Shown: in pieces, positions 1 to 64,000 of the stretch
Numbering within the stretch: the first letter of the stretch is position 1
Layout of the letters: each line of letters starts with the position of its first letter
Source: a virus
Direction: 5' to 3' (one strand)
IMG/VR virus record: IMGVR_UViG_3300027733_000033
DNA: 64,000 nt
The notes under the pieces: generated by a model
What the model was told of the DNA's origin: nothing
Seen by the model: the letters and a program-made list of their open reading frames with translations, nothing else
Databases searched by the model: none
Translations under genes and position numbers: made by a program

Positions 1-1010
1 CTAACCGCGATTCTGTATTCTGGAAATACTAGATAGCCGCCAGAATAGTTATCATTAACAGATAACACTAGCAAATTAGATAAGCCTTCATTCAAATCGC
101 CGGCGTCATAATGAGCCGCCGTTCTAAAGGTGTTATTCACTGTTAATGTAGTGAATACCGTGCCTGGAACCAAAAACTTTTCATCAATTTTATCAGCCGC
201 CGCTTTTTGATTACCCCAGCGCCATGGTAATAAGGTGTTAAACCCTTTGTTCAAAGACTGGATAAAAGGGAAACATTTTTTGAATTTATCAAACTGATAA
301 TTTGTATATGATGTTGGTCTACCATATGGAATTCTAGGGTATCTATCAAACCAACCTGCTACACCAGAATTACATGGAACAGCATAGTTTGTACTAGAAA
401 TGAATTCTTTAGCAACCATTTCAGCTTCAGCTTTAGCCGCTTCACGCGGTAACTTAGAAGTCGCTTCAGCCCACTCATCAAAATTAAATCCTTCAGGCAA
501 TTTAGAAGGCAACCAAACTTGACAACGAATTTCATTATCAACATAATGAGCATTTTTGATTTTATCAAACTCATCACCTTCATTATACAAATCGTCAATA
601 GGATTAATGAAGTAATCTAAAATAGCATGTTCTTTAGGTTTAACCCTAATACGACCAGAGTTATCGCTAAATGTACCATCAATATTACCTGTATCTTGAA
701 ACGTACCGGCGGCAAGACCTCTATTATTAGATACAGTAGCAGCATCTTTTAAACCCTCATACGCCCAGTCGTGCTCTTCTTTACTGAAGAAGTTTTTTCT
801 AAATTTGAACGCAATACGCAGTTCGTCTTGACCTTTATCGCATGAGCTACAATCTGATTCACAATCTACCTGTGTAGATAAATCACACATAGCAGGCATA
901 TAACAGTCGGTATCTTCTTCAACCAAAATATCGTAATGAGATTCACCAAGAAATCTACCCAATAGGTGCTCACAATCTAGTTTAGATTTGGCAACAATAA
1001 CATTAACCAT
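1..1010 (-). CDS. TET/JBP-family 2OG-Fe(II) dioxygenase (partial; C-terminus runs off the window)
   Basis: Hand translation from ATG at 1010 (MVNVIVAKSKLDCEHLLG...) stays open to base 1. It contains GWFDRYPRIPYGRATSY, FTTLTVNNTFRTAAHYDAGD (HxD) and GGYLVFPEYRIAV, typical of phage TET/JBP proteins. It is absent from the ORF track because no stop lies in the window. Confidence 0.85.
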   Translation of the reverse strand, partial: MVNVIVAKSKLDCEHLLGRFLGESHYDILVEEDTDCYMPAMCDLSTQVDCESDCSSCDKGQDELRIAFKFRKNFFSKEEHDWAYEGLKDAATVSNNRGLAAGTFQDTGNIDGTFSDNSGRIRVKPKEHAILDYFINPIDDLYNEGDEFDKIKNAHYVDNEIRCQVWLPSKLPEGFNFDEWAEATSKLPREAAKAEAEMVAKEFISSTNYAVPCNSGVAGWFDRYPRIPYGRPTSYTNYQFDKFKKCFPFIQSLNKGFNTLLPWRWGNQKAAADKIDEKFLVPGTVFTTLTVNNTFRTAAHYDAGDLNEGLSNLLVLSVNDNYSGGYLVFPEYRIAV

Positions 1011-1038
1011 AATTCAAATTCCTCTTATAAAAATAATA

Positions 1039-1067
1039 ATTATACTTTAAACCCGTTTCAAAGTAAA
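1039..1067 (-). promoter_or_regulatory. Early-type promoter (TTTACT -35, TATAAT -10) for the TET/JBP gene
   Basis: Matches the promoter consensus repeated across the window. Confidence 0.65.
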
Positions 1068-1077
1068 GGTATTTAGA

Positions 1078-2871
1078 CTAAAATTTGAATCCATTCGTTT
1101 CAATTCGTTTAGTTTTAGCTTGAAACCCGTTATTTGTATCAACAGTACCCGCGCCGGATATATTATGCTGAGCAGAGCTTTCAACATCAAACAATCTCAT
1201 CTTACTTCTATCTATACCGATAGTGAAACGCTTATAATAGGAAATGTCATTATATCTATTTTTCAACTGCTTAACCATAATCTGACCCATTTCTTCTAAC
1301 TCTTCAGTAGACATTAAGCCTATGAATAAATCTAACGTATGGGCGATACCTATAGATTCACTGACATTAGTTAAATCCATATCGGTAGAAGTCTGTCCTT
1401 CACGATTAGGCTGAGTCGCGGTGACAACCGGAACATTATACTCTACCGCCAACCCGCGCAACTCTTCAGCAATAGATTTAATCAACATATAAGAATTAAC
1501 ACCGCTACCGTATTTCATTCTTTGAGACGCACAAATATTCAAATAATCTATACAGATGAGGTCAGGCTTGAAGTTCTTTTTACCCTTTAACTCCTCAAGC
1601 AAAACTCTAAAATGACCAGCATGAGCTGATGACGTCGGATATTCTTTGATGATTAATTTACCAGTCGTCTTTTCCATCAACCTTTGAATCCTAGTTTCAA
1701 ATACAGGTCGTTCAACAGTTTTCAACTCTGTAATAGGAATATTCAAAAGATTAGCATCGATACGTTCAGCAATACGTTCTTCAGACATTTCCATTGTAAT
1801 ATATAGAACATTTTTACCCTGTGCCATAGTAGCCGCCGCAATATGACACATCGCTAAAGATTTACCAACGCCCGTGTTATGAGAAGAAACCCCATTTGTA
1901 TAGTACCTATGGTTATCATGGTCAACCGTAATATCAACGATAGGAATCAACTCACCAGTTTCAACAATATAGCCGCTGACTAAACCTTTATCTGTATGAA
2001 AGTTTACTGTTTGGTCTACAAGGTCTTTAGCATAATACCAACCTGCCTGAGTTTCAAACAAATGAATCTCATTACATCTAACAGTATCGCCGTTAGATAA
2101 CGTAAGGACATACTCATCCCAAAAACCTTTATTCACAAAATTCGATACGTTAACCCAACCATCTGGAGATGTTACCTCTATTTTATAATCTAATAACAAA
2201 TCTTTAACATCACCAATCGCAATATGCTTTTCAGCTACCCAACCCTGTTTACTGGTAATCCTAACTGAAATAGACGTATCAGGATGAACGCAACCTGCTA
2301 AGAAACAATTTAACGTTTTAAGGCTTAACCCGCCGCCCGTAATTTTATTCATCAACTCTAAGTCAAACGGAATTTTAGTTTCAACGTTATGATAATGGTC
2401 GTATCGTTCAGAGTAATCTAAAATGTAATCATGACCAACATTTGTATCAAAAGATACCGCTAATGCGTCAGATAATATAGACGGAATAGCATCTTCACGG
2501 AACTGTTTATCCTTACCCTCAATAATCTTAATAGAATGTAATATGGCACCATAAACTGCTTTATCTTTACAGAATTTTTCAGTTTCAAGTAATAACCATT
2601 CATCATTAATATCTTTTTGTTCAATTTTAGAAGCAAGCGCCGTTAACTCAGTTAATTCTTTATCATTGATGTCAGTTCTGTTTCTGATTTCAATATCAAG
2701 AATCTGTGGCGTTATAATCTTATTGAACTTGGTAAAGTATTCACCAATCTCGCTAACAAGAATAGATTCCATCCTATCGGTAAAATATTCTTTTTTAATG
2801 AAAGGTAAGGTTTTTCTAGTAAACTCTTCATTGTAAATCAGATTAGAAATAATAATATCTTCAATTCGCAT
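1078..2871 (-). CDS. gp41: T4 gp41-like replicative DNA helicase (intein-containing)
   Basis: Walker A AG|TGVGKS is split by an intein; also YITMEMSEERIAERIDAN, IDYLNIC, SIAEELRGLAVEY and KQLKNRY. Start reassigned to MRIEDII. Confidence 0.95.
   Translation of the reverse strand: MRIEDIIISNLIYNEEFTRKTLPFIKKEYFTDRMESILVSEIGEYFTKFNKIITPQILDIEIRNRTDINDKELTELTALASKIEQKDINDEWLLLETEKFCKDKAVYGAILHSIKIIEGKDKQFREDAIPSILSDALAVSFDTNVGHDYILDYSERYDHYHNVETKIPFDLELMNKITGGGLSLKTLNCFLAGCVHPDTSISVRITSKQGWVAEKHIAIGDVKDLLLDYKIEVTSPDGWVNVSNFVNKGFWDEYVLTLSNGDTVRCNEIHLFETQAGWYYAKDLVDQTVNFHTDKGLVSGYIVETGELIPIVDITVDHDNHRYYTNGVSSHNTGVGKSLAMCHIAAATMAQGKNVLYITMEMSEERIAERIDANLLNIPITELKTVERPVFETRIQRLMEKTTGKLIIKEYPTSSAHAGHFRVLLEELKGKKNFKPDLICIDYLNICASQRMKYGSGVNSYMLIKSIAEELRGLAVEYNVPVVTATQPNREGQTSTDMDLTNVSESIGIAHTLDLFIGLMSTEELEEMGQIMVKQLKNRYNDISYYKRFTIGIDRSKMRLFDVESSAQHNISGAGTVDTNNGFQAKTKRIETNGFKF
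1876..2292 (-). mobile_element. Mini-intein (139 aa, no endonuclease) in the gp41 P-loop
   Basis: Begins CVHPDT, has a block-B-like CNEIHLF, ends YYTNGVSSHN followed by Thr. Removal restores LAGTGVGKS. Confidence 0.93.
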
Positions 2872-2881
2872 ATCAGTCCTG

Positions 2882-3163
2882 TTAAGCTTTAATGTTTTCA
2901 ATTCCTGTAGTAATAATATCAACCAAAATATCACCAATCATTTTCTTAAATGTCATCAAATCATCTTCAGGGATATGTCCTTCCTGTAAAATGTAATTAA
3001 ATTCTAGCATACCACCATCCTCATCTGGTATCTCAACAAATTTTACATCATCATATGTAAGTACACAATAGATAGATTCATTTTCTGTTAAAAAGTCAAA
3101 CTCGATTGCGGTAACTTCAGCACCGGTTTTATCGATATAATTTATTGCTTGGTAATTTATCAT
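2882..3163 (-). CDS. gp40-like small acidic protein (head vertex assembly chaperone position)
   Basis: Lies between uvsX and gp41 as T4 gp40 does, with similar size and acidity. The call rests on synteny. Confidence 0.5.
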   Translation of the reverse strand: MINYQAINYIDKTGAEVTAIEFDFLTENESIYCVLTYDDVKFVEIPDEDGGMLEFNYILQEGHIPEDDLMTFKKMIGDILVDIITTGIENIKA

Positions 3164-3235
3164 AATGTTCCCATAAAATGAAAATAGCGTATAACGAATT
3201 AACATTATACGCCTTTGTTTCTAAAAAGTAAAGTT

Positions 3236-4315
3236 TTAGATTTCAGTATCGATATCTTCTAATTCATCAATAATTTCTTCATCTGTAGCAGTATTATATG
3301 CAGCACCAAGCTGGAACCTTTCTTTAATGAAAGTTTTAAACTTACCATTGCTCAATATATCATTCCAAAATGCATCAGTTTGAGTTTCTTTTGCGCGGTA
3401 TTTCTTTTCAGCCAATTCGCCAGTATCTAAATTGACCTTTTGGTACCAACCATTAGATGGTTTAATGATAGCGCCGGATTCTAACCCTAACTCAAGTAAA
3501 CCTGAAAACTTTTGTATACCACCAGCATAAGTTACTGTGAACACAAGTTTAGATTTTTCTCTCACATATCTAGACTTTTCAACGTTCAACGTAAAATTAT
3601 AACCCACTAAATCTGTTCCATCTTTTTCTTGAGATTTTCCGATAATAAATGCAGTGTTAGCAGAATATATCAAACCAGACCCACCACTGATAATTTGCTT
3701 AGGGTATAACGACATTTCAGAATATGTATGACAGATAGTTATGCACGGAATGTCTTTAGCAACTAAAGAAGGAGTAACCATACGGAACAACCCTTTAATA
3801 GATTTTGCTCTTTGCATTTCAGCAACACTTTTTTCACTCAAAGCATCATCTAATTCTTTTAAACTAGCAGTATTTCCTATAGAATCAATCATTATAATTA
3901 CTTTATCGCCACGCTCTAATTCTTTTAACTGTTTAACCATATCAAACTTTAACATCTCAATATGTTCAATTGGAATATGGACGACCCTGTCAGGGTCTAC
4001 GTCCATAGAACGCAGGTAATCTGGAGTAACACCGCCCTCTGAATCATAAAATATACATACTGCGTCTTTATACTTTCTAAAATACGCGCTAATACAAACT
4101 AATGCAGTTGCTGATTTAAAAGATTTACTTGGACCAGCTAACAAGGTTAAACCGCTGCTTAACCCACCATCAACATCACCTGAAAATGCTATATTAACGA
4201 TAGGAATATCTGTAGGGATAACATCTTTGTCTTTAAACATTACTGAATCAGTCAAAACAGCAGTGTGTTTAGTTGTACTATTTTTAAGAATTTTACTCAT
4301 CAACGGCGATTTCAT
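3236..4315 (-). CDS. uvsX: UvsX RecA-like recombinase
   Basis: LAGPSKSFKS, FYDSEGG, IDSIGN, LFRMVTP and VEKSRYVREKS motifs. Confidence 0.96.
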   Translation of the reverse strand: MKSPLMSKILKNSTTKHTAVLTDSVMFKDKDVIPTDIPIVNIAFSGDVDGGLSSGLTLLAGPSKSFKSATALVCISAYFRKYKDAVCIFYDSEGGVTPDYLRSMDVDPDRVVHIPIEHIEMLKFDMVKQLKELERGDKVIIMIDSIGNTASLKELDDALSEKSVAEMQRAKSIKGLFRMVTPSLVAKDIPCITICHTYSEMSLYPKQIISGGSGLIYSANTAFIIGKSQEKDGTDLVGYNFTLNVEKSRYVREKSKLVFTVTYAGGIQKFSGLLELGLESGAIIKPSNGWYQKVNLDTGELAEKKYRAKETQTDAFWNDILSNGKFKTFIKERFQLGAAYNTATDEEIIDELEDIDTEI

Positions 4316-5082
4316 TTTGTTTCCTTTTTATGGTTTCCAGCAAAACTTTGCATTACTTGATTTAACTTCTTTTCACTCATTAACATACCACGAACCCACC
4401 CGTCTCCTGGAGAAATGTTAGCTTTAGTGTTAATTGTGCCATTATTCCACCAAAACATTTTACCAGTAACCTTCCCACCTTGTTTCCCACCTTTAGAAGC
4501 ATTGATCAATGCTTCTTCTGGATTAGCTTCTCGCCATTCTTTAGTGACACATCCACCAAAATTGCCAGATTCAATTAACGCATTAGCGCCTATAATTGCC
4601 CATTCATTTCTTAAATGCTGTAAATTTGGGTTATGTATGCCTTTTTGTTTATCTCTACACGCAGAACCAGCAATTTTTCCAATTTCTGAAAAATCAATAT
4701 GATCCATTGAGCCGTTAGACCAATTAAACTTAGTTTGAGCAGATCTATCATAATCAGCAGCAAATATACCAAGATTATTATCCTTTGTAATTCTTCCGCC
4801 TATTTTACCAGCATTAGAATATAATAATAAAATATCTTTATCTGTTAATTTTACAGCAATTCCACGCATAAAACAATACGCAAGTTTATTTCCGATAGGT
4901 TTACCCATTTTGTATCTTAATAAATGGACAATCCTGTGTTCTTTAAATGTTAAAACTGCGCACAAATAAGAATTTGGGTCTTCATGTTTAGGTGTAATAT
5001 GATGATTGTGGTGAATTGAAGAATCATAAATTCTTCCTATTGAACGCGATATAATATCGTCTTGAAGTTTTTCGTAATTCAT
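4312..5082 (-). CDS. Free-standing HNH (Mob-like) homing endonuclease
   Basis: HHITPKH...LTFKEHRIVHLLRYK nuclease motif, GKIGG repeats and a C-terminal WWNNG...GWVRG. Overlaps the uvsX start. Confidence 0.85.
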   Translation of the reverse strand: MNYEKLQDDIISRSIGRIYDSSIHHNHHITPKHEDPNSYLCAVLTFKEHRIVHLLRYKMGKPIGNKLAYCFMRGIAVKLTDKDILLLYSNAGKIGGRITKDNNLGIFAADYDRSAQTKFNWSNGSMDHIDFSEIGKIAGSACRDKQKGIHNPNLQHLRNEWAIIGANALIESGNFGGCVTKEWREANPEEALINASKGGKQGGKVTGKMFWWNNGTINTKANISPGDGWVRGMLMSEKKLNQVMQSFAGNHKKETK

Positions 5083-5195
5083 AAGTTCCTTTGATTATAG
5101 GTTTCTCGTATTTTACGTCAGAGCCTAATCTGACACCCAGTTTAATCATAATATGTTCTCATCAATTCATATCAAAAATACAATTATAAATGATT

Positions 5196-5408
5196 TCAAT
5201 TGAAAAGTAAAGGTCTTGTTTCTAGTATCAAAGTAGGAACTGTTGTGTCAATAGCCTTTTGGTATCTTCCATGTTTAACATCATACCCCGTATCTGTTCT
5301 AAATGGTTCTTCTTCAAACCACCACCATTCTACTGTTGCACCATAAATATCATTGCCTAAATAATTCGCCCAATCAGGAGCATCTTTCCAGTGTGGTTTA
5401 TTTGTCAT
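5196..5408 (-). CDS. Small phage protein (KPxWxxAPxWAxYL family)
   Basis: ORF; paralogous to 49901..50119. Confidence 0.65.
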   Translation of the reverse strand: MTNKPHWKDAPDWANYLGNDIYGATVEWWWFEEEPFRTDTGYDVKHGRYQKAIDTTVPTLILETRPLLFN

Positions 5409-5458
5409 ATTGCCTTGTGTGATTAAAATGGCTGGACTTTTACACCCAGCCACAAACA

Positions 5459-5789
5459 TTAATTGATATAGTGATTCAATTCGTAAGGATTTGTATTTGT
5501 ACCGCGATTATAAACTTGGATATGCAAAGCTTTTTTGCTTGGTTTACCATCTTTTTCAAGCGCTAAACTGTGACGAGTAGTTTCACCGTCTTTAGGCTTA
5601 CCTGGACCAACAGTAATTTTGTCGTGCCATTCGTCATCTGGAATGGTGTAACCTTTAGCGTTAGCTTGCGCTTGAGCATGTTGAACTGCTGAAGTATATG
5701 TTGAGTGATGAAGAATGCTCGTATCTTTTTTTCGCTTCGTTCAAAGCTTCTTCTAATACTGATTCTCTAAATTCTTGGAATGCTGACAT
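5459..5789 (-). pseudogene. Frameshifted internal-head-protein-like gene with capsid-targeting leader
   Basis: MSAFQEFRESVLEEALNEAKK, then an extra A in the A7 run near 5726-5732. The other frame continues DTSILHHSTYTSAVQHAQ...KALHIQVYNRG...YELNHYIN*. May be a sequencing indel. Confidence 0.7.
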
Positions 5790-5798
5790 TTTGTTTCC

Positions 5799-6281
5799 TT
5801 ACAGTTTGGTGTATCCAGAGGACGTTTTAAAATAAAAGGCGTTTCTTGTAGTTGACACTTGTTTAAGAACATTATCAGTAAACGGTGCCAATACAACTTC
5901 TACCATTTTTAACATTGAAATATAAATCTCATCGGGATCGATGAAATCTAAATGGTATTCATGCTCTGCTTCAATGTATTGGTATATATCCCAGAAAGAG
6001 TCATTTAAGCCGTACTGTTCAAATTCTTTATACAAGTTTTCAAACCAAATTTCGTGTACTCTCCCAGCATATTCTTTATATAGCTCTTTATATTTTTCGA
6101 GTTCCTTCTCATTAATAACAACTTCTTGAATAACCCCGCCGTGAACTTCAGCCGCATCTTGTGAATCAAAATAAGTTAGTGTGCCATTTCTAGAACAAAC
6201 CCAGTTTAATATAGGCTCAACCTCAGCCGGCTCTTCACCGGCTAACTCTATACATTGTTCAAATGGTAAGTGTTTATGCAT
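5799..6281 (-). CDS. Hypothetical protein
   Basis: ORF in a minus-strand early operon. Confidence 0.65.
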   Translation of the reverse strand: MHKHLPFEQCIELAGEEPAEVEPILNWVCSRNGTLTYFDSQDAAEVHGGVIQEVVINEKELEKYKELYKEYAGRVHEIWFENLYKEFEQYGLNDSFWDIYQYIEAEHEYHLDFIDPDEIYISMLKMVEVVLAPFTDNVLKQVSTTRNAFYFKTSSGYTKL

Positions 6282-6284
6282 GAA

Positions 6285-6527
6285 TTACTCGCTACTTGCC
6301 CATTGATTATGGATTGACCAAAGTATAGAATTTTCCAAATATTCATCATCTCTGTTATTTTGGTCGCTATGAAAACGCATCGTACCAGCAGTAAAGCAAA
6401 TTTCAAGCATATGATAGCTACCCTTTTCAGATTCATGTTTTTCAATAACCATACATATAATATGCTGTTTATTGATTACAATATCAGATAAGCTGTTGTT
6501 AGCAAAAATTCTTATTTTGTTTGTCAT
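6285..6527 (-). CDS. Hypothetical protein
   Basis: ORF with GGAG RBS. Confidence 0.6.
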   Translation of the reverse strand: MTNKIRIFANNSLSDIVINKQHIICMVIEKHESEKGSYHMLEICFTAGTMRFHSDQNNRDDEYLENSILWSIHNQWASSE

Positions 6528-6582
6528 ATTTTTTCTCCATAGTATTTTAAAACCAGTTAAACCAAACTAAATTTGGTGTATT

Positions 6583-6750
6583 TTACCATAAATTGAATTT
6601 TTCTGGATATTTTGATTCCAAAAATTTGAGCAATAAGCCAACTACAAACGCAGCGTAAATTGGTGTAAATACTAACCACCATGACCAGTCTATATAGTTT
6701 GTTACTTTTAAAGTTATAAAAATAACTAATAACATGTGATATACATTCAT
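6583..6750 (-). CDS. Small membrane protein
   Basis: Hand-translated MNVYHMLLVIFITLKVTNYIDWSWWLVFTPIY..., a common phage transmembrane family. Confidence 0.6.
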   Translation of the reverse strand: MNVYHMLLVIFITLKVTNYIDWSWWLVFTPIYAAFVVGLLLKFLESKYPEKFNLW

Positions 6751-6914
6751 AATAAAAATTTATTCTCTAGATAATTTAAACATAGTATTCTTTCAGAAAT
6801 AATAAAATACATCAATCGTTTCACCATCTTTTGATGCTTTACCGTATCTAAATGTTTTACTGGTTTCGCCCAATAAAAATATATTATATTATGGCGACAT
6901 ATAAAAGTAAAGCT

Positions 6915-7343
6915 TTAATTTTCCATAACAAATTTACCCTTGAATGGAACCCAGTCTGGTGTATAATTAGAATTTGTAACGCCTATAGCTAGGGTTGAGT
7001 CGTTACCTCCACGCAGTAATGTTCCTTTCGTTAAAGAAGTGAACAACACAACAGCACCAGAAGGATAACAACCTAAACATGGATATGTTATATTAGTGAG
7101 TTCTTTTTTCACGTCAATCCCGTATCTTGTAAATAATGCTTCATGGAAATATCTAGTTCCGGAAATTTCATTACCGTTATCGATTGCATTCCATACACTA
7201 ACACAATCTCTAATAATTAACTCGGCAAACTTAGTTGTGTGGTCTCTGTCCCATTGAAAGCTCCAATCTTCGTCATTGTCGTCTACCTTTAAGGTGGCGT
7301 AGTCACAAGCTTCATCGTCAAGTTTTTGAAGGTTTTCGTTCAT
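6915..7343 (-). CDS. Hypothetical protein
   Basis: ORF; the KFAELIIRDC motif resembles FARLVIQEC in 44782..45045. Confidence 0.65.
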   Translation of the reverse strand: MNENLQKLDDEACDYATLKVDDNDEDWSFQWDRDHTTKFAELIIRDCVSVWNAIDNGNEISGTRYFHEALFTRYGIDVKKELTNITYPCLGCYPSGAVVLFTSLTKGTLLRGGNDSTLAIGVTNSNYTPDWVPFKGKFVMEN

Positions 7344-7363
7344 TTTTAGCCTATTATTAAAAG

Positions 7364-7672
7364 TTATGTTCCAGGAAACACTTCAACATACATATTCACA
7401 TCATCCGGAATATTTCGTAGCATACTATCATAAACGCCTGATGTAAATAAGCTCATACCAAAATTGTCTTTATAGCAGTTATAGATACTGCCAGATTCAT
7501 TATGAATTTCGTAGTAGCTACCTTTGTCAATAGTTTCAGTAATACCACTGCTCAATCTGTAACTATCTCCGCTATAAAACCCGCCGCACCAAGAACCTAA
7601 TACTTTTCTGATTTTGTATTCTGGAGTAGCAATATTAACGATAACCCATTTATCAGGATAATATTCACTCAT
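7364..7672 (-). CDS. Conserved phage hypothetical protein
   Basis: YYPDKWVIV...GSWCGGFYSGDSYRLSSGI motif. Confidence 0.7.
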   Translation of the reverse strand: MSEYYPDKWVIVNIATPEYKIRKVLGSWCGGFYSGDSYRLSSGITETIDKGSYYEIHNESGSIYNCYKDNFGMSLFTSGVYDSMLRNIPDDVNMYVEVFPGT

Positions 7673-7801
7673 TTTGATTCCTTGCTTTTGTAATAGCGGT
7701 AAAGCCTAACGTAATGCGCAAACCGTAAAGGCTCTTGTTTATGGTTAGGTAAAGTGCCAAACATATCTAGCATTTCGTTGTAAATTACCTTCATTTCATC
7801 A

Positions 7802-8041
7802 TCACTCATCTTCATTTATTTCGCAAATTTTCTGTTGGTCAAACAACCAAGTTATATATCCGTTATCCATCCAGTCTCCAATATCAAGAAACTCACAATA
7901 TCCGTTTTGTTCGTAATCTTTATCTGTATGCCAAGTCCAGTAAGGACAAACATTTATAGCCAGAAATCCATCTGGTGTTTTCTCGCCGGTGAATTTATAA
8001 CAATAGTCACCCGCCGGTATTAATGATTCGTCTTTTTCCAT
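7802..8041 (-). CDS. Cys-rich hypothetical protein
   Basis: IPAGDYCY...CPYW...YCEFL...LFDQQKIC. Confidence 0.65.
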   Translation of the reverse strand: MEKDESLIPAGDYCYKFTGEKTPDGFLAINVCPYWTWHTDKDYEQNGYCEFLDIGDWMDNGYITWLFDQQKICEINEDE

Positions 8042-8337
8042 TTCTTATCTACATTAGATGGTTTATTGACACAGCTCTCATTTAGTTTAACATATTTCCA
8101 TTTTGAACACTGTTTATGTGTATTAAAGAAAATCTTTTGTTTGACTTCAGCTTCAACCAATCGTTTAGATTTACAAGTTTCAACTAGGTTCATAGGATCT
8201 TTACATTTACCAGATGAATAAAACTTAGGCGCTTTTTCCCATTTAGATTTTGGAATATCATACTGAATCTCAGGGTAAACCGTATCATCTGCAAATACGT
8301 TTCCAGTCAGCAATAGCAATAATAATACTTTTTTCAT
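8020..8337 (-). CDS. Secreted/periplasmic hypothetical protein
   Basis: Signal peptide MKKVLLLLLLTGNVFA. Confidence 0.6.
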   Translation of the reverse strand: MKKVLLLLLLTGNVFADDTVYPEIQYDIPKSKWEKAPKFYSSGKCKDPMNLVETCKSKRLVEAEVKQKIFFNTHKQCSKWKYVKLNESCVNKPSNVDKKWKKTNH

Positions 8338-8350
8338 TGAAAGTAAAGCC

Positions 8351-8659
8351 TTAAAGTCGTTTGGTATAAATTTGATTTTCTTGGTGCCAAGATATTGTAA
8401 TACTTTCTTGAACAGGACAAACTGAAACGACATAACCGTGTTGTCTCAACATATCGCATAATGCGTGCATCACATCTAAAGATAACGCAATAGGAAATTT
8501 ATAGTGCTCAATATCTAAAGAAATTAAGCCATTTTCAGTGGCGGTATTAATAGCCGCTTCAATAGTAGGGATACATTGGTCAACCAATTGTTGCATTTCC
8601 GCTTCACGTTGCTTAATAGCATTATTTGATTTTTTTCCTGCTTCTTTAGCCGTAATCAT
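8351..8659 (-). CDS. Hypothetical protein
   Basis: ORF. Confidence 0.65.
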   Translation of the reverse strand: MITAKEAGKKSNNAIKQREAEMQQLVDQCIPTIEAAINTATENGLISLDIEHYKFPIALSLDVMHALCDMLRQHGYVVSVCPVQESITISWHQENQIYTKRL

Positions 8660-9036
8660 TAAAGTTCCTCATCAGTAATTAATTCCCATTCTAACCACAT
8701 AAAGTTTCGTTCGCCTTTAGTTCTGACGTTCCAGATACCATGTTCATCGAAGTAGTAATTAAATTCATCATCAAAATCTTCTTCCAAAAAAGTTTTATAA
8801 TAAGAATCATAATCTTTAAAAGAATTGTAATGAACAAACTCATGTCTACATTCTTCTAACGTAGCGCCTAATGATAATAAATTACCAGCAAGAACAAGCG
8901 CTTCTGCCTTTTCTTGGTTATTATAGTTCTCAAACAACACTTTACCGTTATGTTCAATAGAACCGTCCCAATGACAAAATATTTGAATAACTGAACCATC
9001 TTTACGAATAACAGCGATAGAAGAATTTGTAGACAT
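8659..9036 (-). CDS. Conserved phage early protein
   Basis: MSTNSSIAV...IFCHWDG motif; lies behind a type-A promoter cassette. Confidence 0.7.
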   Translation of the reverse strand: MSTNSSIAVIRKDGSVIQIFCHWDGSIEHNGKVLFENYNNQEKAEALVLAGNLLSLGATLEECRHEFVHYNSFKDYDSYYKTFLEEDFDDEFNYYFDEHGIWNVRTKGERNFMWLEWELITDEEL

Positions 9037-9044
9037 AATATACA

Positions 9045-9118
9045 CTCCAAATAATTTAAGGTTTAACTTCATTACGGTCTATTATACTATGTTTTATAAA
9101 AAAGTAAAGCTTTATTTT
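9045..9118 (-). repeat. Type-A early promoter/leader cassette (PeSL-like), representative copy
   Basis: Minus strand reads AAAATAAAGCTTTACTTTT..AGTATAATAGA..TAATGAAGTTAAACCTTAA..GGAG. Similar copies lie near 10090, 21992, 23877, 25240, 27698, 29448, 32295, 33003, 33422, 33797, 37189, 45702, 51322, 52093 and 53936. Confidence 0.9.
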
Positions 9119-9662
9119 AAATTATTTTAATAAAATTAGGAACAGGTCGTTGTTTCCAGCTGTGTAATTTAGTTTTACTGCCATTGTAATAGTTACGATA
9201 TGACTGAAGAGAGTCACCTTTGATGATATAGTCAACTGGCATAGCCGGCGTTGGCTCGGTAAACAATTTAGTCGAAATATTAAATGGAGCATACTGTAAT
9301 TTATCAACTAAGCCTGTACGCTCACATTTATGAGTTTTACCATATCGATAGGTATATTCTTTACACAACTCTACAAGTAAAGAATGCAACCACTGATAAT
9401 TTTCAAACCCATGACGAGCCCAAATAGCAGATGGGTGATTTATATGAGTCGCAGCATACAAAATATCTTCATATGAATTGTTAAGTTTCCAAACTTTTTT
9501 ATTACGACCTGAAGCTGAAACAGCCGCAGTTTCAACGCCGTCTAAAACACGATGCGCAGTTGATAATAACTGCGAATATTCAAGAATCATTTTGACGACA
9601 TGTTTGTCAACATGATATCTGGCACAAATAGATTGGTCGTAATCAAGATAAAATATGTTCAT
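9117..9662 (-). CDS. Pyrimidine-dimer DNA glycosylase (DenV-related family)
   Basis: MNIFYLD...DKHVVKMILEYSQLLSTAH...THINHPSAIW...EYTYRYGKTH. Confidence 0.8.
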   Translation of the reverse strand: MNIFYLDYDQSICARYHVDKHVVKMILEYSQLLSTAHRVLDGVETAAVSASGRNKKVWKLNNSYEDILYAATHINHPSAIWARHGFENYQWLHSLLVELCKEYTYRYGKTHKCERTGLVDKLQYAPFNISTKLFTEPTPAMPVDYIIKGDSLQSYRNYYNGSKTKLHSWKQRPVPNFIKII

Positions 9663-9667
9663 AGTGT

Positions 9668-10063
9668 TTAGCCTAATAAAGATAAAAATTCGTATTCAGT
9701 AATTTTACTGTTCAATAAGGTGTCTAAAGCGCCTAACCTAGCCAAAGCAGAAAATGTACGTTTTAATTCATAAATATCGGTAGGAGAAGGCTCATCACCT
9801 AACGTTAGGATTTTAACGTGAAGAATTGTATATGACGAATGAAAGAAATTACTGACATACATTATATCTTTTTCACGTTGAGTTAATTCTACAATCTCAA
9901 ACAATTTTGTAAACTGGATATCGTTATCAGCAAAAGGCTGATCCCATAAATTAGGATTGGTTTGTTTGTAATACTTATTAGTTAATTCCATTGTTTGAGA
10001 ATTACTATTTGGTTTCTCTAACGCTTCAACTAGTCCTAACGCTACTTCGTATGCTGATTTCAT
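9668..10063 (-). CDS. Hypothetical early protein
   Basis: ORF behind tandem promoters. Confidence 0.65.
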   Translation of the reverse strand: MKSAYEVALGLVEALEKPNSNSQTMELTNKYYKQTNPNLWDQPFADNDIQFTKLFEIVELTQREKDIMYVSNFFHSSYTILHVKILTLGDEPSPTDIYELKRTFSALARLGALDTLLNSKITEYEFLSLLG

Positions 10064-10155
10064 AATTTACACTCCAATTTAACTAAAGATAACTTCATTA
10101 CGATCTATTATACCTTAAATGACTCAAAAGTAAAGCTTTATTTTAAGGCTTAATG

Positions 10156-10236
10156 ATATTTTTAAGCGCTTAACCTCAATTCACGCCCGACTAGGCTATT
10201 ATACGTGTTTGGGTGTATAAAGTAAAGTTTTATTTT
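10156..10236 (-). repeat. Type-B promoter/leader repeat, copy 1
   Basis: atatttttaagcgcttaacctcaattcacgcccgactaggctattatacg; also at about 29053, 44708 and 54002. Confidence 0.9.
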
Positions 10237-10237
10237 T

Positions 10238-10346
10238 ACTAAATATTTTGTACAAAAAAAGCCACTCGCGGGATTGCAGTCCCCAGTGGCACTAATCATC
10301 CTAACATTAATTACGAGAACTAACATGACCAGCACAAGTATTTATA
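10238..10346 (+). promoter_or_regulatory. Endonuclease leader element: late promoter ACTAAATA, covarying stem-loop, antisense TATAAATA
   Basis: GCCACT-CGC-GGGA-TTGCAG-TCCC-C-AGTGGC; homologous elements at 15061, 22046 and 55311. Confidence 0.8.
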
Positions 10347-11022
10347 CTCCCATCACACCCACCTATCTGTACATCAAACAACACTCCATCACAAAAAAGA
10401 AATACTTCGGTAAGACCACTAGAGACCCATACACATACAACGGCTCAGGGGTTTATTGGACCAATCACATCAAGAAACACAGCAAAGAACACATCGTAAC
10501 TTTATGGGTTTCTGAGTTGTATTATGACACGTCAATTGTAGAAGTAGCCTTAAAGTTTTCTTCAGATAACGACATAGTCAAATCTAAAGAATGGGCAAAT
10601 ACGGAACCAGAAAACGGGTTAAATGGATGCCCTCCTGGCACAAAACGTTCAGAAGAAGCTAAGATTAATATGCGTAAGCCTAGATCAGAAGAAGCTAAGG
10701 TTAATATGCGTAAATCAGAAGAAACTAAAGCCAAAATGCGTAGACCTCGTTCAGAAAAAGCTAAGGCTAATATGAAAGGCAGAGCTCCAAATAAAGGTAA
10801 ATCCACATCACAAGAAACTAAAGACAAAATGTCTGCTAATATGACAGGCAAAAAACGTGGTCCATATAAAAAATCAAGTAAACCTAGAAACCCACGCTCA
10901 GATAAAGGTAAACCTAGAAAACAAGTCACATGTCCACATTGCGGTAAACTGGAGGTGAAAATGGAATGAAAAGATGGCATTTTGATAAATGTAAAGCAGA
11001 AACATCAGTCTCTTTATTTTAA
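10325..11022 (+). CDS. Seg-like GIY-YIG homing endonuclease with NUMOD3-like repeats (frameshift in the C-terminal Zn ribbon)
   Basis: YLYIKQH...YFGKT...YNGSG, (R/H)SEEAK.NMRKP repeats and CPHCGK. One A is missing near 10946 relative to paralog 55394; the restored tail reads TGGENGMKRWHFDKCK. Confidence 0.85.
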
Positions 11023-11061
11023 CATTAAATAATTTACAGTGAATAAAATACTGAGGATATA

Positions 11062-12648
11062 ATGGATTTAAATAATACTGGATACAACGGCAACCGAAAT
11101 TTAAAGCAGGTTGGGTTACCAATTGAGTTCACCGCAGAGCGACTCGAAGAATACATTAAATGTAAAAACGATCCTGTCTACTTCATAATAACATACTGTA
11201 AGGTTGTTTCGTTAGACAGAGGATTTGTTAATTTTGATTTGTATGAATACCAAGAAAGATTCATTAACGCTATTCATACAAATAGAAAGGTCGCTGGAAT
11301 GTTTAGTCGCCAGCAGGGTAAAACAACAACATCTGCTGCTTACATATTACATTACGTTACATTTAACGACCATAAAACGGTTGCGATTTTGGCTAATAAA
11401 AGCGCCGCCGCCCGTGAAGTTATGAGCAGAATACAGCTCATGTTTGAAGCCTTACCTATATGGCTTCAACAGGGAATTAAGACTTGGAATAAAGGTGACA
11501 TTGAATTAGAAAACGGATCTAAGATTTTCACATCTGCTACGACAGGATCTGGTATTCGTGGTAAATCTGTTAACATGTTATACATTGATGAGATTTCATC
11601 AATTGCTAATACGATTGCTGAAGAGTTTTTCACGTCAACTTACCCCGTTATTTCTTCTGGTAAAGATACTAAAATTTTGATGACGTCAACCCCAATTGGT
11701 TATAACTATTGGTGGAAAGTATGGAACGAAGCTGAAAATGGAATAAATGGCTTTTTACCCTTTAAGGCAGAATGGCACGAACATCCTGAACGTGATGAAA
11801 AGTGGGCAGCTGAACAAAAGGCGTTTCTTGGTGAAGTTAAATTTAATCAAGAAGTATTATGCCATTTCCTCGGTTCTGCGAACACATTAATTGATGCAAC
11901 GACACTAGGATCATTATCTCCTAAGCCGTTTGTGTACTCAACGCAAGACGGCTTAGACATCCTAGAAAAGCCTACACCAAACCATTTTTACGCTTTAGTC
12001 GCAGACACCTCTGAGGGAGTCGGTGGGGACTTCTCAGCGTTTGTTCTAATTGATATTACCGTTTATCCGTTTAAATTGGTAGCTAAGTATAAAAACAATA
12101 AGATTAGTCCTATGTTATATCCTAACGTAATACACAAAGTTGCTTTAGAATATAACAACGCCTATGTTTTGATTGAGATTAATAAATCTCAAGAAGTCGC
12201 TATGATATTGTATGATGAATACGAATACGAGAATATGATATCAGTTAAACGAGGAACAAAGGGACAAGTGCCAGTTGATGGTGGATACAGCAAAGGTTTA
12301 TTAGGCGTTACCACTGATAAAAAAGTTAAACGTCAGGGATGTCAAGCCTTAAAATCTTTGATGGAAGAAAAGAAACTACTGGTTTTTGATACAGACGTTA
12401 TCGGTGAATTCACTACCTTTATCGAGAAAAATGGCTCGTTTGCCGGCGATTCTGGTGCTCATGATGATTTGGTGATGTGTTTAGTATTATTTGGATGGTT
12501 AACATCAAGTGAATATTTTAAAGATATGACTAATATGGATACAAGAAAAGAATTATATTCTGCGCATATGGATATGATTGAATCATCTATGCTACCTGTT
12601 GGATGGTTAGTTGATGGCACAGAACAACCGCAATATGTAAATTTTTAG
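11062..12648 (+). CDS. gp17: Terminase large subunit
   Basis: GYNGNRNLK, SRQQGKTT (Walker A), YIDE (Walker B), TSTP, ADTSEGVGGDFS and HDDLVM. Confidence 0.96.
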   Translation: MDLNNTGYNGNRNLKQVGLPIEFTAERLEEYIKCKNDPVYFIITYCKVVSLDRGFVNFDLYEYQERFINAIHTNRKVAGMFSRQQGKTTTSAAYILHYVTFNDHKTVAILANKSAAAREVMSRIQLMFEALPIWLQQGIKTWNKGDIELENGSKIFTSATTGSGIRGKSVNMLYIDEISSIANTIAEEFFTSTYPVISSGKDTKILMTSTPIGYNYWWKVWNEAENGINGFLPFKAEWHEHPERDEKWAAEQKAFLGEVKFNQEVLCHFLGSANTLIDATTLGSLSPKPFVYSTQDGLDILEKPTPNHFYALVADTSEGVGGDFSAFVLIDITVYPFKLVAKYKNNKISPMLYPNVIHKVALEYNNAYVLIEINKSQEVAMILYDEYEYENMISVKRGTKGQVPVDGGYSKGLLGVTTDKKVKRQGCQALKSLMEEKKLLVFDTDVIGEFTTFIEKNGSFAGDSGAHDDLVMCLVLFGWLTSSEYFKDMTNMDTRKELYSAHMDMIESSMLPVGWLVDGTEQPQYVNF

Positions 12649-12694
12649 GAAAAATATGATTAACTTTAAACAGTTTAGAGAACAGCTCGACGAA
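12643..12694 (+). repeat. 52-bp RBS + capsid-targeting leader cassette, copy 1
   Basis: ttttaggaaaaatATGATTAACTTTAAACAGTTTAGAGAACAGCTCGACGAA, identical to 13502..13553. Confidence 0.95.
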
Positions 12695-13492
12695 ACAATG
12701 CTAGTTGAATCTTCACAAAAAGAACAATTTATCTATAACTCTCATGGTAGCCATGCCTTATTAAAAAGAAAATCTATAAATTTTTCATTAAAAGAAAATG
12801 TTGTTAATCCAAGTTTTGAAAAACATTTTCTAGGGCATAAAACTGATAAGTCATACAGTGAAAATCACAGAGATGAAATATCGAAAAGTAGGGAAATCGT
12901 AGGGAAATTAATAAAAAATAATCCTATATCAAAAGATGCTAGAGAATACATAAGCTCTTATATGCTGAATGATTCTTCAGGACTGACAAAAAGATTATTG
13001 GATACACATAAGCATGTTATGAAACATAATAATCTGGATAATTTTAGAAAAGATAAAAAGCCAGATAAAAAAGATAAAATTATCCAAGGATTGGATAATT
13101 ATGCATTCTCTCCAGCATCTGAAGATTTTGATTCTTATTCTGGCGTAAAATTTGATATTAGTAAAGTAAAGCCGGCTGGAAAAAGTAAAAATGGAAATCC
13201 TATTTATCATCAACCAACATTTATGTCTTCATCTACAAGTAAACATATAGCAAATGAATTTACTGATGATGAATCACCAATTAGACATATATTCCATTGG
13301 AAAAATAAAAAAGGCGATTCTATTTCAGCAGTAGCAGGCGTTCATCATGATGAGCACGAAATTTTATTAAATAGAGGAAATAAAAATACTTATATTGAAC
13401 ATTTAGGTCATAAGGATTATACTGATAAAAATGGAAAAATTGTTAGGGTTCATGAAGTAAGAAAAGTTTCAGATTTAGAAATTAACAACTAA
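12656..13492 (+). CDS. Virion-packaged ADP-ribosyltransferase-like protein (Alt/C2-C3 type)
   Basis: Leader MINFKQFREQLDE; SYSG (Ser at the usual Arg position), FMSSSTS and DEHEILLNRG (ExE) motifs. Confidence 0.75.
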   Translation: MINFKQFREQLDETMLVESSQKEQFIYNSHGSHALLKRKSINFSLKENVVNPSFEKHFLGHKTDKSYSENHRDEISKSREIVGKLIKNNPISKDAREYISSYMLNDSSGLTKRLLDTHKHVMKHNNLDNFRKDKKPDKKDKIIQGLDNYAFSPASEDFDSYSGVKFDISKVKPAGKSKNGNPIYHQPTFMSSSTSKHIANEFTDDESPIRHIFHWKNKKGDSISAVAGVHHDEHEILLNRGNKNTYIEHLGHKDYTDKNGKIVRVHEVRKVSDLEINN

Positions 13493-13501
13493 GAAACCGA
13501 A

Positions 13502-13553
13502 TTTTAGGAAAAATATGATTAACTTTAAACAGTTTAGAGAACAGCTCGACGAA
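13502..13553 (+). repeat. 52-bp RBS + capsid-targeting leader cassette, copy 2
   Basis: Identical to 12643..12694. Confidence 0.95.
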
Positions 13554-14975
13554 GCCAGAAAAAACCCTGAGATGAACCCTAGAATCTCAGCATACGAAGC
13601 ATTGTTACCGTATAAAGATGACGATAACGCATTTATACATTTTACCAATTTGAACAAACTTGGTATTAACCCTTTATCTGGATTTGAAACCCCAGTCGGT
13701 GTTTACGCTTACCCGCTAAAACAAGTTTGGAATCTTTATAAAGTAGATAAAGCAAAATCTTTATCTGTGTTACCATTTGGTTCTGATAGAGCCTATATTC
13801 AATTATTCAAATGGAACGGCAAAGGCAAATTAGTCAGCGATTTAAAAAAGGATTATACAAGCACAGATTATGATTCTGATATGCGTAAGTTGAGAACAAT
13901 CTATAAGGATATTCAGTCTAAAACTGATACATCAAAAGCATGGAATGCTTTAGTTAAAGGCATTTTTAAACACAAATTAGAAATTCCAGATGATTTTGAA
14001 GAAGGCAATGTCGTCAATATAACTCACCTTTTGGATACTGTGTTTGGTTCAGATAAAGTTCGTCGCGGCATAACAATCAAAGATAGTCCTAGAACAAAGC
14101 CTATTTTTGATGATATACTGAAAGCCGGTAAAGTGTATATGAAAGATAAAAAATCTGATTCAAATTGGGATAAGTTTAGTAAGAAATTTGAACTTTACCA
14201 TATTGAACCACCTCCCCGTATGGCAATTCTTTTTGTGAGTGCAGATGAACTTGAATATGAAATTGAAGATGCTATAAGAAACTCAGACAAATATCGTACA
14301 TGGGAAATTAACGTAAACAAGCCGGCTATTTATAGGGAACTAAAACCGCTTCAAGACGCATACAATAATTCTCTATTTAATGTTGATGATATAATTAATG
14401 CCGCTACAGAAAAAACTCGCAACCCATCACCAGCAACTTGTTTCTGGAATGTAACCCGTTGGTTGTCTAATTATGGGATAGATCCTAATGTCAGAAGATT
14501 TACCAGTGATGTTATGTTTGCTAAAGACGGGCATCATAGACAAATTCAAGCGCCTACGTTAGATACAGCAGAAATTAAAGCCGGCTCTAGACAATGGGGA
14601 AATCTGTTACGAAAACTAGGTTACGCGGGATTTGTTGATAGAAGAGCAGATGGCATTATACACCCTGCTGAACCTTGTCAGGCTGTATTTACCGGTATGG
14701 ATTACATTGAGTTGATTGACACTGTGCTTAATAAGGATTATGCCAAACTTAAACACGATGATGAAGTAACATTAGAAAATTTAAAAAATGCTTCTCATAA
14801 AGACTTGATGGATTATATTATGAATTGGAACGCTAATGCTATTGACAAAATTGATATGAAATATTTGAAATGGATAAATGATTCAACAGATTTAGCCAAA
14901 ATGGTTGTTGGTATGATGATTAAAGGTTCTACAACGACAAAAATAACCCAAGAAATTGATTATATCAAAAGCTGA
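13515..14975 (+). CDS. Virion-packaged protein with possible divergent ART-like domain
   Basis: Same leader; FIHFT..LGINP..TPVGVYAYPL and LRKLGYAGFVD..GIIHPAEPCQAVF motifs. Confidence 0.55.
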   Translation: MINFKQFREQLDEARKNPEMNPRISAYEALLPYKDDDNAFIHFTNLNKLGINPLSGFETPVGVYAYPLKQVWNLYKVDKAKSLSVLPFGSDRAYIQLFKWNGKGKLVSDLKKDYTSTDYDSDMRKLRTIYKDIQSKTDTSKAWNALVKGIFKHKLEIPDDFEEGNVVNITHLLDTVFGSDKVRRGITIKDSPRTKPIFDDILKAGKVYMKDKKSDSNWDKFSKKFELYHIEPPPRMAILFVSADELEYEIEDAIRNSDKYRTWEINVNKPAIYRELKPLQDAYNNSLFNVDDIINAATEKTRNPSPATCFWNVTRWLSNYGIDPNVRRFTSDVMFAKDGHHRQIQAPTLDTAEIKAGSRQWGNLLRKLGYAGFVDRRADGIIHPAEPCQAVFTGMDYIELIDTVLNKDYAKLKHDDEVTLENLKNASHKDLMDYIMNWNANAIDKIDMKYLKWINDSTDLAKMVVGMMIKGSTTTKITQEIDYIKS

Positions 14976-14980
14976 TAATA

Positions 14981-15013
14981 TGACGCCCAGTTCCTATTTG
15001 GTTCTGGGCGTCA
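14981..15013. terminator. 10-bp hairpin terminator
   Basis: TGACGCCCAG...CTGGGCGTCA after the stop codon. Confidence 0.75.
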
Positions 15014-15060
15014 AAATATTAATCGTTCAATATCAATACAACCGTCTAAAATTAAAATTT

Positions 15061-15158
15061 ACTAAATAATTATATAGTAAGATTCGCGATATTACCAGTA
15101 TCCAATCTTTCTAATACTTTGATTTTAATGGAGGAAGTACCAGCTATGAATATTTATA
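15061..15158 (+). promoter_or_regulatory. Endonuclease leader element (HNH copy)
   Basis: ACTAAATA; AAGATT-CGC-GATA-TTACCAG-TATC-C-AATCTT; CTAATACT...AGTACCAG; antisense TATAAATA at 15151-15158. Confidence 0.75.
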
Positions 15159-16618
15159 CGATTTTAAGTTCAATGAAACATAATAAACTTCAATTAAACA
15201 GATATTTAAAGTTTATTGATTGGTGTTCAAAAACAAATATTAACGGCGTTGAATTTGCACATTTGCACCATATATGTCCTAAATCTATGTTTCCTATGTA
15301 TTCAAATTTAACTACAAATAAATGGAATGGAATAAAGTTAACACATAGACAACATTACATTGCTCATTTAATGTTAACTAAAGTTTACCCAAAATCTATA
15401 AAAATGACAAGGGCATTTATATGTATGAACGCTAGTAGTCCACAATTCATAAAAATACATTCAAAATGTTATGCTAGTAATGTAGCAAAATTAAATGGGA
15501 AAGTTATAGCAAAAAATAAAATCACCGGAAAATATGAACACATCACATCTGAAGAATACGCTAAAGGTAATCATACGCATAATAGCGTAGGTATGGTAAC
15601 TGCAATTGATGCTGCTGGAAATATTATAAAGGTGACATCAGAAAAATTCAATTCTACAGAAAATTTAAAGGGTGTAAAAGCCAATACCGTTTCTGTTATA
15701 TTTAAAGATAACAGCACTGGGCATGTAACAAAAGAACAATTTGATTCTAATGATGAATTAGTTGGTGTGTTAAATGGAAAAGTATATGCAAAAAATAATG
15801 AATCAGGAAATTATGAATGGATAACTCCAGAAATATATTCTAAAGGCGATTATACACATTTTAATAAAGGTTTGATCACTGGTAAAAATAAAATCACCGG
15901 TGATGTCGAAAGAATAACTTCTGAAGAATACGCTAAAGGCAATCATACGCATAATAGCGTAGGTATGGTAGCTATATCATTAAATGATGGAACATACGCT
16001 AAAGTTACAAAGGAAGAATTTAATAAAGGCGGCTATAAAGGAGTAAATAGTGGTTATGTTATAGCAAAAAATAAAATCACCGGTGAATCTAAAAGGATAA
16101 CTTCTGAAGAATATTTTTTGAATTGTGACTATACCACACACCATTCAGGAACAGTTATAGCAAAAAATAAAATCACCGGTGATGTCGAAAGAATAACTTC
16201 TGAAGAATACGCTAAAGGCAATCATACACACAGCACAACAGGAACAGTTACAGCAAAAAATAAAATCACCGGTGATGTCGAAAGAATAACTTCTGAAGAA
16301 TACGCTAAAGGCAATCATACACATGATAATAAAAATATGGTCACTGTAGTATTAAATGATGGAACATACGCTAAAGTTACAAAGGAAGAATTTAATAAAG
16401 GCGGCTATAAAGGAGTAAATAGTGGAAAATGTTCTGTTCGTTCTATACACAAAATAGGCTCATATAGAATACCCTGTGGGACACTAAAAGATTACGAAGT
16501 GACCGTATATAAAAAAATTGTTTATGTTCATAATAGTTCAACTAATGAAGAAAAAATTTTATCTAAAAATGAATTCGTTGATGAAAAATGGAAACTGGGA
16601 AAACTAGAAAAAAATTAA
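15146..16618 (+). CDS. HNH endonuclease with about 10 tandem 30-32-aa repeats
   Basis: HLHHICPKS...LTHRQHYIAHLML nuclease, then G.V.AKNKITG..ERITSEEY.KGNHTH repeats. GGAGG RBS precedes the ATG at 15146. Confidence 0.85.
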   Translation: MNIYTILSSMKHNKLQLNRYLKFIDWCSKTNINGVEFAHLHHICPKSMFPMYSNLTTNKWNGIKLTHRQHYIAHLMLTKVYPKSIKMTRAFICMNASSPQFIKIHSKCYASNVAKLNGKVIAKNKITGKYEHITSEEYAKGNHTHNSVGMVTAIDAAGNIIKVTSEKFNSTENLKGVKANTVSVIFKDNSTGHVTKEQFDSNDELVGVLNGKVYAKNNESGNYEWITPEIYSKGDYTHFNKGLITGKNKITGDVERITSEEYAKGNHTHNSVGMVAISLNDGTYAKVTKEEFNKGGYKGVNSGYVIAKNKITGESKRITSEEYFLNCDYTTHHSGTVIAKNKITGDVERITSEEYAKGNHTHSTTGTVTAKNKITGDVERITSEEYAKGNHTHDNKNMVTVVLNDGTYAKVTKEEFNKGGYKGVNSGKCSVRSIHKIGSYRIPCGTLKDYEVTVYKKIVYVHNSSTNEEKILSKNEFVDEKWKLGKLEKN

Positions 16619-16642
16619 AATTTATGATTGTTTGAATTTTAT

Positions 16643-16682
16643 AAATTGGGTGCATGCCTTAATAAACATTGCACCCAATTTT
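16643..16682. terminator. Bidirectional hairpin between convergent genes
   Basis: AAATTGGGTGCA...TGCACCCAATTT. Confidence 0.75.
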
Positions 16683-18398
16683 TTATTTATTGTGGATAAT
16701 CACAGAAAAATCATTTTGTTTTTCTACTTGTATAACATCGTCAAACATATCTTTGACGTGTTCATCGTGAGATATAATAAATACACTAATCCCTATTTGC
16801 GATTTCAACACACCTATTAATGAAGTAGAACCTTCTCCATCTAAAGAACCAGAAAATATCTCATCTAATATTAAAAGATTCGTATTAGCAGAATTCTTAA
16901 GTTTAGCAATTTCTCTCCAAGCAAATAAAAGCGCTAAATCAATTCTAGATTTTTCACCCTCAGAAAAATTATCATATGTCATTGTATCTCTATATCTTGA
17001 TTTGATAACCTCGTTAAATTGCTCATCTAAGTTAAAGTCACAATAGAAATCCATAACAGCAAGATATTTGTTAATTAAGGTATTCATCAGTGGTAAATAC
17101 TCACGAATGATAGCCGTTTTAATACCGCCGTCTTTCAGCAATAATACCCCTACATCTTCAACACCCTTTTGCTCAACCAATATCTTTTTGCGGTTTATTA
17201 GCCTAATAGCTTCTTCAACCAAATCTTTAAGTGTATTTTTCTCAGCTTCGATATTTTGAGTCGAGTTAACAGATTCCAATAAAGATTGGTTGAGTTTTGT
17301 TATCCTGGACTCAATCACATTTATTTCAGATTGTAAACCTCTAACATCATTTCTAGCTGTAACAATATCTTTCTCAGTTTCGATTATCCCAGCTAACCTT
17401 TTTTCCTGTTCTTGGTATTCCGTTCCAGACTGAATAAACAAATCATTCATATCCTTTTTACTAGATTCTAAATCGCTTAATACGCCGCCGGAATGTGTAT
17501 GTGGAATATTTTGCTGACAGGAAGGACAGCTTGCGTTTTCATTAAAGAACACAATCGATTTATCTAAGGTATCAATCTCATGCTTAACCTTTCTCATTGT
17601 ATTGTTAAGACTTTTAAGTTTAGCATTAACCGCATCTTTTTCTAAAACTGAAGGAGTTAACCCATCAATTATAGCTTGAGCCGCCGCTATTTTTGCCTGC
17701 CGATTTTCTACTGTAGTTGTATCTTCTTTGATATTCGCTTTAATAGCATCAATTTCAGACTGCTTATTGACTTCTAAATGTGCTATAATTCTTTGCTGCG
17801 ATTCAACCTTATTTTTAGCAATTTTTAATGCCGATTCAATATAGGTCAGTTCTTCTTTAGTTTTAGATAGCCGCTCTTTTAATAGTTGATTCATTATAGA
17901 AAAGATACGAATATCCAGAATATCTTCAATAATCTCTCTACGCTGACTTGAACCCATTTTCATAAACGGTGTAAACGTGGCTGAACCAAGAATAACGACC
18001 TGTGTAAACGTTTTCATATTCATCTTAAGAATCTGTTGCTCTAAAACAACCTGATAATCCTTAACAGCAGAATCTTGATTGATTAGTTCATCATTACGAT
18101 AAATCTCAAAGGTGTTAGGCTTAATGCCACGAACAACTTTATAGTAAGCGCCGCCCTCCTCAAATTCAATCTCAACGACACAATTTTTCTTATTAATACT
18201 ATTAACCAAACCGCCCTTACTGATGTTTCTAAATGGTTTACCGAATAGAGCAAAGGTTAAAGCACAAAGTACAGAACTCTTGCCATTTCCATTACCGCCT
18301 ACGATTAATGTTTGCTTGCCGGTATCTAATCTAATTTCATTAAATTGGTTGCCGGTTGATAAGAAGTTTCTCCATCTTATTGTCTTAAAATTAAGCAT
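16683..18398 (-). CDS. gp46: Recombination endonuclease ATPase subunit (Rad50/SbcC-like)
   Basis: WRNFLSTGN, GGNGNGKS, CPSC hook, FSEGEK, LILDE and IISH. Confidence 0.96.
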   Translation of the reverse strand: MLNFKTIRWRNFLSTGNQFNEIRLDTGKQTLIVGGNGNGKSSVLCALTFALFGKPFRNISKGGLVNSINKKNCVVEIEFEEGGAYYKVVRGIKPNTFEIYRNDELINQDSAVKDYQVVLEQQILKMNMKTFTQVVILGSATFTPFMKMGSSQRREIIEDILDIRIFSIMNQLLKERLSKTKEELTYIESALKIAKNKVESQQRIIAHLEVNKQSEIDAIKANIKEDTTTVENRQAKIAAAQAIIDGLTPSVLEKDAVNAKLKSLNNTMRKVKHEIDTLDKSIVFFNENASCPSCQQNIPHTHSGGVLSDLESSKKDMNDLFIQSGTEYQEQEKRLAGIIETEKDIVTARNDVRGLQSEINVIESRITKLNQSLLESVNSTQNIEAEKNTLKDLVEEAIRLINRKKILVEQKGVEDVGVLLLKDGGIKTAIIREYLPLMNTLINKYLAVMDFYCDFNLDEQFNEVIKSRYRDTMTYDNFSEGEKSRIDLALLFAWREIAKLKNSANTNLLILDEIFSGSLDGEGSTSLIGVLKSQIGISVFIISHDEHVKDMFDDVIQVEKQNDFSVIIHNK

Positions 18399-18406
18399 CT
18401 TATCCC

Positions 18407-19462
18407 CTATGTCAACGAAACATTAACAGCTTCTAAAAACAAACTATTCATCAAATTCTTCACGCTTTCTTTATCCATATCTGTATCAACATTATCGATG
18501 TAATCTGATAGTATTTGTTTAGTGTCAGCTAGGTCAATCTTTTCGTCGATATTACCGTTAGAAAACTCAGACATATCCTCGATAATTTTAATGTCATAAC
18601 AGCCGGCGCTATATAGCCGTTTCAAAAAATTATCATATCCAAATAAATCGTTTTTGTTCACGATAATCAATTTGACATATTTCTCGGTTAGAGTTGACAC
18701 GTCAAATTTAGAGTAATCTGTAACCGTATCATCATATTCAAGTTTCTCAAATATGGTATAAGGATTTTGAATAAACTGAGTTTCACCGGTATCAGTATCG
18801 AATATCCAAAAACCTTTAGGGTCATTGAAGTCAGACCATGTAGTATCATATGGAGTTCCGGTATAAAGGATATTCCCTTTTACTGATTTTGTATGATAGT
18901 GCCCTGATACAACCAATTTATACCTACCATACATATCAACAGGATACCCGTCGTGAGCATCAACTCCTTTATACATTTGAAAGCCGGTAAACCCAAAATG
19001 TCCTACGCAATAATCAGATTTTGAGTTAGATACAAAGGAAGCAACTTCAGCCTTATTATCGTTACACACCCATGGGATAAAATCAATTTTTAAGCCGGCA
19101 AATTCTACTGCTGTTGGTTCATCAAAAATATACACATTTGAATACTCATTAAGCAATAGTGCTGTTGAGTTAACCTGAAGAGATTCTCTATAATAAATAT
19201 CATGATTTCCTAATAAGGTATAGAAAGTCATATTGTTAGCTTTCATTGGGTCAAATATAACCCGTTTGGCTTCATATAAAGATAACAGGTTTATTGCTTT
19301 TCTGCTATCAAATAAGTCACCAAGTTGGATAATCGTGGTTATATTATGTTCTTTAAGGTAAGGGAAAAACACATTTGAAAAGAATTTTTCAGAATGTTTA
19401 TGGAAGTTTGTAGAGTTATTTCTAACGCCTACGTGAACGTCACCAAGCCAGCATATTTTCAT
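18407..19462 (-). CDS. gp47: Recombination endonuclease nuclease subunit (Mre11/SbcD-like)
   Basis: GDVHVG, LGDLFD, GNHD and SGHYH. Confidence 0.96.
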   Translation of the reverse strand: MKICWLGDVHVGVRNNSTNFHKHSEKFFSNVFFPYLKEHNITTIIQLGDLFDSRKAINLLSLYEAKRVIFDPMKANNMTFYTLLGNHDIYYRESLQVNSTALLLNEYSNVYIFDEPTAVEFAGLKIDFIPWVCNDNKAEVASFVSNSKSDYCVGHFGFTGFQMYKGVDAHDGYPVDMYGRYKLVVSGHYHTKSVKGNILYTGTPYDTTWSDFNDPKGFWIFDTDTGETQFIQNPYTIFEKLEYDDTVTDYSKFDVSTLTEKYVKLIIVNKNDLFGYDNFLKRLYSAGCYDIKIIEDMSEFSNGNIDEKIDLADTKQILSDYIDNVDTDMDKESVKNLMNSLFLEAVNVSLT

Positions 19463-19471
19463 AATATCCTT

Positions 19472-20065
19472 TTAGCCAATTAAATTTTCTGGTTCATTAA
19501 TGTCATCGACAACATCAAATAAGTCAATATCTGATTCCATAAATTTAGATAATTCATTAATGTGTTCACGTTTTAATTTTGGTTTTTTCTCATAATATTT
19601 TGAATAATCTGATTTTTGTAAGGAATTCAAATATTCAAGATATTCGTTTACAACTTCTTTATTATCGTGTTCTTGGCTGGAATATTTTTCCACATTAATA
19701 TTTTTTGCCATTTCGCTTCTAGTATAGGCTTGGTCGCGTTCTTTTACGATTGTGGCAAGAAAAGAATAGTAGCAACACTGTGAAAAATACGAAAATGGGT
19801 TTTGTGTTCTTTCAGGGTCAAACGTATCAAAATATCTTATACAGTTTACTATGGCGTCTTGTATCATTTCATCTTTATACGAACGCCCGTAATATAGCGG
19901 TCTTTTAGCAAAATTGGTGGCAATATCAGTTATACATTTTCCAAGGTAATCATTAATCTTTGGTTTAGGTAAACCCTTTTCTTCGGCTTCTTTTAATGCG
20001 GCTTTCCTTTTGACAATTTCTTCATAAAATTTTACATTGTCTACATAATTATTTCTTGCTGTCAT
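19472..20065 (-). CDS. gp55: Late-transcription sigma factor
   Basis: NYVDN..FY, YKDEMIQDA, FDPERTQNPFSYFSQ; adjacent to gp47. Confidence 0.93.
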   Translation of the reverse strand: MTARNNYVDNVKFYEEIVKRKAALKEAEEKGLPKPKINDYLGKCITDIATNFAKRPLYYGRSYKDEMIQDAIVNCIRYFDTFDPERTQNPFSYFSQCCYYSFLATIVKERDQAYTRSEMAKNINVEKYSSQEHDNKEVVNEYLEYLNSLQKSDYSKYYEKKPKLKREHINELSKFMESDIDLFDVVDDINEPENLIG

Positions 20066-20568
20066 AATGTTCCTTCACAAATTGTTAAAATATCAGTCAT
20101 AATTCTAGCTTGCGTCGCGTTAATTTTTCTATTTTCAAATATGAATTTCATCATATCTATGGTATCTTCAACATAAGAAGGTTTAGGCGCATCGCTAATA
20201 TTGGATAATCTATCCAACAATTTTAAGGTCAAACCGTAGCTTGACATTCCCACCATTTTATTTTTCAAATAAACAACTTTTCCAACCCGCTTAATTTCTT
20301 TATTGTCAGAAGTCAATTCCTCGACAAGACTGGCAACGAAAGAACCAAACAACGAAGTTATTTCAGATAACGTGGTATCAGTATCTTCAATTGTATCATG
20401 TAGCAAACAAGCTACCTTTAGTTCGTCCATACGTTTTGAAGTTTTATATTTTGGTAATAACCCCGCAACATAAATAGGGTGAGATATATAAGGATTTCCG
20501 GTCACCTTTCTAACTTGCCCAAAATGTTTAGTAGTAGCAAATTCTAAAGCCATTTCAACGATACACAT
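20062..20568 (-). CDS. HD-domain (p)ppGpp hydrolase-like protein (SpoT/Mesh1 family)
   Basis: H.GQ.RK..G.PYISHP, LLHDTIEDT and LKLLDRLSN. Confidence 0.85.
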   Translation of the reverse strand: MCIVEMALEFATTKHFGQVRKVTGNPYISHPIYVAGLLPKYKTSKRMDELKVACLLHDTIEDTDTTLSEITSLFGSFVASLVEELTSDNKEIKRVGKVVYLKNKMVGMSSYGLTLKLLDRLSNISDAPKPSYVEDTIDMMKFIFENRKINATQARIMTDILTICEGTL

Positions 20569-20649
20569 TTTAACCTCCAAATTTTAATTTCACCTAATTA
20601 TACCGTATGCAAATGTAAAAGTAAAGCTTTTTTTAAAATTATTTTTAAT

Positions 20650-20677
20650 AAAAAAGCCAGCTTGTTAGGCTGGCTTT
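20650..20677 (-). terminator. Rho-independent terminator preceding an early promoter
   Basis: AAAGCCAGC..GCTGGCTTT with a T-tail on the minus strand. Confidence 0.8.
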
Positions 20678-20828
20678 GGTGAGTTAAAACGGCTCGACTA
20701 ATGTTAAACGACAAACATCAATAGTATCTATTGTCAAATCCTCATAAACAATGACAACTTTTACTGATCCTGAACACAATAACGGCTCATCTGAGGATTT
20801 GGCATACGCCTTTTTCCCAATTAAGGTG

Positions 20829-21248
20829 TTAGCCATCGATAGTTTTACCGGCTTGAAGATCTTTTAAAGTTAACCCGTTTGTGAACTGAATATGCGCTAG
20901 TTCTTTAAACTTAACCCAATCACCCGCCCATTCAAATCCTACTTCTTTAGCAATATGACCGGCTTTAGTAAACGCCGCCGTGTCTGCCCATTGAGCCTTA
21001 CCATTAACAATAGGAACAAAGTCCAGCGCTAATCTATAATTATGCCAAGATTGACCAGCTTTAGCATTAGTGACTTTTTTACCCGCTGTGGTTCTACCTT
21101 GTGCATATAAGGCGTTTTGGCTTTCATTATCACGATATGTTGATGTAACCAAAATATCTAATCCATGTTCTTTACACTTTGCTAAAAACTTTTCAGCCAT
21201 TGCTTTAACTTTTGGATGTAAGTCATTAAGGTCTCTGCTATTAATCAT
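20829..21248 (-). CDS. Endolysin, M15 L-Ala-D-Glu peptidase
   Basis: YRDNESQNALYAQGRT, VTNAKAGQSWHNYRLALD, EWAGDW and ELAHIQ. Confidence 0.9.
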   Translation of the reverse strand: MINSRDLNDLHPKVKAMAEKFLAKCKEHGLDILVTSTYRDNESQNALYAQGRTTAGKKVTNAKAGQSWHNYRLALDFVPIVNGKAQWADTAAFTKAGHIAKEVGFEWAGDWVKFKELAHIQFTNGLTLKDLQAGKTIDG

Positions 21249-21258
21249 AATTTATTTC

Positions 21259-21720
21259 CTATTTTCTAATGTATTTATTATACCCAGCTACCCAATCAGT
21301 AGCAAACATATCTTGGGCGACTTTCAAGTTAAGTGTACCTTTACAAACCGCACTATGTGCCCATGCTTCTAACACATCTTTTTTAGCCGCGTGATTCACA
21401 CCATATCTAGGCTCTGGCCAAAGGTTAGCTGGGTCAGAAGTCGCGCCACCTACCGATAATGGAATAAGATGGTCTTCCTCGTAATGCTTAGGGTCTTTAT
21501 CAACATACCCATATTCTTTAATTTGTTTCAACTTCAGATTATTAGTATAATAAGAAGAAGGTCGAATTGTAGCAGTATAATTAGGAACACAAATAGTTGA
21601 CTTAATATTACCCGTTGTGACGTTTGGATTTAACGCGCCGGCGGTTAATTTAGCGTTTGGTAAACCATCAGCCCAGGCAAGTGACGGCAGCAATAATGCA
21701 ACTAATAATAGTTTTTTCAT
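21259..21720 (-). CDS. Secreted protein with HNH-like (His-Me finger) motif
   Basis: Signal peptide MKKLLLVALLLPSLAWA; YEEDHLIPLSVGG...NLWPE...KKDVLE. Confidence 0.65.
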   Translation of the reverse strand: MKKLLLVALLLPSLAWADGLPNAKLTAGALNPNVTTGNIKSTICVPNYTATIRPSSYYTNNLKLKQIKEYGYVDKDPKHYEEDHLIPLSVGGATSDPANLWPEPRYGVNHAAKKDVLEAWAHSAVCKGTLNLKVAQDMFATDWVAGYNKYIRK

Positions 21721-21971
21721 TTATTTGCGCCTGCTAATAATGTATAAGTTTTGTGCTGAACTGGGATAGTTTTAGCGTTTGACCACGTACTAATACGTTC
21801 TGGTGTTTCTTTTATATCTGCCAATTCTTTAATGATAGTTTGGAGCACTTCAATTTGACGCTCGAGGATTATATTTTGACGTTTTGCATTATCAAATTTA
21901 ACATGCAAATTAGCGACATCATTTTCTAAATCTCTAATTCTTTCGCTTTTATTTTTACCAAACATTCCCAT
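21717..21971 (-). CDS. Coiled-coil hypothetical protein
   Basis: ORF behind a type-A promoter. Confidence 0.6.
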   Translation of the reverse strand: MGMFGKNKSERIRDLENDVANLHVKFDNAKRQNIILERQIEVLQTIIKELADIKETPERISTWSNAKTIPVQHKTYTLLAGANK

Positions 21972-22045
21972 TATAATTCTCCCAATAATTTAACTTCATT
22001 AAACTCTATTATATCTATTTTTATAAAAAGTAAAGCTTTATTTTT

Positions 22046-22158
22046 ACTAAATATTTTGTACAAAAAAAGCCACTCGCGATGTTACCAGCATCCAGTAGCA
22101 CTAATCATTCCAATGACAATTTAAGGTAAAACTATCATGACCAGCACAACTATATATA
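22046..22158 (+). promoter_or_regulatory. Endonuclease leader element (second GIY-YIG copy)
   Basis: ACTAAATA; GCCACT-CGC-GATG-TTACCAG-CATC-C-AGTAGC; CTAATCAT...ATGACCAG. Confidence 0.8.
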
Positions 22159-22802
22159 CTCCTATCACACCCACCTATCTGTACATCAAACAGCATTCCA
22201 TAACCAAAAAGAAATATTTTGGTAAGACCACTCGAGATCCATACAAATACAATGGTTCTGGTAAGCACTGGTCTAGACACATCAATAAACATGGTAAAGA
22301 ACACATCGTTACTCTTTGGGTTTCTGACTTGTATCACGACACATCAATTGTCGAGGTTGCCTTAAAATTTTCTGCTGATAACGATATCGTCAAATCTAAA
22401 GAATGGGCGAACCAAAAACCAGAAAATGGATTAGATGGCGGAAGTGTGAAACATACAGAAGAAACTAAACTCAAAATGTCTGTTGCACATGAAGGTAAAA
22501 AACACACAGAAAAAACTAAAGCTAAAATGCGTAAGCCTAGATCAGATGAAACCAAAGCCAAAATATCTGCTACTCTAACAGGCAAAAAACGTGGGCCTCA
22601 ATCAGAAGAAACTAAAGACAAAATATCTGCAGCTAACAAAGGTAAACCTAGAAAACCTCAATTAGAAGAATCTAATGCTAAACGATCTGCTACTATGACG
22701 GGTGTCTCTAAACCAGAATTTTTTTCAATAATTGAAAATAGAAAGACTTATGGTAAATCACATCTTTCTAGATATTATCCTGAATTTAAGCAGTACTATT
22801 AG
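22137..22802 (+). CDS. Seg-like GIY-YIG homing endonuclease with NUMOD3-like repeats
   Basis: N-terminal domain nearly identical to 10325; HTEETK.KMS repeats. Confidence 0.88.
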   Translation: MTSTTIYTPITPTYLYIKQHSITKKKYFGKTTRDPYKYNGSGKHWSRHINKHGKEHIVTLWVSDLYHDTSIVEVALKFSADNDIVKSKEWANQKPENGLDGGSVKHTEETKLKMSVAHEGKKHTEKTKAKMRKPRSDETKAKISATLTGKKRGPQSEETKDKISAANKGKPRKPQLEESNAKRSATMTGVSKPEFFSIIENRKTYGKSHLSRYYPEFKQYY

Positions 22803-22900
22803 AACGTGATACATTTAATGCACAGAAAATAACTGTTCATGAGTTGTTAACCAAATCCAACTTCCAATCAAAATACCGCTAATTACAGCAATTAAAATAA

Positions 22901-23512
22901 TCATCTTAAATCCTCTTTTATTTGTTCAAGTAATCCAATTAAATGTGGAATATCATTAACAGTATCCGTTGCAATATAAATACCATCTTCTAACCCATAC
23001 AATTTCCAATAATTAGTTTCTTTATAGGTTTGAACAATAGCATATTTTGAAGTCCATGGCATACCATGTTTACACACTACGGTATCTAAACTTTCGTCTC
23101 GTTTCATCACGCTAAGTTTACCGCTGTATGTTTCATCAGACGGCAGTAACACTTCATTAATATGTAGCTTTAACATCGATAAAAATAAATCTAAATGTTT
23201 ATGCTTGACCTTGATAGTTACATCGCTTCTGCGAATAAGAATCTTTTTATTATCTTCAGAAAAACTAATATCAAATGGCTCAAGAATTGCTGTATTTCTA
23301 CGCAATTGCTCTTCTTTGATAAGAACCTTAGTCACTTTAGATATATGATTTATAGCAGGATAAACTGATCGTCTAAGAGTTGACTCATCAACATCAGCAA
23401 GGTTTAATTCAACCGTGAACCCCTCTTGCTCTAAATAATCAGAAATAAAAACAGCAAGACTAGATTTACCCGCGCCTGCTAATCCAGAAACCGCAACATG
23501 TAATTCATTCAT
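22901..23512 (-). CDS. Hypothetical protein with N-terminal P-loop-like motif
   Basis: VAVSGLAGAGKSS. Confidence 0.55.
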   Translation of the reverse strand: MNELHVAVSGLAGAGKSSLAVFISDYLEQEGFTVELNLADVDESTLRRSVYPAINHISKVTKVLIKEEQLRRNTAILEPFDISFSEDNKKILIRRSDVTIKVKHKHLDLFLSMLKLHINEVLLPSDETYSGKLSVMKRDESLDTVVCKHGMPWTSKYAIVQTYKETNYWKLYGLEDGIYIATDTVNDIPHLIGLLEQIKEDLR

Positions 23513-23524
23513 AATATACCTATT

Positions 23525-23848
23525 TTAATCACTACTTGAAGATGAACTGCTAGAATCGCATGAACCGCTATCATACGAACTAGATGAACTTGAACTACTG
23601 TCAGAACTATCGTTATAGATAGCAGTGATAGCAGCTACCGCTGAAGGAAAATAATCGTCTTCAGATGAAATTGTAACCGGACGATTTTTTGGGCGTCTAT
23701 AACTATAGACAGGTTCTTCCATTTTAGGCTTACCCTCTAATTTATCAATTTTATCCCGTAACATTTTAATCGTAGAGTTTTGTTCTGATATTAGAGCATG
23801 TAATTCTTCAATTTTTTCTTTATCTTTACTGTTACTGAACCATTTCAT
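23525..23848 (-). CDS. Hypothetical protein with Ser/Asp-rich tail
   Basis: ORF behind a type-A promoter. Confidence 0.65.
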   Translation of the reverse strand: MKWFSNSKDKEKIEELHALISEQNSTIKMLRDKIDKLEGKPKMEEPVYSYRRPKNRPVTISSEDDYFPSAVAAITAIYNDSSDSSSSSSSSYDSGSCDSSSSSSSSD

Positions 23849-23940
23849 TTCAAACTCCGAATAATTTAATTAAGGTTTAACTTCATTAGACTCTATTATA
23901 CTATGTTTTTAACAAAAGTAAAGCTTTTTTTAAATAAATT

Positions 23941-25215
23941 TTATTTAATGTGGTCAAACATATCAGCTTCGTCACGGTCAATTCGTACTTCAAGGTATCT
24001 AGGTAAGAATAATGAATATGTATCAGAACCCTTAGATTTAATTTTGGTGTTATACTTAACCTCGATAATTTTACCTAAGAAATCACCATTTTTTCTATCG
24101 TCATCATTTAAACCTGAACCAACCGATACCTTTACTTTACCGTCTTCAGACTCACATAATAACGCACCAATTTGACCTTCATATTTAGAACCTACCGAGC
24201 CACCTTGGATAGCAACTACTCTTAATGAAGTAGTTTCTTCACCTTTAAATTTAATTTGAGATTGCGAACGTTTTGGTTCCCAAATAGCTTCCATTGATTT
24301 AAGGATAATGCCCTCAAAACCTTGAGCATAATAATCTTCATAAATTGCTCTGGCTTCATCTAATGAATCAACAACAAAACTAGGGACAACTGATAATTTA
24401 CCAGTTAACCCTAATGTGGTCAAATAGTCAAATCTTTCAACATAAGGCGTTGGGTCTTTTTGTTCAACCCAGTTATTATAAGGAATAATATCCCAAATAG
24501 TCATAGTAATTTTAGCCGCTTCAGCTTCGCCTTTGTTAGCCTTATTTAAAATCCCGTTACCAGTTTGGCGGTCAAGCTCAACACCGTTTTCTGATACTAA
24601 TAACTCACCATCAAATACTACATCAGCGCCTTTAGCCGCTTCAATAAATTCTTTTTCAAGATTACCTAATAGGTCAAAAGTTTTACCATTACGAGAATAA
24701 AAAGTAACCGCGCCGGCGTTAACTACAACATTACATCTAAGACCATCAAGCTTTTTTTGTACGATAGCAGGATAAACCATCTTAGCTAACACTTTATCGT
24801 TCATAGGAGTGCACAACATAGTGTCAAAGGTAGGAATTAAATCTTTCCAGATTTTGTTTACCGTAGGAGTAGAAACGCCACAGTCTAAATCTTTTTTAAT
24901 GATTAGTTCGATAACTTTAGCATCATCAGCTGAAACGTCAGAAAGGATATTAGATAAAAATTCGATAGCTTTGTTGCCGGTAACTTTACGGTCAGCCAAA
25001 TCGTTCATACGTTCTAAGGCTTCAATCAACTCAACGTTTTTACCGTTTGTAGAGTATGCGGGAATTTTGCGTTGGTAATACTGGATATGTGACGCTAACG
25101 CACGAATCATAACAGATTTCAATAATGAGTTATCAACATGCTTTTTAAGGATAGCTTCTTTTTCAAGTCTAGAATTAGTAGATCTTAACTCAGTGATAAC
25201 AGATAATATAGACAT
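23941..25215 (-). CDS. gp30: ATP-dependent DNA ligase
   Basis: QKKLDGLR, FDGEL, EGIILK, IKFK, VGSG and LFLPRY. Confidence 0.95.
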   Translation of the reverse strand: MSILSVITELRSTNSRLEKEAILKKHVDNSLLKSVMIRALASHIQYYQRKIPAYSTNGKNVELIEALERMNDLADRKVTGNKAIEFLSNILSDVSADDAKVIELIIKKDLDCGVSTPTVNKIWKDLIPTFDTMLCTPMNDKVLAKMVYPAIVQKKLDGLRCNVVVNAGAVTFYSRNGKTFDLLGNLEKEFIEAAKGADVVFDGELLVSENGVELDRQTGNGILNKANKGEAEAAKITMTIWDIIPYNNWVEQKDPTPYVERFDYLTTLGLTGKLSVVPSFVVDSLDEARAIYEDYYAQGFEGIILKSMEAIWEPKRSQSQIKFKGEETTSLRVVAIQGGSVGSKYEGQIGALLCESEDGKVKVSVGSGLNDDDRKNGDFLGKIIEVKYNTKIKSKGSDTYSLFLPRYLEVRIDRDEADMFDHIK

Positions 25216-25293
25216 TTTTAACTCCAATTTAATTACGGTTTAACTTCATTAAGATCTATTATACTATGATTTTTGTAAAAGTAAAGCTTTATT

Positions 25294-25794
25294 TTAAATT
25301 ATTTTTGCTAATTTTAAAATAGTTTCAGCATTATTTTTAAAGAGAATACCAGTACCGCCGGCGGCTTCCCATGCTGAGATGTTTCTAGGTAAGTCATCAA
25401 TCAATATATCGCTAGGATCCTTAACATATTTTGCCTTTTTAGAACCACCAATTACTGTATTCACTTTGATGTCGTTATCTAGGTTACTTTTAACCCACGC
25501 AATTTTATCAGCCTTTGCTGTTGCTAATTTACCATGCGGCAAAGGTAAGCTTGTTAAAATTTCTAAATTGATTGAACCAGAATTATGTAATCGCAATAGG
25601 TGTGAAAATAGCGTTTTGTAATTAGGCAAAGGCTCTAAATGTAAAAACAAATGGTCAACTTCAGCTAACCTTGCCCATGCATTTTTCATACCTAACTCAG
25701 CGAAAAATTCTTTTGTTGGCATATTAACTAATGATTCAACCGCACCGTCAAAATTAGTCATAACCCCATCTAAATCTAAATATACATTTAGCAT
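25294..25794 (-). CDS. 5'(3')-deoxyribonucleotidase (HAD family)
   Basis: YLDLDGVMTNF, ILTS and LIDD...WEAAGG.GI. Confidence 0.85.
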   Translation of the reverse strand: MLNVYLDLDGVMTNFDGAVESLVNMPTKEFFAELGMKNAWARLAEVDHLFLHLEPLPNYKTLFSHLLRLHNSGSINLEILTSLPLPHGKLATAKADKIAWVKSNLDNDIKVNTVIGGSKKAKYVKDPSDILIDDLPRNISAWEAAGGTGILFKNNAETILKLAKII

Positions 25795-26252
25795 CTAACC
25801 TCCATCAAAGAATCTTTAAAATCACCGGAATAGGTGGCTGAAGCAATTAAAACACATGGCGGAGCAGACACAATATTTTTCCATCTTTTATCTCCGTCCA
25901 ATATAGGCTTACCAAAATAACCGTAAACAAACCCGTTATCATCTGTCGCTATCCAATTAATTGCGCTATGAATTTTAATGGTATGTCCAAAATAATGAAT
26001 TGTTTTAGTAGCAGCAGAAACAAATTCAATAATTTTGAATTTAGGAACTTCTACTAAGTCATTAGCATGATACCCATTATCTATACAATATTCTTTGCCT
26101 TCTATAGTCCAACAACAACTATACCATATTTCAGTTTTTGAATCTTGATACGCGCCTATAACCGGAAAGTACCCGCGAACATCAATTTTATAGATTTCGA
26201 CAGGATCGCCACTTAAAGTTTTGTATTCTTTATCTTTTTGAATTATCATCAC
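25788..26252 (-). CDS. Hypothetical protein
   Basis: ORF. Confidence 0.65.
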   Translation of the reverse strand: MMIIQKDKEYKTLSGDPVEIYKIDVRGYFPVIGAYQDSKTEIWYSCCWTIEGKEYCIDNGYHANDLVEVPKFKIIEFVSAATKTIHYFGHTIKIHSAINWIATDDNGFVYGYFGKPILDGDKRWKNIVSAPPCVLIASATYSGDFKDSLMEVRC

Positions 26253-26742
26253 TTTCCTTCATTATGTTTTTGATAACATCTGCTAGAGACTCACCATTTT
26301 TAAAGTTATCCCAGTATTTTAAAAACGAAAAAATAGAATCGGAATCAGGGTCTTTAATATAGGCTTCATAAGTAGCGGTTGCTTGCTGGATTTTATGTAG
26401 TTTTTTCTCGGCGGTATATAGCCTTGGATTGATATTATCTTTAATCAAATTAGCAAACATTCTTACTGTAGAATTGCTATGTTTTGTATGATAGTTAAAT
26501 CCCCATTCTGTTATATATCTACAACTTTCCTCAGTTGAATTTACCACATAGTGAACAAATACCCCGTTAACGATAATCAATCCAACATAACCAATTTCAT
26601 CGTCTTGCTCAATTAAATAAAAGCTGCTCGATTCATCATCAGTAATGACCGTATCGCCTAACCTATAAGTGTTCATATTACAGGTTAGCTGTTTTGTTTG
26701 AATTTCTATGTCATAAATATAAAATGAATCAAAACAGCTCAT
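26230..26742 (-). CDS. Hypothetical protein
   Basis: ORF. Confidence 0.65.
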   Translation of the reverse strand: MSCFDSFYIYDIEIQTKQLTCNMNTYRLGDTVITDDESSSFYLIEQDDEIGYVGLIIVNGVFVHYVVNSTEESCRYITEWGFNYHTKHSNSTVRMFANLIKDNINPRLYTAEKKLHKIQQATATYEAYIKDPDSDSIFSFLKYWDNFKNGESLADVIKNIMKESDDNSKR

Positions 26743-26746
26743 ACCC

Positions 26747-27070
26747 TTATTCCTCGTTGTATTTGTTAAAAAGAAACTCTCTAAACTCAGCGGCTAACCT
26801 TTGATGAGTTTCAAATGAACAGTGTAGAAACCATTCTCTAGTTTCGCCGGAAGAAAAATAACCTAACGATGTTCTGTTGTCAATTAATCGTTCAATAGAA
26901 AATGGGTTTAATTGATCCCAGTCAATTTCAAAATCAGGATCTGTTATAGTTATCTTTTTACTTAATTCAGCAATTTCTTCATCTTTAAGTTCAAGCAATT
27001 TTTCATAGCATTCAATTGATGTATCTTTTTCACTTTCGCTTTTGAATAAATCGAACATAATTTTCCTCAT
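26747..27070 (-). CDS. Hypothetical protein
   Basis: ORF. Confidence 0.65.
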   Translation of the reverse strand: MRKIMFDLFKSESEKDTSIECYEKLLELKDEEIAELSKKITITDPDFEIDWDQLNPFSIERLIDNRTSLGYFSSGETREWFLHCSFETHQRLAAEFREFLFNKYNEE

Positions 27071-27072
27071 GG

Positions 27073-27669
27073 TTAGTATTTGTTTGCAACAAATTTTACT
27101 AATTTATCTAATAATGCTTCAGTTTGACTATCTAAAATATTTGCATAATCTTTGTAAATCATAGTTTTATATTTATGGCAGCATGAGCATAGGGTGTGTA
27201 GGTTTTCTGGCGAATTGTATTCTTCTTTAGAATACCCATTTAATTTTGCTCTATTTTTAGGGTAAACATGGTCGACTTCAAGTTGACCTGTTAACATAAT
27301 AGTAGTAGTGCAACGAAAGCCTAATCTACCGTCAACATTTTCGCAATAGGGTTTTACTGCCCAACGGTATTCGTGTTTAGAATTTCTATAATCGTTTACA
27401 GTATCAAATCCTTCTTTTTCAGCTAATTCTTCTTCTTTAGCATATTTGCGTTCCAGAGCATTAGCGTATCCTTCTTTTTCAGCTAATTCTTCTTCTTTAG
27501 CATATTTGCGTTCCAGAGCATTAGCGTATCCTTCTCTTTCAGCTAATTCTTCTTGTCTTTCATAATGATGTTTTGTACAAACTCTACGATAAATTGTATT
27601 TCCGTTTTTTTGTTTACCGGCAGTTGCTCTTTTGTTTTTACATCCACGAACTTCACAAATATGACTCAT
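27073..27669 (-). CDS. HNH endonuclease with N-terminal Cys/His motif and a 20-aa tandem repeat
   Basis: CENVDGRLGFRC, LEVDH...NLHTLCSCCH.YKT; preceded by an early promoter. Confidence 0.8.
   Translation of the reverse strand: MSHICEVRGCKNKRATAGKQKNGNTIYRRVCTKHHYERQEELAEREGYANALERKYAKEEELAEKEGYANALERKYAKEEELAEKEGFDTVNDYRNSKHEYRWAVKPYCENVDGRLGFRCTTTIMLTGQLEVDHVYPKNRAKLNGYSKEEYNSPENLHTLCSCCHKYKTMIYKDYANILDSQTEALLDKLVKFVANKY
27408..27554 (-). repeat. 60-bp coding tandem repeat (about 2.4 copies)
   Basis: Encodes EEELAEKEGYANALERKYAK. Confidence 0.9.
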
Positions 27670-27966
27670 AATATACGCTCCAAATTATCATTACGGTTTA
27701 ACTTCATTACGATCTATTATACTACTATTTTATGAAAAGTAAAGCTTTATTTTTACCAGCGGCGCTTACCAAACCCTATAGAAATGCTGAAGCATAAAAC
27801 GATAATGTGTAGCTCAATGGGATAAACGTCATTATCCCATCTAACGCCTACCCCAATGTGTTTTTCAATCATGAAATAGATTCTGCCAGAACCAAACATC
27901 TATATGTACAAAAAAACAAATGGAACCAAAATTACAAATACAACTGAGAAAAACAAAAGTAAAATA

Positions 27967-28152
27967 TTATCCATTAATCTGTTTCTCCGCATCTTTCCAG
28001 TTAGATTCAGCATCAGTAGAACCGTTGAGCCAAAGGTAATAAGCCGCTTCTTCTACCTGTTTGGTTTTATCTTCCACGTAATTCATATAGACTTCTGCTG
28101 CTTCCTCAGATGAATTAACTGACCTGAATAGATTTCTAAATTTTGTTAACAT
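27967..28152 (-). CDS. DUF2934-like small protein
   Basis: EEAAYYLW...NWKDAEKQI. Confidence 0.6.
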   Translation of the reverse strand: MLTKFRNLFRSVNSSEEAAEVYMNYVEDKTKQVEEAAYYLWLNGSTDAESNWKDAEKQING

Positions 28153-28381
28153 ATTTTCTCCAATAATCAATCAAATTATACCGTTTAAGCATTTTGCTAA
28201 TGTTAGGCAAATGTAGCATATTAACTACAAACCTATCGACTGCTTGGTTAGAAATCTGCTCATATCTTGTTTCCCTATATCTAGTGATAACCCCTAACTC
28301 ATCATATCGCTTATCCATAAATCTAGATTTGCGCCGTGAGTAAAACAATTTTAAATTTCGTTTTCGTAGTTCTTTTAGCAT
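28136..28381 (-). CDS. Basic hypothetical protein
   Basis: ORF. Confidence 0.55.
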   Translation of the reverse strand: MLKELRKRNLKLFYSRRKSRFMDKRYDELGVITRYRETRYEQISNQAVDRFVVNMLHLPNISKMLKRYNLIDYWRKYVNKI

Positions 28382-28794
28382 TAATTATCCCGAATAAAAT
28401 GCTTAAAATTATTCACTAAACTTTGTTGAAACTCTTCATAACCAGAATTGTCAGACGGTAATAAGTTAGCAGGAATTCCTGGAGTTCTTTTATATTCCCA
28501 ACATTCAGAACCATCATATTCATCCCGTTCTATCCATGAACCATCATCAAACCACACCTCACCATATAGTTCTTGACTGCCAAATCCATTATCGTATTTG
28601 AAATCTAAATTTTTCAAAAAGGACTCTAACTCATATTGGTCAAACCCTACTGGTAGATAAGCATCTTTTGGAAGTTCTCCTTGCCTTTTAAACTCATATC
28701 CTTGTTTTGTTACCCAAGCGCACTTTACAGATACCGAATGCTTTTTGGCAATTCCATCAAGCACATTTACAAGTTCTTCTTTTGCATTTATCAT
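28381..28794 (-). CDS. Conserved phage hypothetical protein
   Basis: YDNGFGSQELYGEVWFDDGSWIERDEYDGSECW. Confidence 0.7.
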   Translation of the reverse strand: MINAKEELVNVLDGIAKKHSVSVKCAWVTKQGYEFKRQGELPKDAYLPVGFDQYELESFLKNLDFKYDNGFGSQELYGEVWFDDGSWIERDEYDGSECWEYKRTPGIPANLLPSDNSGYEEFQQSLVNNFKHFIRDN

Positions 28795-29054
28795 AATTCA
28801 TCACCTTGTTTAGTAAGTTTTAACCAGAAATTGTGTACATAAATTGAACTAGCGATACCAAAAGAACCGCCCATAACATAAGCAATCGATTCATATAAGC
28901 CGGCGTTCGGCGTTGCTTTATATAAAAAGATTTGAAGTGAGCCTACCATTAACGAAGTAACAAATGACGGTATCACTTCTTTGTTCTTAACCAATTGACT
29001 TTGAAAGCCTAATAACATAATAATAAGAAAACTAGAACCAAATAACATTAACAT
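28791..29054 (-). CDS. Small multi-pass membrane protein
   Basis: Three hydrophobic segments; follows a type-B leader. Confidence 0.65.
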   Translation of the reverse strand: MLMLFGSSFLIIMLLGFQSQLVKNKEVIPSFVTSLMVGSLQIFLYKATPNAGLYESIAYVMGGSFGIASSIYVHNFWLKLTKQGDEL

Positions 29055-29134
29055 ATTTTTAACCCGCTTACCCTCAATTCACGCCCGACTAGGCTATTAT
29101 ACGCTTCTAGGAGTAAAAAGTAAAGTTTTATTTT
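29053..29134 (-). repeat. Type-B promoter/leader repeat, copy 2
   Basis: cctcaattcacgcccgactaggctattatacg. Confidence 0.88.
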
Positions 29135-29175
29135 CACGCATAAAAAACCCAGCGGATTAGGCTGGGTCGTAAAAT

Positions 29176-29421
29176 CTATTTCCATTCTAGCATCGCTTTA
29201 GTGTAGTTCAATTGTCTGTTATACCAAAACTCAACAGACCCACCAAACCGCGCTACGATATTGTCGGAGATAAAAGTGATAGGGTATATCCCATCAATAA
29301 TGTTGGTAAGGTAATCGTCAGAAATATTAAGCGCTTCAGCTAACTGTATTCTGTTCATATTATTTTCGTCAGCAAGGTCTAATAGGGTATCGACTGGCTT
29401 TGACGGTTGGAAATTGCTCAT
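29176..29421 (-). CDS. HigA-like HTH (Xre) protein
   Basis: P.DTL......MNRIQLAEALNIS..YLTNIIDG..PIT....FGGSVEFWYNRQ.NY pattern. Confidence 0.7.
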   Translation of the reverse strand: MSNFQPSKPVDTLLDLADENNMNRIQLAEALNISDDYLTNIIDGIYPITFISDNIVARFGGSVEFWYNRQLNYTKAMLEWK

Positions 29422-29499
29422 TTTACTCTCCGGTTTATCATTAAGGTTTAACTTCATTAAGATCTATTATACTCCCTTTTTTCCAAAAGTAAAGCTTTT

Positions 29500-29532
29500 T
29501 TATGCGTGAAAAAGCCGGCTTCGCGCCGGCTT
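29500..29532 (-). terminator. GCCGGC-stem terminator (repeated family)
   Basis: AAGCCGGC TTCGC GCCGGCTT, identical at 33872-33904, with variants near 31275, 37260, 42752, 51394, 54079 and 54552. Confidence 0.85.
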
Positions 29533-29549
29533 GGTATCAAAAACGAGTA

Positions 29550-30467
29550 TTATTTTGATGCTTTCCATTTGGATAATACTTGATCCAAATGTTTCAATTC
29601 ATCTGTTATAGCTTTAATTTCAGACTCAAGATTAATTTTATTTGTTTTAAAAGCCTTTTCCCAATTAGGATCTTCTCTTCCTATAGAGATAATATCACGA
29701 CTTCCAATTTTACGAATATTCAAAATGATAGCATTAGGAAGTTGTTTTAGACGTGATTCTAAATTTTCTTTTTCTTGTTCAGTTGCTTTAATTCTAGCAT
29801 TTAACCCATCAAGAGATACTTCTAAATTCTTAAAGTTTACGCCGGCGCAAGATTGAGTTTGGTATCCAGTTCCTGGTCTAGTGAACCCATGATGGGACAT
29901 CAATCCAGTTTTATCAATAGAAATATCACGTAAACACCAACCACAAGTTCCTCTAACTTGATTAGGATTAACCGGCTTTGGTGTCAATGATGGAGCTCTG
30001 CCTTTAACTGTATTTGTTTTCAGATGGTCCATTATATCTTTTAATGGAGCATACTCAGACGCAATCGCTATCGCATTTCCTATCAGTTTAGATTTATCGG
30101 CTAACTTAGAATATTTTTTAACGATACCGTCCATATTTCTAAATCCTTTATCTTTATAATAAAGGTCTTCCTCTTCTTTAGCGTATGGAGCCGCATCTCT
30201 TTCTTCACGAGATTGATTCAGGTAAAGGTTTGTATAATGTTTTTCCCAAGACGATTCACAAGAATTGTTGAAAACTGATTTTAAAGTATCTAAATCAGCT
30301 TTACGAATACTGCCTTCTTCCATAGCAGTTTTAAGAATTAACAAGGCATCATCAAATTTATCTTTATTTTTTGGACTCAAAGCGCCTAACGTTAGATTAA
30401 AATTAGAAAGAATTTGTTTAGAAGTGATTTGAACAGATTCTGCTCTAAATTCACGAAATGTTTTCAT
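29550..30467 (-). CDS. Virion-packaged protein with capsid-targeting leader and Cys/His Zn motif
   Basis: MKTFREFRAE (compare T4 MKTYQEFIAE); GTCGWC...HHGF...SCAG. Confidence 0.7.
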   Translation of the reverse strand: MKTFREFRAESVQITSKQILSNFNLTLGALSPKNKDKFDDALLILKTAMEEGSIRKADLDTLKSVFNNSCESSWEKHYTNLYLNQSREERDAAPYAKEEEDLYYKDKGFRNMDGIVKKYSKLADKSKLIGNAIAIASEYAPLKDIMDHLKTNTVKGRAPSLTPKPVNPNQVRGTCGWCLRDISIDKTGLMSHHGFTRPGTGYQTQSCAGVNFKNLEVSLDGLNARIKATEQEKENLESRLKQLPNAIILNIRKIGSRDIISIGREDPNWEKAFKTNKINLESEIKAITDELKHLDQVLSKWKASK

Positions 30468-30471
30468 TTGA

Positions 30472-30705
30472 TTATCCTTTGAATAGTATAACGTTGAAGT
30501 CCGTTCCGACATAACCGGTTAACTTCTCTTTTGGTGATAATTTTAGATAATAGTCCCACCGGTTTAAGTGAGGATTATACGCCGCGCTATCGAAATACAA
30601 CACGATAGGATATTTAACATCTTTTCCACAATAGATTACTTTATCGCCCTTTTTAAAACTATTTGACTGCGATTGAAGTTTCATCATCATTAATCCGTTT
30701 CTCAA
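30472..30705 (-). CDS. Hypothetical protein
   Basis: ORF in a late operon; start uncertain. Confidence 0.5.
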   Translation of the reverse strand: MRNGLMMMKLQSQSNSFKKGDKVIYCGKDVKYPIVLYFDSAAYNPHLNRWDYYLKLSPKEKLTGYVGTDFNVILFKG

Positions 30706-30841
30706 TTTCTGTCTTAGTGGTCTTTTTACGTTTAGCGCCTACTGGGAGTTCTGTGTTAGCAACGCCGGCGGTTGTATTAGTGGCAACACCAGCCGCTACA
30801 ACATCTTCTAAAACTGCTTTTCTAAATTCAGCAAAACTCAT
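30659..30841 (-). CDS. Small internal-head-type protein
   Basis: MSFAEFRKAVLE leader; late promoter TATAAATA at 30865-30872. Confidence 0.65.
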   Translation of the reverse strand: MSFAEFRKAVLEDVVAAGVATNTTAGVANTELPVGAKRKKTTKTEIEKRINDDETSIAVK

Positions 30842-30867
30842 TTTATATTCCTTTGTAAATAGAATAT

Positions 30868-31188
30868 TTATAGTTCAAATTTTGCGATAAGAATTTCCAT
30901 TTGAGCTTTAGATAAATCCAAACGCTTCAGGAGGTCTAACATACCTGATTCGTAATAGCCTACGACAAAGGGATAGCATATGTCCCCATCGCCTGCGAAC
31001 GCCCTTTTAGATCGTTCCTTAGCTGAATTTGTAAACTTTGCGAACATATTATCAAGCATCGTATCTTTACCATCAACTTGCATCATTTTGTCAAACTCCT
31101 CAAAGGTCTCAACTGGGTTTAATTCTACTCGTTTAGAGTTAACCGCTATTTTCATTTGTTCTAAATCAAAATTAAATTCGGTTTCCAT
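30868..31188 (-). CDS. Hypothetical early protein
   Basis: ORF behind an early promoter. Confidence 0.6.
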   Translation of the reverse strand: METEFNFDLEQMKIAVNSKRVELNPVETFEEFDKMMQVDGKDTMLDNMFAKFTNSAKERSKRAFAGDGDICYPFVVGYYESGMLDLLKRLDLSKAQMEILIAKFEL

Positions 31189-31300
31189 TTTTATCTCCGG
31201 CTTATTCATTACGATCTATTATACTTGGTTTTTTCCAAAAGTAAAGCTTTATTTTAAATTATTTTCAAACGTGAAAAAGCCGGCACTAAGCCGGCTAAAT

Positions 31301-31516
31301 TTACTTCCATACTGTATCAATATATTCTGTCAGATTAGCAGTCAGTTTTGACAAAAACATATTAATCTTGACCAACTTATCCTCAGTAGATTGAGTGAAC
31401 GCCTTTGGTTTAAAAATTAATGAAAATGGCATTATCACAAACACGCTGGTAAATCCGACCATCATAATAAATGCATAAAACCAAAGAAACAAAAAATTAT
31501 TTATTGCTCTAAACAT
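31301..31516 (-). CDS. Small membrane protein
   Basis: Hydrophobic ORF. Confidence 0.55.
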   Translation of the reverse strand: MFRAINNFLFLWFYAFIMMVGFTSVFVIMPFSLIFKPKAFTQSTEDKLVKINMFLSKLTANLTEYIDTVWK

Positions 31517-31517
31517 T

Positions 31518-31700
31518 TTAATCCCCAATCCAACGGTAATCAAAAGCTTCAACAAACGCAATATTGTTGTTGAAATTTATCCATATACCATCTTTGCTTA
31601 AAATCTGAAACTCAATCCAAGGGTCGTTACGGTAAGCCGCTACTTCAGCATATTTTTTCAACATATCAGCATGTCTGTGCGGTGTAAATTTATTTGTCAT
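31518..31700 (-). CDS. Hypothetical protein (H(R/K)HAD..PW family)
   Basis: Paralogous to the N-terminus of 52476..53006. Confidence 0.6.
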   Translation of the reverse strand: MTNKFTPHRHADMLKKYAEVAAYRNDPWIEFQILSKDGIWINFNNNIAFVEAFDYRWIGD

Positions 31701-31878
31701 TATTCCCCCTTTCAAACCACATTAAAATTCCAAACACTAAGCCTATCGGTAAAACAATCTCGCTAATCAATCTGACGATAAAAATTCCGATACCGCCTAA
31801 AACAAATGGCAGGCTGGCGATAAAACCTAAAACGCAACAAGCCGCTAAACCTTTATTAGATTTTGCCCATTCAATCAT
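31690..31878 (-). CDS. Small membrane protein
   Basis: Two transmembrane segments. Confidence 0.55.
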   Translation of the reverse strand: MIEWAKSNKGLAACCVLGFIASLPFVLGGIGIFIVRLISEIVLPIGLVFGILMWFERGNNDK

Positions 31879-32264
31879 TTGATTTTCTCGTAAATATGGT
31901 AACAGTAAACCAGTTCAATTTCTGGCTCATCATAAATGTATTCAGTAGTAGGCGTTTGGGTACCGATATAATCGCCCCATTTGTGCCATCTCCAACCTTC
32001 ATATCTTGGTTGACCAGATTTAGTGATTTTATGCAACAGCACTACGAATTCACAGTCAGGTGATAACAGTTCAGGAATGACTTCAAGTAAATTATCAATT
32101 CCATCACATACGCCGTAATACCACGCAAAATCATTTGTTAAAAATTCAGGATCTTTAATATATGATTTAGAACGCTCGAGTGTATGTAACTGAAACGAAT
32201 AATCGCTTAGATAAACGCCTTCTTGAAGTTCATTTTCTGTAATCATTGGGTTACTTTTTAACAT
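31875..32264 (-). CDS. Conserved phage hypothetical protein
   Basis: YGVCD...GWRWHKWGDYIG...EYIYDE. Confidence 0.7.
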   Translation of the reverse strand: MLKSNPMITENELQEGVYLSDYSFQLHTLERSKSYIKDPEFLTNDFAWYYGVCDGIDNLLEVIPELLSPDCEFVVLLHKITKSGQPRYEGWRWHKWGDYIGTQTPTTEYIYDEPEIELVYCYHIYEKIK

Positions 32265-32347
32265 AATATACACTCCGGATAATTCATTAAGGTTTAACTT
32301 CATTAGACTCTATTATACTCGGTTTTTATCAAAAGTAAAGCTTTATT

Positions 32348-32623
32348 TTAAATTATCTTGACTCTTTTAAAGATTTCTACATCAAGCTCATCGACATTCT
32401 TTATAAAGGTATCACCTAAGTCATCATAGATAATTAACGACCAATTTCCCTCAAAATCGATGTGTTCGTCGATATAATTCACTTCTACTTTGTGTCCGTA
32501 ATTCCGAATAACAATACGATAATCTTCAATTGGAATACATCTATACCGCTGTCCGTTGGTTTCTTCAGGTACAGGATACGGTTTTAGATAAGGCTTTAAA
32601 TCTTTAAATTTTACAGTTTTCAT
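32348..32623 (-). CDS. Hypothetical protein
   Basis: ORF. Confidence 0.6.
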   Translation of the reverse strand: MKTVKFKDLKPYLKPYPVPEETNGQRYRCIPIEDYRIVIRNYGHKVEVNYIDEHIDFEGNWSLIIYDDLGDTFIKNVDELDVEIFKRVKII

Positions 32624-32779
32624 TTTAGGGTATATCCAAAATTGTTTTTGTCAAGAATATCTAATTGTTCATCTGTTAGTTTAGCATAGCAACTGAGCGA
32701 ATCAACTTGTACTATCTCAAACTCAAATAGAGATAATATCTTAAATACATCTTCGCGGTTTAAAAGTACATATTTCATA

Positions 32780-32977
32780 TTAAAACGAAATGGAAAGCAT
32801 ATTCATTGTTACTGAGTGACTTTTAACCTTTCTGAATAAATACGAATTAGCAATGATATAATCAACACTAATATCGTCACCAGAATCATCAATGATGGTC
32901 AAAGTTTGCTCAGTTTCAGAATCAATCAAGGTAGCTTTAGCGCCGTTCAATTGAAAGAAATACATTTTACGTTTCAT
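32780..32977 (-). CDS. Hypothetical early protein
   Basis: ORF behind a type-A cassette. Confidence 0.55.
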   Translation of the reverse strand: MKRKMYFFQLNGAKATLIDSETEQTLTIIDDSGDDISVDYIIANSYLFRKVKSHSVTMNMLSISF

Positions 32978-33053
32978 TTTACTCTCCAAAATAATTAAGG
33001 GATAACTTCATTACGATCTATTATACTAGAATTTTCCCAAAAGTAAAGCTTTT

Positions 33054-33248
33054 TTATTCTTCAATTTCTTCATCTACTGCTAAAATGCTAATTCCATCGC
33101 CGTGTTTAAATATAGCACGTTTCACAGCATCTTCTTTATTTTCAGCTAAAATGCAATCATAACAAATTACGGTAGCTTTGGCGAAAAAATAATCGTATTT
33201 CTCATACTTGACTTCAAAGTTTTTTAAGGCTTTCCAGTTAACCGCCAT
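33054..33248 (-). CDS. Hypothetical protein
   Basis: ORF with AGGAG RBS. Confidence 0.6.
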   Translation of the reverse strand: MAVNWKALKNFEVKYEKYDYFFAKATVICYDCILAENKEDAVKRAIFKHGDGISILAVDEEIEE

Positions 33249-33257
33249 TTCAATCTC

Positions 33258-33395
33258 CTATTGATCAAGGTTTACCATAAATTCGATTACGCTTTCAACT
33301 TCATCAATTGACAATCCTTCTTCAAAGGCGATTTCGCGAATAGACATATTGTCATAAACATACATACTGTATATTGCTTCATATAATTCTTTCAT
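33258..33395 (-). CDS. Small HTH-like protein (45 aa)
   Basis: Hand-translated MKELYEAIYSMYVYDNMSIREIAFEEGLSIDEVESVIEFMVNLDQ; behind a type-A cassette. Confidence 0.55.
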   Translation of the reverse strand: MKELYEAIYSMYVYDNMSIREIAFEEGLSIDEVESVIEFMVNLDQ

Positions 33396-33495
33396 TTTAA
33401 CACTCCGATTAATTTAAGGGATAACTTCATTACGATCTATTATACTTGGTTTTATGGAAAAGTAAAGCTTTATTTTATCTTTTTTAAAAATAAAT

Positions 33496-33771
33496 TTAGA
33501 GCTGGGTATTACACCAAACATGTTTAATTTTCCATTTTTCAAGAATAGGCTTACCGCATTCGTCTTCACCGATGCATATATATGCAACAGTTTTTTTCAC
33601 GTTGGCGAATCTAACAGACCCATCACAAATTGCTATTTCATGTTTAAAGCCGTTTTCGATTCCCCATGCCCCTTGTCCTTCAGCCTTTCCTTCGCTAACT
33701 CTGTATTCAAAATTAGCAAACCCGTTATAGAACAAACCACCATTTTCAACAGTACCTTTAAAATAAGACAT
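33496..33771 (-). CDS. Hypothetical early protein flanked by direct-repeat cassettes
   Basis: ORF between near-identical repeats at 33422-33498 and 33798-33871. Confidence 0.65.
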   Translation of the reverse strand: MSYFKGTVENGGLFYNGFANFEYRVSEGKAEGQGAWGIENGFKHEIAICDGSVRFANVKKTVAYICIGEDECGKPILEKWKIKHVWCNTQL

Positions 33772-33910
33772 TTTCAACTCCAATTTAATTACGGTTTAAC
33801 TTCATTAGACTCTATTATACTATGTTTTTTCCAAAAGTAAAGCTTTATTTTATCTTTTTTAAAAATAAATTTTATGCGTGAAAAAGCCGGCTTCGCGCCG
33901 GCTTTAGTTG

Positions 33911-34126
33911 TTATCTAGGTTGATTACCCAGGAAGTCAGCATATTTTGAGATAGTATGGTCTTCATCCTCTTTAATCATTTTATTGAAGATCCCAGTAAT
34001 ATAATCGAATTCTTCCTCATGCCCTGAATCTTTAGCTAGGGATTTTGCTTTATCCCAATATTTCTCCAGTTTGGCAATTGGAATATTTTTCTCTTTCGAG
34101 ATTTTAGACATGTAAGCTGTAGGCAT
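33911..34126 (-). CDS. Small conserved T4-like phage protein
   Basis: LEKYWDKAK...YITGIFNKM. Confidence 0.6.
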   Translation of the reverse strand: MPTAYMSKISKEKNIPIAKLEKYWDKAKSLAKDSGHEEEFDYITGIFNKMIKEDEDHTISKYADFLGNQPR

Positions 34127-34128
34127 TA

Positions 34129-34506
34129 TTACCCTATAAATTTGGTCAAATCTGGTTTAAAGTAAGATGCAGGTTTCATAATTTTACCTGCTTCATTTTT
34201 GATTGCCTTACCCGTATCTGGGTCAAGCTTACTGAGGTTTGACGCCGCGACTTCTTTCCAAGCACTATCAAAATCATATCCCGCCGCGATGCAATATCCA
34301 ATAATCACCCATACGGTATCAACCAACCCGTCCAAAGTTTCAATCGGGTCATTATTATTAACACCGTCAATAAACTCTGCGTATTCTTCCGCGATTAAGT
34401 CTTTATACAGATTAACCAATTCTGGACTCGGAATTTGCTCCCCACCGTCCATAAACGTTTTTACATCACCAAATAAATTAGGGTGGATATCACATTTACA
34501 TGCCAT
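34129..34506 (-). CDS. MazG/PRA-PH-like NTP pyrophosphohydrolase
   Basis: LIAEEYAEF, LDGLVD, EVAASNLSK and GKIMKP. Confidence 0.85.
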   Translation of the reverse strand: MACKCDIHPNLFGDVKTFMDGGEQIPSPELVNLYKDLIAEEYAEFIDGVNNNDPIETLDGLVDTVWVIIGYCIAAGYDFDSAWKEVAASNLSKLDPDTGKAIKNEAGKIMKPASYFKPDLTKFIG

Positions 34507-34682
34507 TATTGTTTTCCTTCAATTTTATAAACAAGTTTTGCCGCTATATAGCCGCCCGTAAATGGCGAATAATACATAACCTTTTCATTCATTCTAAATG
34601 GACCAAAATAGCCGTCTACTTTCGTATAGCCGTCTACCATAGCATTTTCACTATTTAACACTCTTTCGTAGTGTAATCTCAT
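34506..34682 (-). CDS. Hypothetical protein
   Basis: ORF. Confidence 0.55.
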   Translation of the reverse strand: MRLHYERVLNSENAMVDGYTKVDGYFGPFRMNEKVMYYSPFTGGYIAAKLVYKIEGKQ

Positions 34683-34683
34683 T

Positions 34684-34983
34684 TTAACCCTTCTGGTATT
34701 TGTACACAAAATCATTTTGTTGTAAATAATTTACCATCACTTCTTCCATGTCAAAATTTGTTCGCACAGTTAATACTTGGGAATACACGCTGTTAGATAA
34801 GCATTTATTCCAATTTTCCCAACCCTTTCCCTTTGCTACAGTTTCACCATCCGTTGGTAAAAGCTTTTCTTCAAAAACCGCCGGCGCTATTTTATCTCCT
34901 ACGCGAACAGTTTTATTTTCTAAATCAAATACATGTTCTTGAAATAACTTATTCAAGAACGTAGAACATTTTAGAATAATCAT
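34684..34983 (-). CDS. Hypothetical protein
   Basis: ORF. Confidence 0.55.
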   Translation of the reverse strand: MIILKCSTFLNKLFQEHVFDLENKTVRVGDKIAPAVFEEKLLPTDGETVAKGKGWENWNKCLSNSVYSQVLTVRTNFDMEEVMVNYLQQNDFVYKYQKG

Positions 34984-35753
34984 ATTATAATTCGCTTAAA
35001 TTTGAAGTCGATAGAAGTTTCTTCGAAAGGATAACCCCGAGAATTATTTAGTAACGTACATCCATTGATGACAGGTGTTTTTGGATTATGTTGATGACCA
35101 AAAATAGCATAATCAAACATACTAAGCATAGAATCTAAGTTAGAACCAAATAGTCCATTCATAGTCCAATAGTCTTTATATTTATCTTCAGTAGTTTGAA
35201 ACGATGGAGAATGGTGCGTTACTAATATCACATTATCATACCCCATTTTGTCTACTTGAGTTACCCATTTGACAAAGTGTTTATGGCGTTCTAATATATT
35301 ACTGGAGGAAATAAGCTCACCATTATCGCGAATTCTACTATAGTCAGCAATTAGGCGGTTAGCCGTATATAACGTTGCTGGGTTCTCTTCATTAAAATTC
35401 GTCCATAACGTACCGCCTATGAATAATACATTATCTATAACGAGTGTATTGCCGTCTAAAATATGAACGTTGGTATATTTACTCAGTAATTTTTTTAGAG
35501 TCGTCACGGACGTTGAAAGATCCCCACCGTAGTATTCATGATTCCCCATAACCATAATGATGTTTTTGAATAACGCGGTTACTTTATCAAAAAAGTCATA
35601 CTCTACGGCAAACCCTGAATTAGCATCAAGCTCGAACAATTTAACATTTAAGATATCGCCTGCTAAAACTAACACATCACCACTAGGTGTATTTTCTGGG
35701 ATATCATAGGGTTCCCATTCATTATGTAGGTCAGACGCATATGCAATAATCAT
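34980..35753 (-). CDS. Calcineurin-like metallophosphoesterase
   Basis: SDLH, LAGD, GNHEYY, THHSP, FGHQH and NSRGY. Confidence 0.9.
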   Translation of the reverse strand: MIIAYASDLHNEWEPYDIPENTPSGDVLVLAGDILNVKLFELDANSGFAVEYDFFDKVTALFKNIIMVMGNHEYYGGDLSTSVTTLKKLLSKYTNVHILDGNTLVIDNVLFIGGTLWTNFNEENPATLYTANRLIADYSRIRDNGELISSSNILERHKHFVKWVTQVDKMGYDNVILVTHHSPSFQTTEDKYKDYWTMNGLFGSNLDSMLSMFDYAIFGHQHNPKTPVINGCTLLNNSRGYPFEETSIDFKFKRIII

Positions 35754-35906
35754 AATATCACTCGCTAGGTTTTACCGGTTTTTCTTCTTTGGGTTCTTCT
35801 TTGGGTTTCTTGAATATTTTATCCCAATTATCTTCAAACTTTTGTCTAGATACTGCCATTGGTCTAGAATTATCGCCTTTACCGCCTTCCCACTGTTTTG
35901 CCATAC

Positions 35907-36323
35907 TTAACTCCCTAATGTGATAACATTCACATTATTTTCTGTTAAAAAATTAATTCCATCATCAGAACGATAGGCGTTTTTATAATACACCGTTGAA
36001 ATACCCGCGCCTTGTATTAATTTAGCGCATTGTAAACAAGGAGAGTGTGTTAAGAAAATAGTTGCCCCTTCAGACGATTCATTAGATTTTGCTAATTTTG
36101 CGATAAGATTACCCTCAGCATGTATGACGTAAGGGAAAGTCATACCGTTTTCATCTTCACATTGGTTTGATGAACCCGCCGTTGTACCGTTATATCCTTC
36201 AGAAATGATTCTGCCATTTTTAACCGCTATGGCACCAACCTTTAATTTATTTGCCGTAGATAGTTGCGCGGTTAACTCCGCAATTCCCATATAGTACGCA
36301 ATAAATTTAGGCTTCATCTTCAT
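35907..36323 (-). CDS. cd: dCMP deaminase
   Basis: KVGA, GYNG, HAE.N and SPCLQC. Confidence 0.92.
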   Translation of the reverse strand: MKMKPKFIAYYMGIAELTAQLSTANKLKVGAIAVKNGRIISEGYNGTTAGSSNQCEDENGMTFPYVIHAEGNLIAKLAKSNESSEGATIFLTHSPCLQCAKLIQGAGISTVYYKNAYRSDDGINFLTENNVNVITLGS

Positions 36324-36406
36324 CAATATCCTGTATTTCTAAATCAAGTTCAATTTCAAATTCGTATTCAAAAAACCACGTATTACTTCCAGCATAATAT
36401 ATCACA

Positions 36407-36589
36407 TTAGTCACCTTTATTTAATCTTGCCAATTTGGCTTCCCAAGTAGATATGAACCATTCAATATGGCTATCTTCCCACCCGTTATTATCTATAGTC
36501 GGCTTTGGTAAGTAACCAGAGTAGATAGCCATATCTACTTGGGTTCTGGTTACTTTTAGCCGGTTAACAATATCATTAATTGTAATCAT
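36407..36589 (-). CDS. Small AlpA/excisionase-like HTH protein
   Basis: TINDIVNRLKVTR......G.LPKP.....W....IE pattern. Confidence 0.5.
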   Translation of the reverse strand: MITINDIVNRLKVTRTQVDMAIYSGYLPKPTIDNNGWEDSHIEWFISTWEAKLARLNKGD

Positions 36590-36597
36590 TTTACACC

Positions 36598-36990
36598 TTA
36601 GTTATCTCTAACAACGCGAACATAACAAAAAGCCGTTTTGCCATAGTAATCCTTAATACCACTATCAAATTCATATTGCCAAGAAGAACGATAGTCAAAT
36701 TCTGTACTAGACCAATAACCTTCTTTTTCAAAATCATTTTCAGATTTATAAATTAAATCTAATTCTTCTATAGTAGGTAAACGCCAGCCGTCACCTAACA
36801 ATTCTACATATTCAATCGCATCATACCAAGTTGATGGTTCTTCTGTTCTTTTATTCGCAACTTCAAAGGGTAAAGAGGATTTTGGTTTAACGCCTTTTAA
36901 TGCTTCTATTCTAACAAAAAACTCATCACTCAAAGGCTTAACCGCAGATGATTCCAATAACGTCAAAAATGCTAATTCAGTTTCATTCAT
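36598..36990 (-). CDS. DUF1566 (Lcl C-terminal, CLec-like) domain protein
   Basis: TWYDAIEY...GWRLPTIEEL...YWSSTE...YVRVVR. Confidence 0.8.
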   Translation of the reverse strand: MNETELAFLTLLESSAVKPLSDEFFVRIEALKGVKPKSSLPFEVANKRTEEPSTWYDAIEYVELLGDGWRLPTIEELDLIYKSENDFEKEGYWSSTEFDYRSSWQYEFDSGIKDYYGKTAFCYVRVVRDN

Positions 36991-37000
36991 AATATAATTC

Positions 37001-37159
37001 CTATTCTTGGCAATCTTGAGCGCTACGGGTTGACCAACCGCGACCACGTTCTTCTTTCATACGAACCATTTGGTCAATGACTTCAGGGTCTTTAAGCAAT
37101 TTTTCAAATTCAACTTGAGGATCGTACATTTCGCCGGTAACTCTATCTTTAACTAACAT
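37001..37159 (-). CDS. Small early protein (52 aa)
   Basis: Hand-translated MLVKDRVTGEMYDPQVEFEKLL...; behind a type-A cassette. Confidence 0.55.
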   Translation of the reverse strand: MLVKDRVTGEMYDPQVEFEKLLKDPEVIDQMVRMKEERGRGWSTRSAQDCQE

Positions 37160-37287
37160 ATCAAACACTCCAACAATAATTTATAGGTTAACTTCATTAG
37201 ACTCTATTATACTTGATTATTTCTAAAAGTAAAGCTTTATTTTAAATTATTTTTGGTAATAAAAAACCGGCACGAAGCCGGTTTAGT

Positions 37288-37608
37288 TTACAAATCTACT
37301 GGGATAAGTTTGAATTTAAACTTTTCCTTTGAGTAAATTTTAATTCTTTCATCAAAGTGATTCAACGTATGATTGCGATGACTTTTACCCGTAGATAAAT
37401 TATCAGACAAGTCATAAAGATTACAGACAGTTTTTCCTTCGTTTAGCCGTAAGCCGCGCCCAATACTTTGTAAGACGCGAATCATAGATTTACTAGGAGA
37501 AGCAAATATGATATTATCAATAGAAGGAATTGATACCCCTGTTGATAAAACCCCGTAAGATGCTACGATAATATCGCCTTTGATGTTTTCAATTTTTGTT
37601 GGTTGCAT
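37288..37608 (-). CDS. uvsW: UvsW helicase C-terminal fragment expressed as a separate ORF
   Basis: IIVASYGVLSTGVSI..I.NIIFASPSKS.IRVLQSIGRGLR...LYDLSD..N.TL.H..ER.KIY..E.F; only about the last 100 aa of UvsW. Confidence 0.85.
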   Translation of the reverse strand: MQPTKIENIKGDIIVASYGVLSTGVSIPSIDNIIFASPSKSMIRVLQSIGRGLRLNEGKTVCNLYDLSDNLSTGKSHRNHTLNHFDERIKIYSKEKFKFKLIPVDL

Positions 37609-37610
37609 AA

Positions 37611-37650
37611 TAATCTCCGTTGAAGTATTACCTTATTTAACGGAGATTAA
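37611..37650 (-). promoter_or_regulatory. RBS-sequestering hairpin containing late promoter TTAAATA
   Basis: TAATCTCCGTT...AACGGAGATTA 11-bp inverted repeat covering GGAG; the late promoter lies at the junction of the 5' arm and loop. Confidence 0.7.
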
Positions 37651-37802
37651 GATTTCTTTTTAGTCAGACATTCTTTTCCTGGTCCAATGGGACACTCGTC
37701 AGGATCTTCGAGTGTCTCATCACTTTTCAGTTGAACATCTTCTTGTTTACATTTTTTGGCTTCCGCTAAGGTTAACGCCTTATAATCAAGAAAAGATAAC
37801 AT
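37647..37802 (-). CDS. Small protein with capsid-targeting-like leader (51 aa)
   Basis: Hand-translated MLSFLDYKALTLAEAKKCKQED... Confidence 0.55.
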   Translation of the reverse strand: MLSFLDYKALTLAEAKKCKQEDVQLKSDETLEDPDECPIGPGKECLTKKKS

Positions 37803-37804
37803 AA

Positions 37805-38812
37805 CTATTTTTTAGCCTTAGAATCACACGATTCTTCACATTCTTCGTCATCTTCTTCTTCATCTTCATCTTCATCTTCTTCTTCAGCGTCATCTTCCTT
37901 TACAGGTTTCATAGCGCATTTTTCATCTAACTTAGCAAGCAAACTTTCCAAAACTTCGTTTTCTTCTTTGGTTAGTTTACCGGCGGCTGTTTTTTTCTTT
38001 GCACGAAGTAATTTGAAATCTTCAGCATCAAGTTCGCCGCTACCGTTAGCGTCTAATTTTTTATGGTTTGGGTGAGCAAACTTTTCATCAAGGTCTTCTT
38101 TAACAGCTTTGATTTGCTTTTTGCTTGCAGTAATGGCTTCATTATCGCCATGGAAAATTGTATAAGTAGGATCCGTATCACCTTTGAATTTTCTACTAAT
38201 TTCTCCAATATGACCGGTAATTCCTGCACCAGTGCCTTTATGAATAGTTACCTTATTTCCAATTTTATGTGCTTCATCAAGGTCTTCTTTAACATGACCA
38301 CCAGCTGGTTGTCTATAATATTTGACAGTACCTTTTTTGGCATCATGAATTGCAACTAATCCTGGAAGATTATGTTCAACTTGACCTCCGTCGTTTGCAA
38401 CCATTGCACTTGATTTTTTACCTAGACTATCAGTTTTTGATAGAACTTCTCTAAAATTCTTAGTACCATGTTCTTTTTCGTGATCAAGTCTCTTTTTAAG
38501 AATTGCATCATGTTCATCTTTACTAATCTGAACAAACCCCTTTGGTTTGCTAAATGTAGCAGCTTCATTCAGAGAAGATTCATCTAATATAACTTTATCA
38601 TCTATTGCAATAGATTTTAATTTTTTTGCAATAGATTCTGCTGATTTATTGTCGTTATGTTTTTTATAATATTCATAATCGCCAATATCCGCCATTATAT
38701 TGTCATGGTTAGAATAATGTTTTTTAATCGCAAGAAGCTGTTCTTTACTGAGTCCTTCATTCAGAGAAGATTCGGCTAATACCTTTTCTTTGAATTGAGC
38801 AAATGTTAACAT
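37805..38812 (-). CDS. Modular internal head/core protein
   Basis: MLTFAQFKEKVLAE leader; repeated SLNE/DLDE sites; EF-hand-like DANGSGELDAEDF; acidic tail. Confidence 0.7.
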   Translation of the reverse strand: MLTFAQFKEKVLAESSLNEGLSKEQLLAIKKHYSNHDNIMADIGDYEYYKKHNDNKSAESIAKKLKSIAIDDKVILDESSLNEAATFSKPKGFVQISKDEHDAILKKRLDHEKEHGTKNFREVLSKTDSLGKKSSAMVANDGGQVEHNLPGLVAIHDAKKGTVKYYRQPAGGHVKEDLDEAHKIGNKVTIHKGTGAGITGHIGEISRKFKGDTDPTYTIFHGDNEAITASKKQIKAVKEDLDEKFAHPNHKKLDANGSGELDAEDFKLLRAKKKTAAGKLTKEENEVLESLLAKLDEKCAMKPVKEDDAEEEDEDEDEEEDDEECEESCDSKAKK

Positions 38813-38813
38813 C

Positions 38814-39611
38814 TTAATCCTCTAATTTAGCTAATAGGCTTTCTAAAACTTCGACTTCTTCTTTAGTCAATTTTTTATCAAATTTAGACGGGCGGCTTTT
38901 CAATGCTTGATCTTCTTCCCAGTCTTTTTGGCTTACATAATGTTTAGATTTTTCGTCAGCTTTGCCATTGTATTTTTTGTCAAATTTAGAAGGACGACTT
39001 TTTAAAGCTTGGTCTTCTTCCCAATCTTTTTGGTTAACGTGAACTTCGTCTAAAGATTCTAATGAATATTCTATAACATCATAGCCTTCTTTAACACCTT
39101 TGACTTCAGATACTTTGTATTTGATGCCATAATATTTTTTTTCGCCAGGAGACAATCCTTTGTTTAAACGTTTAGCATGAGCGGCGGCATCTTCTTTGGT
39201 TTCATGAGTTTTAACATGAGTTGGTCCACCACTTCCGATAGAACCACCATGTCTATGAACAGCAAACGCTTCATCTAATTCTTCTTCGTCTAATTTAGCT
39301 AATAGGCTTTCTAAAACTTCAATTTCTTCTTTTTGAAGTTTTTTGTAAGCAACATTCATACCTTTAACTCTTTTGGCTTTAGTTGCTCTAGCTTTTTCTT
39401 CATCAGATTCGCCGCTTTTAATTTTACTAGCATTAAAACTGTTAAGACCTGCTCTTTGTTTTCTAGCAGCTCCTTCAATATCTCTTTGTGCATGAAACGC
39501 GCTGTCCGCAGATTTTTTCATGTAAGAACCAAGCGTACCTTTAGATAATTCGTCTAATTGCTCTACTGATTCTGCTAATACCGCTTCCTTGAATTCATTG
39601 TAAGATAGCAT
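38814..39611 (-). CDS. Modular internal head/core protein
   Basis: MLSYNEFKEAVLAE leader; LDE-delimited modules; duplicated QKDWEEDQALKSRPSKFDKK. Confidence 0.7.
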   Translation of the reverse strand: MLSYNEFKEAVLAESVEQLDELSKGTLGSYMKKSADSAFHAQRDIEGAARKQRAGLNSFNASKIKSGESDEEKARATKAKRVKGMNVAYKKLQKEEIEVLESLLAKLDEEELDEAFAVHRHGGSIGSGGPTHVKTHETKEDAAAHAKRLNKGLSPGEKKYYGIKYKVSEVKGVKEGYDVIEYSLESLDEVHVNQKDWEEDQALKSRPSKFDKKYNGKADEKSKHYVSQKDWEEDQALKSRPSKFDKKLTKEEVEVLESLLAKLED

Positions 39612-40080
39612 CTTTTTTTCCTTTCTTTGGTTTGATGATTTGTGGTTTAACGTATCCCTCAGGGAAATGCGGCATAGGGAAAAACCCTGCTTCAACTATT
39701 TTCTCAAGAGTGATGTTTGGATAATCAGTTTCAAGAATCTGATCTTTTACTAATACTAACACCCGCGCTTCGTCTTTATGCATATTCTCGAGAGTCTGAA
39801 TAAACAAAATTTCTCTACGTGCACTTTTAACAGCGGGATTACAAAATTTCTCTAATCTTTTAGCTTCATAGGTTAAATTCGTTGGAGTCGTACCAATTGG
39901 TGATACGTTCTCTTTATAAGGACATTCCCCGCGTGGAAGTAAGAATAATGCTTTTGGGATATAACCATAGCCAAAAATAAATTTTAAGGCGTTATTATCT
40001 AAGTGTTGCTTCAAGGCTGCTATAGTATCTTTAGCAGAATTAATGTCTTTCAAAATCTCTGGGATAGTTTGTTGGCTCAT
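39595..40080 (-). CDS. Conserved T4-like phage protein
   Basis: LLPRGECPYKE..RREILFIQTLE.MH.DEA..L..VKD; late promoter ACTAAATA at 40108-40115. Confidence 0.7.
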   Translation of the reverse strand: MSQQTIPEILKDINSAKDTIAALKQHLDNNALKFIFGYGYIPKALFLLPRGECPYKENVSPIGTTPTNLTYEAKRLEKFCNPAVKSARREILFIQTLENMHKDEARVLVLVKDQILETDYPNITLEKIVEAGFFPMPHFPEGYVKPQIIKPKKGKKDAILQ

Positions 40081-40142
40081 TTGAATCTCATATAGTTTAA
40101 CATATATTATTTAGTTTATTTCATTTTGCACGACAGCTAAAA

Positions 40143-41042
40143 TCATTTAAAACTTTCGACTTCGTCCAACAGCAATCTGCAGTTATTTTTCATAAAATAC
40201 TCCATAATTCCGTTCAAATCACACTTAGGTTTTAACCCGTTAAACTCATCTAGAATTTTAGTTTCAACCCATTCTGGAATTTTATCAAGGTTAACTAATA
40301 GCTCGTTTCGTTGCCAGTTTCTACGTTCTTCATCGTTACGACAAGCTTCATACCCTAACTCTAGGAATTCGTCTAATCTTTTTCTTGATACCGGCGTTTG
40401 TCTAATGCCATTAACAAAACAGTCGTCACGACTAAAGATATTCGGCACACCATCGCCACCATCACCTCTGACCGTATGTTCTAGCAGTTTAGCCTTAACT
40501 TCTTTTTGTGTAGCAACAATAGCCTTTTTTGTCATATAGCTCCATTGTGATACATTTTTGTATTTTTGAAGTTGAATAAAGTCATTATCCGCTGAAATAA
40601 TCATATACGGCTTAGGGTCGGCGTCAAAAAATGAATCACCGATATCATTAGTTTGGCTCCACTTAGCTAAGACTGAGATGATATCATCCGCTTCAGCTTC
40701 TTGAATCTCGATGACTTTGAAAGGAAATGTTTCTGATAACTCTTTTTTGACAGTTTCCAAAGCCGAAAACAAACCCGCCCAGTTAATATCAGAGTTATCC
40801 CTACTTTTTTTCCTGTTAGCCTTATAGTGTTCAAAAACTTCCTTTCTCCAGTATTTTCTTCCATCGCACGCAATTACAACTTCTCCATATTTTTTACCGT
40901 ATTTTTTCTTGTAAGATAGTATCGTCGACAAAATAGTATGCCGCGCTAAATCCGTAATTTTTTCATCACTCGAATTCTGCAAATCAGATTTAAATGCTAA
41001 AATGTTTGAAATCGCACAACCCGAAAAATCTATAATAATCAT
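40143..41042 (-). CDS. rnh: RNase H / 5'-3' exonuclease
   Basis: IIIDF, ACDG..YWRK....YKANR, EADDII, ISADNDFIQL and GDGGDGVPN. Confidence 0.95.
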   Translation of the reverse strand: MIIIDFSGCAISNILAFKSDLQNSSDEKITDLARHTILSTILSYKKKYGKKYGEVVIACDGRKYWRKEVFEHYKANRKKSRDNSDINWAGLFSALETVKKELSETFPFKVIEIQEAEADDIISVLAKWSQTNDIGDSFFDADPKPYMIISADNDFIQLQKYKNVSQWSYMTKKAIVATQKEVKAKLLEHTVRGDGGDGVPNIFSRDDCFVNGIRQTPVSRKRLDEFLELGYEACRNDEERRNWQRNELLVNLDKIPEWVETKILDEFNGLKPKCDLNGIMEYFMKNNCRLLLDEVESFK

Positions 41043-41045
41043 TTT

Positions 41046-41318
41046 TTAATCCTTATCTGATTCGTATGGGTCAAAAGTTCCCATGAGACAATTGAGCTTA
41101 AACTCTTCTACCATCCAAAGTGCTGACTTAGCATCAACCCCGTTAGACGATATCAACATTTGCCCGCCCTTAGTATAAACTATAGATAAAACGTGCTCAA
41201 TATCATCAGACATTTCGTTCATGTATTGGTAATAATCTTCAAGCATTTCTTTATTAGTTTCTTCTAATTTTTCTTCAGAAGATTTTGTTTTGCCTTTCAA
41301 TACAATTAAGTCACTCAT
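41046..41318 (-). CDS. Hypothetical protein
   Basis: ORF. Confidence 0.6.
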   Translation of the reverse strand: MSDLIVLKGKTKSSEEKLEETNKEMLEDYYQYMNEMSDDIEHVLSIVYTKGGQMLISSNGVDAKSALWMVEEFKLNCLMGTFDPYESDKD

Positions 41319-41333
41319 TATAAATTCCTTAGG

Positions 41334-41732
41334 TTAAGTGTTTGGGTCAATACCTAGCATAGCTTTCGCTCTATCTACCGCGCCGGTTTCAGTTAAGTAC
41401 ATAAGTCCTAATTTAAGTAGCATAGGTGCTCCCGACCAATCAGAATAACAACATGCATAAAAGTCTTCTTCACTAAAGCATGGGTAATAATACACGGCGT
41501 TCACGTCATCAGGTATCTCGTACAAACCGTCAGCAACCTTAAATCCATTCACATCTATAACCTTAGATGCTATTCTATAGGGTTGATTAGGTATTTCAAA
41601 TGAAGGCATAAAACTACATTTTATCCAAGATTCTTCTGTTACATCATAATATTCTAGGATATCCCAAGGCGTTTCGCTAACCCCTGCTCTTTTTGCTATT
41701 GCTGAAATAAATTCAAAATAAGGCGATTTCAT
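41334..41732 (-). CDS. Hypothetical protein
   Basis: ORF; N-terminus related to 31518 and 52476. Confidence 0.6.
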   Translation of the reverse strand: MKSPYFEFISAIAKRAGVSETPWDILEYYDVTEESWIKCSFMPSFEIPNQPYRIASKVIDVNGFKVADGLYEIPDDVNAVYYYPCFSEEDFYACCYSDWSGAPMLLKLGLMYLTETGAVDRAKAMLGIDPNT

Positions 41733-41733
41733 A

Positions 41734-42669
41734 TTATACCCCAAAACTGGCTAATGACGCGGTTGATTTAACTTTAACGGTTCTTGGTTTTCTAGTCTTT
41801 TTAGCCGGCGCAGGTGCTACAACAGGCTTAACCTTTGGTGTTCTAGGCTTTCTAGTTTTAACCGGTTCAGGCGCAGGTTTAGGCGTTTTGGCTACCTTTA
41901 CAACTTTTACAGGTTTAACCGGCGCGACTTTAGGTTTGACCGTTCTAGTTTTTCTAGGTTTAGGTGCAGTCATAACGGCACAAGAATTAATCATTTTATC
42001 CAGTAAGTTTGAATAAGATTTTAGTTTAGCCTTACCAACCTTTGCGTAAGATTCATTCAGTTGTTCGCATTTACCGGCTAATGCTTCTTTAATTTCAACA
42101 CTCAATTTTTGTAGATAAACAGATAATCCTTTAATAACCGCAGGAGATTTTCCTACCAAATTATATTTAAACTGGTATGCAGTTGGATAACCGCTTCTAA
42201 TAAACTCATCCAACTCATCCTCAAATATAGAAATCTCAGAAGCAACTTTTGCTTTGATATTTTCTTGAACGTTTTGGGTAACGCCTACCGCCGCATGAGT
42301 TTCAACCCGTTCAATAGGAACATACTGTAGCAATTCCTCAGTTTTGGTTTTAATGTAACTGAGTTCTCTATCTTCAAGAATAGCGCCGTTAGATAAAATT
42401 CTAGACAACGCGCCTATAGTATGAAACTCGTAATCTGGAATATCATCTAATTTAGATTTTAATGATTTATCGTTCTTAGCAATATACTCAACAGCCCACT
42501 TTTTACACTCTTTATTTGAGTGGTATGCGTTATAAAAATTCAGCGCTTGGATTAGCGTCATTTTGTAGTTTAGAATATTGATTTGTGGCTCACCAACACC
42601 CTTAACAGATTTGATAATTTTTTCAACAAGTTCTTTGTTTTTCTCGGTTTTTGATTTTTTAATAGCCAT
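41734..42669 (-). CDS. Conserved T4-like protein with Lys/Pro-rich basic tail
   Basis: ALNFYN, EQLNESY and KPRKTR repeats. Confidence 0.65.
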   Translation of the reverse strand: MAIKKSKTEKNKELVEKIIKSVKGVGEPQINILNYKMTLIQALNFYNAYHSNKECKKWAVEYIAKNDKSLKSKLDDIPDYEFHTIGALSRILSNGAILEDRELSYIKTKTEELLQYVPIERVETHAAVGVTQNVQENIKAKVASEISIFEDELDEFIRSGYPTAYQFKYNLVGKSPAVIKGLSVYLQKLSVEIKEALAGKCEQLNESYAKVGKAKLKSYSNLLDKMINSCAVMTAPKPRKTRTVKPKVAPVKPVKVVKVAKTPKPAPEPVKTRKPRTPKVKPVVAPAPAKKTRKPRTVKVKSTASLASFGV

Positions 42670-42781
42670 AATATTTACACCGGAGTTATAGTTAACTAGA
42701 ACAACTATTATACTATATTTTTATGAAAAGTAAAGCTTTATTTTAGGTATGCAAAAGCCGACTATTAAGCCGGCTTTGACG

Positions 42782-43048
42782 TTAGATGTGTGTATAATTA
42801 TGTTTACTATACGACGCGACATAATTCACATTGTTTATCCAAAATGGATCAGTGTTTTGAATATCTACTGCTAACCGGTTAGCTATAGCGGCAGTATGTA
42901 TCACTTTATGAATATCAAACTTAATATCAGCATCTTTGATTAGATCGTATTTCATATGAACGCTTTGTAAGTTATCTGCTTCAAGATGCCTCAGTGAATT
43001 TATAGTGGCGTTAATTAGGGTCGGATTTGATACTGGAGATATAACCAT
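42782..43048 (-). CDS. Hypothetical protein
   Basis: ORF. Confidence 0.5.
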   Translation of the reverse strand: MVISPVSNPTLINATINSLRHLEADNLQSVHMKYDLIKDADIKFDIHKVIHTAAIANRLAVDIQNTDPFWINNVNYVASYSKHNYTHI

Positions 43049-43140
43049 ATTGTCCTTTTTTTGTCGTGTACACAGATTTGTAAAAAGTGATAAAATCTAA
43101 TATGAACATAAAAATAATCATACTCAATATCAAAAATGAT

Positions 43141-43344
43141 TTAAGCCGTTGCATCATGTTTTTCTAATTGGTAACACAGTTTCTCCTGTTCTGTTTGCGT
43201 ATAGATACCGCCTAACTTTTTACATGTTTCTTCAAAATGCTCATAATCATAATACAATGTTCCTAATGCTATGACAACATATAGCATTACAGCAATACTA
43301 ATTATCCAAACAATTTGTAATTTAGTTGTGCTTTCAAATTTCAT
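43141..43344 (-). CDS. Small membrane protein
   Basis: Transmembrane segment followed by C..LGG....C. Confidence 0.6.
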   Translation of the reverse strand: MKFESTTKLQIVWIISIAVMLYVVIALGTLYYDYEHFEETCKKLGGIYTQTEQEKLCYQLEKHDATA

Positions 43345-43347
43345 AAT

Positions 43348-43554
43348 TTATTTTCCTCTGGCTGCTAACATAGCATCAGCAAGACCGTAAGCCAATTTTG
43401 CGATGTAGTCGTGGTTTTGATTTAAGTTTTCGTATCTGGCAATGATAGTGGGAAGCGCTTTAGCCGCGAAATAATCGCGCAAGTTCATCCCGTCACTATT
43501 TTCGCTAGGAAACGCCTTTTCGCGATACGGTGTATTGTAATTGTAGTCATCCAT
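43348..43554 (-). CDS. Conserved phage protein (LRDYFAAKA family)
   Basis: GMNLRDYFAAKAL...AYGLADAMLAAR. Confidence 0.75.
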   Translation of the reverse strand: MDDYNYNTPYREKAFPSENSDGMNLRDYFAAKALPTIIARYENLNQNHDYIAKLAYGLADAMLAARGK

Positions 43555-43568
43555 AATTATTTAACCTC

Positions 43569-43943
43569 TTATGATAGTAAGGAATTGGTTCTAAAAGCTG
43601 GGCGAGTAAACAGTGTATCCTCAGGAATTAATTTACTTTTATACAATCTGAACCTATCACAAATAAACTCTTCATCAGTGTCCCATATTCCATAACAATA
43701 AGTAGGTTCTGATACAAAGTAATAAAGTTCAAACAAATCGGTTCCAGTTTTTGGCTCTAACGCTAGGTATCTAAACTTAGGATCAATGTCTTTCCAGATT
43801 AATTTTTCATCAATCTTATCAAAATCAAATATCTTTTGTGTAAGGTTATTGTTAAGAACCTCATTAAATAAATCATTCAATTCCGACCAAGAAATAATAG
43901 CCGTTATTTTATTAAGAATCTCATCTACTCTATCTTTATTCAT
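43569..43943 (-). CDS. Hypothetical protein
   Basis: ORF. Confidence 0.6.
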   Translation of the reverse strand: MNKDRVDEILNKITAIISWSELNDLFNEVLNNNLTQKIFDFDKIDEKLIWKDIDPKFRYLALEPKTGTDLFELYYFVSEPTYCYGIWDTDEEFICDRFRLYKSKLIPEDTLFTRPAFRTNSLLS

Positions 43944-44104
43944 CTTTCACCATTCCAAGAGTTATTTCACGCCCAATAATAGCCTTTTCAATTTTAAGAT
44001 TAAGTATTCGTTCACGCGCCCGTTCAACTTCTTCTTCCTTCCACTTTAGCCGCGTCGTTTCAGTAGCCAGCTGATTACAAATAGAATCAAACTTCTCTCT
44101 AATA

Positions 44105-44350
44105 TCATCCATATTTGAATACCCTGTTAGCCGGTTTATGTTTAATTAATCTAATAAGGACAGACTCATCAACTTTCATATCCTCGTTCATAAAATCAAA
44201 TAATCTGACTTTGAATTCTCTTAAGGTAATACCGCCTATAAAATCCTCAAAATACAGTTCACATAATTCCGCTAAGTTGATGTTTGGATCAGTTTCATCA
44301 ACGTCTTTTAAGAAAAACAGTTTCTTTCTTAGTTCTACTACAGTCAGCAT
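44105..44350 (-). CDS. Hypothetical protein
   Basis: ORF. Confidence 0.55.
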   Translation of the reverse strand: MLTVVELRKKLFFLKDVDETDPNINLAELCELYFEDFIGGITLREFKVRLFDFMNEDMKVDESVLIRLIKHKPANRVFKYG

Positions 44351-44353
44351 AAT

Positions 44354-44692
44354 TTAATCCCATAAGTTGTAAAAATACTTAGCAAGTAAATCTATCCCAG
44401 CTTTAATTTTTGTATCCTTGACATCATCGCCTAAGTACATTTGATGTGTAGGGTATTCTTTAAACGCATATATCATGGTATCAAGCACATCATCCCAGCG
44501 CTTTCTATTTTCTTCTTCAGTAAATTCTTCAGAAGCAAACGCGCTTGGGTAGCCTGTACTTGTTTCCTTATACTTAACTAGCATAGGATGAATAATTCTG
44601 GATAAGGTAATATCCATATCCCAAACGTCAGAATCATCAATTACGATAGTTTCTTCAGGCGGTATAACGGTGTTATCAATTAATACTTTCAT
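44354..44692 (-). CDS. Conserved phage hypothetical protein
   Basis: DVWDMD.TL..II.PML...RWD.VLD.MIYAF...LAKYF.NLWD. Confidence 0.72.
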   Translation of the reverse strand: MKVLIDNTVIPPEETIVIDDSDVWDMDITLSRIIHPMLVKYKETSTGYPSAFASEEFTEEENRKRWDDVLDTMIYAFKEYPTHQMYLGDDVKDTKIKAGIDLLAKYFYNLWD

Positions 44693-44707
44693 ATTGGTAC
44701 CTATAGA

Positions 44708-44788
44708 ATATTTTTAAGCGCTTAACCTCAATTCACGCCCGACTAAGCTATTATACGCGTGCAGGAGTAAAAAGTAAAGTTTTATTTT
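44708..44788 (-). repeat. Type-B promoter/leader repeat, copy 3
   Basis: atatttttaagcgcttaacctcaattcacgcccgactaagctattatacg. Confidence 0.88.
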
Positions 44789-45045
44789 ACATCAAATGTT
44801 TCTTTAATTATATCGCGAATCCGTTCTAATGCATCATAAGTCAAATCAGCGGCTAACTCACCAACTGGACTGTTACCTACAGAAATAGGATATTGCTCAA
44901 TGATATTTAAACATTCTTGAATAACTAATCGAGCAAAAAGTTCTTCATCAAATTTTTTACCTTGACCATAAGAATTGCCATACGCATCCATTTGATTATA
45001 ATATCGCATGGCTTTATTTTTAAATTCATTAATTTTATCGTTCAT
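44782..45045 (-). CDS. Hypothetical protein
   Basis: ORF. Confidence 0.6.
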   Translation of the reverse strand: MNDKINEFKNKAMRYYNQMDAYGNSYGQGKKFDEELFARLVIQECLNIIEQYPISVGNSPVGELAADLTYDALERIRDIIKETFDVK

Positions 45046-45251
45046 AAGCCTACCTTTGGAAAATAATGTTTTTTGACCCAGTTAATACAATTTTGGTCGC
45101 ATTCTAAATCAATTGGTTCATGTTCTTTACCGTTGCGATTTTTGTACCATGTTTCAATATTATAGTACCAGAATCTTTTATCAGTTTCATTGAAAGTATG
45201 GGTTGACTCTATGATAGTAAGGATAGCGCCGGTTAATTTCAAATCTAACAT
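45042..45251 (-). CDS. Hypothetical protein
   Basis: ORF. Confidence 0.55.
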   Translation of the reverse strand: MLDLKLTGAILTIIESTHTFNETDKRFWYYNIETWYKNRNGKEHEPIDLECDQNCINWVKKHYFPKVGL

Positions 45252-45261
45252 TTTATTCTCC

Positions 45262-45672
45262 TTAAATTATTCCAGCAGGGTATTGTTCAACTCGGTAAAT
45301 TTCAGCTTTGTTTTCATCAACAAACGAACGCAATTTGTCAAAAAACTTATCCATTTTGTTCAATAAATCTTTTTCATTTTTAGCGGTAAATTTTCTGAAG
45401 GGTAATTTAACGGTATTCATCGCATAATATGAATCTTTTTCAGGGTTAAGCGATAAGCCGCCCGCGATTAATTTTACTGTAAATTGTTCATCGTTTTGTT
45501 GAATTGATAGCACAGTGTGCATAGGATCGTTTTCACGAATTTTATTAGCACACAATTCAGTTTTACCGATTAAACCCAAACGGATAAAACTATAATTTTT
45601 GCCCAACGAAGCGCTGTTTTCAGCGAAATAGCCATTAGGGAATTTGTTTAAGAATAATTGTTCAATTGTCAT
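45262..45672 (-). CDS. Hypothetical early protein
   Basis: ORF behind a type-A cassette. Confidence 0.65.
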   Translation of the reverse strand: MTIEQLFLNKFPNGYFAENSASLGKNYSFIRLGLIGKTELCANKIRENDPMHTVLSIQQNDEQFTVKLIAGGLSLNPEKDSYYAMNTVKLPFRKFTAKNEKDLLNKMDKFFDKLRSFVDENKAEIYRVEQYPAGII

Positions 45673-45797
45673 TTTACACTCTCCAGATAATTCATTAAGG
45701 TTTAACTTCATTAAGATCTATTATACTCGCTTTTTTCCAAAAGTAAAGCTTTTTTTACTATAAATAATTAAAAATAATTTAATAAGGTCAAACTGTT

Positions 45798-46085
45798 ATG
45801 GACGACATCACAAGTTTATTAGGTATAATTTCGAAAGTTGGATTTCCTATAGTATCTTGCGCCGCCGCCGGTTATTTTGTGTTCTTGACGATAAAATTTA
45901 TTTTGGACACGATATTACATGCAATTTCAGAATGTAACGTTATAATTGAGAAGTTGGATAAAAGGGTTAATTATATGACTAATGATATGATAAAATTAGA
46001 TATTTTAATATCATCTGCTTTGAAAGTAAGACCAGACATTGAAAGAATATCTAGATCCGAAGCAGCGGACACTAGAAAGGACTAA
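45798..46085 (+). CDS. Single-TM coiled-coil protein (YvrJ/BhlA-like), late
   Basis: VGFPIV followed by a TM segment and coiled coil; TATAAATA at 45759-45766. Confidence 0.6.
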   Translation: MDDITSLLGIISKVGFPIVSCAAAGYFVFLTIKFILDTILHAISECNVIIEKLDKRVNYMTNDMIKLDILISSALKVRPDIERISRSEAADTRKD

Positions 46086-46086
46086 A

Positions 46087-46353
46087 ATGGATATTAATAT
46101 CGTGATCAAAGCCATAGATAGTTATGGATTCCCTATAGTAGAAACTATCGGAATCGCATATATTCTATATTATGTGTGGGTGTGGACTACAACAATTATC
46201 AAACCTATTATCGCAGAGCTGAACGAATCTCTGGTAGATTTAATTGATAGAATAAGAGTGCTGGATAATGACATGATTCGTTTGCATCAAAAAGTTAATG
46301 TCATAGTAGAGCTGAGAGAAAAGAAAGAATTTAATTTGCCAGATTCTGAATAA
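46087..46353 (+). CDS. Paralogous single-TM coiled-coil protein
   Basis: YGFPIV...LDNDMIRL; paralog of the preceding gene. Confidence 0.6.
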   Translation: MDINIVIKAIDSYGFPIVETIGIAYILYYVWVWTTTIIKPIIAELNESLVDLIDRIRVLDNDMIRLHQKVNVIVELREKKEFNLPDSE

Positions 46354-46390
46354 AAAAATGCCCGATTCCGGTTAAGGTTTCGGGCATTCA
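46353..46390. terminator. Hairpin terminator between convergent genes
   Basis: AATGCCCGA...TCGGGCATT. Confidence 0.75.
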
Positions 46391-46392
46391 TT

Positions 46393-46656
46393 TTATCTTT
46401 TTTTCCGCTTGATATTAGACCACTTTTCAAGCTTTTCAAATTTACGCTCAGAACAGCGTAACACTTCCTCTAAATCTATTAAATCGTTTTCCTCTAATAG
46501 ATACACCATAGCTAATAAATCCCCGAGTTCTTCTGTTAACCTCGTAGAGTTTTTAACGCCCTTATACTCATCATCATATCCAAACCTTAGGATTTTAGAT
46601 ACGGCTTGGATAACCTCACCACATTCTTCTTGTAAAATATAATATAATTCATTCAT
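46393..46656 (-). CDS. MazG-like nucleotide pyrophosphohydrolase
   Basis: LQEECGEVIQAVSK..RFG....L.EELGDL. Confidence 0.8.
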   Translation of the reverse strand: MNELYYILQEECGEVIQAVSKILRFGYDDEYKGVKNSTRLTEELGDLLAMVYLLEENDLIDLEEVLRCSERKFEKLEKWSNIKRKKR

Positions 46657-46664
46657 AACTTTCC

Positions 46665-49271
46665 TTAAAAGAAATCTTCAAGCGATGCTTTTTCTTCAGC
46701 AGTCCAACCTAATGGACTGATTAATATATTCATAACGTTCAGATACGATTTTTCAAACATAGTATCCTTATCGATGTATTTATGTAAACCCAGCTCGTCG
46801 GGCAATTTACTATTAAACCCTATGACGTTTTCTTTAATAGGATTTTTCTTATCAAGATACAGATATTTGATTTTATTGCCGTCTGAAATTAATTCGTACT
46901 GTTTATCTAACCTTTTCTCTTTAATGTAGAAATTGTATAATAGCGCCGCCCTTACACCAATCGGAGTACCAGATAAATAGATAGAAGAATCTCCGGCATA
47001 CTTTTTACAACCATTAACGCCCGTAGGAATAGCAATTTCTTCGGCTGTGAACGAATTAAAGCGATTTTTAAATTTAGATACATGTTTTTGTAACTCCGAC
47101 TCTTTACCGTATAATACGATATCTAACGAATCACGTAATGACTCTTTCACTTTGATTGGTGTAGACGATTTAACCAACTCCAACCCAATGACCTTTTTCT
47201 TAGGTTTAGCGTATCTAACACCCTCTGAATCCCAAACAGAAAGCACATATTTTTTCTTACCGTGCCAAATACCAACGTCAGCTAATACTTCTCGCTTCAT
47301 AGACATTTTATTTTCATAGGCGTAAGTGTAAGCTGCCAGATTATCATAACACTCTGAAATGGTAGGCTGGATAATATTTTTACAAAACATATCCATAAAG
47401 TTGATAATTTCTTCAGTAGATTTATCTTTTACCGGTGAATTTTGTACAACGTCATCTAAAGCAACATAGATAGAATCTGTATCACTGTATAGGATATAAT
47501 CGACACCCACCGTACCTAATACCTGATTAATTTTTTTAGATACATGTTTACCTACCCACAACACCGCCAGTTTACCAGACATCGTAATCGCTTCAGCTAA
47601 TTTAATATCGAAGAACAAGAAGTTGGCTTCACCAAACGCACCATAACCTGAGTTCAAGATACCAATTTTATACGCCTGCTCCATAGTAGATAAAATGGCG
47701 ATACGTTTACCCATTTCTTTATCTTTAGTCAGCTCATACTGCTGCTCTAACCGAAGCATTTCCTTTTTAGCCGTATTTCTTTCATTGTAGTATAATTCCA
47801 TAATAGCAGGAATAAACCCCTGTGTATCACGTTTAAAGCACCAACCAGAACCAGAAATAGCCAACCCGTTATTAGGTAAAGGTTTCTCGTCAACAAAGTA
47901 TTCTGTATCAAAGTCAAGAAATACACCAGTTAACATTTCAGGACTGATGTTATACTGCTGAATCAAATGAGGATACAGAGATGCTAAGTCGAATGACGCA
48001 ACGCATTTATGTTTACCTATTTTTGGCTCTTTAACATACGCGCCGCGATACTGTTCTTTTTTAGCTGAACGTTTGTGTAAAGGAATAGCAATATTTTTAT
48101 CAGCAAGATAATTGTACGATAGCGACTCCCAAATACCCACAGGCGAGAATACATCTTCATAATTAATTTTAGCCGCGTATGCAATACCAATTTGAAGACG
48201 AACCATATTTTTTTCATCTTCAAGCTGAGTAATCAACTCTGTATCGATTACGTTATAGTCTACAAACTTATTCCATGATAACTGCTTAATTACACTGCCC
48301 AGTCTATTATAATCAGCACTATTTTCGGGTAACAACAATTGTTCATAGGCTAACTTTTGAATATCATTACCGTCTTTATCAGGAATAGGAATACCAAGAT
48401 AAAAATGTTTAAACCCATCAAACTCGTTATGTTCAAGTTTAGCGTGACCCAATACTTCCTGCGTGATGAAATCTAACCTGTAAGACTCATACTTAGTCTG
48501 AGCATACTTTTTAAACAAATCCATATAATCTAAATTTGCGATACCATACAATCTGATGGTGATATTTTTATCTTCACCCTCTTTAAGAAAAGCCTTACCT
48601 GATGGGCTTTTGGGTGGCGCTCCTTTAACTATACTGAATGGTGATAGTTTATTAGCATAATCTTTGCCGATAACCTTTACCATTCTATTATACAGATATG
48701 GAATATCGAAATAGTTTGAATTCCAACCGGTAATAATATCAGGATAGTCATTTTTCCAAAAGTCAACGACTGCGCGAAGTAGCGCCTTTTCACTATCAAA
48801 ATGATGGTAATTAGTCAAATCGGACGTGTAGTTATTACAGCCAAATGTATGTTTGGTTTTTGTGTTAAAGTCAATCAATGTGACAAGTAATACTTCTTCA
48901 ACCGGATTTTTATAATCAGGAAAGCCGTTTTCAATCGTAGTCTCGATGTCAATCGCTAATACCCTAATATCATCCATATCAAAATCAATCTTTCCTGGAA
49001 ACTCTGAACGGATAAACTGATTTGTGTAATTAGTGCACCCATGTACACTAAAGCCGCTGACATGTTTATAATCATCTATAAATTTATCTGTATCTTTCAT
49101 CGTTCCTGGCTGGATAGGATAAACAGATTCACCTGTCAATAAGGTTTTAAACTCAGATGACTTATCTTTAGATGCGCTGACATAAAGAGTAGGCTTAAAA
49201 TCAACAACATCTGTGCCACTTGTGGATACACAATAAATTTTATCGCCATATTTAAAAACGTTTTTATACAT
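46665..49271 (-). CDS. gp43: Family B DNA polymerase
   Basis: DIET (ExoI), GWNS.YFD, YN..D, SFDLASLYP, K...NSGYG, YSDTDS, KKKY and clamp-binding tail SLEDFF. Confidence 0.97.
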   Translation of the reverse strand: MYKNVFKYGDKIYCVSTSGTDVVDFKPTLYVSASKDKSSEFKTLLTGESVYPIQPGTMKDTDKFIDDYKHVSGFSVHGCTNYTNQFIRSEFPGKIDFDMDDIRVLAIDIETTIENGFPDYKNPVEEVLLVTLIDFNTKTKHTFGCNNYTSDLTNYHHFDSEKALLRAVVDFWKNDYPDIITGWNSNYFDIPYLYNRMVKVIGKDYANKLSPFSIVKGAPPKSPSGKAFLKEGEDKNITIRLYGIANLDYMDLFKKYAQTKYESYRLDFITQEVLGHAKLEHNEFDGFKHFYLGIPIPDKDGNDIQKLAYEQLLLPENSADYNRLGSVIKQLSWNKFVDYNVIDTELITQLEDEKNMVRLQIGIAYAAKINYEDVFSPVGIWESLSYNYLADKNIAIPLHKRSAKKEQYRGAYVKEPKIGKHKCVASFDLASLYPHLIQQYNISPEMLTGVFLDFDTEYFVDEKPLPNNGLAISGSGWCFKRDTQGFIPAIMELYYNERNTAKKEMLRLEQQYELTKDKEMGKRIAILSTMEQAYKIGILNSGYGAFGEANFLFFDIKLAEAITMSGKLAVLWVGKHVSKKINQVLGTVGVDYILYSDTDSIYVALDDVVQNSPVKDKSTEEIINFMDMFCKNIIQPTISECYDNLAAYTYAYENKMSMKREVLADVGIWHGKKKYVLSVWDSEGVRYAKPKKKVIGLELVKSSTPIKVKESLRDSLDIVLYGKESELQKHVSKFKNRFNSFTAEEIAIPTGVNGCKKYAGDSSIYLSGTPIGVRAALLYNFYIKEKRLDKQYELISDGNKIKYLYLDKKNPIKENVIGFNSKLPDELGLHKYIDKDTMFEKSYLNVMNILISPLGWTAEEKASLEDFF

Positions 49272-49325
49272 CAAAACTCCTTACCAAAAAGACTAATTAT
49301 ACTTTGTTTGTTGCCTAAAGTAAAC

Positions 49326-49892
49326 CTACACACCATGAACTATCATCATAGCATCTAAGGCACAGTCTGCTGTAGGGTGATGCTTTAATACATTATCTCT
49401 ATTGAATCCTTCAAATTTGACTTCACAATATCCATTTTTGGAAGTAGAATGTAATAAATCAACGGCGGTTCTAACGTCACGATACATGTTGTATGCGGTA
49501 ATCCTTTCAACGCCTACCGCCTTACATAAACTGTCAAAAACCATTTGGTCTAACGAACCTCTAATGAATACCTGTTCTTTTTCTGGATTAGGCGTTTTGC
49601 TTTTCATCCAATCTTTAATGATTTGAATACCGGTAAGCGCCGATACATCATTTTTATGTGGGTATATGCTAAACTCTTTTGCTTGTTCGCATTGTTTAGA
49701 CCACCATTCCATAGTATCTTTGGATGATGTTCTACCATATTTTTGAATTTGTTCTTTAGCGTCAAATTTGACAAACACCCCATTTTGAATCAAACTTTCA
49801 TAAGATGCATCAACGTCAACATAAACCATACCGGCGGATAATACCACCGCAGTAGATTCGGTGTCAGTTGTCTCTATATCTAATAAAAACAT
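49326..49892 (-). CDS. dexA: DexA-like 3'-5' exonuclease
   Basis: LDIET, T.EWW.KQ, RG..D, RDVRT and H....DCA.D. Confidence 0.8.
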   Translation of the reverse strand: MFLLDIETTDTESTAVVLSAGMVYVDVDASYESLIQNGVFVKFDAKEQIQKYGRTSSKDTMEWWSKQCEQAKEFSIYPHKNDVSALTGIQIIKDWMKSKTPNPEKEQVFIRGSLDQMVFDSLCKAVGVERITAYNMYRDVRTAVDLLHSTSKNGYCEVKFEGFNRDNVLKHHPTADCALDAMMIVHGV

Positions 49893-49900
49893 AATATTCC

Positions 49901-50119
49901 TTATTTGTAAATAAATTTTTGGGGACGAGTTTCATAGGTATTTTCTGGAGAAATAGAGGTCTTAAACTTTTGAACAAAAAGACGTTTGGTTTTAAATCCA
50001 GTTATCCATTTTCCATCTACTAAGGTTGGAGAAAACTCGAACCAGTGCCATTTATGGTCAGTATCTTTGCATAAATACCGCGCCCAGTTAGGAGCGGTTT
50101 CCCATTTAGGTTTGCTCAT
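49901..50119 (-). CDS. Small phage protein (KPxWxxAPxWAxYL family)
   Basis: Paralog of 5196..5408. Confidence 0.65.
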   Translation of the reverse strand: MSKPKWETAPNWARYLCKDTDHKWHWFEFSPTLVDGKWITGFKTKRLFVQKFKTSISPENTYETRPQKFIYK

Positions 50120-50498
50120 TAAGGTAATCCGCTACACATTCTAATGAATAAAATACAGAACCCAGATTCAGTTTAACCATATCAGCAGTTGCATAAAGCG
50201 AATGGAGCATTTGTGGGTCGAATAATTCAGTATCTTCTAACAAAATTGCGAATATGGTTTTCCATGGTCGCTTATTAGAATCATCAATGGCTTCAGCTAT
50301 AGAGTAAACGCCTTTAATTTCCGGTGTAATAACGTATAGTACAAAGTCACACTCATTTCGTTGAGTTAACTCCTCAAGTCGAGCTTCTTCGTTCCAGTCG
50401 TCAACAACAGGATTAAAATACTCGATATCAAGCATAGGAATTAATTTATCTCTCCAAGTTGAACCGTTACACGTGCCGCCTAAAAATACTCTTTTCAT
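50106..50498 (-). CDS. Nucleoside 2-deoxyribosyltransferase-like protein
   Basis: VFLGGTC..S.WR....L.I.YFNPVVDDW...E......D...Y.IT....G.YSIAE. Confidence 0.75.
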   Translation of the reverse strand: MKRVFLGGTCNGSTWRDKLIPMLDIEYFNPVVDDWNEEARLEELTQRNECDFVLYVITPEIKGVYSIAEAIDDSNKRPWKTIFAILLEDTELFDPQMLHSLYATADMVKLNLGSVFYSLECVADYLNEQT

Positions 50499-50719
50499 TG
50501 ACCATCATCCCAAATAAAATAAACAAACACCCATGCCACGAATAACGAAAATAATATTACAACTTCTGAATCAGTAATTTCGTTCATAATGTCACCAGCG
50601 AGAGTAATGGTGATGATGGTGTGGGACGTAATAATAGCCGCGATAATGATGTGGATATGGTGCGTATGTGGCGCAACCGGTTAATAATAGCGCTATCATA
50701 AATAAGATATATGTTTTCA

Positions 50720-51091
50720 TTAGAATAGTTCCTCGTATTGTTTGATTACAAATAGATAATATGGAAATGATATTAAAATTCCAGCATTACAATCTAACGG
50801 ATTATAAAACCTTTCAACAATATTATATATTGGGTTTCCTGTTTCATCGTCGCTTTGAATGACAGTAGAGTATTCCGCTTCATAATAAGATACGTCATCA
50901 AAGGTATCGCCGTTTTCGTTATATTTGAAAATTTCAGGCTTATTTCTCATCATATAACGATAATCGCCTTCATCATATATCGGAATCCATTCTACTTCAG
51001 TAGCATTAATCCTAACTTTATAAGGATAATCCCCGCCTAAAGTTAATCCTTTATTATTACCATCAACGTATAAATTGAATGGGAGTTGCAT
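50720..51091 (-). CDS. Hypothetical protein
   Basis: ORF. Confidence 0.6.
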   Translation of the reverse strand: MQLPFNLYVDGNNKGLTLGGDYPYKVRINATEVEWIPIYDEGDYRYMMRNKPEIFKYNENGDTFDDVSYYEAEYSTVIQSDDETGNPIYNIVERFYNPLDCNAGILISFPYYLFVIKQYEELF

Positions 51092-51092
51092 A

Positions 51093-51293
51093 TTATACCC
51101 CAAATTGTAAGGTATAACCTAAAACTTTCAGCGCCGCCTTTGCTTTACGTTTTGCTTCAGTTTTAGTGCTACCATTGAAGTATAACTTTTCCATAGAGTA
51201 ATATCCTTCAATTGGGACATACACTTTAGCAGTAAAAAGTTTTCCAAGAATTCTTGAACGGGTTTCAATAATTTCAGCGGTTACAGTAGACAT
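51093..51293 (-). CDS. Hypothetical early protein
   Basis: ORF behind a type-A cassette. Confidence 0.6.
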   Translation of the reverse strand: MSTVTAEIIETRSRILGKLFTAKVYVPIEGYYSMEKLYFNGSTKTEAKRKAKAALKVLGYTLQFGV

Positions 51294-51422
51294 TTTATAC
51301 ACTCCAATTAATTTAAGGGATAACTTCATTAAGATCTATTATACTACTATTTTATGAAAAGTAAAGCTTTATTTTAAATTATTTTTAGGCATGAAAAAGC
51401 CGACATATAGCCGGCTTAATTA

Positions 51423-52064
51423 CTAGTTGCGAACCAAAATTACATTATGCGTATCGCTTTTATCACCCCGATAAATGAATCCGTTAGAAAAGAATACAGA
51501 ACGATCGTCATCAGTTCCATCACAAGCCCAAAATTCTCCATCAAGGTTCAATTTCAGCAATTCTGTTGTCGTAGGTAAGCGCCACCCATTATGGCAATGC
51601 TCTTTAGCGTATTCAACTGCACCCCACCAATTTTCTTGAATAATTTTTGGAGTTTGTGAAGTAAATTTACCAATAGTTTCCAAATTGTTAGCAACTGCTT
51701 CAATAGCAAAAAAGTTTAGCATTTCATTATAAGCAAAATCAATTTTAGCATAAATAACATAGCATGCCCAAGCAGGCGCTTCGTTATTTACAATGTTTTT
51801 AAACATGGCATCTTCAATGCAGTAAAAACTAAAATTTTCTAAACATTCTCTGCGCGGTTGGCTACGCATACGATTTACCGCAATCCGTTTACCTAATTTT
51901 TTACTATACACGTCAACCTTAGAAGAAAAGGCTACACCAAATGTCACAACAGGTATTTTTGAGCCGTTAGCGCCTGTCATATAATCTGTTTCGTATGCAA
52001 TAGTGATAACATTAGTTCTTGCTAAACTGGTATCACCTAAAAAATAATATTTCACATTGCTCAT
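51423..52064 (-). CDS. Two-domain protein with C-terminal DUF1566-like domain
   Basis: GVAF.S..D.YSKK.G.RIA..R N-terminal domain; W..AVEY....GWRLPT..EL C-terminal domain. Confidence 0.65.
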   Translation of the reverse strand: MSNVKYYFLGDTSLARTNVITIAYETDYMTGANGSKIPVVTFGVAFSSKVDVYSKKLGKRIAVNRMRSQPRRECLENFSFYCIEDAMFKNIVNNEAPAWACYVIYAKIDFAYNEMLNFFAIEAVANNLETIGKFTSQTPKIIQENWWGAVEYAKEHCHNGWRLPTTTELLKLNLDGEFWACDGTDDDRSVFFSNGFIYRGDKSDTHNVILVRN

Positions 52065-52284
52065 AATTTATTACTCCAATTTTATTAAGGTTTAACTTCA
52101 AGATCTATTATACTACTATTTTATGAAAAGTAAAGCTTTATTTATTATCAGGAACCCCACCTAGGATTTCAATACATTCATTAACCCTAACAAAAATAGA
52201 TATCGGTATTTCATATTCGCATACATAATTAAGAAGTTCTCGTACTTCTTCCAGTTTTTCTAAAAGAATTTTGTCATTCATAAT

Positions 52285-52479
52285 TTACCCATATAGCCGC
52301 TTAATTTCAAATTCATAACCCTTATATTCTTCGATTGCTTTTTCCATAGCAATTTCTGCTGATTCTCTGGTTCGATACAAACCTTCAGTAAATGTTTCTT
52401 CAGGACAGGATACTGCATTCCATCCAACAACTTCATATATTTTTAAATCTTTATTGAAATCGTCAGTTAATGAACTCAT
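52285..52479 (-). CDS. Hypothetical protein
   Basis: ORF. Confidence 0.55.
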   Translation of the reverse strand: MSSLTDDFNKDLKIYEVVGWNAVSCPEETFTEGLYRTRESAEIAMEKAIEEYKGYEFEIKRLYG

Positions 52480-53006
52480 AATTCCACCTCCCCGCTGTTC
52501 AACATACCGCAAGCACGTTCTGCATCACTTTTTGTTGTAAAATATACTGCTATTTTTTGGTATATACGAGTAACATCAATAGACCATCTGTCGTCATCAA
52601 CAATAAACTCAATCGTATATTTAAAACTCGATACGTCTGACCAATCCACCACATCATCACCGCATAATTCGTCACGCAAAGCCAGTAAACGATTGAACTT
52701 GCGCATCTCAACAGATGCTTTTTCTGCTTGCTCTCGGGTTGGGCGTTCATGCCCAAATTCTTTTGTTCCAACCCATGACGGTAAATTAGATATTTTACCA
52801 CCCGAATTAATGTTGCACGAACCTCCAACAGGCTGCCATTTAACCGGTTTACGGCGGTATTCGTATCCTTCATACCAATTAAAATTACCGGTAACACTTT
52901 CCCACTTATCATACATTTTAACTTCCCACAACTCCCATGGGGTTTTATTAGTAAATGCGTCTTTTGCATATTCTAACATCAAATCAGCGTGTTTATGTCC
53001 ACTCAT
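52476..53006 (-). CDS. Hypothetical protein (HKHAD..PWELW family)
   Basis: ORF. Confidence 0.65.
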   Translation of the reverse strand: MSGHKHADLMLEYAKDAFTNKTPWELWEVKMYDKWESVTGNFNWYEGYEYRRKPVKWQPVGGSCNINSGGKISNLPSWVGTKEFGHERPTREQAEKASVEMRKFNRLLALRDELCGDDVVDWSDVSSFKYTIEFIVDDDRWSIDVTRIYQKIAVYFTTKSDAERACGMLNSGEVEL

Positions 53007-53287
53007 TATTTACACCCAGCATGATTATCAATTTTATCTTTAGGGATAAAATTTAGTTTATGCTCACTGATACAATATTCATATTTATTTCCTCTCCAAG
53101 ACACTTCAGCTTCACCGGCTAACTCCGCTTGCCCACGAGTATTGAAAACACCAATCACATAACTATGATTTTCACGGTCACCCCAACGTAAGGCTTCAAC
53201 TACAAATAAAGAACCTTCCGCATATTGGGTTTCAAAGGCGGTGTATGTTTTATTTACTGAAGGAACAACAAATTCAGCAGTTTCCAT
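53006..53287 (-). CDS. Hypothetical protein
   Basis: RWGDRENHSYVIGVF....RGNKY. Confidence 0.65.
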   Translation of the reverse strand: METAEFVVPSVNKTYTAFETQYAEGSLFVVEALRWGDRENHSYVIGVFNTRGQAELAGEAEVSWRGNKYEYCISEHKLNFIPKDKIDNHAGCK

Positions 53288-53288
53288 T

Positions 53289-53510
53289 TTAATCTCCAAA
53301 TATAATAGTTTCAGCGGCTTTTTCAGCGCGGATAATTTCAGATTTTATTTTTACTAGAGTGTTAAGGTTATTTTCTAAGGCGGCGGCAATTTTATGCTTA
53401 ACCGGATCGCCACTTGCTTGATATTTATCTACCAGTTTACATCTTTTTTTAATTGTTTCATCTAAAGTATCAAGCACAATTTTCATATTAGACTTTTTGA
53501 ATCGTTCCAT
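53289..53510 (-). CDS. Hypothetical protein
   Basis: ORF. Confidence 0.55.
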   Translation of the reverse strand: MERFKKSNMKIVLDTLDETIKKRCKLVDKYQASGDPVKHKIAAALENNLNTLVKIKSEIIRAEKAAETIIFGD

Positions 53511-53512
53511 TT

Positions 53513-53710
53513 TTATTCGCCTGTTTCGCATTTTGCTGAGTAACCTAATAAACCGTCAACCAACGCCTGTTCAATTTCTGGTTTATGCTGTTCAAGATAA
53601 AACTCACACTCAGCATAGGATTGAAATTCCATAGTAATTTTTTCTGGAGTGCCGTGGTCAACTTGAGACGGTGTAAAATATAGTAAAAATGTTAAAACTA
53701 TTGCTTCCAT
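53513..53710 (-). CDS. Small exported protein
   Basis: Hydrophobic N-terminus and F.S..EC...C motif; similar architecture to 62114..62302. Confidence 0.55.
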   Translation of the reverse strand: MEAIVLTFLLYFTPSQVDHGTPEKITMEFQSYAECEFYLEQHKPEIEQALVDGLLGYSAKCETGE

Positions 53711-53731
53711 TATAATATCCTCAAATTAAAA

Positions 53732-53908
53732 TTAAAGAGTAACAACCATATAGCGCATACCGTAGTATGATTTTTCACCAGGAGTCAGCATTTTATTCCA
53801 GTCTTTTGCCCGTTCCTTTGCTTCTTCTTTAGTTTCAAAAATGAATAAGATATTATCTTTACCACTTTTTGAACCGATACTGCCGCCTTTCAAATATATA
53901 CCAAACAT
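53732..53908 (-). CDS. Early protein homologous to a module of the 38814..39611 internal protein
   Basis: GGSIG...ETKEEA...AK..NK.L(T/S)PGEK.YYG..Y in both proteins. Confidence 0.7.
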   Translation of the reverse strand: MFGIYLKGGSIGSKSGKDNILFIFETKEEAKERAKDWNKMLTPGEKSYYGMRYMVVTL

Positions 53909-54001
53909 ATCAAACACTCCAATTAATTCAAGGGATAACTTCATTAATATCTATTATACTCGGTTTTATAGAAAAGTAAAGCTTTATTTTAAGGCTTAAT
54001 G

Positions 54002-54071
54002 ATATTTTTAAGCGCTTAACCTCAATTCACGCCCGACTAGGCTATTGGTCTATAAAGTAAAGTTTTATTTT
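54002..54071 (-). repeat. Type-B repeat, copy 4 (internal deletion through the -10 and spacer)
   Basis: Identical to copy 1 over roughly 53973-54046, then truncated. Confidence 0.85.
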
Positions 54072-54112
54072 ATATGTGAAAAAGCCGACAATTAAGCCGG
54101 CTTGTTATGAGT

Positions 54113-54454
54113 TTAATAATCGCTGTAATTGCCACTAGATATTCTTGGCCAAGGCTCATCATCTTTAATCGCTTGAGCTAAATCAAACGCATACTTTTTG
54201 GCTGTTGCTAATTTAGAAAACACCCAACTTTCTTTATCGCCAACTTTCTTAAATGATTCTGGCTGTCCTTCATTCACCGACCATTCATTAAATCTTGTTC
54301 TATAAATATCAACAACTGAAGAATCAATCCCTAAACTATTTTTCTCAATAGAAATACGATACCAATCTGTATTAACTTTTCTGATTTTAAGCGGCGCTTC
54401 TTTTTTAGGTTTAGCCGCTTCATTTAAATTTTTGAATTCGTTATAACTTAACAT
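54113..54454 (-). CDS. Internal-head-type protein
   Basis: MLSYNEFKNLNE leader; late promoter ATAAATA at about 54483-54489. Confidence 0.65.
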   Translation of the reverse strand: MLSYNEFKNLNEAAKPKKEAPLKIRKVNTDWYRISIEKNSLGIDSSVVDIYRTRFNEWSVNEGQPESFKKVGDKESWVFSKLATAKKYAFDLAQAIKDDEPWPRISSGNYSDY

Positions 54455-54585
54455 TTGAACCTCATTTAATATTGACCTTACCTATTTATTAAATTCTATT
54501 ATACTCGGTTTTTATCAAAAGTAAAGCTTTTTTTAATTATTTTTTAGGCGCAAAAAAGCCGACAATTAAGCCGGCTTTCGTTTAA

Positions 54586-55275
54586 CTAATCAGCGTATGC
54601 AATCACAATATCTTTACAAATTCCTGACCTAACAATATCGTCTATATCAAAATGAACCCATCCTACATTGTTAAGATGTTTCAAACGGGTAAGCGCATCA
54701 TCTAAACCAGATAATCCTTTAATATCTTTTTGTTGTACGTCACCATCAACTACAACTTTACTGTTTTCGCCGATTCTAGTTAAGAACATTCGCAGTTGTG
54801 TTGGTGTACAATTTTGCGCTTCATCAAGAATAATAAAACTGTCTTCAAATGTACTTCCTCGCATATAGGCTAACGGTCTAAATTCAATAATTTTCCGTTT
54901 GAACAAATATTCAGTAAAAGAAGCGCCTAATCTTTTGTTTAAAATATCCAACATTGGTTGAAGATATGGCAAGGTTTTTTCTTCTAATTCTCCTGGAAGA
55001 AATCCTAAATGTTCACCAGCTTCTTGAATAGGTCTAGTGAGAACAATTTTATTAATCTTTTTGGCTTTTAATAATTCAGCGGCGTAAGCAATAGCAACAT
55101 AAGACTTACCTGTTCCAGCAGAACCTGTACCAAAAGTCAATACGTTTGTTTTTATCGAATTCAGGTAGCGTTTTTGGTTATGTGTTAAGGTAACAATTTC
55201 GGCAGGTTGTAATTCGTCAAGTTCAAAAGTAGGAGCAGTTTGACGTGTCTTTTTAATTTTGCTTGTGGTTGCCAT
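54586..55275 (-). CDS. phoH: PhoH-family ATPase
   Basis: GSAGTGKS, LGFLPG, YMRG.TF, ILDEAQN, TRIG and DIVRS. Confidence 0.95.
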   Translation of the reverse strand: MATTSKIKKTRQTAPTFELDELQPAEIVTLTHNQKRYLNSIKTNVLTFGTGSAGTGKSYVAIAYAAELLKAKKINKIVLTRPIQEAGEHLGFLPGELEEKTLPYLQPMLDILNKRLGASFTEYLFKRKIIEFRPLAYMRGSTFEDSFIILDEAQNCTPTQLRMFLTRIGENSKVVVDGDVQQKDIKGLSGLDDALTRLKHLNNVGWVHFDIDDIVRSGICKDIVIAYAD

Positions 55276-55310
55276 ACAATTTCCATATGTTAAGTTAAAA
55301 TTAGTATTTT

Positions 55311-55415
55311 ACTAAATATTTTGTACAAAAAAGCTGGTCGCGATATCCCCATATCCACCAGCACTAATCATTCTAACGATAAAAGGAATTACCATGACCA
55401 GCACAAGTATTTATA
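55311..55415 (+). promoter_or_regulatory. Endonuclease leader element (third GIY-YIG copy)
   Basis: ACTAAATA; GCTGGT-CGC-GATAT-CCCC-ATATC-C-ACCAGC; antisense TATAAATA at 55408-55415. Confidence 0.8.
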
Positions 55416-56035
55416 CCGCAATAGATCCCACCTATCTCTATATCAAACAACATTCCATAACCGGCTTAAAGTATTTTGGGAAAACAATAAAAGACCCATA
55501 CACATACAATGGCTCAGGCAAATACTGGTGTAACCACATCAAAGTCCACGGTAAAGAACACATCGTTACTCTTTGGGTTTCGGAACCTTACACAGACACA
55601 TCTATCGCTGAATTCGCCTTAAAGTTTTCTGCAGAAAACGATATTGTCAATTCTAAAAAATGGGCTAATCTGATGCCAGAAAATGGGTTAGATGGCGGAA
55701 GTGTGAAACATACAAACGAAACCAAAGCCAAAATGTCTGTCTCACAAAAAGGCAGAACTCACACAGAAGAAGCTAAAGCCAAAATGTCTGTCTCACAAAA
55801 AGGCAGAAAATGTAGCACATGTTCAGATAAAACTAAAGCCAAACTATCTGATGGTAATTTTTTAGGTAAAGCACACACAGAAGAATCTAAAGCTAAAATG
55901 CGTAAGCCTAAATCAGAAGAAACAAAGGCTAAAATGCGTAAACCGAAAAAACAAATAACATGTCCACATTGCGGTAAAACTGGTGGAGTGAGTGCAATGA
56001 AACAATGGCATTTTGACAACTGCAAATTAAAGTAA
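55394..56035 (+). CDS. Seg-like GIY-YIG homing endonuclease with NUMOD3-like repeats and Zn ribbon
   Basis: YLYIKQH..YFGKT; HTEE.KAKM repeats; CPHCGK...WHFDNC. Confidence 0.88.
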   Translation: MTSTSIYTAIDPTYLYIKQHSITGLKYFGKTIKDPYTYNGSGKYWCNHIKVHGKEHIVTLWVSEPYTDTSIAEFALKFSAENDIVNSKKWANLMPENGLDGGSVKHTNETKAKMSVSQKGRTHTEEAKAKMSVSQKGRKCSTCSDKTKAKLSDGNFLGKAHTEESKAKMRKPKSEETKAKMRKPKKQITCPHCGKTGGVSAMKQWHFDNCKLK

Positions 56036-56097
56036 AAAAAAAGTTCACAGCCAATTAAAACTGTGAACCTTTAAAATTAGTGATTATTGTTTATCCA

Positions 56098-56406
56098 TTA
56101 AACAATAATTTTACCATTTGAAACCAGCTGAATTGCTCCAGGATGAAACAATTTTGTATATTCATCTGCAAGTTTAGAATCTGGTTCAGCTTCAGCCGCA
56201 ACCGCAGATTTTTTAATTTTCACTTTGCCGTCAACAGCGAACGCAATAAACGGCGCGATTTGTACGCCAGATTGACCATCTGGGTTTGTGCCGATACTTA
56301 CATACGCAGGGTATGAAGTCACATATTCAAATTCATCCTCAGATTCCAAACGGGTTAAAACGTCTTCACCGGTTGTTAATTTTAGAGCAATTACAGTTGT
56401 AGTCAT
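56098..56406 (-). CDS. Conserved T4-like small protein (Sm-like pattern)
   Basis: LKLTTGEDVL...; directly downstream of hsp20. Confidence 0.65.
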   Translation of the reverse strand: MTTTVIALKLTTGEDVLTRLESEDEFEYVTSYPAYVSIGTNPDGQSGVQIAPFIAFAVDGKVKIKKSAVAAEAEPDSKLADEYTKLFHPGAIQLVSNGKIIV

Positions 56407-56411
56407 ATAGT

Positions 56412-56828
56412 TTATTTCGCTTCAGTTAATAATTGAGGATTAGATTTGGTATTAATCAGAATTTGTTTTGGTTTTAAACTTTCTGGGATAACTTTGTTAA
56501 TATAGATACTTAGTAAACCATTATTCATATCAGCGCCTTTGACTACAGAATCAACGTCTAGCGTAAAGCTACGACTAAATGATTTTGAGCTAATACCCTT
56601 ATGAAAATATTTTGATTCAGCTGCATCAGTTTTAACAGAATAAGAAACTGTTAAAACCTGTTTTTCTAGCAAGATTGAAATATCATCTTCCGATAAGCCG
56701 GCAAGCGCTATTTCTACAATGGTATTAAAATCGTCCACATATTTAATATTGTATGGTGGATAATTAACCTTTTCCTGTCTAGCGATTTGGTTTTGTATTT
56801 CTTTTAATACTAAAATTGGATGTGTCAT
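56412..56828 (-). CDS. hsp20: Small heat-shock protein (Hsp20/IbpA family)
   Basis: YPPYNI, EIALAG, HKGIS..SF.RSF.L, A.M.NGLL.I and IPE..KP..I.I. Confidence 0.93.
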   Translation of the reverse strand: MTHPILVLKEIQNQIARQEKVNYPPYNIKYVDDFNTIVEIALAGLSEDDISILLEKQVLTVSYSVKTDAAESKYFHKGISSKSFSRSFTLDVDSVVKGADMNNGLLSIYINKVIPESLKPKQILINTKSNPQLLTEAK

Positions 56829-56976
56829 ATAAAATCTCCTTTATAAAAAGCAAGAATTGTGTTCCTAATGGCAACACAGGTTAAAAGTGGCTCAACTTAT
56901 CGTATTGAGGATGGTAGTTTCTATTGCTACACGGTCAGTTCCGTTGACGTAGAACTGTCCTACAAACCTATTTAGT
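56829..56976 (-). promoter_or_regulatory. hsp20 5' leader: late promoter, several hairpins and a ROSE-type RNA thermometer
   Basis: ACTAAATA at 56969-56976; TCTTGCT...AGGAGA SD pairing with a bulged G. Confidence 0.7.
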
Positions 56977-56997
56977 AACGTTTTACCGCCTACTATT

Positions 56998-57167
56998 TTA
57001 GCAATTCCATTTCTTTAAGGCTAATGCCTTTCTTGTTGGTTTGCCATTTTTATCTTTCATTGGTCCGGATACGCCACTCATTCTGGCACAAAAGCTTTTG
57101 CGTCTTTTTGCTGCTTATCTCTCCAGCATTTAAAACTAAGAGGGTTCTTTTTTTCGTTTAATTCCAT
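56998..57167 (-). pseudogene. Disrupted small basic phage gene
   Basis: C-terminal AAKRRKSFCARMSGVSGPMKDKNGKPTRKALALKKWNC* is out of frame with the upstream ATG and preceded by TAA. Confidence 0.55.
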
Positions 57168-57238
57168 AAATTTTCCTTTAATCATCTATAGAATTATTTA
57201 GGGTATGATAGCGAAAAGTAAGAACCAACGCAGGTATT

Positions 57239-57312
57239 TGGAGCCGGTACACAGAATCAAACTGTGATCTAAAGATTACAAGTCAATTGTATTATCATTA
57301 TACTATACCGGC
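57239..57312 (-). tRNA. tRNA-Thr(UGU), degenerate anticodon stem
   Basis: Acceptor GCCGGTA/TACCGGC with TCCA end; T arm CACAG-TTTGATT-CTGTG; anticodon loop CTTGTAA with a mismatched stem. Confidence 0.6.
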
Positions 57313-57318
57313 GTTATT

Positions 57319-57393
57319 TGGCTCCATCTCACGAAATCGAATCGCTCTCACACGGATTAACAGTTCGGTCGCACACCTTGTGCGTTAGATGGA
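57319..57393 (-). tRNA. tRNA-Asn(GUU), atypical
   Basis: TCCATCT/AGATGGA with GCCA end; loop CTGTTAA; mismatches in the anticodon and T stems. Confidence 0.65.
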
Positions 57394-57399
57394 ATAATT

Positions 57400-57475
57400 T
57401 GGTCTCCCTGCGTCGATTTGAACGACGGACAATGCGCCCCAAACGCATCATGTTACCAGACTACACTACAGAGAG
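57400..57475 (-). tRNA. tRNA-Pro(UGG)
   Basis: Full cloverleaf, ATGCG-TTTGGGG-CGCAT, ACCA end. Confidence 0.9.
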
Positions 57476-57480
57476 AATAT

Positions 57481-57585
57481 TCAGTTTGGTTATTTCAGTT
57501 TTTAACGTGGGACTAACCTATCACCACAATACAACATCAGTTTGGTTATTTCGGTTTTTAACGCGGAGCTAACCTACTGCCGCAA
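57481..57585 (-). ncRNA. Tandem 49-nt structured RNA units (putative H-type pseudoknots)
   Basis: Two copies (57537-57585 and 57481-57529) with three compensatory base-pair changes; late promoter TTAAATA at 57589-57595. Confidence 0.7.
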
Positions 57586-57604
57586 CATTATTTAATATAA
57601 AAAT

Positions 57605-57680
57605 TGGAGCCACTGAAAGGAATCGAACCCTCAACCCCCTGATTACAAGTCAGGTGCTCTACCAATTGAGCTACAGTGGC
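57605..57680 (-). tRNA. tRNA-Thr(UGU)
   Basis: Canonical cloverleaf, CCTGA-CTTGTAA-TCAGG, TCCA end. Confidence 0.95.
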
Positions 57681-57697
57681 GTTTAAAACTTATTAGG

Positions 57698-57771
57698 GGT
57701 GACTAGTGGGACTCGAACCCACAAAATCTCGAATCACAATCGAGGACGTCTACCAATTCCGTCATAGTCAC
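57698..57771 (-). tRNA. tRNA-His(GUG)
   Basis: CTCGA-TTGTGAT-TCGAG; C73 discriminator; CCA not fully encoded. Confidence 0.9.
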
Positions 57772-57791
57772 ACCTAATAAGTCTTTGTAAT

Positions 57792-57875
57792 TGGTGGAGA
57801 TCCCTGGATTCGAACCAGGTGCCCTTTGGGCACGGATTTACAGTCCGCTGCAGTCGCCTATGCCGCTCGACCTCC
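57792..57875 (-). tRNA. tRNA-Tyr(GUA)
   Basis: GCGGA-CTGTAAA-TCCGT, long variable arm, ACCA end. Confidence 0.93.
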
Positions 57876-57913
57876 AAATATTTTTTAAAAAAGTAAAGGT
57901 TTAAAACTATTTG

Positions 57914-57985
57914 TGCCCTCGCCAGGATTCGAACCTGGAACCAAATTCTTATGAGGAATACGCTCTGCCGTTGAGCTAAAAGGGC
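57914..57985 (-). tRNA. tRNA with CAU anticodon (Met or Ile2)
   Basis: TATTC-CTCATAA-GAATT; CCAGG-TTCGAAT-CCTGG; CCA not encoded. Confidence 0.85.
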
Positions 57986-57994
57986 AAATTTTTT

Positions 57995-58300
57995 AGATAG
58001 TCACCGGTACTGAACCTCCGGCATTACTGTTCTATTGGGCAGTCAACCTATTCTCTTGCGTATCAACCTACGCATTAACTATCAAGTCATAAGTATTTAA
58101 CGGAGTTACATGTGCTGCCTAGTATGACCACAAACCCGACTAGAATGTAATACTTATGCTTCATAATGTTTGTCTTTCCAAACTGTCAGTTCTTTTTTGT
58201 GCTTTAAGGCTTTCCGCAGAACATACATTTGCCACTTTTAATTGGTAGTGCTTCCAATTTTGATAGTAACCCCGATCCAAACCGAATAGGCTACCAAAAC
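57995..58300 (-). ncRNA. Chain of structured non-tRNA RNA modules leading the tRNA operon
   Basis: No ORF of 60 aa or more in the track. Closing stems GATAGTTA/TGACTATC, CATAAGTATT/AATACTTATG, GTTCT/AGAAC plus GTTTG/CAAAC, AATTGG/CCAATT and TTTTGGTAG/CTATCAAAA; early promoter at 58324-58352. Confidence 0.6.
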
Positions 58301-58359
58301 TCTTTAACTCAAACTACAGGTATATTATAATTTATTTACACAATAAAGTAAAGTTTTAT

Positions 58360-58605
58360 TTAAAGAGCAGCAATCGCCGCTACTTCACCCACTTCTGTCA
58401 AAACCGCGATAGTTTCCGCGCTACCAGCAACTTCAGCTACAGTACCAGCGGCGGCAACAGTTCCTTCTACAGCGGCTGTACCAGTTGATACAATAGCATC
58501 ATAAGCAGTTTTAGCCGCTACACCGGTAGCAATATCAACCACGCCATTACCAACTGCCTCAGCTTCATGTTTAACAGCGTGACCGATTTTAGAAAAAATA
58601 TTCAT
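58360..58605 (-). CDS. Ala/Val/Gly-rich small protein
   Basis: ORF. Confidence 0.6.
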   Translation of the reverse strand: MNIFSKIGHAVKHEAEAVGNGVVDIATGVAAKTAYDAIVSTGTAAVEGTVAAAGTVAEVAGSAETIAVLTEVGEVAAIAAL

Positions 58606-58609
58606 GATG

Positions 58610-58963
58610 TTATCTCAAATTGTTTAGCTTATACAAAGTTTCGTTGTTCAAAGATTGTAAAGTATCTATAATGTTCTGAATTTCAGTTTCAGAACCACAA
58701 TCAGCACGATTAGCATCTACCCAAGAACGTAAGGTAGAAACCAATTGGACTGCATCACTAGGGTTATTAACAACAGGATAATCATTAATAATCCCATTTC
58801 TCCCTTGATGATTTTCCGCAAGCGAATCCGCAATGTCAATAACTGCATTATAGAACTCCTCCAGCGCCTTGTGCTGAGAAAAACTTGTTGTTTGTAAATG
58901 TGCGATATGTGCTTTATTTCTAGCATCAAACAATAAAGCAATTAGCTGTGGCATTTTATTCAT
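58610..58963 (-). CDS. Ferritin/Dps-like four-helix protein
   Basis: AHIAHLQT.SFSQHKAL.EFY....D.LAE..QG...IQNI.D......LYKL. Confidence 0.75.
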   Translation of the reverse strand: MNKMPQLIALLFDARNKAHIAHLQTTSFSQHKALEEFYNAVIDIADSLAENHQGRNGIINDYPVVNNPSDAVQLVSTLRSWVDANRADCGSETEIQNIIDTLQSLNNETLYKLNNLR

Positions 58964-58985
58964 TGTAATATATATTCCATTTTAT

Positions 58986-59168
58986 TTATTCTTCAGTTGC
59001 TTCAGCTTGTTCTTCTTGAGCCGCCGCTAATTCTGCGGCTTCTACTTGAGGACGACCCTGATTTTGAATTTTAGTGATAATTTCACTAACATCACGATAA
59101 GGTTCTTCAGAAAGCATTTCAAGGATAAAATTCACTTCTTCAACAGGTAATTCTAATGTAATCAGCAT
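58986..59168 (-). CDS. Small acidic phage protein
   Basis: LELPVEEVNFILE.L...PY..V..II.KI..Q. Confidence 0.65.
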   Translation of the reverse strand: MLITLELPVEEVNFILEMLSEEPYRDVSEIITKIQNQGRPQVEAAELAAAQEEQAEATEE

Positions 59169-59185
59169 ATAGTCATTCCAAAAGG

Positions 59186-59575
59186 TTAAGATTTGTTGTT
59201 TCCCAAATTGTATTTTGGGCATAGTTCCCAGTCAGATTTCTCTTGAAAAGAAAGAATCTTTATGGTATTTAGTGAGCAAGTTTCAAGGTCAACTTTATTG
59301 ACAATTTCTAGTAAACCCCAATCGTTCAATAATTTGGCAATTGTGTTCCTGCGTTTAATATCATCATCTGATATAGAGGTAGGCTTATTATCAAGTTCAA
59401 ACAATTGTTTAAAATGCACCAGATAATATTTACCCTGTTTATGTAATATATGAGCAGTCTGGTAAAGTTTCTTTTCTTGTTTAGAAGCAATACCGATACG
59501 GCTTAATGTTTCACGAACCTTTAAAAAATCATCAGGCTGTTTTAATGTGATTTCTAATAAATCATACTTTTCCAT
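59186..59575 (-). CDS. regA: RegA translational repressor
   Basis: PDDFLKVRETLSRIGIAS...LYQTAHILHKQGKYY.VHFK.LF...RRNTIA.LL.DWGL. Confidence 0.96.
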   Translation of the reverse strand: MEKYDLLEITLKQPDDFLKVRETLSRIGIASKQEKKLYQTAHILHKQGKYYLVHFKQLFELDNKPTSISDDDIKRRNTIAKLLNDWGLLEIVNKVDLETCSLNTIKILSFQEKSDWELCPKYNLGNNKS

Positions 59576-59960
59576 GTTTTTGTTTCCCACCCGTACCCAT
59601 TTGTTCTCTGACAGTATCAATTTGACTTTCAGTTAATAAGGTAAGAGCCAACGCTCCTTTTTCTTTGCTGTAATTAAAATAATCGCACACCAAATTCAAA
59701 TCATCTGAACTATCGGCTTTCTTGACCCATTTAGAAAATCGTTTTTTCTTTTTAATAGACGCCAGTAAAAAATCATTTGCCATATCTTTTGGTAGATTAG
59801 GATAACGGTTCATTTCGTTAGCCTGTAACACCGTGTCGACATAATAAGATAAACCCCTGTTAATGATAAAAGGTGTATATTCTTTAACAGATTGTTCATC
59901 AACAAGTAAATTTTCTTTCGTGAAGTTTATAGCTGTTAAGTAATCAAACAATTTTGCCAT
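59562..59960 (-). CDS. gp62: Clamp loader small subunit
   Basis: LFDYL.AIN, Y.PFIINRGLS..DT...ANEMN, KKKRFSKW.K and YS.EK. Confidence 0.92.
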   Translation of the reverse strand: MAKLFDYLTAINFTKENLLVDEQSVKEYTPFIINRGLSYYVDTVLQANEMNRYPNLPKDMANDFLLASIKKKKRFSKWVKKADSSDDLNLVCDYFNYSKEKGALALTLLTESQIDTVREQMGTGGKQKHGKV

Positions 59961-60007
59961 AGTGTATCCCATAATATAAATGTGACATCATTATTATTTA
60001 TAAGTTT

Positions 60008-60259
60008 TTATTCTTGGTCAATAATATAGATAATGTAATCTGGAAACGAATCTTTCAAATACTGAATTAAAGTGTTATAATCATCGCTTTTACCCAGATA
60101 CTTTGAAGTCTTATTTTCATAGGCGAAAAATAGGTCGTCATGTTTTTCTATTTTAACGTAAATAGATTTCGCACCATCAAACTTAAGAGTGCGCCCGTAT
60201 AACATACCTAGAAAAAAAGAAGCCGCCATTAAACAAACAGTAGAGATTAATTGAATCAT
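60008..60259 (-). CDS. Small membrane-anchored protein
   Basis: N-terminal transmembrane segment. Confidence 0.6.
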   Translation of the reverse strand: MIQLISTVCLMAASFFLGMLYGRTLKFDGAKSIYVKIEKHDDLFFAYENKTSKYLGKSDDYNTLIQYLKDSFPDYIIYIIDQE

Positions 60260-60371
60260 AATTTATGTAATGTCTCAAAAGGATGGAAAATAAATTTAAT
60301 TATTTGTTCAGCTGTGTACCATATACCGGTTAAAACGTTTATGATACAGCTAATAATTACAGCTAATGTAT

Positions 60372-61322
60372 TCATTTGAAATTTACACTGGACATAATTT
60401 CAGTAAGCGCCGCCATAATATTTAACTCTTGATCGGCAACAAAAGCAGATTTATATGAATAGTCTGCCATAATTAAAATCAACTGAGGAACAGAATTAGG
60501 CTCAACCAAAGTCGATGAATAATCATAAAAATGTCTGAATAACTCTACGCAATCAACATCATTCATACCTACCCATTTTCTAACTTCAGTAAAGTTTTTT
60601 TCTTTTATATAGCCGATTAATGCTTTATAAGAATCATCACTAAAGTTAGACAATATACCAGAATCAATTTTACCTGATACAGAATAACGCTGTAATTCAT
60701 TAAGAACTCTACGGTAGTCTGGGAAGAATTTAGTAATAACCTCAGCTACCACCTTTGGGTCGTATTCAACTTTTTCTTCAACAAGAATAGCACATGCTCT
60801 TTTAAAGAATTTAGCCGCTAACTCTTGTTTCTCACTTTTTTCAATAGTGAAGTTCAAAGCCGTACATCTTGAATGAATAGGTGCAATCAACTTTTGAGGA
60901 AAATTACAAGTAAGAATAAATCTACAATTAGCACTGAAAGTTTCAATAAAACCACGCAATGCTGGCTGAAAAGAATTAGCGTTTAAGCCGTCAGCTTCAT
61001 CAAGAATAACAACTTTAGTGCCACCGCCAAATGATACAGTAGAAGCAAATGATTGGATTTTACTTCTAAGAACATCAATACCAGACTCCATAGATGCGTT
61101 AATGAATAAAACGTCAGCATCTAATTCATTACAAAGCGCAAATGCTGCTGTAGTTTTACCAGTACCCGCGCCGCCTGAAAATAACATATTAGGAATCTCG
61201 CCTTGTTTTACGATATCTTTTAATGTTTGTTTCATTCGTTCAGGTAAAATACAATCCTCAATTTTAGATGGACGGTATTTTTCAACGTACAAAAATTCTT
61301 CTGGTTTTGCTATCAAACTCAT
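60372..61322 (-). CDS. gp44: Clamp loader large subunit (AAA+)
   Basis: VEKYRP, GGAGTGKTT, ILDEAD, FILTCN, IHSRC and FPDYRR. Confidence 0.96.
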   Translation of the reverse strand: MSLIAKPEEFLYVEKYRPSKIEDCILPERMKQTLKDIVKQGEIPNMLFSGGAGTGKTTAAFALCNELDADVLFINASMESGIDVLRSKIQSFASTVSFGGGTKVVILDEADGLNANSFQPALRGFIETFSANCRFILTCNFPQKLIAPIHSRCTALNFTIEKSEKQELAAKFFKRACAILVEEKVEYDPKVVAEVITKFFPDYRRVLNELQRYSVSGKIDSGILSNFSDDSYKALIGYIKEKNFTEVRKWVGMNDVDCVELFRHFYDYSSTLVEPNSVPQLILIMADYSYKSAFVADQELNIMAALTEIMSSVNFK

Positions 61323-61392
61323 AAGTGTATCCTCAATAATATCATAATAAACAATTGAAGCTGATTATCGGCTCAGCTTCAAGCCGGCTATC

Positions 61393-62052
61393 TTACTCGA
61401 ATGAAGAATCTGACTCAACGGCAAGGAAATACACGGTATCTTTGGTTTTATGTTTAAATCTTGAAATCTTTTTAGTCGAGATAGATACGGTATAATCGCC
61501 GTGTACTAATTTTAACAAACCAATTTTTAGGTAAACTTTAAATGTGGTAGAAGTGGAACCAACTTCAACTTCATACACGTTAGACGAATCAACCTTTTTA
61601 TCGCCGACTCGGATAACAATCTTATTGCCATCGCCAATTAAGGCTAAGTCTTGCGCTTTCAATACCGATGCTGTACGATTAATCATATCAAGCATACTGT
61701 CGGTTAACTCAAACTCAATATCTGCATCAGGAAATTTAATTTCTTTAGTCGGTACGGTTAAAACGTTTTCAGCCGCTGAGTAATATTTAATGGAGTTATT
61801 GCCCTCAGCAATAGTGACATATTTATCGTTAAATGTCAACTCAGGATCGTTAAACAAAGAAACAGCACCCAAGAATTCTGAAATATCGTAGATGCCAAAA
61901 GTGGTATCAAATGATTCAGCAATAGCACTATCAGCCATAATGTTTTTTTGTACTGAAACCGTAGAAAGTTTGTTTCCAGGTTTTAGCATCACATTAGGAT
62001 TAATAGACGCAAAGTTTTTTAGAATTGCTTGGGTTTCTTTTGACAATTTCAT
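61393..62052 (-). CDS. gp45: Sliding clamp
   Basis: MKLSKET..ILKNFASIN...FGIYD..EFL; upstream of gp44. Confidence 0.95.
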   Translation of the reverse strand: MKLSKETQAILKNFASINPNVMLKPGNKLSTVSVQKNIMADSAIAESFDTTFGIYDISEFLGAVSLFNDPELTFNDKYVTIAEGNNSIKYYSAAENVLTVPTKEIKFPDADIEFELTDSMLDMINRTASVLKAQDLALIGDGNKIVIRVGDKKVDSSNVYEVEVGSTSTTFKVYLKIGLLKLVHGDYTVSISTKKISRFKHKTKDTVYFLAVESDSSFE

Positions 62053-62113
62053 AATGTTCCTTAATAATGTAAATAAAAATATATAGTAAATGATTTTGCG
62101 TCAAAAGTAAAAT

Positions 62114-62302
62114 TCACTTTTGAATACACTGTAATGTATACGAACCTGAAATATCGCTGAACATGCTAGCAAGAATAGTCTTTTCAATTTTTAAGGCGTT
62201 TTCACATGTTAATGCGTTATTTAATTCAGTTGACGTAATTTTTAAGTCATAGCCGCCGTCTATATGAGTCATAGTTGTAATCAATAATATAAATGTTTTC
62301 AA
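62114..62302 (-). CDS. Small exported protein
   Basis: Hydrophobic N-terminus and two Cys. Confidence 0.5.
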   Translation of the reverse strand: MKTFILLITTMTHIDGGYDLKITSTELNNALTCENALKIEKTILASMFSDISGSYTLQCIQK

Positions 62303-62526
62303 AATTTCACCTTGAAGTCCAGTTTGTTGCGGGTTAAAAACTCAATCGCTTTTTCGTATGTAGCATCATCTTCAGCATTAACTTCAAACAGGTCGTCGTA
62401 AACGATACCTTCTAAGTTATCAGAAACATCACCCTCAACACGTAAAACAATTTTATAGGGTTGACGAATAGCTTCTAGCGTAAGGTTTTTGTTGTTATTT
62501 ATAACAGAAAGCGTAATAAGGCTCAT
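62299..62526 (-). CDS. Hypothetical protein
   Basis: ORF. Confidence 0.55.
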   Translation of the reverse strand: MSLITLSVINNNKNLTLEAIRQPYKIVLRVEGDVSDNLEGIVYDDLFEVNAEDDATYEKAIEFLTRNKLDFKVKF

Positions 62527-62780
62527 ATTATCTCCCCATTGGATTAGTGTTAACAACACGGATTCTATCGCCGTAATGGATTTTTCTATATGTATAGAAT
62601 TTATCGCGTTTTATGTCAATCCTAACTTTACGGTTCAAATGCTCTCTTGATTTACGCATTGGAGTAATAATCGAAAACAATTCGTCTTTCTCGCTAATCA
62701 TGGTATCACCTCAAAAATTAATAATAAATTTAAACTACAATAGCAATTATACTCTGTTTTTATAAAAAGTAAAGCTTTTT

Positions 62781-62981
62781 TTAATAATCTGCGCTAATAT
62801 AAACCCGTTCACTTTGTTCTGACGTTTCAACATGTAAACAGTATCCAACAGGAATAATCATATCGTCAATCAAAACATCGTCACCTCTACGGTAAACCAT
62901 AGACCCATGTTTACAGTGGTCGTGAATTAAATCTGATAAAGCTTTGAAGTTTTTACCGGTATATCTTACTGAGGATTTCAT
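62781..62981 (-). CDS. Hypothetical protein
   Basis: ORF. Confidence 0.55.
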   Translation of the reverse strand: MKSSVRYTGKNFKALSDLIHDHCKHGSMVYRRGDDVLIDDMIIPVGYCLHVETSEQSERVYISADY

Positions 62982-63340
62982 TCAATACCCCGTTCATCAA
63001 ACTCATACAAAAACATTAAATTACATGCGGCGTGGAGTAAATGGGATTTGCCTGTTTCGTCATCATTTTTATCACCTTTAAGGTAATCGTACACATGTCG
63101 TAATAACGCATCAGTATAACGTTTTCTAGCATCTGGTACGATTAACCAATTATCTTCATCGTACTTTTCAGCGCCGCTTGTTAGTATAGAACCAACACCC
63201 TCTATGAAATATGGACTTAACAATCTGTATTTAACCTTTCCAGTATCAAATTTTCTTCCAACTGAGGATAGGTCTTTTGTTTCTGTTTCATTTTTAGAAT
63301 TACTGTAATTAGCGAATGCCACGTCTTTTTCTCTCTTCAA
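62978..63340 (-). CDS. dATP/dGTP diphosphohydrolase-like protein (DUF5664 family)
   Basis: GRKFDTGK..Y.LL......V..ILT.GAEKY...NW......RY.DALLRH......D.ETGKSHL.HAACNLMFL. Confidence 0.85.
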   Translation of the reverse strand: MKREKDVAFANYSNSKNETETKDLSSVGRKFDTGKVKYRLLSPYFIEGVGSILTSGAEKYDEDNWLIVPDARKRYTDALLRHVYDYLKGDKNDDETGKSHLLHAACNLMFLYEFDERGIE

Positions 63341-63839
63341 TTATATCATCTAACGAAATAGGGTAAAAATCAGTTCTTTCAACACTGACGTTCATATACC
63401 TATTATCTGGAGTTCCGTCCGGTAAAAGTACAACTTCATTATGTAAATGTCCATGAATTTGAAACCCCCACCGCCCTAAACAATCTGGGTGGACCGGAAT
63501 ATGACCAAACAACATATTATCAATAACATGATATGCCCTGATGTCTTTAAAGTAAGGTAGATATTTGTCCAATTTGAAAATATCATGATTCCCTTTAATC
63601 AACCTCAAATCTTTACAGTTCAGCCGTTCTAACATAGGGAGCGCTCTTAAATTTAAAGCAACATCACCTAAAATGTAACATTTATCTTCTGGTTTAACCC
63701 TTTCGTTGAAACGCTCAACTAAAACTTCGTCCATTTCTTCGATTGAATCCCATGGTCTAAGTTTACTCCCATCATAATTTAAAAATTTACACATTCCGTG
63801 ATGCCCAAAGTGCAAATCCGAAGTAAGCCAGATGTTCAT
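63309..63839 (-). CDS. Metallophosphoesterase
   Basis: TSDLHFGH, LGD, GNHD, HIP.H, IHGHLH and NVSVE. Confidence 0.9.
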   Translation of the reverse strand: MNIWLTSDLHFGHHGMCKFLNYDGSKLRPWDSIEEMDEVLVERFNERVKPEDKCYILGDVALNLRALPMLERLNCKDLRLIKGNHDIFKLDKYLPYFKDIRAYHVIDNMLFGHIPVHPDCLGRWGFQIHGHLHNEVVLLPDGTPDNRYMNVSVERTDFYPISLDDIIEERKRRGIR

Positions 63840-63841
63840 TT

Positions 63842-64000
63842 TCACTCCTTATGTAGTTTCTTAGATTTAATCCAAGAATTATCAATATCATTATCTAATG
63901 TCAAATCTTTACCCTTTATAATAGCGCCGCCGGTTAATACTACATCTTCATTATCGGCAATCACTAGATATGCCTCACCAAAGTAAACCTTTCTAGACTT
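63842..64000 (-). CDS. Hypothetical protein (partial; 5' end outside the window)
   Basis: Open frame ...KVYFGEAYLVIADNEDVVLTGG...KKLHKE*. Confidence 0.45.
   Translation of the reverse strand, partial: KSRKVYFGEAYLVIADNEDVVLTGGAIIKGKDLTLDNDIDNSWIKSKKLHKE

Follow-up and report, generated by a model that had tools for sequence, protein, structure and literature searches.

A cassette of about 90 bases lies at the start of a GIY-YIG or HNH homing endonuclease gene at four places in the window (the whole 64,000-nt stretch of DNA, from a T4-like lake phage, analysed here), and comparison of its many relatives shows that the fold under selection is that of the strand opposite the nuclease gene. Large phages carry homing endonucleases as their main mobile genes, and what keeps these harmless has been learned from just a few T-even examples. 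The analysis establishes the anatomy of the cassette, its covariation, the strand of its fold, the geometry of its promoters, selection on it at the nucleotide level, its association with nucleases, and its mobility. On balance, the sequence evidence favors the cassette as the source of a 60–85-nt cis-antisense RNA that would block translation of the nuclease.

Four copies of the cassette

Each copy (10237–10346, 15060–15158, 22045–22158, and 55310–55415) starts with a late-promoter box, followed by a hairpin with bulges (P1) and then a further helix (P2) that encloses the ribosome binding site (RBS) and start, just as a preliminary description had read the four sites; the core TCGCG-N10–15-CCA-N6-CTAAT has four exact matches in the window, against 0.02 expected. 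The stems differ in sequence and pair at all four sites, the outer P1 stems being GCCACT/AGTGGC, AAGATT/AATCTT, GCCACT/AGTAGC, and GCTGGT/ACCAGC and the inner ones GGGA/TCCC, GATA/TATC, GATG/CATC, and GATAT/ATATC. GCCACT/AGTAGC, in copy 3, holds a C·A on the + strand, which is a G·U on the − strand. The earlier account needs one correction: what had been called an invariant CGC/C internal loop is a conserved G-C pair between two single-base bulges, and that pair itself covaries, being A-U in five sequences and G·U in four (antisense strand). P2 is formed by CTAATCAT...ATGACCAG, with the RBS and start inside it, and in the HNH copy by CTAATACT...AGTACCAG. The antisense box reported for three of the four copies is indeed TATAAATA in three, and the remaining copy (copy 3) carries the variant TATATATA. 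The features are as follows.

10237–10245, + strand: copy 1 sense late-promoter box TACTAAATA; left edge of the cassette at 10236/10237, related phage contigs diverging exactly at 10236
10254–10334, − strand: copy 1 predicted antisense RNA (covariance-model match 10259–10334, 87.9 bits; − strand fold −25.9 kcal/mol), with its start near 10333, P2′ at 10332–10292, the bulged P1′ hairpin at 10290–10261, and a U7 end at 10260–10254
10325–10969, + strand: GIY-YIG-type homing endonuclease gene 1, 214 aa (PHROG 314)
10339–10346, − strand: copy 1 antisense late-promoter box TATAAATA, within codons 5–8 of the nuclease gene
15028–16854, + strand: HNH-cassette stretch, missing from related lake phages (joint 15027→16855 in three runs)
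15060–15068, + strand: copy 2 sense late-promoter box TACTAAATA
15077–15145, − strand: copy 2 two-hairpin element, P1 15079–15109, P2 15111–15143 (covariance-model match 42.1 bits, E 4.9e-8)
15146–16618, + strand: HNH homing endonuclease gene, 490 aa (PHROG 655 and 12434)
15151–15158, − strand: copy 2 antisense TATAAATA, codons 2–5 of the HNH gene
19472–20065, − strand: homologue of the T4 late sigma factor gp55 (tblastn with T4 gp55, E 7e-14, 31% identity)
22045–22053, + strand: copy 3 sense late-promoter box TACTAAATA; loose end at 22045
22062–22146, − strand: copy 3 element, P1 22069–22099, P2 22101–22144, U7 tract 22068–22062 (covariance-model match 22067–22146, 75.2 bits)
22137–22802, + strand: GIY-YIG-type homing endonuclease gene 2, 221 aa (PHROG 314, NUMOD3)
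22151–22158, − strand: copy 3 variant antisense box TATATATA, one mismatch from consensus
55310–55318, + strand: copy 4 sense late-promoter box TACTAAATA
55327–55403, − strand: copy 4 element, P1 55333–55362, P2 55364–55401, U6 tract after P1′ (covariance-model match 55331–55403, 80.1 bits; − strand fold z = −3.1)
55394–56035, + strand: GIY-YIG-type homing endonuclease gene 3, 213 aa (PHROG 314 and 655, NUMOD3)
55408–55415, − strand: copy 4 antisense TATAAATA

The covariance model was trained on long-loop copies, with the remaining copies aligned by Infernal; copy 2 was left out of the training set and was matched nevertheless. The N-terminus of nuclease gene 1, MTSTSIYTPITPTYLYIKQH..., is common to many cassette ORFs.

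Distribution and mobility

Scans of viral contigs yielded 132 distinct copies of the cassette, preceding at least 117 distinct nuclease ORFs in uncultured phages; one phage genome of 360 kb holds as many as 13 of them. The first pattern used on the contigs gave 115 loci, about half of them chance matches, which were taken out by a pairing filter. The 117 distinct downstream ORFs are overwhelmingly homing endonucleases, GIY-YIG and HNH among them, and belong to many families, so that the matches do precede nucleases and the portable module first proposed from four copies is borne out.

Related lake phages have or lack the cassette as one unit, and because whole cassettes are absent from some of them we conclude that the element moves together with the nuclease gene. 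The stretch 15028–16854 comprises the promoter, the element, the HNH gene, and the 3′ end of a gp46-like gene, and related phages have 163 other letters in its place; an allele without 21987–22844, the region of nuclease gene 2, also exists. Where flanking genes were compared, 49 cassettes are oriented opposite to both neighbors and 20 are co-oriented with them. An apparent tendency of co-oriented cassettes to keep the antisense box more often (6/7 vs 4/15 in the first 22 contexts) was gone at 116 copies (70% vs 61%).

The element had not been recognized as a named RNA family, and Rfam 15 agrees: the window yields tRNAs only, and three element-bearing loci yield nothing at E ≤ 1 over the element. 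No copy turned up in T4, Aeh1, KVP40, HTVC008M, P-SSM2, or S-PM2 (covariance model R2 for T4 and Aeh1, model R1 for S-PM2, NC_006820); the weak matches of model R2 in P-SSM2, with E about 0.1, fall within genes for tail fibres and the baseplate and are due to chance. Neither megablast nor blastn matched the region or the element to any cultured phage, and the nucleases of the window have only distant relatives in cultured phages (≤34% identity over most of the length).

Covariation and the strand of the fold

The covariation noticed in four copies persists in a large alignment, with 16 of the 19 pairs changing on both sides among 121 distinct copies. None of 500 shuffles reaches the observed values, and slid controls pair in 31–52% of cells.

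The two strands fold unequally. Among the 121 copies, whose cells are not phylogenetically independent, 98.7% of cells are paired when the strand opposite the nuclease gene is folded and 88.8% when the sense strand is. G·U pairs number 237 in the antisense fold and 14 in the sense fold, and leaving out the two tandem columns reduces the first figure to 51. The sense-strand mismatches fall almost only at positions of antisense G·U. On the sense strand P2 carries two tandem A·C mismatches and is barely stable, with a mean folding energy of −1.8 kcal/mol compared with −6.35 kcal/mol on the antisense strand, and the whole element is stabler on the antisense strand in 115 of 116 copies. These data show that selection acts on the fold of the strand opposite the nuclease gene, and therefore that the cassette probably makes a small antisense RNA. 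Of the roles offered in the preliminary description (riboregulator, antisense pair, or mobility end), the antisense pair is favored, and the asymmetry between G·U and A·C speaks against a sense-strand leader fold.

Promoters and terminator

The sense box lies upstream of both arms of P2 and 3–27 nt upstream of P1; the distance from box end to P1 is 5 nt in 55 copies and 3 nt in 17. In 76 of 116 copies the TATTTA core of the antisense box follows CCAG at one and the same distance (offset 6), and in 69 of 116 the full TATTTAT does. About 40% of copies, including the one at 22046, have a box with one mismatch (TATATAT, TACTTAT, or TATTTAC), the particular variant of copy 3 being present in 16 of 116.

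Since the antisense box lies within the nuclease reading frame, its codons can be compared with background usage. The codon before the box ends in T in 95 of 102 copies, encoding ten or more amino acids (background 34%); at the box itself the ratio ATT:ATA:ATC is 69:18:0 as against 40:46:14, and TAT:TAC is 89:7 as against 72:28. This bias in synonymous codons and third bases shows that the antisense box is under selection at the nucleotide level.

A run of at least five T in the 8 nt after P1′ is present in 101 of 116 copies, the GIY copies of the window having U7, U7, and U6; it usually begins 2–5 nt from the P1′ stem, and the sense promoter in part accounts for it. No clean U tract follows P1′ in the HNH copy. 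The gp55 homologue, which is also encoded in five element-bearing genomes, would be expected to read TAAATA boxes, and TAAATA is depleted in the window (98 occurrences vs 156 ± 12 expected).

A candidate antisense RNA and its alternatives

In the mechanism that we propose, two convergent T4-type late promoters, about 75–95 bp apart, would frame the cassette at the start of the nuclease gene. The sense promoter (NTAAATA) would fire at or just before the base of P1 to give the nuclease mRNA. The antisense promoter, in the first codons, where the sense strand reads TATTTAT, and at a spacing of exactly N5 from the GCUGG with which P2′ begins, would give a 60–85-nt RNA with P2′ followed by P1′. The loop of P2′ is predicted to carry an anti-Shine-Dalgarno sequence, and P1′ to form a helix of 11–12 bp in which two G bulge out; because a U-rich tract, partly the complement of the sense promoter, comes next, P1′ resembles an intrinsic terminator. 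We infer from sequence that both promoters are active, that the RNA stops after P1′, and that the nuclease is repressed by it. Fully complementary to the leader, RBS, and start codon of the nuclease, such an RNA would pair with the mRNA and block initiation, trigger cleavage of the duplex, or both, and the potentially harmful nuclease would therefore stay low. The invariant pair of bulged G and the tandem G·U of GCUGGU/AUUAG, which a simple antisense model leaves unexplained, suggest a protein or tertiary contact.

As many as 13 copies in one genome have in common the invariant GCUGGU...AUUAG helix, an anti-SD loop, and a hairpin with bulged G. Their antisense RNAs could therefore conceivably act in trans on all nuclease mRNAs of a phage or be bound by one dedicated protein, with a genome-wide network timing the nucleases and the module serving as a recombination handle that captures new nuclease domains; we regard this extension as speculative and unlikely.

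Rather than regulating the nuclease, the cassette might insulate host transcripts, its antisense fold terminating or processing host read-through RNA that has crossed the nuclease gene and an outward late promoter restarting the next host gene behind a stabilizing leader, so lowering the cost of insertion. Most cassettes do lie antisense to their neighbors (the 49 opposite to both, against 20 co-oriented), P1′ is terminator-like, no sigma-70-like promoter is seen at copy 4 in the 57 nt that separate P1′ from the start of phoH (54586–55275, − strand), and T4 nuclease genes with embedded promoters for neighboring host genes are known (PMC2988022). However, cassettes co-oriented with their neighbors have no host gene downstream on the antisense strand, yet they retain the antisense fold and, in 14 of 20, the antisense box as well; the fold spans exactly the nuclease RBS and start; and the spacing from box to helix is fixed, needlessly so for a mere neighbor promoter. 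We consider this role improbable.

A T4-type leader acting on the sense strand seems slightly less probable again. Here P2, possibly closed in read-through transcripts by AUAAAUA/UAUUUAU pairing, would mask the RBS and AUG, late transcripts starting at P1 would escape, and P1 would protect the 5′ end of the mRNA. I-TevI, segB, and mobE provide precedent (PMC2988022), the RBS and start do lie within P2, the two boxes form an inverted repeat, and a sense promoter at the base of P1 would yield a 5′-terminal hairpin. Yet the tandem A·C mismatches leave the sense P2 at a mean of only −1.8 kcal/mol and occur almost only where the antisense strand has G·U; the promoter precedes both arms, so that late transcripts are not freed from P2; and seven A-U pairs by themselves make a weak helix, one that covariation cannot test. 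Least probable, and very doubtful in our view, is a function in the DNA itself: the element would mark the end at which cassettes recombine or home, fold into a hairpin as single-stranded DNA, or, as a protein-binding site, favor the shuffling of nuclease modules. The loose ends at 10236 and 22045 place the cassette edges at the sense promoter, and unrelated nucleases share the module down to their first codons, which implies recombination within it; a precedent would be the PeSL cassettes, which Arbiol and co-workers reportedly described in 2010 as mobile regulatory units. Against this, compensatory changes preserve pairing rather than sequence, unlike a duplex-DNA binding site, the strand-specific tolerance of G·T (237 vs 14) is unexpected for a cruciform, and the promoter geometry and anti-SD loop are left unexplained.

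If the antisense RNA reading is correct, the cassette would be a distinct solution to nuclease restraint—a portable antisense-RNA cassette with convergent late promoters, reused across unrelated nuclease families—and a new RNA family for annotation. It would also serve to flag nuclease cassettes in metagenomes, offer a compact natural limiter of expression by sense and antisense transcription, and make it possible to test directly whether the late promoters of phages are in routine use for regulatory antisense RNAs.

Relationship to known systems

The homing endonuclease genes I-TevI, I-TevII, I-TevIII, segB, and mobE of T-even phages and Aeh1 have RBS-sequestering hairpins and late promoters (PMC2988022). 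They resemble the cassette in that these phage genes, too, begin with a late-promoter box and a hairpin over the RBS and start, with the same presumed restraint. The link to T4 that had been drawn from this holds as an analogy only, since in those genes late transcripts lack the 5′ arm through the placement of the promoter, whereas here the promoter precedes both arms. The bypass hairpin of I-TevI and mobE was rejected as a description of the cassette on three grounds: there is no stable mRNA hairpin over the RBS and AUG (sense P2 −1.8 vs −6.35 kcal/mol antisense), the late promoter is not inside or after the 5′ arm, the sense box lying upstream of both P2 arms, and model R2 has no match in T4 or Aeh1. 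The cassette differs further in its conserved fold, which belongs to the opposite strand, and in the selection on a second, convergent promoter.

Dassa et al. 2009 (PMC2677866) described 5′ UTR hairpins with TATAAATA and two complementary motifs before GIY-YIG and Vsr-like nucleases in the 'fractured genes' of GOS. The setting is alike—T4-like phages of aquatic metagenomes, a hairpin and late box before free-standing nucleases of different families, and two conserved, mutually pairing motifs—and those motifs probably belong to the present cassette family, as judged from the published description. In the passages of that paper on these motifs, the hairpins are described as sense-strand and translational, and no strand test, antisense promoter, or covariance model is reported there.

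CfrI of the T4-like cyanophage S-PM2 is an experimentally detected antisense RNA overlapping a homing endonuclease gene (Millard et al. 2010, as cited in PMC2984593). As summarized there, it is ~225 nt, reaches into psbA, and comes from a single locus; the cassette is short and multi-copy and has a defined two-helix fold. PeSL (promoter-early stem-loop) elements of RB49-type phages were ruled out, as the boxes here are of the late type (NTAAATA) and early promoters of the form TTTACT-N16/17-TATAAT lie outside the element.

The cis-antisense regulators of harmful genes, such as IS10 RNA-OUT/RNA-IN and the type I toxin-antitoxin pairs hok/sok and symE/SymR, are small, stable stem-loops, typically with bulges in the stem, which have their promoter inside the 5′ end of the target and are complementary to its RBS and start. 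The cassette has no sequence relation to these; its repression is predicted, both of its promoters are phage late promoters, and it heads more than 100 unrelated nuclease genes. At the sequence level it has two of the marks of such regulators, an opposite-strand promoter box within the 5′ part of the target and a conserved antisense structure.

Four copies of the element in the window

The element, a module of about 90 bases, heads four nuclease genes in the window, and on direct re-reading of the sequence all four sites are as the preliminary description gave them. The sense box upstream of helix P1 was located by pattern match.

Sense boxes, TACTAAATA
starts at 10237, + strand, copy 1 (GIY)
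starts at 15060, + strand, copy 2 (HNH)
starts at 22045, + strand, copy 3 (GIY)
starts at 55310, + strand, copy 4 (GIY)

Exactly four matches to the core TCGCG-N10-15-CCA-N6-CTAAT occur in the 64 kb, against 0.02 expected. Each copy has, in order, a 6-bp outer stem, CGC, a 4-5-bp inner hairpin, C and the return arm (together P1); one base past that arm, CTAAT-NNN and NNN-ACCAG (helix P2) enclose the RBS and start. Although the three GIY copies are closely paralogous and their flanks almost match, GCCACT/AGTGGC becomes GCTGGT/ACCAGC among them via three compensated changes. As claimed, antisense TATAAATA lies within the first codons in three copies, the fourth having TATATATA, and the ORFs 3' of all four encode homing endonucleases (PHROG 314/655, NUMOD3, HNH). 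In the GIY copies, the spacer from sense box to P1 contains a perfect 12-bp palindrome, TTTTGTACAAAA (10246-10257, 22054-22065 and 55319-55330), which stretches the promoter-to-P1 spacing to 14-15 nt; it is also found in some related contigs.

Host phage and late transcription

Judged from its sequence, the phage belongs to the T4-like myoviruses and is divergent. Its polymerase, of the gp43 type, shares 40% identity with cyanophage polymerases, and the window encodes a T4-type terminase, SbcC/gp46, phoH, hsp20 and, by homology, a gp55 late sigma factor (19472-20065). The window's sequence is present in DNA runs from lake and freshwater metagenomes. The hexamer TAAATA is strongly depleted (98 observed vs 156 +/- 12 expected), which is consistent with avoidance of stray late promoters, and ATTAAATA lies upstream of the terminase gene; it is therefore reasonable to read the boxes as late promoters.

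Distribution of the element

Three pattern scans of viral contigs, combined with a pairing filter, yielded 116 distinct copies (132 with a relaxed pattern). Trained on 25 copies that did not include the HNH copy, a covariance model recovers that copy at E 5e-8 and has no match elsewhere in the window besides the known copies. Whole-record searches found 13, 12, 8, 2 and 2 copies in phage genomes of 361, 333, 259, 198 and 191 kb, respectively, all five of which encode a gp55-like protein. Homing endonucleases from many GIY-YIG and HNH families make up the overwhelming majority of the 117 distinct ORFs 3' of the element, with PHROG 314 in 70, PHROG 655 in 41, and more than 20 further PHROG families.

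The element had not been recognised as a named RNA family in the preliminary description, and an Rfam search of the window and of three element-bearing loci returned no family matching it. Covariance-model searches of T4, Aeh1, KVP40, HTVC008M and S-PM2 found no copy; matches in P-SSM2 lie inside tail genes and are due to chance. On one cassette-bearing viral contig a permuted, betaproteobacterial-type tmRNA gene (L034:3463-3849, +) lies ~300 nt from the element and may hint at the host.

Fold, covariation and strand

The conserved fold belongs to the antisense strand. Among 121 distinct sequences read on that strand, 98.7% of cells are standard pairs and 16 of the 19 pairs vary on both sides, values reached in none of 500 shuffles; slid-alignment controls pair in only 31-52% of cells. 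The covariation first proposed from the four copies thus persists in a larger alignment. The supposed CGC/C internal loop is actually a base pair with a bulge on either side (GC in 112 sequences, AU in 5, GU in 4, unpaired in none).

The key result is a strand asymmetry: the strand opposite to the nuclease gene has 237 G.U and 14 A.C, and on the nuclease strand these counts are reversed and pairing drops to 88.8%. With two tandem columns left out, the antisense reading gives 51 G.U vs 14 A.C. These tandem P2 pairs are G.U/G.U on the antisense strand and A.C mismatches at the same sense-strand positions; the second switches between G.U and A-U (64 vs 55), an ordinary wobble-to-Watson-Crick change. 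Mean P2 folding energy is -6.35 kcal/mol antisense vs -1.8 sense, and in 115 of 116 copies the antisense strand gives the whole element its stabler fold.

Promoter boxes and U tract

The sense box is ATAAATA in 82 copies and CTAAATA in 19; its end is 5 nt from P1 in 55 copies and 3 nt from it in 17. The antisense-box core TATTTA stands at a fixed offset past CCAG in 76 of 116 copies (full TATTTAT in 69), so the antisense strand is laid out as ATAAATA-N5-GCUGG; about 40% of copies have one-mismatch antisense boxes. With the spacing usual between T4 late promoters and transcript starts, sense and antisense transcripts would both begin at the first base of a helix.

Selection on the antisense box is evident in codon-level bias, which rules out a by-product of Ile-Tyr codons. 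Ile codons there are ATT:ATA:ATC = 69:18:0 (background 40:46:14), Tyr codons TAT:TAC = 89:7 (background 72:28), and T is the last base of the preceding codon in 95 of 102 copies (background 34%), with at least ten amino acids represented. Between the two cassette types the start codon is displaced by two codons, with the antisense box-to-P2 distance unchanged. In 101 of 116 copies P1', as P1 is called on the antisense strand, has at least five T in the 8 nt that follow it, and the tract is U7, U7 and U6 in the GIY copies of the window.

Mobility and neighbouring features

Contigs of related lake phages show two junctions, one linking 15027 to 16855 (three runs, with 163 different letters in between) and one linking 21986 to 22845. 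Such contigs also diverge from the window precisely at 10236 and 22045, where the sense box begins. It follows that the cassette, of which the element forms the 5' module, is either there in full or missing altogether. In one related contig (run X10, record 2), 12643-13501, a 278-aa ORF of no known family, is missing, and the terminase gene is longer by ~1.18 kb near 11861; each of these differences looks like another mobile insertion (nuclease, intron or intein) that does not carry the cassette.

Neighbouring features
10198-10226, 10107-10134, 9081-9108, 20597-20625 and 23895-23922, - strand, TTTACT-N16/17-TATAAT by motif match
54586-55275, - strand, PhoH-like gene flanking cassette 4
56412-56828, - strand, Hsp20-like gene flanking cassette 4
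57239-57985, - strand, six-tRNA cluster (Thr, Pro, Thr, His, Tyr, Met)

The early-promoter-like TTTACT motif recurs 5' of - strand genes; the one at 10198-10226 lies directly against cassette 1 on its left, and cassettes 1 and 2 have a similar motif in common. A hairpin, GGGTGCA...TGCACCC, with a T-rich run (16640-16685), looks like a two-way terminator between convergent HNH and gp46-like genes. PhoH-like and Hsp20-like genes belong to the usual auxiliary repertoire of aquatic T4-like phages.

Proposed mechanism

On balance, we think that the element makes a cis-antisense small RNA acting on nuclease mRNA. A late antisense transcript of 60-85 nt would start at GCUGG, fold into P2' (with an anti-SD loop) and a bulged P1', and terminate in the U tract; by pairing with the nuclease mRNA over its leader, RBS and start it could repress the gene. 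The sequences themselves demonstrate the element's anatomy, the strandedness of its fold, the geometry of the boxes and the selection on them; that the boxes fire, that the RNA terminates and that it represses are all predicted. Weak points of this antisense-RNA reading are the one-mismatch antisense boxes in about 40% of copies, and the invariant bulges and tandem G.U, which it does not account for.

A 49:20 bias toward insertion antisense to neighbours suggests that the element might instead be an insulator or leader for host transcripts, which we consider unlikely. A T4-type leader acting on the sense strand seems slightly less probable again; P2 is the weaker fold on that strand. That the element is a DNA-level end is the most doubtful of these explanations.

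Comparison with known systems

Hairpins, TATAAATA and two complementary motifs 5' of such nucleases in ocean metagenomes are described by Dassa et al. 2009 (PMC2677866), interpreted there as sense hairpins; they are probably of the same family as the present element. An antisense RNA lying over a nuclease gene has a precedent in CfrI of S-PM2, although CfrI is not homologous to the element (the model search of S-PM2 gave no match).

Follow-up and report, generated by a model that had tools for sequence, protein, structure and literature searches.

A 52-nt ribosome-site and leader repeat on two neighbouring genes of a proposed T4-like phage, and the presence or absence of one of them in relatives

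Head-packaged proteins of T4-type phages

Phage T4 provides the textbook example of injected proteins: its internal proteins enter the cell together with the DNA and counteract host defences. T4 Alt is a head-packaged, injected ADP-ribosyltransferase (ART), present in about 40 copies per head, whose propeptide is removed by the gp21 protease. T4 internal proteins tagged with a capsid-targeting sequence (CTS) were described by Mullaney & Black in 1996 and are reviewed in PMC9026906 and PMC3012670. The CTS is all that internal proteins have in common (PMC3012670, PMC12373910). In IPIII, targeting is governed by residues 4 and 7 and processing by residues 8 and 10 (PMC9026906). The idea that T-even phages shuffle such leader-tagged genes dates from 1994 (cited in PMC4122927 and PMC2839356) and has so far been argued only from comparisons of T-even coliphages. 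Where an ART gene adjoins a terminase or portal gene, its product is predicted to be packaged in the head (PMC9503650).

The locus described here lies in a window of 64,000 nucleotides, the whole stretch of DNA analysed (IMG/VR record IMGVR_UViG_3300027733_000033), whose source is proposed to be an uncultured T4-like myovirus. Two genes behind its large terminase gene, here called cargo 1 and cargo 2, open with the same ribosome site and leader. Their arrangement repeats T4 internal-protein practice and does not constitute a new type of system; published work already covers both head-packaged ARTs and internal-protein loci that are polymorphic. As with the T4 internal proteins, a short leader that is aromatic at positions 4 and 7 and ends in (L/I)-x-E precedes otherwise unrelated cargoes, and gene number and identity vary between close relatives. 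In contrast to T4, whose internal-protein genes lie elsewhere and have their own promoters, the genes follow the terminase directly and have none of their own. The T4 proteins are small, basic restriction inhibitors, whereas the cargoes are large and enzyme-like. The interest of the locus is that two genomes 98% identical in DNA differ by one effector gene whose borders are those of the ribosome-site and leader module, a clean and testable example of the proposed shuffling in a distant lineage of uncultured T4-like phages.

The terminase unit, its repeat and its leader

The features of the locus are as follows.
11024–11031, + strand: late-promoter-like ATTAAATA, from a motif scan, about 30 nt 5' of the terminase start
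11062–12648, + strand: large terminase subunit, T4 gp17 type, by Pfam and PHROG terminase families
12643–12694, + strand: repeat copy 1, with the terminase end, ribosome site AGGA and leader codons 1–13 (MINFKQFREQLDE)
12656–13492, + strand: cargo 1, 278 aa, leader-tagged protein of predicted ART fold, with Y-S-G / S-S-S-T-S / E-H-E
12695–13501, + strand: cassette-specific 807 nt, cargo 1 past the leader plus a 9-nt tail; absent in L001, L002, L003 and L026
13502–13553, + strand: repeat copy 2, same sequence as copy 1
13515–14975, + strand: cargo 2, 486 aa, leader-tagged, new family, with a helical insert of about 240 aa
14981–15013, + strand: strong GC-rich hairpin after cargo 2 (−25.3 kcal/mol, z −7.5, 0 of 200 shuffles as stable)
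15119–16618, + strand: HNH homing-endonuclease-like gene (phrog_655, 1.1e-18; phrog_12434, 4.1e-13)

The terminase (Pfam Terminase_6N, 7e-17; Terminase_6C, 4.8e-13) is 47% identical to gp17 of cyanomyophages and of Caulobacter phage Cr30. The upstream motif is a candidate promoter for a unit comprising the terminase and both cargo genes; sigma-70-type promoters are not enriched in the region (20 found, 21 expected). The hairpin after cargo 2, which is not called by the terminator scan because it has no T run, is proposed to close this unit. The HNH-like gene beyond it carries internal 93-nt repeats (D1 and D2), has a GC3 of 19% and is absent in L003 and L026, where a convergent 571-aa gene directly follows cargo 2; on sequence comparison it is a second insertion at the same locus. 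A NUMOD3-like gene lies upstream.

The first-pass annotation had equated 12643–12694 with 13502–13553, covering ribosome site and leader. The two copies are indeed identical at 52 of 52 nt and form a direct repeat on the + strand with a spacing of 859 nt. This is an exact match and not chance; even with up to three mismatches allowed, a scan of the window finds the 39-nt coding part at exactly these two places (0 expected, 100 shuffles). The repeat opens with TTTTAG, which encodes the final Phe of the terminase and its stop, continues through the spacer GAAAAAT and then runs from the ATG over 12 further codons; 13 nt, the terminase stop among them, precede the ATG. The copies diverge directly 3' of GAA (Glu13), with ACAATG in copy 1 and GCCAGA in copy 2, and profile–profile alignment (hhalign) finds nothing common to the two proteins beyond the leader, in agreement with the earlier statement that identity stops at the Glu codon and the proteins are then unrelated. 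The nearest counterpart is the exact common ribosome site and leader of T4 ipII and ipIII, 47 nt ending 2 nt past the Glu codon: there, too, neighbouring genes share identical DNA up to the cleavage site.

Both proteins begin M-I-N-F4-K-Q-F7, with aromatics at positions 4 and 7, and the leader closes with L11-D12-E13, a (L/I)-x-E motif of the gp21 type followed by T in cargo 1 and A in cargo 2. In T4 itself (NC_000866), ipI has the leader MKTFKEF.. and both ipII and ipIII have MKTYQEFIAE. At 13 residues the leader is longer than the 10 of T4, with three extra residues before L-x-E. Aromatics at positions 4 and 7 recur in 17 of 24 cargo-1 homologues and 10 of 21 cargo-2 homologues, and hydrophobic-x-E stands directly before a conserved (A/S)RKNP in nearly all members of the 21-member cargo-2 family. 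The likening of the leader to a T4 capsid-targeting sequence, made in the first-pass annotation, has thus held: key residues match, and distant homologues of both families carry such leaders (MKxFKQFI.E, e.g. MKTFKQFI.E, in the cargo-1 family; ..LLE directly before ARKNP in the cargo-2 family). In both AF2 models the leader is a separate N-terminal helix of low confidence. Sequence comparison therefore supports a fit to the T4 signal at the residues shown to matter. A gp21 homologue used as tblastn query finds no match within the 64-kb window; the T4-like gene set is the ground for expecting a gp21-type protease in this phage, and the contigs G002 and G003, which carry ARTs of the cargo-1 family, encode a Peptidase_S77 (PF03420, gp21) protease.

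The leader might instead be a module for translation initiation or late expression, or some other tag, on proteins that act in the producing cell. The RNA of the repeat is unstructured (RNA fold, z +1.4), and an unstructured initiation region favours translation. In homologues only 30–40% identical, however, the leader is kept as protein while its codons have changed. It also matches the T4 targeting and cleavage residues (PMC9026906), hydrophobic-x-E precedes the conserved core as described, and terminase or portal genes adjoin both families, which makes a role other than packaging very unlikely. If the leader is a packaging signal, it allows the set of proteins that a phage probably injects to be read directly from sequence.

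The two cargo proteins

Cargo 1 has 29 distant homologues (E 4.7e-39 and weaker), the closest 43% identical. Cargo 1 alone has no Pfam match at E ≤ 1, and tblastn against 50,697 phage records finds no similar sequence at 1e-3; 20 of 25 family members match PF03496 at E ≤ 0.1 (best 1.3e-15), and the family profile matches Vis, C3, Vip2, BECa and HopU1. Aligned with the solved ART Vis, Y-S-G falls on Y-R-G, S-S-S on S-T-S and E-H-E on E-A-E. The first-pass annotation had described STS and ExE motifs with Ser at the usual Arg position, and the family profile bears it out: of S191-S192-S193 and E233-H-E235, 25 aligned sequences share S191, E233 and E235 without exception, and in Y161-S162-G163 the Ser at the catalytic, NAD-binding Arg position of strand 1 is nearly invariant family-wide. 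Structure prediction, proposed in the same annotation, gives an ART fold. The AF2 model (pLDDT 86, pTM 0.83) matches 106 PDB chains in Foldseek at E ≤ 0.001, led by Certhrax, VIP2, C2-I, CDTa and C3 (E about 3e-7, probability 1.00), with phage ARTs including Alt of Aeromonas phages among the further matches. By profile and predicted fold, cargo 1 is a homologue of the C3/VIP2/Alt-like ARTs. Its enzyme activity is uncertain because the canonical NAD-binding Arg is Ser, and it was rejected as a canonical R-S-ExE enzyme on the same ground.

Cargo 1 resembles T4 Alt in belonging to a T4-like phage, in its Alt/VIP2/C3-clade fold, in an N-terminal propeptide that ends in Glu and in its predicted delivery with the DNA (PMC9026906, PMC9503650). 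It differs in its length (278 aa, against 647 aa for Alt of Aeromonas phage phiAS5, one of the fold matches), in an IP-type leader unlike the 7-residue propeptide of Alt, in the Ser that replaces the catalytic Arg of the R-S-ExE class, and in one or two I-x-N-(S/T)-H-G-x-H-A motifs that follow the leader. Orthology to T4 Alt was rejected: cargo 1 has no tblastn match in the 50,697 phage records, and its matches to Alt of Aeromonas phages are at fold level only.

Cargo 2 has 21 homologues, which share the core ARKNPExNPK..GIYxYP...LGYxGFxD..GIIHxxEPxQAVF with T59, P60, P67, L368, G369, D375, I382, H383, E386, Q389 and N406 invariant. This family adjoins head genes, is fast-evolving and widespread, and has variable C-terminal domains; in L004, paralogues lie on both sides of a T4-type portal gene. 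Cargo 2 itself has no Pfam or PDB sequence match, no ART Pfam family is found for any of the 21 members, and five contigs, among them the cargo-2-family carriers L003 and L004, give no PF18760 (ART-PolyVal) match at E ≤ 10. The core of the AF2 model (pLDDT 79.5), residues about 22–110 and 350–411, was compared with ART folds. VIA-align scores are all below the reliable level: Z 5.7 for the cyanophage A4 pre-ejectosome protein (134 aligned, rmsd 4.8), 4.7 for RES toxin, 4.5 for MbcT and PARP16, 4.4 for ParT, and 3.8–4.1 for PARP1 and tankyrases. Foldseek matches to ART folds are weak (E about 1–3), and the language-model neighbours, ART-PolyVal clusters at 0.88–0.90, serve as leads only. The earlier suggestion of weaker ART-like motifs in cargo 2 is borne out only in part, by weak fold matches and by no profile match; these weak, convergent hints suggest that cargo 2 may contain an ART-superfamily core.

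Both genes recall the head-associated ARTs and polyvalent virion proteins (Iyer et al. 2017, PMC5512222; Iyer et al. 2022, PMC9503650), for whose ART-superfamily domains, encoded alongside terminase or portal genes, packaging and injection have been predicted. The cargoes differ in standing alone behind a putatively cleavable leader, being neither MuF or portal fusions nor embedded in a polyvalent protein. The locus thus flags two protein families: a Ser-for-Arg ART family that keeps STS and ExE, and the leader-tagged cargo-2 family.

Gain or loss of cargo 1

Four related contigs (L001, L002, L003 and L026) were compared at the locus, and in each the terminase is followed directly by cargo 2. 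L001 and L003 are 86–90% identical to the window in DNA, and the L026 terminase is 85% identical in amino acids. L002 is the closest relative: it aligns in two blastn HSPs, of 98–99% and 97.8% DNA identity, which overlap on one 52-mer copy. The 859-nt difference is delimited to the base by the repeat, of which L002 has one copy. The locus therefore varies among relatives, a point that the first-pass annotation had wanted checked, and the cargo-1 unit is present or absent exactly at the repeat. The L002 terminase carries an intein-like insertion.

It is extremely unlikely that the tandem arrangement arose in assembly, by a false join of two population variants at the repeat. The repeat exceeds many assembly k-mers and one-copy relatives exist, but no assembler could pass from the end of cargo 1 (GAAACCGAA) into the 52-mer unless real DNA contained that junction, and no alternative continuation is known after cargo 1.

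In base composition cargo 1 stands apart from the rest of the window, with the lowest GC and GC3 among 68 ORFs (GC3 16.5%; mean 27.4%, sd 4.7). Because it is also absent in the relatives, it was probably gained at this locus. The opposite course, an ancestral array from which the relatives lost cargo 1 by the same recombination in reverse, is unlikely. Deletion between the direct 52-nt repeats would leave one copy, as in L002, and in T4-type phages short repeats are sites of both deletion and circle formation of this kind (PMC2839356). Absence in the close L002 and in the more distant L001, L003 and L026 would, however, require several independent losses, and the composition of cargo 1 points to recent arrival.

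We consider it likely that both genes carry a head-loading leader and that cargo 1 is gained and lost by homologous recombination through the 52-nt module. The proposed sequence is as follows. (i) The terminase and the two downstream genes would be expressed late as one unit, having no promoter or terminator between them. (ii) Each downstream gene opens with the module, a ribosome site and a 13-residue putative capsid-targeting leader. (iii) The leader would dock the protein on the scaffolding core of the prohead, (iv) where a gp21-type prohead protease would cut it off after L-D-E. (v) The mature proteins would remain in the head and reach the host along with the DNA. (vi) As an ART-fold protein, cargo 1 may modify a host target as soon as infection begins; cargo 2 is possibly a split ART-superfamily domain. 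(vii) Since the module DNA is identical on both genes, it would offer the phage's own homologous-recombination machinery a substrate of 52 nt. (viii) The 807-nt cargo-1 segment and one module would be gained at a resident module by unequal crossover or integration of a small circle, and lost by the same route, in frame and with expression and packaging signals always attached. We infer both the direction and the route of this recombination. The leader had been suggested as a recombination handle; the indel is bounded by the repeat, as expected for a crossover site, and the idea itself is not new.

The nearest parallel for such exchange is provided by the PeSL cassettes and mini-circles of RB49 and phi1 (Arbiol et al. 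2010, PMC2839356; PMC4122927). There, too, a repeat-flanked gene is present in one of two near-identical phages while the other keeps a single repeat copy, and the proposed route is homologous recombination via excised circles. PeSL is an intergenic early promoter with a stem-loop; the present repeat has neither, being a translation start and coding leader, so exchange would be in frame within a late unit. Identity with a PeSL cassette was rejected on two grounds: a sigma-70-like promoter scan finds no site on the + strand inside either copy, and the RNA is unstructured.

The donor of cargo 1 was not found, the best homologue being the 43% one cited above. The leaders of its relatives differ (MKxFKQFI.E), and cargo 1 must therefore have taken the local leader by a step that is absent from the data. 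The repeat, which includes the terminase stop, is as compatible with gene conversion or a duplication of resident sequence as with crossover within a shared leader. Cargo 1 could have arrived by illegitimate recombination or homing-endonuclease-driven repair, the leaders having been equalized later by gene conversion or duplication and the repeat being a scar. Homing elements at the locus (the HNH gene, the intein-like L002 insertion and the NUMOD3-like gene) accord with this, as do secondary acquisition of the local leader and the reach of the repeat into non-coding and terminase sequence. It is nevertheless quite improbable, as the indel borders equal the repeat to the base, with frame, ribosome site and cleavage site all kept, and T4 and L010 show the same leader-repeat architecture.

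A wider form of the module-exchange model is rather doubtful. The module would be an in-frame attachment site through which promoterless effectors circulate among co-infecting T4-like phages: circles or fragments with one module would integrate at any resident module and so acquire late expression, packaging and injection. As part of the same joint reading, the Ser-for-Arg ART would be active, binding NAD non-canonically, possibly aided by its conserved I-x-N-S-H-G-x-H-A motif.

Arrays of leader-tagged genes, anticipated in the first-pass annotation, exist for the cargo-1 ART family in other phages. L006 has two tandem ARTs of this family and a third leader-tagged gene, and in L010 the ART and the unrelated next gene open with a common leader segment of 24 nt, identical at 23 of 24 positions.

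A repeated ribosome site and leader behind the terminase

Two adjacent genes of the window begin with the same 52 nucleotides. The copies, at 12643-12694 and 13502-13553, are identical at 52/52 positions and spaced 859 nt apart. The 39-nt coding part of the repeat occurs exactly twice in the window with three mismatches tolerated, and was absent from all of 100 dinucleotide-preserving shuffles. The repeat, here called the module, and the genes that carry it are composed as follows.

TTTTAG: last sense codon and stop of the 528-aa ORF at 11062-12648
Seven spacer bases: the AGGA ribosome site lies within them
ATG and twelve codons: leader, encoding MINFKQFREQLDE
12656-13492: cargo 1 ORF, 278 aa
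13515-14975: cargo 2 ORF, 486 aa

The copies diverge immediately after the Glu codon. Profile-profile alignment of the cargo 1 and cargo 2 families (hhalign) pairs only the first seven residues. An origin of the two genes as diverged paralogues is ruled out, as the leader alone aligns. The repeat RNA is unstructured, and a promoter/terminator scan together with RNA folding excluded a PeSL or other promoter/terminator element. The first-pass annotation had proposed a swappable capsid-loading cassette; its description of exact identity over ribosome site and leader, ending at the Glu codon with unrelated proteins beyond, is confirmed by sequence comparison, shuffles and hhalign.

The upstream ORF encodes a large terminase of the T4 gp17 type (Pfam Terminase_6N and Terminase_6C; PHROGs), with 47% identity to gp17 of cyanomyophages and Caulobacter phage Cr30. 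Among 50,697 phage records, neither the DNA of 11000-15200 (megablast) nor either cargo (tblastn) found a match, so the source is, on sequence grounds, an uncultured, distant T4-like phage. A scan of the terminase-to-cargo region detected no sigma-70-type promoter enrichment and no terminator. A motif scan placed a late-promoter-like ATTAAATA 30 nt upstream of the terminase start, and cargo 2 is closed off by a hairpin of very high stability (14981-15013; -25.3 kcal/mol, z -7.5). The simplest reading would place terminase, cargo 1 and cargo 2 on a single late transcript.

Comparable arrangements are known. The T4 internal protein genes ipII and ipIII have in common a 47-nt exact ribosome site and leader, the identity running two bases past the Glu codon (NC_000866), which at the sequence level is the same observation. 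T-even internal proteins have only the capsid-targeting sequence (CTS) in common (PMC3012670, PMC12373910). Over 30 variants are on record, and the proposal that the internal protein palette is shuffled dates from 1994, when no mechanism was given in detail (PMC2839356, PMC4122927). ADP-ribosyltransferases (ARTs) beside terminase or portal genes have already been predicted to be head cargo (PMC9503650). Because these precedents exist, the present locus falls within a known type; it is a clean, testable instance, ordinary in kind. New are the in-frame, promoterless module right behind the terminase, a near-isogenic genome pair bracketing the event, an ART family with Ser for Arg, and a possibly split, ART-like family represented by cargo 2.

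The post-terminase site among relatives

Contig L002, in which the terminase is followed directly by cargo 2, shares 98-99% DNA identity with the window in the terminase and 97.8% in cargo 2. Its two blastn segments overlap on its only copy of the 52-mer, so the two genomes differ by one clean, repeat-bounded 859-nt indel. The order terminase, cargo 2, convergent 571-aa gene recurs in L001 and L003 (86-90% DNA identity) and in L026 (terminase 85% identical in amino acids). The cargo-2 gene of L026 is a distant paralogue (~31% identity) with another leader, MITFTQFKEYLEE, despite the conserved terminase, which argues that the post-terminase site evolves fast. In 80 more distant T4-like contigs, the ORFs after the terminase correspond by size and order to tail sheath, tail tube and portal. 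Of the 68 window ORFs, cargo 1 ranks lowest in both GC (28%) and GC3 (16.5%; mean GC3 27.4%, sd 4.7). Outgroup distribution and composition together point towards the lineage of the window having gained cargo 1.

Among viral contigs the exact leader occurs in three known relatives only, each time before cargo 2, and no third cargo was found behind it; a degenerate leader pattern gave 0 matches in metagenome contigs. The expectation of variable cargo behind the 52 bp is thus borne out for presence and absence of cargo 1, and not for further cargoes.

T4-type phages are very active in homologous recombination, and a 52-nt module present in identical form on adjacent genes would offer them a substrate. 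For PeSL cassettes, both the excision of circles between short repeats and the reverse process have been demonstrated (PMC2839356). The observed order could arise by either of two routes. (i) Integration of a circle bearing one module copy would yield module, cargo 1, 9 nt, module and cargo 2. (ii) Unequal crossover would give the same product. Rival explanations have room, since the repeat reaches 13 nt upstream of the ATG, terminase stop included, and since relatives of cargo 1 carry a different, T4-type leader. For this latter reason the local module must have come to cargo 1 at some point, either in a close relative that acted as donor or through gene conversion once an unrelated insertion had taken place. 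A HMMER search found no donor of cargo 1, the best homologue being 43% identical. The proposal that the leader doubles as a recombination handle is thus partly supported: the repeat-bounded indel and related arrays speak for it, and it shares the field with these rivals.

Such arrays were located with a nine-member sub-alignment of the divergent cargo-1 family. At locus L006, two ART paralogues lie in tandem (79-89% DNA identity), and the gene after them, the third in the row, is leader-tagged as well but unrelated to them; L010 and L014 each pair a single ART with that third gene. At L010, a 24-nt segment over the start codon and first leader codons is identical at 23/24 nt between the ART and its unrelated neighbour. 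Judged by gene content and leaders, these loci show the same design as the window.

Other features lie nearby. An HNH homing-endonuclease-like gene (15119-16618), absent from L003 and L026, separates cargo 2 from the convergent 571-aa gene; it contains 93-nt internal repeats encoding ITSEEYAKGNHTH-type modules, and its GC3 (19%, third lowest in the window) is similar to cargo 1's. An ORF just before the terminase (10274-10969), with tandem K-x-x-M-R-K-P-R-S-E-E-A-K units and a weak NUMOD3 match, is probably another homing-endonuclease-type DNA-binding protein. The L002 terminase is interrupted by ~1.18 kb (L002:895-2077; window junction 11862-11860), and that of the window is intact. The interruption has intein-like boundaries: the upstream part of the gene reads on into C-V-G-K-D-T-L-I, and the downstream part picks up again behind V-S-H-N-C. 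A free-standing 274-aa endonuclease-like ORF lies within. A 57-nt direct repeat (9064-9120 and 10090-10146, 82% identity) contains AAAGTAAAGCTTTATTTT and recurs in part a third time at 10219-10236; all copies lie upstream of minus-strand genes and look like a repeated regulatory box.

The leader as a candidate capsid-targeting sequence

The first ten residues of T4 IPIII are sufficient to direct it to the head, positions 4 and 7 serving targeting and 8 and 10 processing by gp21 (PMC9026906). The T4 leaders are MKTYQEFIAE (ipII, ipIII) and MKTFKEF (ipI) in NC_000866. The window leader has F4, F7 and a terminal L-D-E, with three additional residues between. Aromatic residues occupy positions 4 and 7 in 17/24 cargo-1 homologues (23-42% identity), mostly as MK(T/S)FKQF. 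Leaders of the cargo-2 family vary (MKTFKQFRLELNE, MKLLEVLPLLE, MLGFRQFLE and others), and hydrophobic-x-E nearly always stands immediately before the conserved (A/S)RKNPExNPK core. Conservation across two unrelated families with changed codons argues that the leader peptide acts at the protein level; the distant homologues are stronger evidence on this leader than its own residues. No gp21 homologue was found within the window; a Peptidase_S77 protease is encoded by two large contigs with cargo-1-family ARTs. Both cargoes are putatively packaged and cleaved.

In contig G003, whose phage also carries cargo-1-family ARTs, the gp21-type prohead protease (L021:1501-1932) itself begins with the leader-like MKLLNEFTE, ending in hydrophobic-x-E. 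Three other window ORFs have T4-CTS-like N-termini and no Pfam family.

30467-29550, minus strand: MKTFREFRAE; matches PHROGs of unknown function
39611-38814, minus strand: MLSYNEFKEAVLAE
54454-54113, minus strand: MLSYNEFKNLNE

Predicted folds of the two cargoes

Searched in full with HMMER, 1.84 billion representatives yielded 29 relatives of cargo 1; a word-indexed search retrieved cargo 1 alone, and phmmer against PDB sequences gave a chance match only. Pfam ADPrib_exo_Tox is matched by 20/25 family members (best 1.3e-15), and the family profile matches the solved ARTs Vis, C3, Vip2, BECa and HopU1. The AF2 model (pLDDT 86, pTM 0.83) matches Certhrax, VIP2, C2-I, CDTa and C3 at E ~3e-7, as well as predicted phage ARTs including Alt of Aeromonas phages, so structure prediction bears out an ART fold. 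S191 of the STS motif and E233/E235 of the ExE motif are invariant. The strand-1 Arg position is Ser162 throughout the family, with Y-S-G aligned to Y-R-G of Vis; the STS and ExE motifs with Ser at the Arg position had been noted correctly at first pass. By profile and model, cargo 1 is a homologue with the ART fold, within the Alt/C3/VIP2 clade, and it lacks one of the features that define the R-S-ExE class. One or two copies of I-x-N-(S/T)-H-G-x-H-A follow the leader (window 12716-12760; P0023-P0043), in a region of low model confidence between leader and helical domain. The T4-type portal protein of contig L004 has a similar G-H-G-S-H-S at its N-terminus.

Cargo 2 has no Pfam, PHROG or PDB sequence match. 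Its family (21 homologues) has N- and C-terminal conserved blocks with a variable helical insert between them; the C-terminal domains beyond these blocks vary as well (LRV repeats, Lcl_C, Gly-Trp repeats), a polymorphic-effector-like architecture. Leader and core are kept in homologues P0011, P0015, P0016 and P0022, and the ends differ (Lcl_C, long Gly-Trp repeats, LRV/HEAT-like repeats). In the AF2 model (pLDDT 79.5) both blocks join into one beta core. Foldseek gave no match at E <= 0.001; many of its rows, at E ~1-3 only, are PARP or tankyrase catalytic domains. VIA-align scored Z 5.7 to the cyanophage A4 pre-ejectosome protein and 3.8-4.7 to RES toxin, MbcT, PARP16, ParT, PARP1 and tankyrases (98-134 residues, spanning 22-411), all below the level the tool calls reliable. 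Also below the reliable level, the nearest clusters in a language-model atlas were ART-PolyVal, AcrIF11-like and Arr (0.83-0.90). The G-(I/V)-(Y/F) motif at residues 62-64 and E386, which is invariant, would be consistent with the ART superfamily. Membership of ART-PolyVal at profile level is ruled out, the PF18760 profile giving no match. Since three weak methods agree (Foldseek, VIA-align and the atlas), the balance tips slightly towards a core of the ART superfamily; the weaker ART likeness first suggested for cargo 2 survives in these convergent matches, without a profile match or a reliable score. The family lies directly behind the terminase in the window, L001, L002, L003 and L026, and as two paralogues in L004, one each side of the T4-type portal gene. 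These positions support its candidacy as head cargo. The L004 portal gene (L004:9231-12374) also holds an intein with an HNH endonuclease (Portal_T4 1.2e-100, Intein_splicing 1.6e-10, HNH_3).

Follow-up and report, generated by a model that had tools for sequence, protein, structure and literature searches.

A putative homing-endonuclease cassette with a tandem array of zinc-free repeat modules at the 3′ end of a T4-like gp46 gene

What does a long array of similar short units do behind the nuclease head of a phage endonuclease? The question is raised by ORF 15146-16618 (plus strand), in a viral stretch of 64,000 nucleotides called the window here. The original prediction, made from the sequence, saw in it an HNH nuclease followed by about ten repeats with near-identical cores and variable junctions, and proposed a modular DNA-reading array that follows TALE or zinc-finger logic, is retargeted by repeat recombination and has its target near gp46. 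The window, from an uncultured phage, is T4-like, with a terminase large subunit at 11062-12648, a gp46-like SMC/AAA protein at 16683-18398 and a gp47-like phosphoesterase at 18407-19462. The sequencing runs containing the stretch come from freshwater or lake metagenomes wherever a source is stated.

The endonuclease gene and its insertion in gp46

ORF 15146-16618 encodes a product of 490 amino acids in an intact frame. The gene and its leader contain the following elements.

15060..15068, plus strand: late-promoter-like sequence motif TACTAAATA
15079..15109, unstranded: covarying bulged hairpin, also found at three GIY-YIG-like genes in the window and at many further phage endonuclease genes
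15130..15134, plus strand: ribosome-binding site GGAGG, read from the sequence
15146..15487, plus strand: HNH nuclease head of MobE/MobD type, residues 1-114, from PHROG and tblastn matches and alignment
15151..15158, minus strand: antisense late-promoter consensus TATAAATA, a sequence motif within codons 2-5
15497..16423, plus strand: array of ten units, residues 118-426, delimited by sequence, each with a predicted beta-beta-alpha-beta fold
16424..16618, plus strand: C-terminal tail with two degenerate unit-like segments, common to the clade of P0003, P0030 and L010

The head matches phrog_655 (E 5.5e-19) and phrog_12434 (E 3.4e-13), and tblastn with it finds 152 phage records annotated MobE, MobD or HNH. 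Residues H41, H42, N61, H70 and H74, which we take to be catalytic from HNH chemistry, are invariant in seven of seven aligned proteins, and all five are intact here; a protein at 96% identity also has an intact frame. Judged by its sequence, ORF 15146-16618 is a Mob-type free-standing HNH homing endonuclease in all features that could be checked, namely intact HNH residues, an optional gene with empty alleles in relatives, and a gp46 that is polymorphic at the presumed site; nicking and biased inheritance would be its expected activities.

The hairpin leader is not specific to the repeat-array gene. The late-promoter-like motif and the bulged hairpin precede all four free-standing endonuclease genes examined in the window, and many relatives; hairpins and late promoters upstream of free-standing endonucleases have already been published (PMC2677866, PMC2988022). 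TACTAAATA occurs six times in the window, in four cases ahead of an endonuclease ORF; shuffled sequences contain 2.0 copies on average, and six copies are reached in 4 of 100. Over 21 aligned copies of the hairpin, 96.9% of cells are paired and 10 of 11 pairs have changed on both sides (0 of 500 shuffles), and Rfam gives no match at the gathering score. The antisense consensus TATAAATA recurs at 10339 and 55408, inside two other endonuclease genes, and as an 8-mer it shows no enrichment (10 found, 14.2 expected).

The gene belongs to a larger insertion, bounded and accompanied by the following features.

14975..15019, unstranded: terminator-like inverted repeat between convergent genes, present in L159 and L160; presumed terminator
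15019..15052, minus strand: candidate operator, a decayed remnant of the displaced gp46 end, recognized by its match to the empty alleles
15028..16854, unstranded: optional cassette of 1,827 nt (leader, endonuclease gene, terminator-like hairpin and replacement gp46 3′ end), absent from L159/L235 and L160
16643..16681, unstranded: terminator-like inverted repeat with 12 of 12 pairs, inside the cassette, separating the endonuclease gene from the replacement gp46 end; presumed terminator
16683..16856, minus strand: replacement gp46 C-terminus, 57 codons plus stop, recoded from the first codon after Walker B
16836..16868, minus strand: position equivalent to the proposed 33-bp binding site, with the best junction-to-triplet fit in both empty alleles (suggestive)

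The limits of the cassette are seen in several alignments. Against the relatives L159/L235, the blastn alignment breaks at 15027 and 16855; these carry gp46 (90% identity) and the upstream ORF (84%) with nothing between them, and L160 likewise lacks the cassette. Contigs of two runs from two other studies, X2 and X3, jump from 15027 to 16855, skipping the same 1,827 nt. In these runs the empty joint has depths of 138 and 788 and the cassette pieces depths of 2-6; both alleles coexist. The insertion is almost certainly a homing-endonuclease cassette. Since two relatives and two other samples carry the empty allele, its target probably lies at the gp46 3′ end, in line with the placement near gp46 proposed at the outset. 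The inverted repeat at 14975..15019 lies outside the cassette, since it is also present in the empty allele; a simple terminator scan calls no terminator at this position.

The 3′ end of gp46, an essential recombination gene, has been rewritten. Compared with L159, 33-45 of 60 nt are identical in each of four 60-nt windows across 16661-16900; farther upstream the count is 43-58 of 60. From the first codon after Walker B onward, L159 and L160 are alike and the gp46 of the window differs from both: both empty alleles read I-L-D-E-I-L-D-G-S-L-D-F-E-G-S, whereas the window reads I-L-D-E-I-F-S-G-S-L-D-G-E-G-S and is divergent to the stop. The candidate 33-bp site corresponds, in the empty allele, to the Walker B / D-loop codons L-D-E-I-L-D-G-S-L-D-F, and is altered in the window.

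On the other side of the cassette, the remnant is a nine-codon piece similar to I-L-D-G-S-L-D-F-E, fused to the N-D-stop with which the empty allele ends. Its best 26-mer match is 19 in L159 (12 of 3,000 shuffles as good) and 20 in L160 (1 of 3,000), against 16 in the window's own gp46 allele (1,488 of 3,000). The empty-allele comparison and the remnant together show that the insertion took place at Walker B, that the cassette supplied a new end for gp46, and that a nine-codon piece was left behind. The remnant lies 8 bp from the late-promoter-like motif. T4 intron endonucleases are described as keeping homing-site-like operators at late promoters (PMC2988022), and by analogy the remnant may be an autoregulatory operator; it is also possible that it is a plain leftover. 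Searches upstream of 14 other array genes, and in one fragment that has no DNA ahead of its gene, gave no convincing case of a remnant, and a search for operator-like matches elsewhere within the window returned the shared hairpin alone. At locus L125, a similar geometry is seen by eye in a split NAMPT-like gene.

A patchwork array from a large, uncatalogued repeat family

The architecture originally described, an HNH head followed by about ten tandem repeats, is what the protein contains: ten units of 31, 31, 31, 31, 31, 30, 32, 31, 31 and 30 residues, starting at 15497, 15590, 15683, 15776, 15869, 15962, 16052, 16148, 16241 and 16334, plus the two degenerate segments of the tail. Units 1, 4, 5, 7, 8 and 9 are of a longer A-type, units 2, 6 and 10 are of a B-type that returns every four units, and unit 3 is atypical. 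All eight variable junction motifs named earlier are present. Near-identity of the cores holds for units 5, 8 and 9, partly for 1 and 7, and for 6 versus 10, but units 2, 3 and 4 have diverged. At the DNA level the near-identity is confirmed, with 153 of 166 nt identical between 15885-16050 and the copy 372 nt downstream. Over the slightly longer stretch 15884-16053 the two copies differ at 13 of 170 nt, all inside 30 nt (15949-15978), a clustering with an exact p of 7e-10 (0 of 200,000 random placements).

Exact DNA tracts of 75 nt (units 6/10), 72 nt (units 8/9) and 65 nt (units 5/8/9) end at divergent junctions, and a 30-nt exact tract is common to junctions 1/2 and 5/6; by its sequence, one junction has itself been copied as this tract, from boundary 1/2 to 5/6 or the reverse. 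Because a single duplication cannot leave identical flanks on both sides of a divergent junction, the array is a recombination patchwork. As for the repeat recombination invoked in the original prediction, shared tracts and unit changes among relatives both indicate shuffled units. The array is probably genuine and not produced by assembly: in run X1, possibly the source sample, a 68-nt shared tract has a depth of 73.7 against 27.3-27.6 in unique flanks, i.e. about three copies, and the protein at 96% identity has the same ten units in the same order.

Among relatives, the heads of L010 and P0003 are identical and the array of L010 is shorter by one unit; L154 lacks exactly one 32-residue unit present in L144, a deletion that could possibly be an assembly collapse at a 47-nt repeat. 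Between P0003, P0030 and L010, the heads differ at 0-2 of 125-142 sites, the arrays at 21-30% and the tails at 40-49%. Faster evolution specific to the array was considered and rejected, because the tails diverge more than the arrays, in the manner of a polar mosaic; for the same reason the unit change between L010 and P0003 is attributed to general mosaicism.

The unit is absent from the libraries searched. Pfam has no model for it in the protein of ORF 15146-16618 (E up to 1) or in 64 of 170 relatives (E up to 0.01), NCBIfam gives no match to the repeat in the eight array proteins scanned, and a PDB sequence search with the repeat gives 0 matches. A viral contig scan with the protein found no match, the repeat alignment contains no stretch of sufficient conservation for scanning loci, and degenerate DNA patterns for the repeat are mostly false, with arrays in 3 of 9 viral loci and 13 of 61 metagenome loci. 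A profile built from 11 repeat regions reaches 1,118 clusters (50% identity) at E ≤ 0.001 among 1.84 billion representatives, 504 of them at 1e-10 and 92 at 1e-30; the best 150 of the 1,118 were retrieved. Of 170 repeat proteins examined, 169 carry 1-10 units, mostly 5-7, at a spacing of mostly 30-33 residues. An HNH or GIY-YIG head was recognized in 162 (138 by pattern and 24 by eye, four of the latter inside terminase inteins), while eight look headless or partial, so that the repeat is indeed a module attached almost only to nucleases. The consensus of 941 units is T/N-K-G-K-V-x-V-x-D-x-x-T-G-x4-I/V-S/T-K-E-E-Y/F-x-x-N. The logo of these units contains no conserved Cys/His pairs, and neither it nor the Pfam profiles reveal a CxxC...CxC zinc motif with a T5orf172 nuclease.

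Median unit identity is 27% within a protein and 26% between proteins, and a pair of units at ≥80% identity occurs in 8 of 157 family proteins. On these sequences the units are not homogenized in general, and ORF 15146-16618 is one of the recently homogenized exceptions. A literature search covering mainly article text outside subscription journals found no description of the repeat; the module and the precise insertion anatomy appear to be new.

The predicted fold of the unit, its charge and a possible DNA code

An AlphaFold2 model of units 4-9, computed from a 135-sequence alignment, has a pLDDT of 94.5 and a pTM of 0.66, against a pLDDT of 33.9 for a single-sequence fold. Each modelled unit is zinc-free, with two strands followed by a short helix and then a short third strand; the junction residues singled out earlier form a link of 4-5 residues to the next unit. 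The fold is predicted with confidence and contains no TALE-like helical hairpin. The unit may resemble the three-stranded-sheet DNA-binding domains of AP2 / integrase type. With the six units compared jointly, the model has no clear match among solved domains: Foldseek against the PDB gives 0 matches at E ≤ 0.001, and VIA-align over 48,161 chains gives one (Z 2.3), which does not imply a new fold. Atlas structure clusters that match are unnamed or labelled HNH/NUMOD3 alone (scores 0.76-0.80 for the array and 0.89-0.92 for the 96% relative). Predicted models of phage proteins do match, one of them a GIY-YIG nuclease and another annotated as MobE. The best superposition spans 193 columns (TM 0.78, rmsd 3.2) and suggests that successive units are arranged in a defined geometry.

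Over 1,051 units, the net charge per unit is +0.78 at the junction, +0.72 in the hairpin and -0.80 in the helix. Asp and Glu make up ≤1% at junction positions -4 and -1 and at exposed strand positions; junction positions -4 and -6 and the exposed strand positions hold small polar residues and are almost never acidic. Because these regions are basic or free of acids and the helix is acidic, the junction and one face of the sheet would be the parts that meet DNA. The whole array of ORF 15146-16618 has a net charge of +3 only. That the array binds DNA is very probable.

Whether it reads DNA was addressed by correlating junction similarity with n-mer similarity along gp46, under five junction definitions. 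At the breakpoint, all five give the best fit for n=3 in reverse orientation, i.e. with the head toward the gp46 3′ end. The two empty alleles have the n=3 maximum at one and the same position (r 0.56 and 0.63); the carrier's own allele gives a poorer fit (0.19-0.34), and with core similarity in place of the junctions the fit has no counterpart at the breakpoint. Permutations of unit order reach the register fit in 232 of 2,000 cases for n=1-6, 103 of 2,000 for n=2-6 and 26 of 2,000 for n=3 alone, and across all settings the register is not significant; the idea of a 3-bp register arose post hoc, and the two empty alleles are related to each other. Two of 47 other centres in gp46 equal the breakpoint fit, both with n=1. 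The L159 empty allele has a 12-bp periodicity at the breakpoint (0.6% of 161 neighbourhoods are as strong) that matches the 4-unit periodicity of the array; it is weak in L160 (33% of neighbourhoods as strong). Under a code of about 3 bp per unit, the 4-unit periodicity would mirror that of the gp46 Walker B / D-loop codons.

The 3-bp register did not recur at L125, which has 11 units, in internal or cross-protein scans, and a cross-protein scan of seven further arrays gave no consistent site. In the L010 cross-protein scan, one top match lies 7 nt upstream of the gene and is regarded as uninformative. The predicted correspondence between repeat order and sites in gp46 is suggestive at most: n=3 fits the breakpoint best, though weakly (permutation p about 0.05-0.12), and L125 and the seven other arrays lend no support.

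Comparisons between units and between orthologues bear on the junction. When both flanking cores are alike, junctions escape homogenization: their difference ratios are 0.70-0.81 and those of held-out core positions 0.46-0.66, in sets of 13-51 proteins that vary with the threshold; the helix N-cap and the helix end resist likewise. Between orthologues, junction positions -7..-3 are more conserved than matched surface positions (88/275 versus 252/595 differences, Fisher p 0.004, 12 pairs), with p 0.052 in a paired test over the 12 pairs. Most of this conservation comes from position -6 (8/55) and may be structural, and a narrower window, -6..-4, was picked after viewing the alignments. The junction triplet noted earlier (-5..-3) shows no significant conservation (61/165 versus 252/595, p 0.25), and the sheet face gives p 0.065.

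On balance, the units more likely than not contribute to sequence specificity, although a strict colinear register of 3 bp is doubtful. The wider proposal is rather unlikely on present evidence, namely that the module is a natural zinc-free colinear reader of about 3 bp, with a learnable code in junction and sheet-face residues, and that the nucleases retarget by swapping junction segments between homogenized cores. A code of one module to one word is weakly hinted at and is a live hypothesis.

Proposed mechanism, alternatives and known systems

The reading preferred here, and a likely one, is that of a free-standing Mob-type HNH homing endonuclease whose DNA-binding arm is made of tandem zinc-free beta-beta-alpha-beta modules. 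Late in a mixed infection, the array would wind along ∼30-36 bp of the conserved Walker B / D-loop codons of a cassette-free gp46, with the junction and the acid-free sheet face contacting DNA and the acidic helix facing outward. The specificity contributed by each unit would probably be loose and extend over a few base pairs, about 3 being the likeliest number. The HNH head would introduce a nick close by, with the 3′ side as the likeliest place, and the cassette would be copied across when repair uses the carrier as template. Immunity of the carrier would follow from the splitting of the site by the insertion and from the recoding of its gp46 end, and the remnant may act as an autoregulatory operator.

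An unlikely alternative takes the array as a mostly non-specific clamp or spacer, with specificity residing in the HNH head and tail and with junction diversity as a neutral by-product of conversion tracts that stop at mismatched junctions. It accords with the largely non-specific contacts described for the NUMOD arms of I-Bth0305I (PMC3239194), with the junction that was itself copied as a 30-nt tract, with unit numbers that range from 1 to 10 among family proteins, and with both the unconserved junction triplet and the failure of the 3-bp register to replicate. A clamp, however, sits less easily with small polar, almost never acidic residues at junction positions -4 and -6 and on the exposed strands, with a breakpoint fit that is lower for the recoded allele of the carrier and disappears if cores are compared instead of junctions, and with a retained remnant that spans the proposed binding codons. 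A TALE-like code, in which a hypervariable di-residue at the junction lets each unit read a single base and the scaffold is invariant, is very improbable. Identical cores with divergent junctions in ORF 15146-16618 recall it, and n=1 fits elsewhere in gp46 equal the n=3 fit (r 0.56-0.62), but these lie 217-332 nt or more from the breakpoint, near which n=1 reaches at most 0.38. Moreover, the predicted fold is beta-rich instead of a helical hairpin, many surface columns vary as much as the junction, and the few homogenized proteins (8 of 157) and the 27% and 26% unit identities leave TALE logic without its invariant scaffold. Zinc-finger logic, the other half of the original analogy, has in its favour the suggestive 3-bp register, which did not replicate at a second locus.

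It is also conceivable, but very unlikely, that homing has been lost and that the nuclease is resting or domesticated, e.g. as a repressor or a weapon against co-infecting phages, with gp46 as a landing place. In runs with both alleles the cassette-bearing one is rare (depth 2-6 versus 138-788), most relatives have Glu at the position two residues ahead of the HH pair whereas a His is present here, and domestication of such domains is documented (PMC10448857). Loss of homing is nevertheless at odds with an intact frame and five intact invariant HNH residues, an equally intact 96% allele and a gp46 end recoded exactly from the insertion point.

The stakes differ with the outcome. The repeat family is large (1,118 clusters), has a confident predicted fold and has no entry in the family and structure libraries searched. 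Because the insertion point is exact, two empty alleles are at hand and the candidate site is short, a transferable code in phage homing-endonuclease modules is testable. If true, it would give a compact zinc-free scaffold and, next to zinc fingers and TALEs, a third way of programming DNA recognition by protein, for which over a thousand natural examples exist; if false, a newly defined accessory domain would remain, together with a clear example of a homing cassette by which an essential gene has its end rewritten.

TALE repeats are helical hairpins of 33-35 residues with a near-invariant scaffold and a variable di-residue that reads one base each, and C2H2 zinc fingers hold zinc through two Cys and two His ligands and place a recognition helix in the major groove, covering ∼3 bp per unit. 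The array shares with both its tandem units of ∼30 residues and short linkers, with C2H2 fingers a possible 3-bp step, and with TALEs the shuffling through conserved cores. Unlike C2H2 fingers, its units have no zinc ligands, and the acidic helix (-0.80 per unit) argues against a recognition helix; unlike TALEs, they have no helical hairpin, no fixed variable di-residue and no Pfam TAL match.

Close to the present gene in organization are T4 MobE and the Mob family, with an N-terminal HNH head, a protein-specific C-terminal region (PMC2790892, PMC2988022), a free-standing gene beside an essential gene and the PHROG 655 match. The proposed mode is also Mob-like, in that the arm would bind conserved codons and the nuclease would act on a polymorphic stretch, and the presumed DNA-binding region of Mob proteins lies where ORF 15146-16618 has the repeat module (PMC2790892). 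MobE, which targets nrdB (PMC2790892, PMC2988022), differs in several respects: ORF 15146-16618 has ten tandem copies of an uncatalogued module, has its own late-type promoter whereas T4 mobE is described as promoterless, lies antisense to its target gene and brings a replacement gp46 C-terminus.

Homing endonucleases of the T5orf172 type carry CapR, DUF723-DUF4379 or RepA_N zinc-finger repeats and resemble the present family in their beads-on-a-string DNA-binding repeats, internal-repeat recombination, in-frame repeat deletion and domain swapping, and retargeting by repeat recombination has already been proposed for them (PMC10448857). The present family differs in its HNH/GIY-YIG heads, shorter units in up to 10 copies, predicted inter-unit order and lack of a Cys-based zinc motif. 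I-TevI, with its operator and NUMOD motifs, likewise has an extended modular binding arm and a homing-site-like sequence at a late promoter (PMC2988022, PMC3239194, PMC2677866); the candidate operator described here, in contrast, lies 8 bp from the promoter motif and not over it. The unit is not NUMOD1, NUMOD3 or NUMOD4 by Pfam; NUMOD2 is described as a helix-turn-helix (PMC3239194), and the unit has a single short helix in the model. Tandem NUMOD3 repeats do occur in neighbouring genes of the window.

Junction changes in the HNH repeat protein

P0002, an allele 96% identical to the HNH protein P0001, carries an identical V-to-A substitution in each of its two NSV motifs, which stand at junctions between the 30-32-aa repeat units (at the positions of P0001 residues 148 and 272). 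This match suggests a concerted change of the two junction copies. A protein annotated as a headless repeat protein is found in Campylobacter phage CP220 (CPT_0068; L096 3001-3960).

Optional genes and leaders in the window

Three stretches besides the HNH cassette appear as blastn gaps against L159/L235, the related contig that lacks this cassette. Because their stretches are absent from that contig, two GIY-YIG-like genes and a 278-aa ORF are optional.

Optional stretches, leaders and the 278-aa ORF
10249-11014, no counterpart in L159/L235
12695-13501, no counterpart in L159/L235
21987-22835, no counterpart in L159/L235
10237-10327 (+), leader of a GIY-YIG-like ORF
22045-22139 (+), leader of a GIY-YIG-like ORF
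55310-55396 (+), leader of a GIY-YIG-like ORF
12656-13492 (+), 278-aa ORF

The three GIY-YIG-like ORFs have the same promoter-plus-hairpin leader as the HNH gene; antisense TATAAATA lies within the first codons of two of them, and NUMOD3-type tandem repeats occur in both of the two ORFs checked. The 278-aa ORF found no match in Pfam, PHROG or NCBIfam. The motif order in its C-terminal part may be ADP-ribosyltransferase-like, and the 278-aa ORF has an N-terminal MINFKQFREQLDE in common with the adjoining 486-aa ORF.

Arrays in other loci

Walker B codons are a landing place used recurrently: terminase large subunits carry intein-like inserts with an HNH domain and repeat directly behind their Walker B motif. 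The repeat behind the HNH domain is of the P0001 type in the inserts of P0019-P0021, P0025 and L237 (2506-3897), and the terminases with such an insert include that of Campylobacter phage IBB35.

Arrays also accompany GIY-YIG genes. At L125 (1769-5216), an antisense GIY-YIG gene with 11 units splits a NAMPT/NAPRTase-like gene in two, and the S-V-x-A-S-E-H motif recurs as a decayed copy, seen by eye, directly upstream of the nuclease start. L154 (1527-5183) and L156 (591-3457) each hold two array-bearing GIY-YIG genes near one another; those of L154 lie on either side of an oppositely oriented 411-aa ORF.

Other repeats and tRNA genes in the window

Two families of intergenic repeats, ~80-130 nt long and present in many copies, are probably early promoters.

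Intergenic repeats (two families; approximate positions) and further features
9040-9134, 10061-10248, 23854-23947, 25221-25314, 27667-27753, intergenic repeats
29053-29136, 31205-31284, 32261-32359, 33390-33478, intergenic repeats
37156-37255, 44707-44806, 51286-51401, 53905-54046, plus others, intergenic repeats
57242-57985 (-), five tRNA genes
27408-27554, tandem repeat within ORF 27073-27669 (60-nt period, 2.5 copies, 98% matches)
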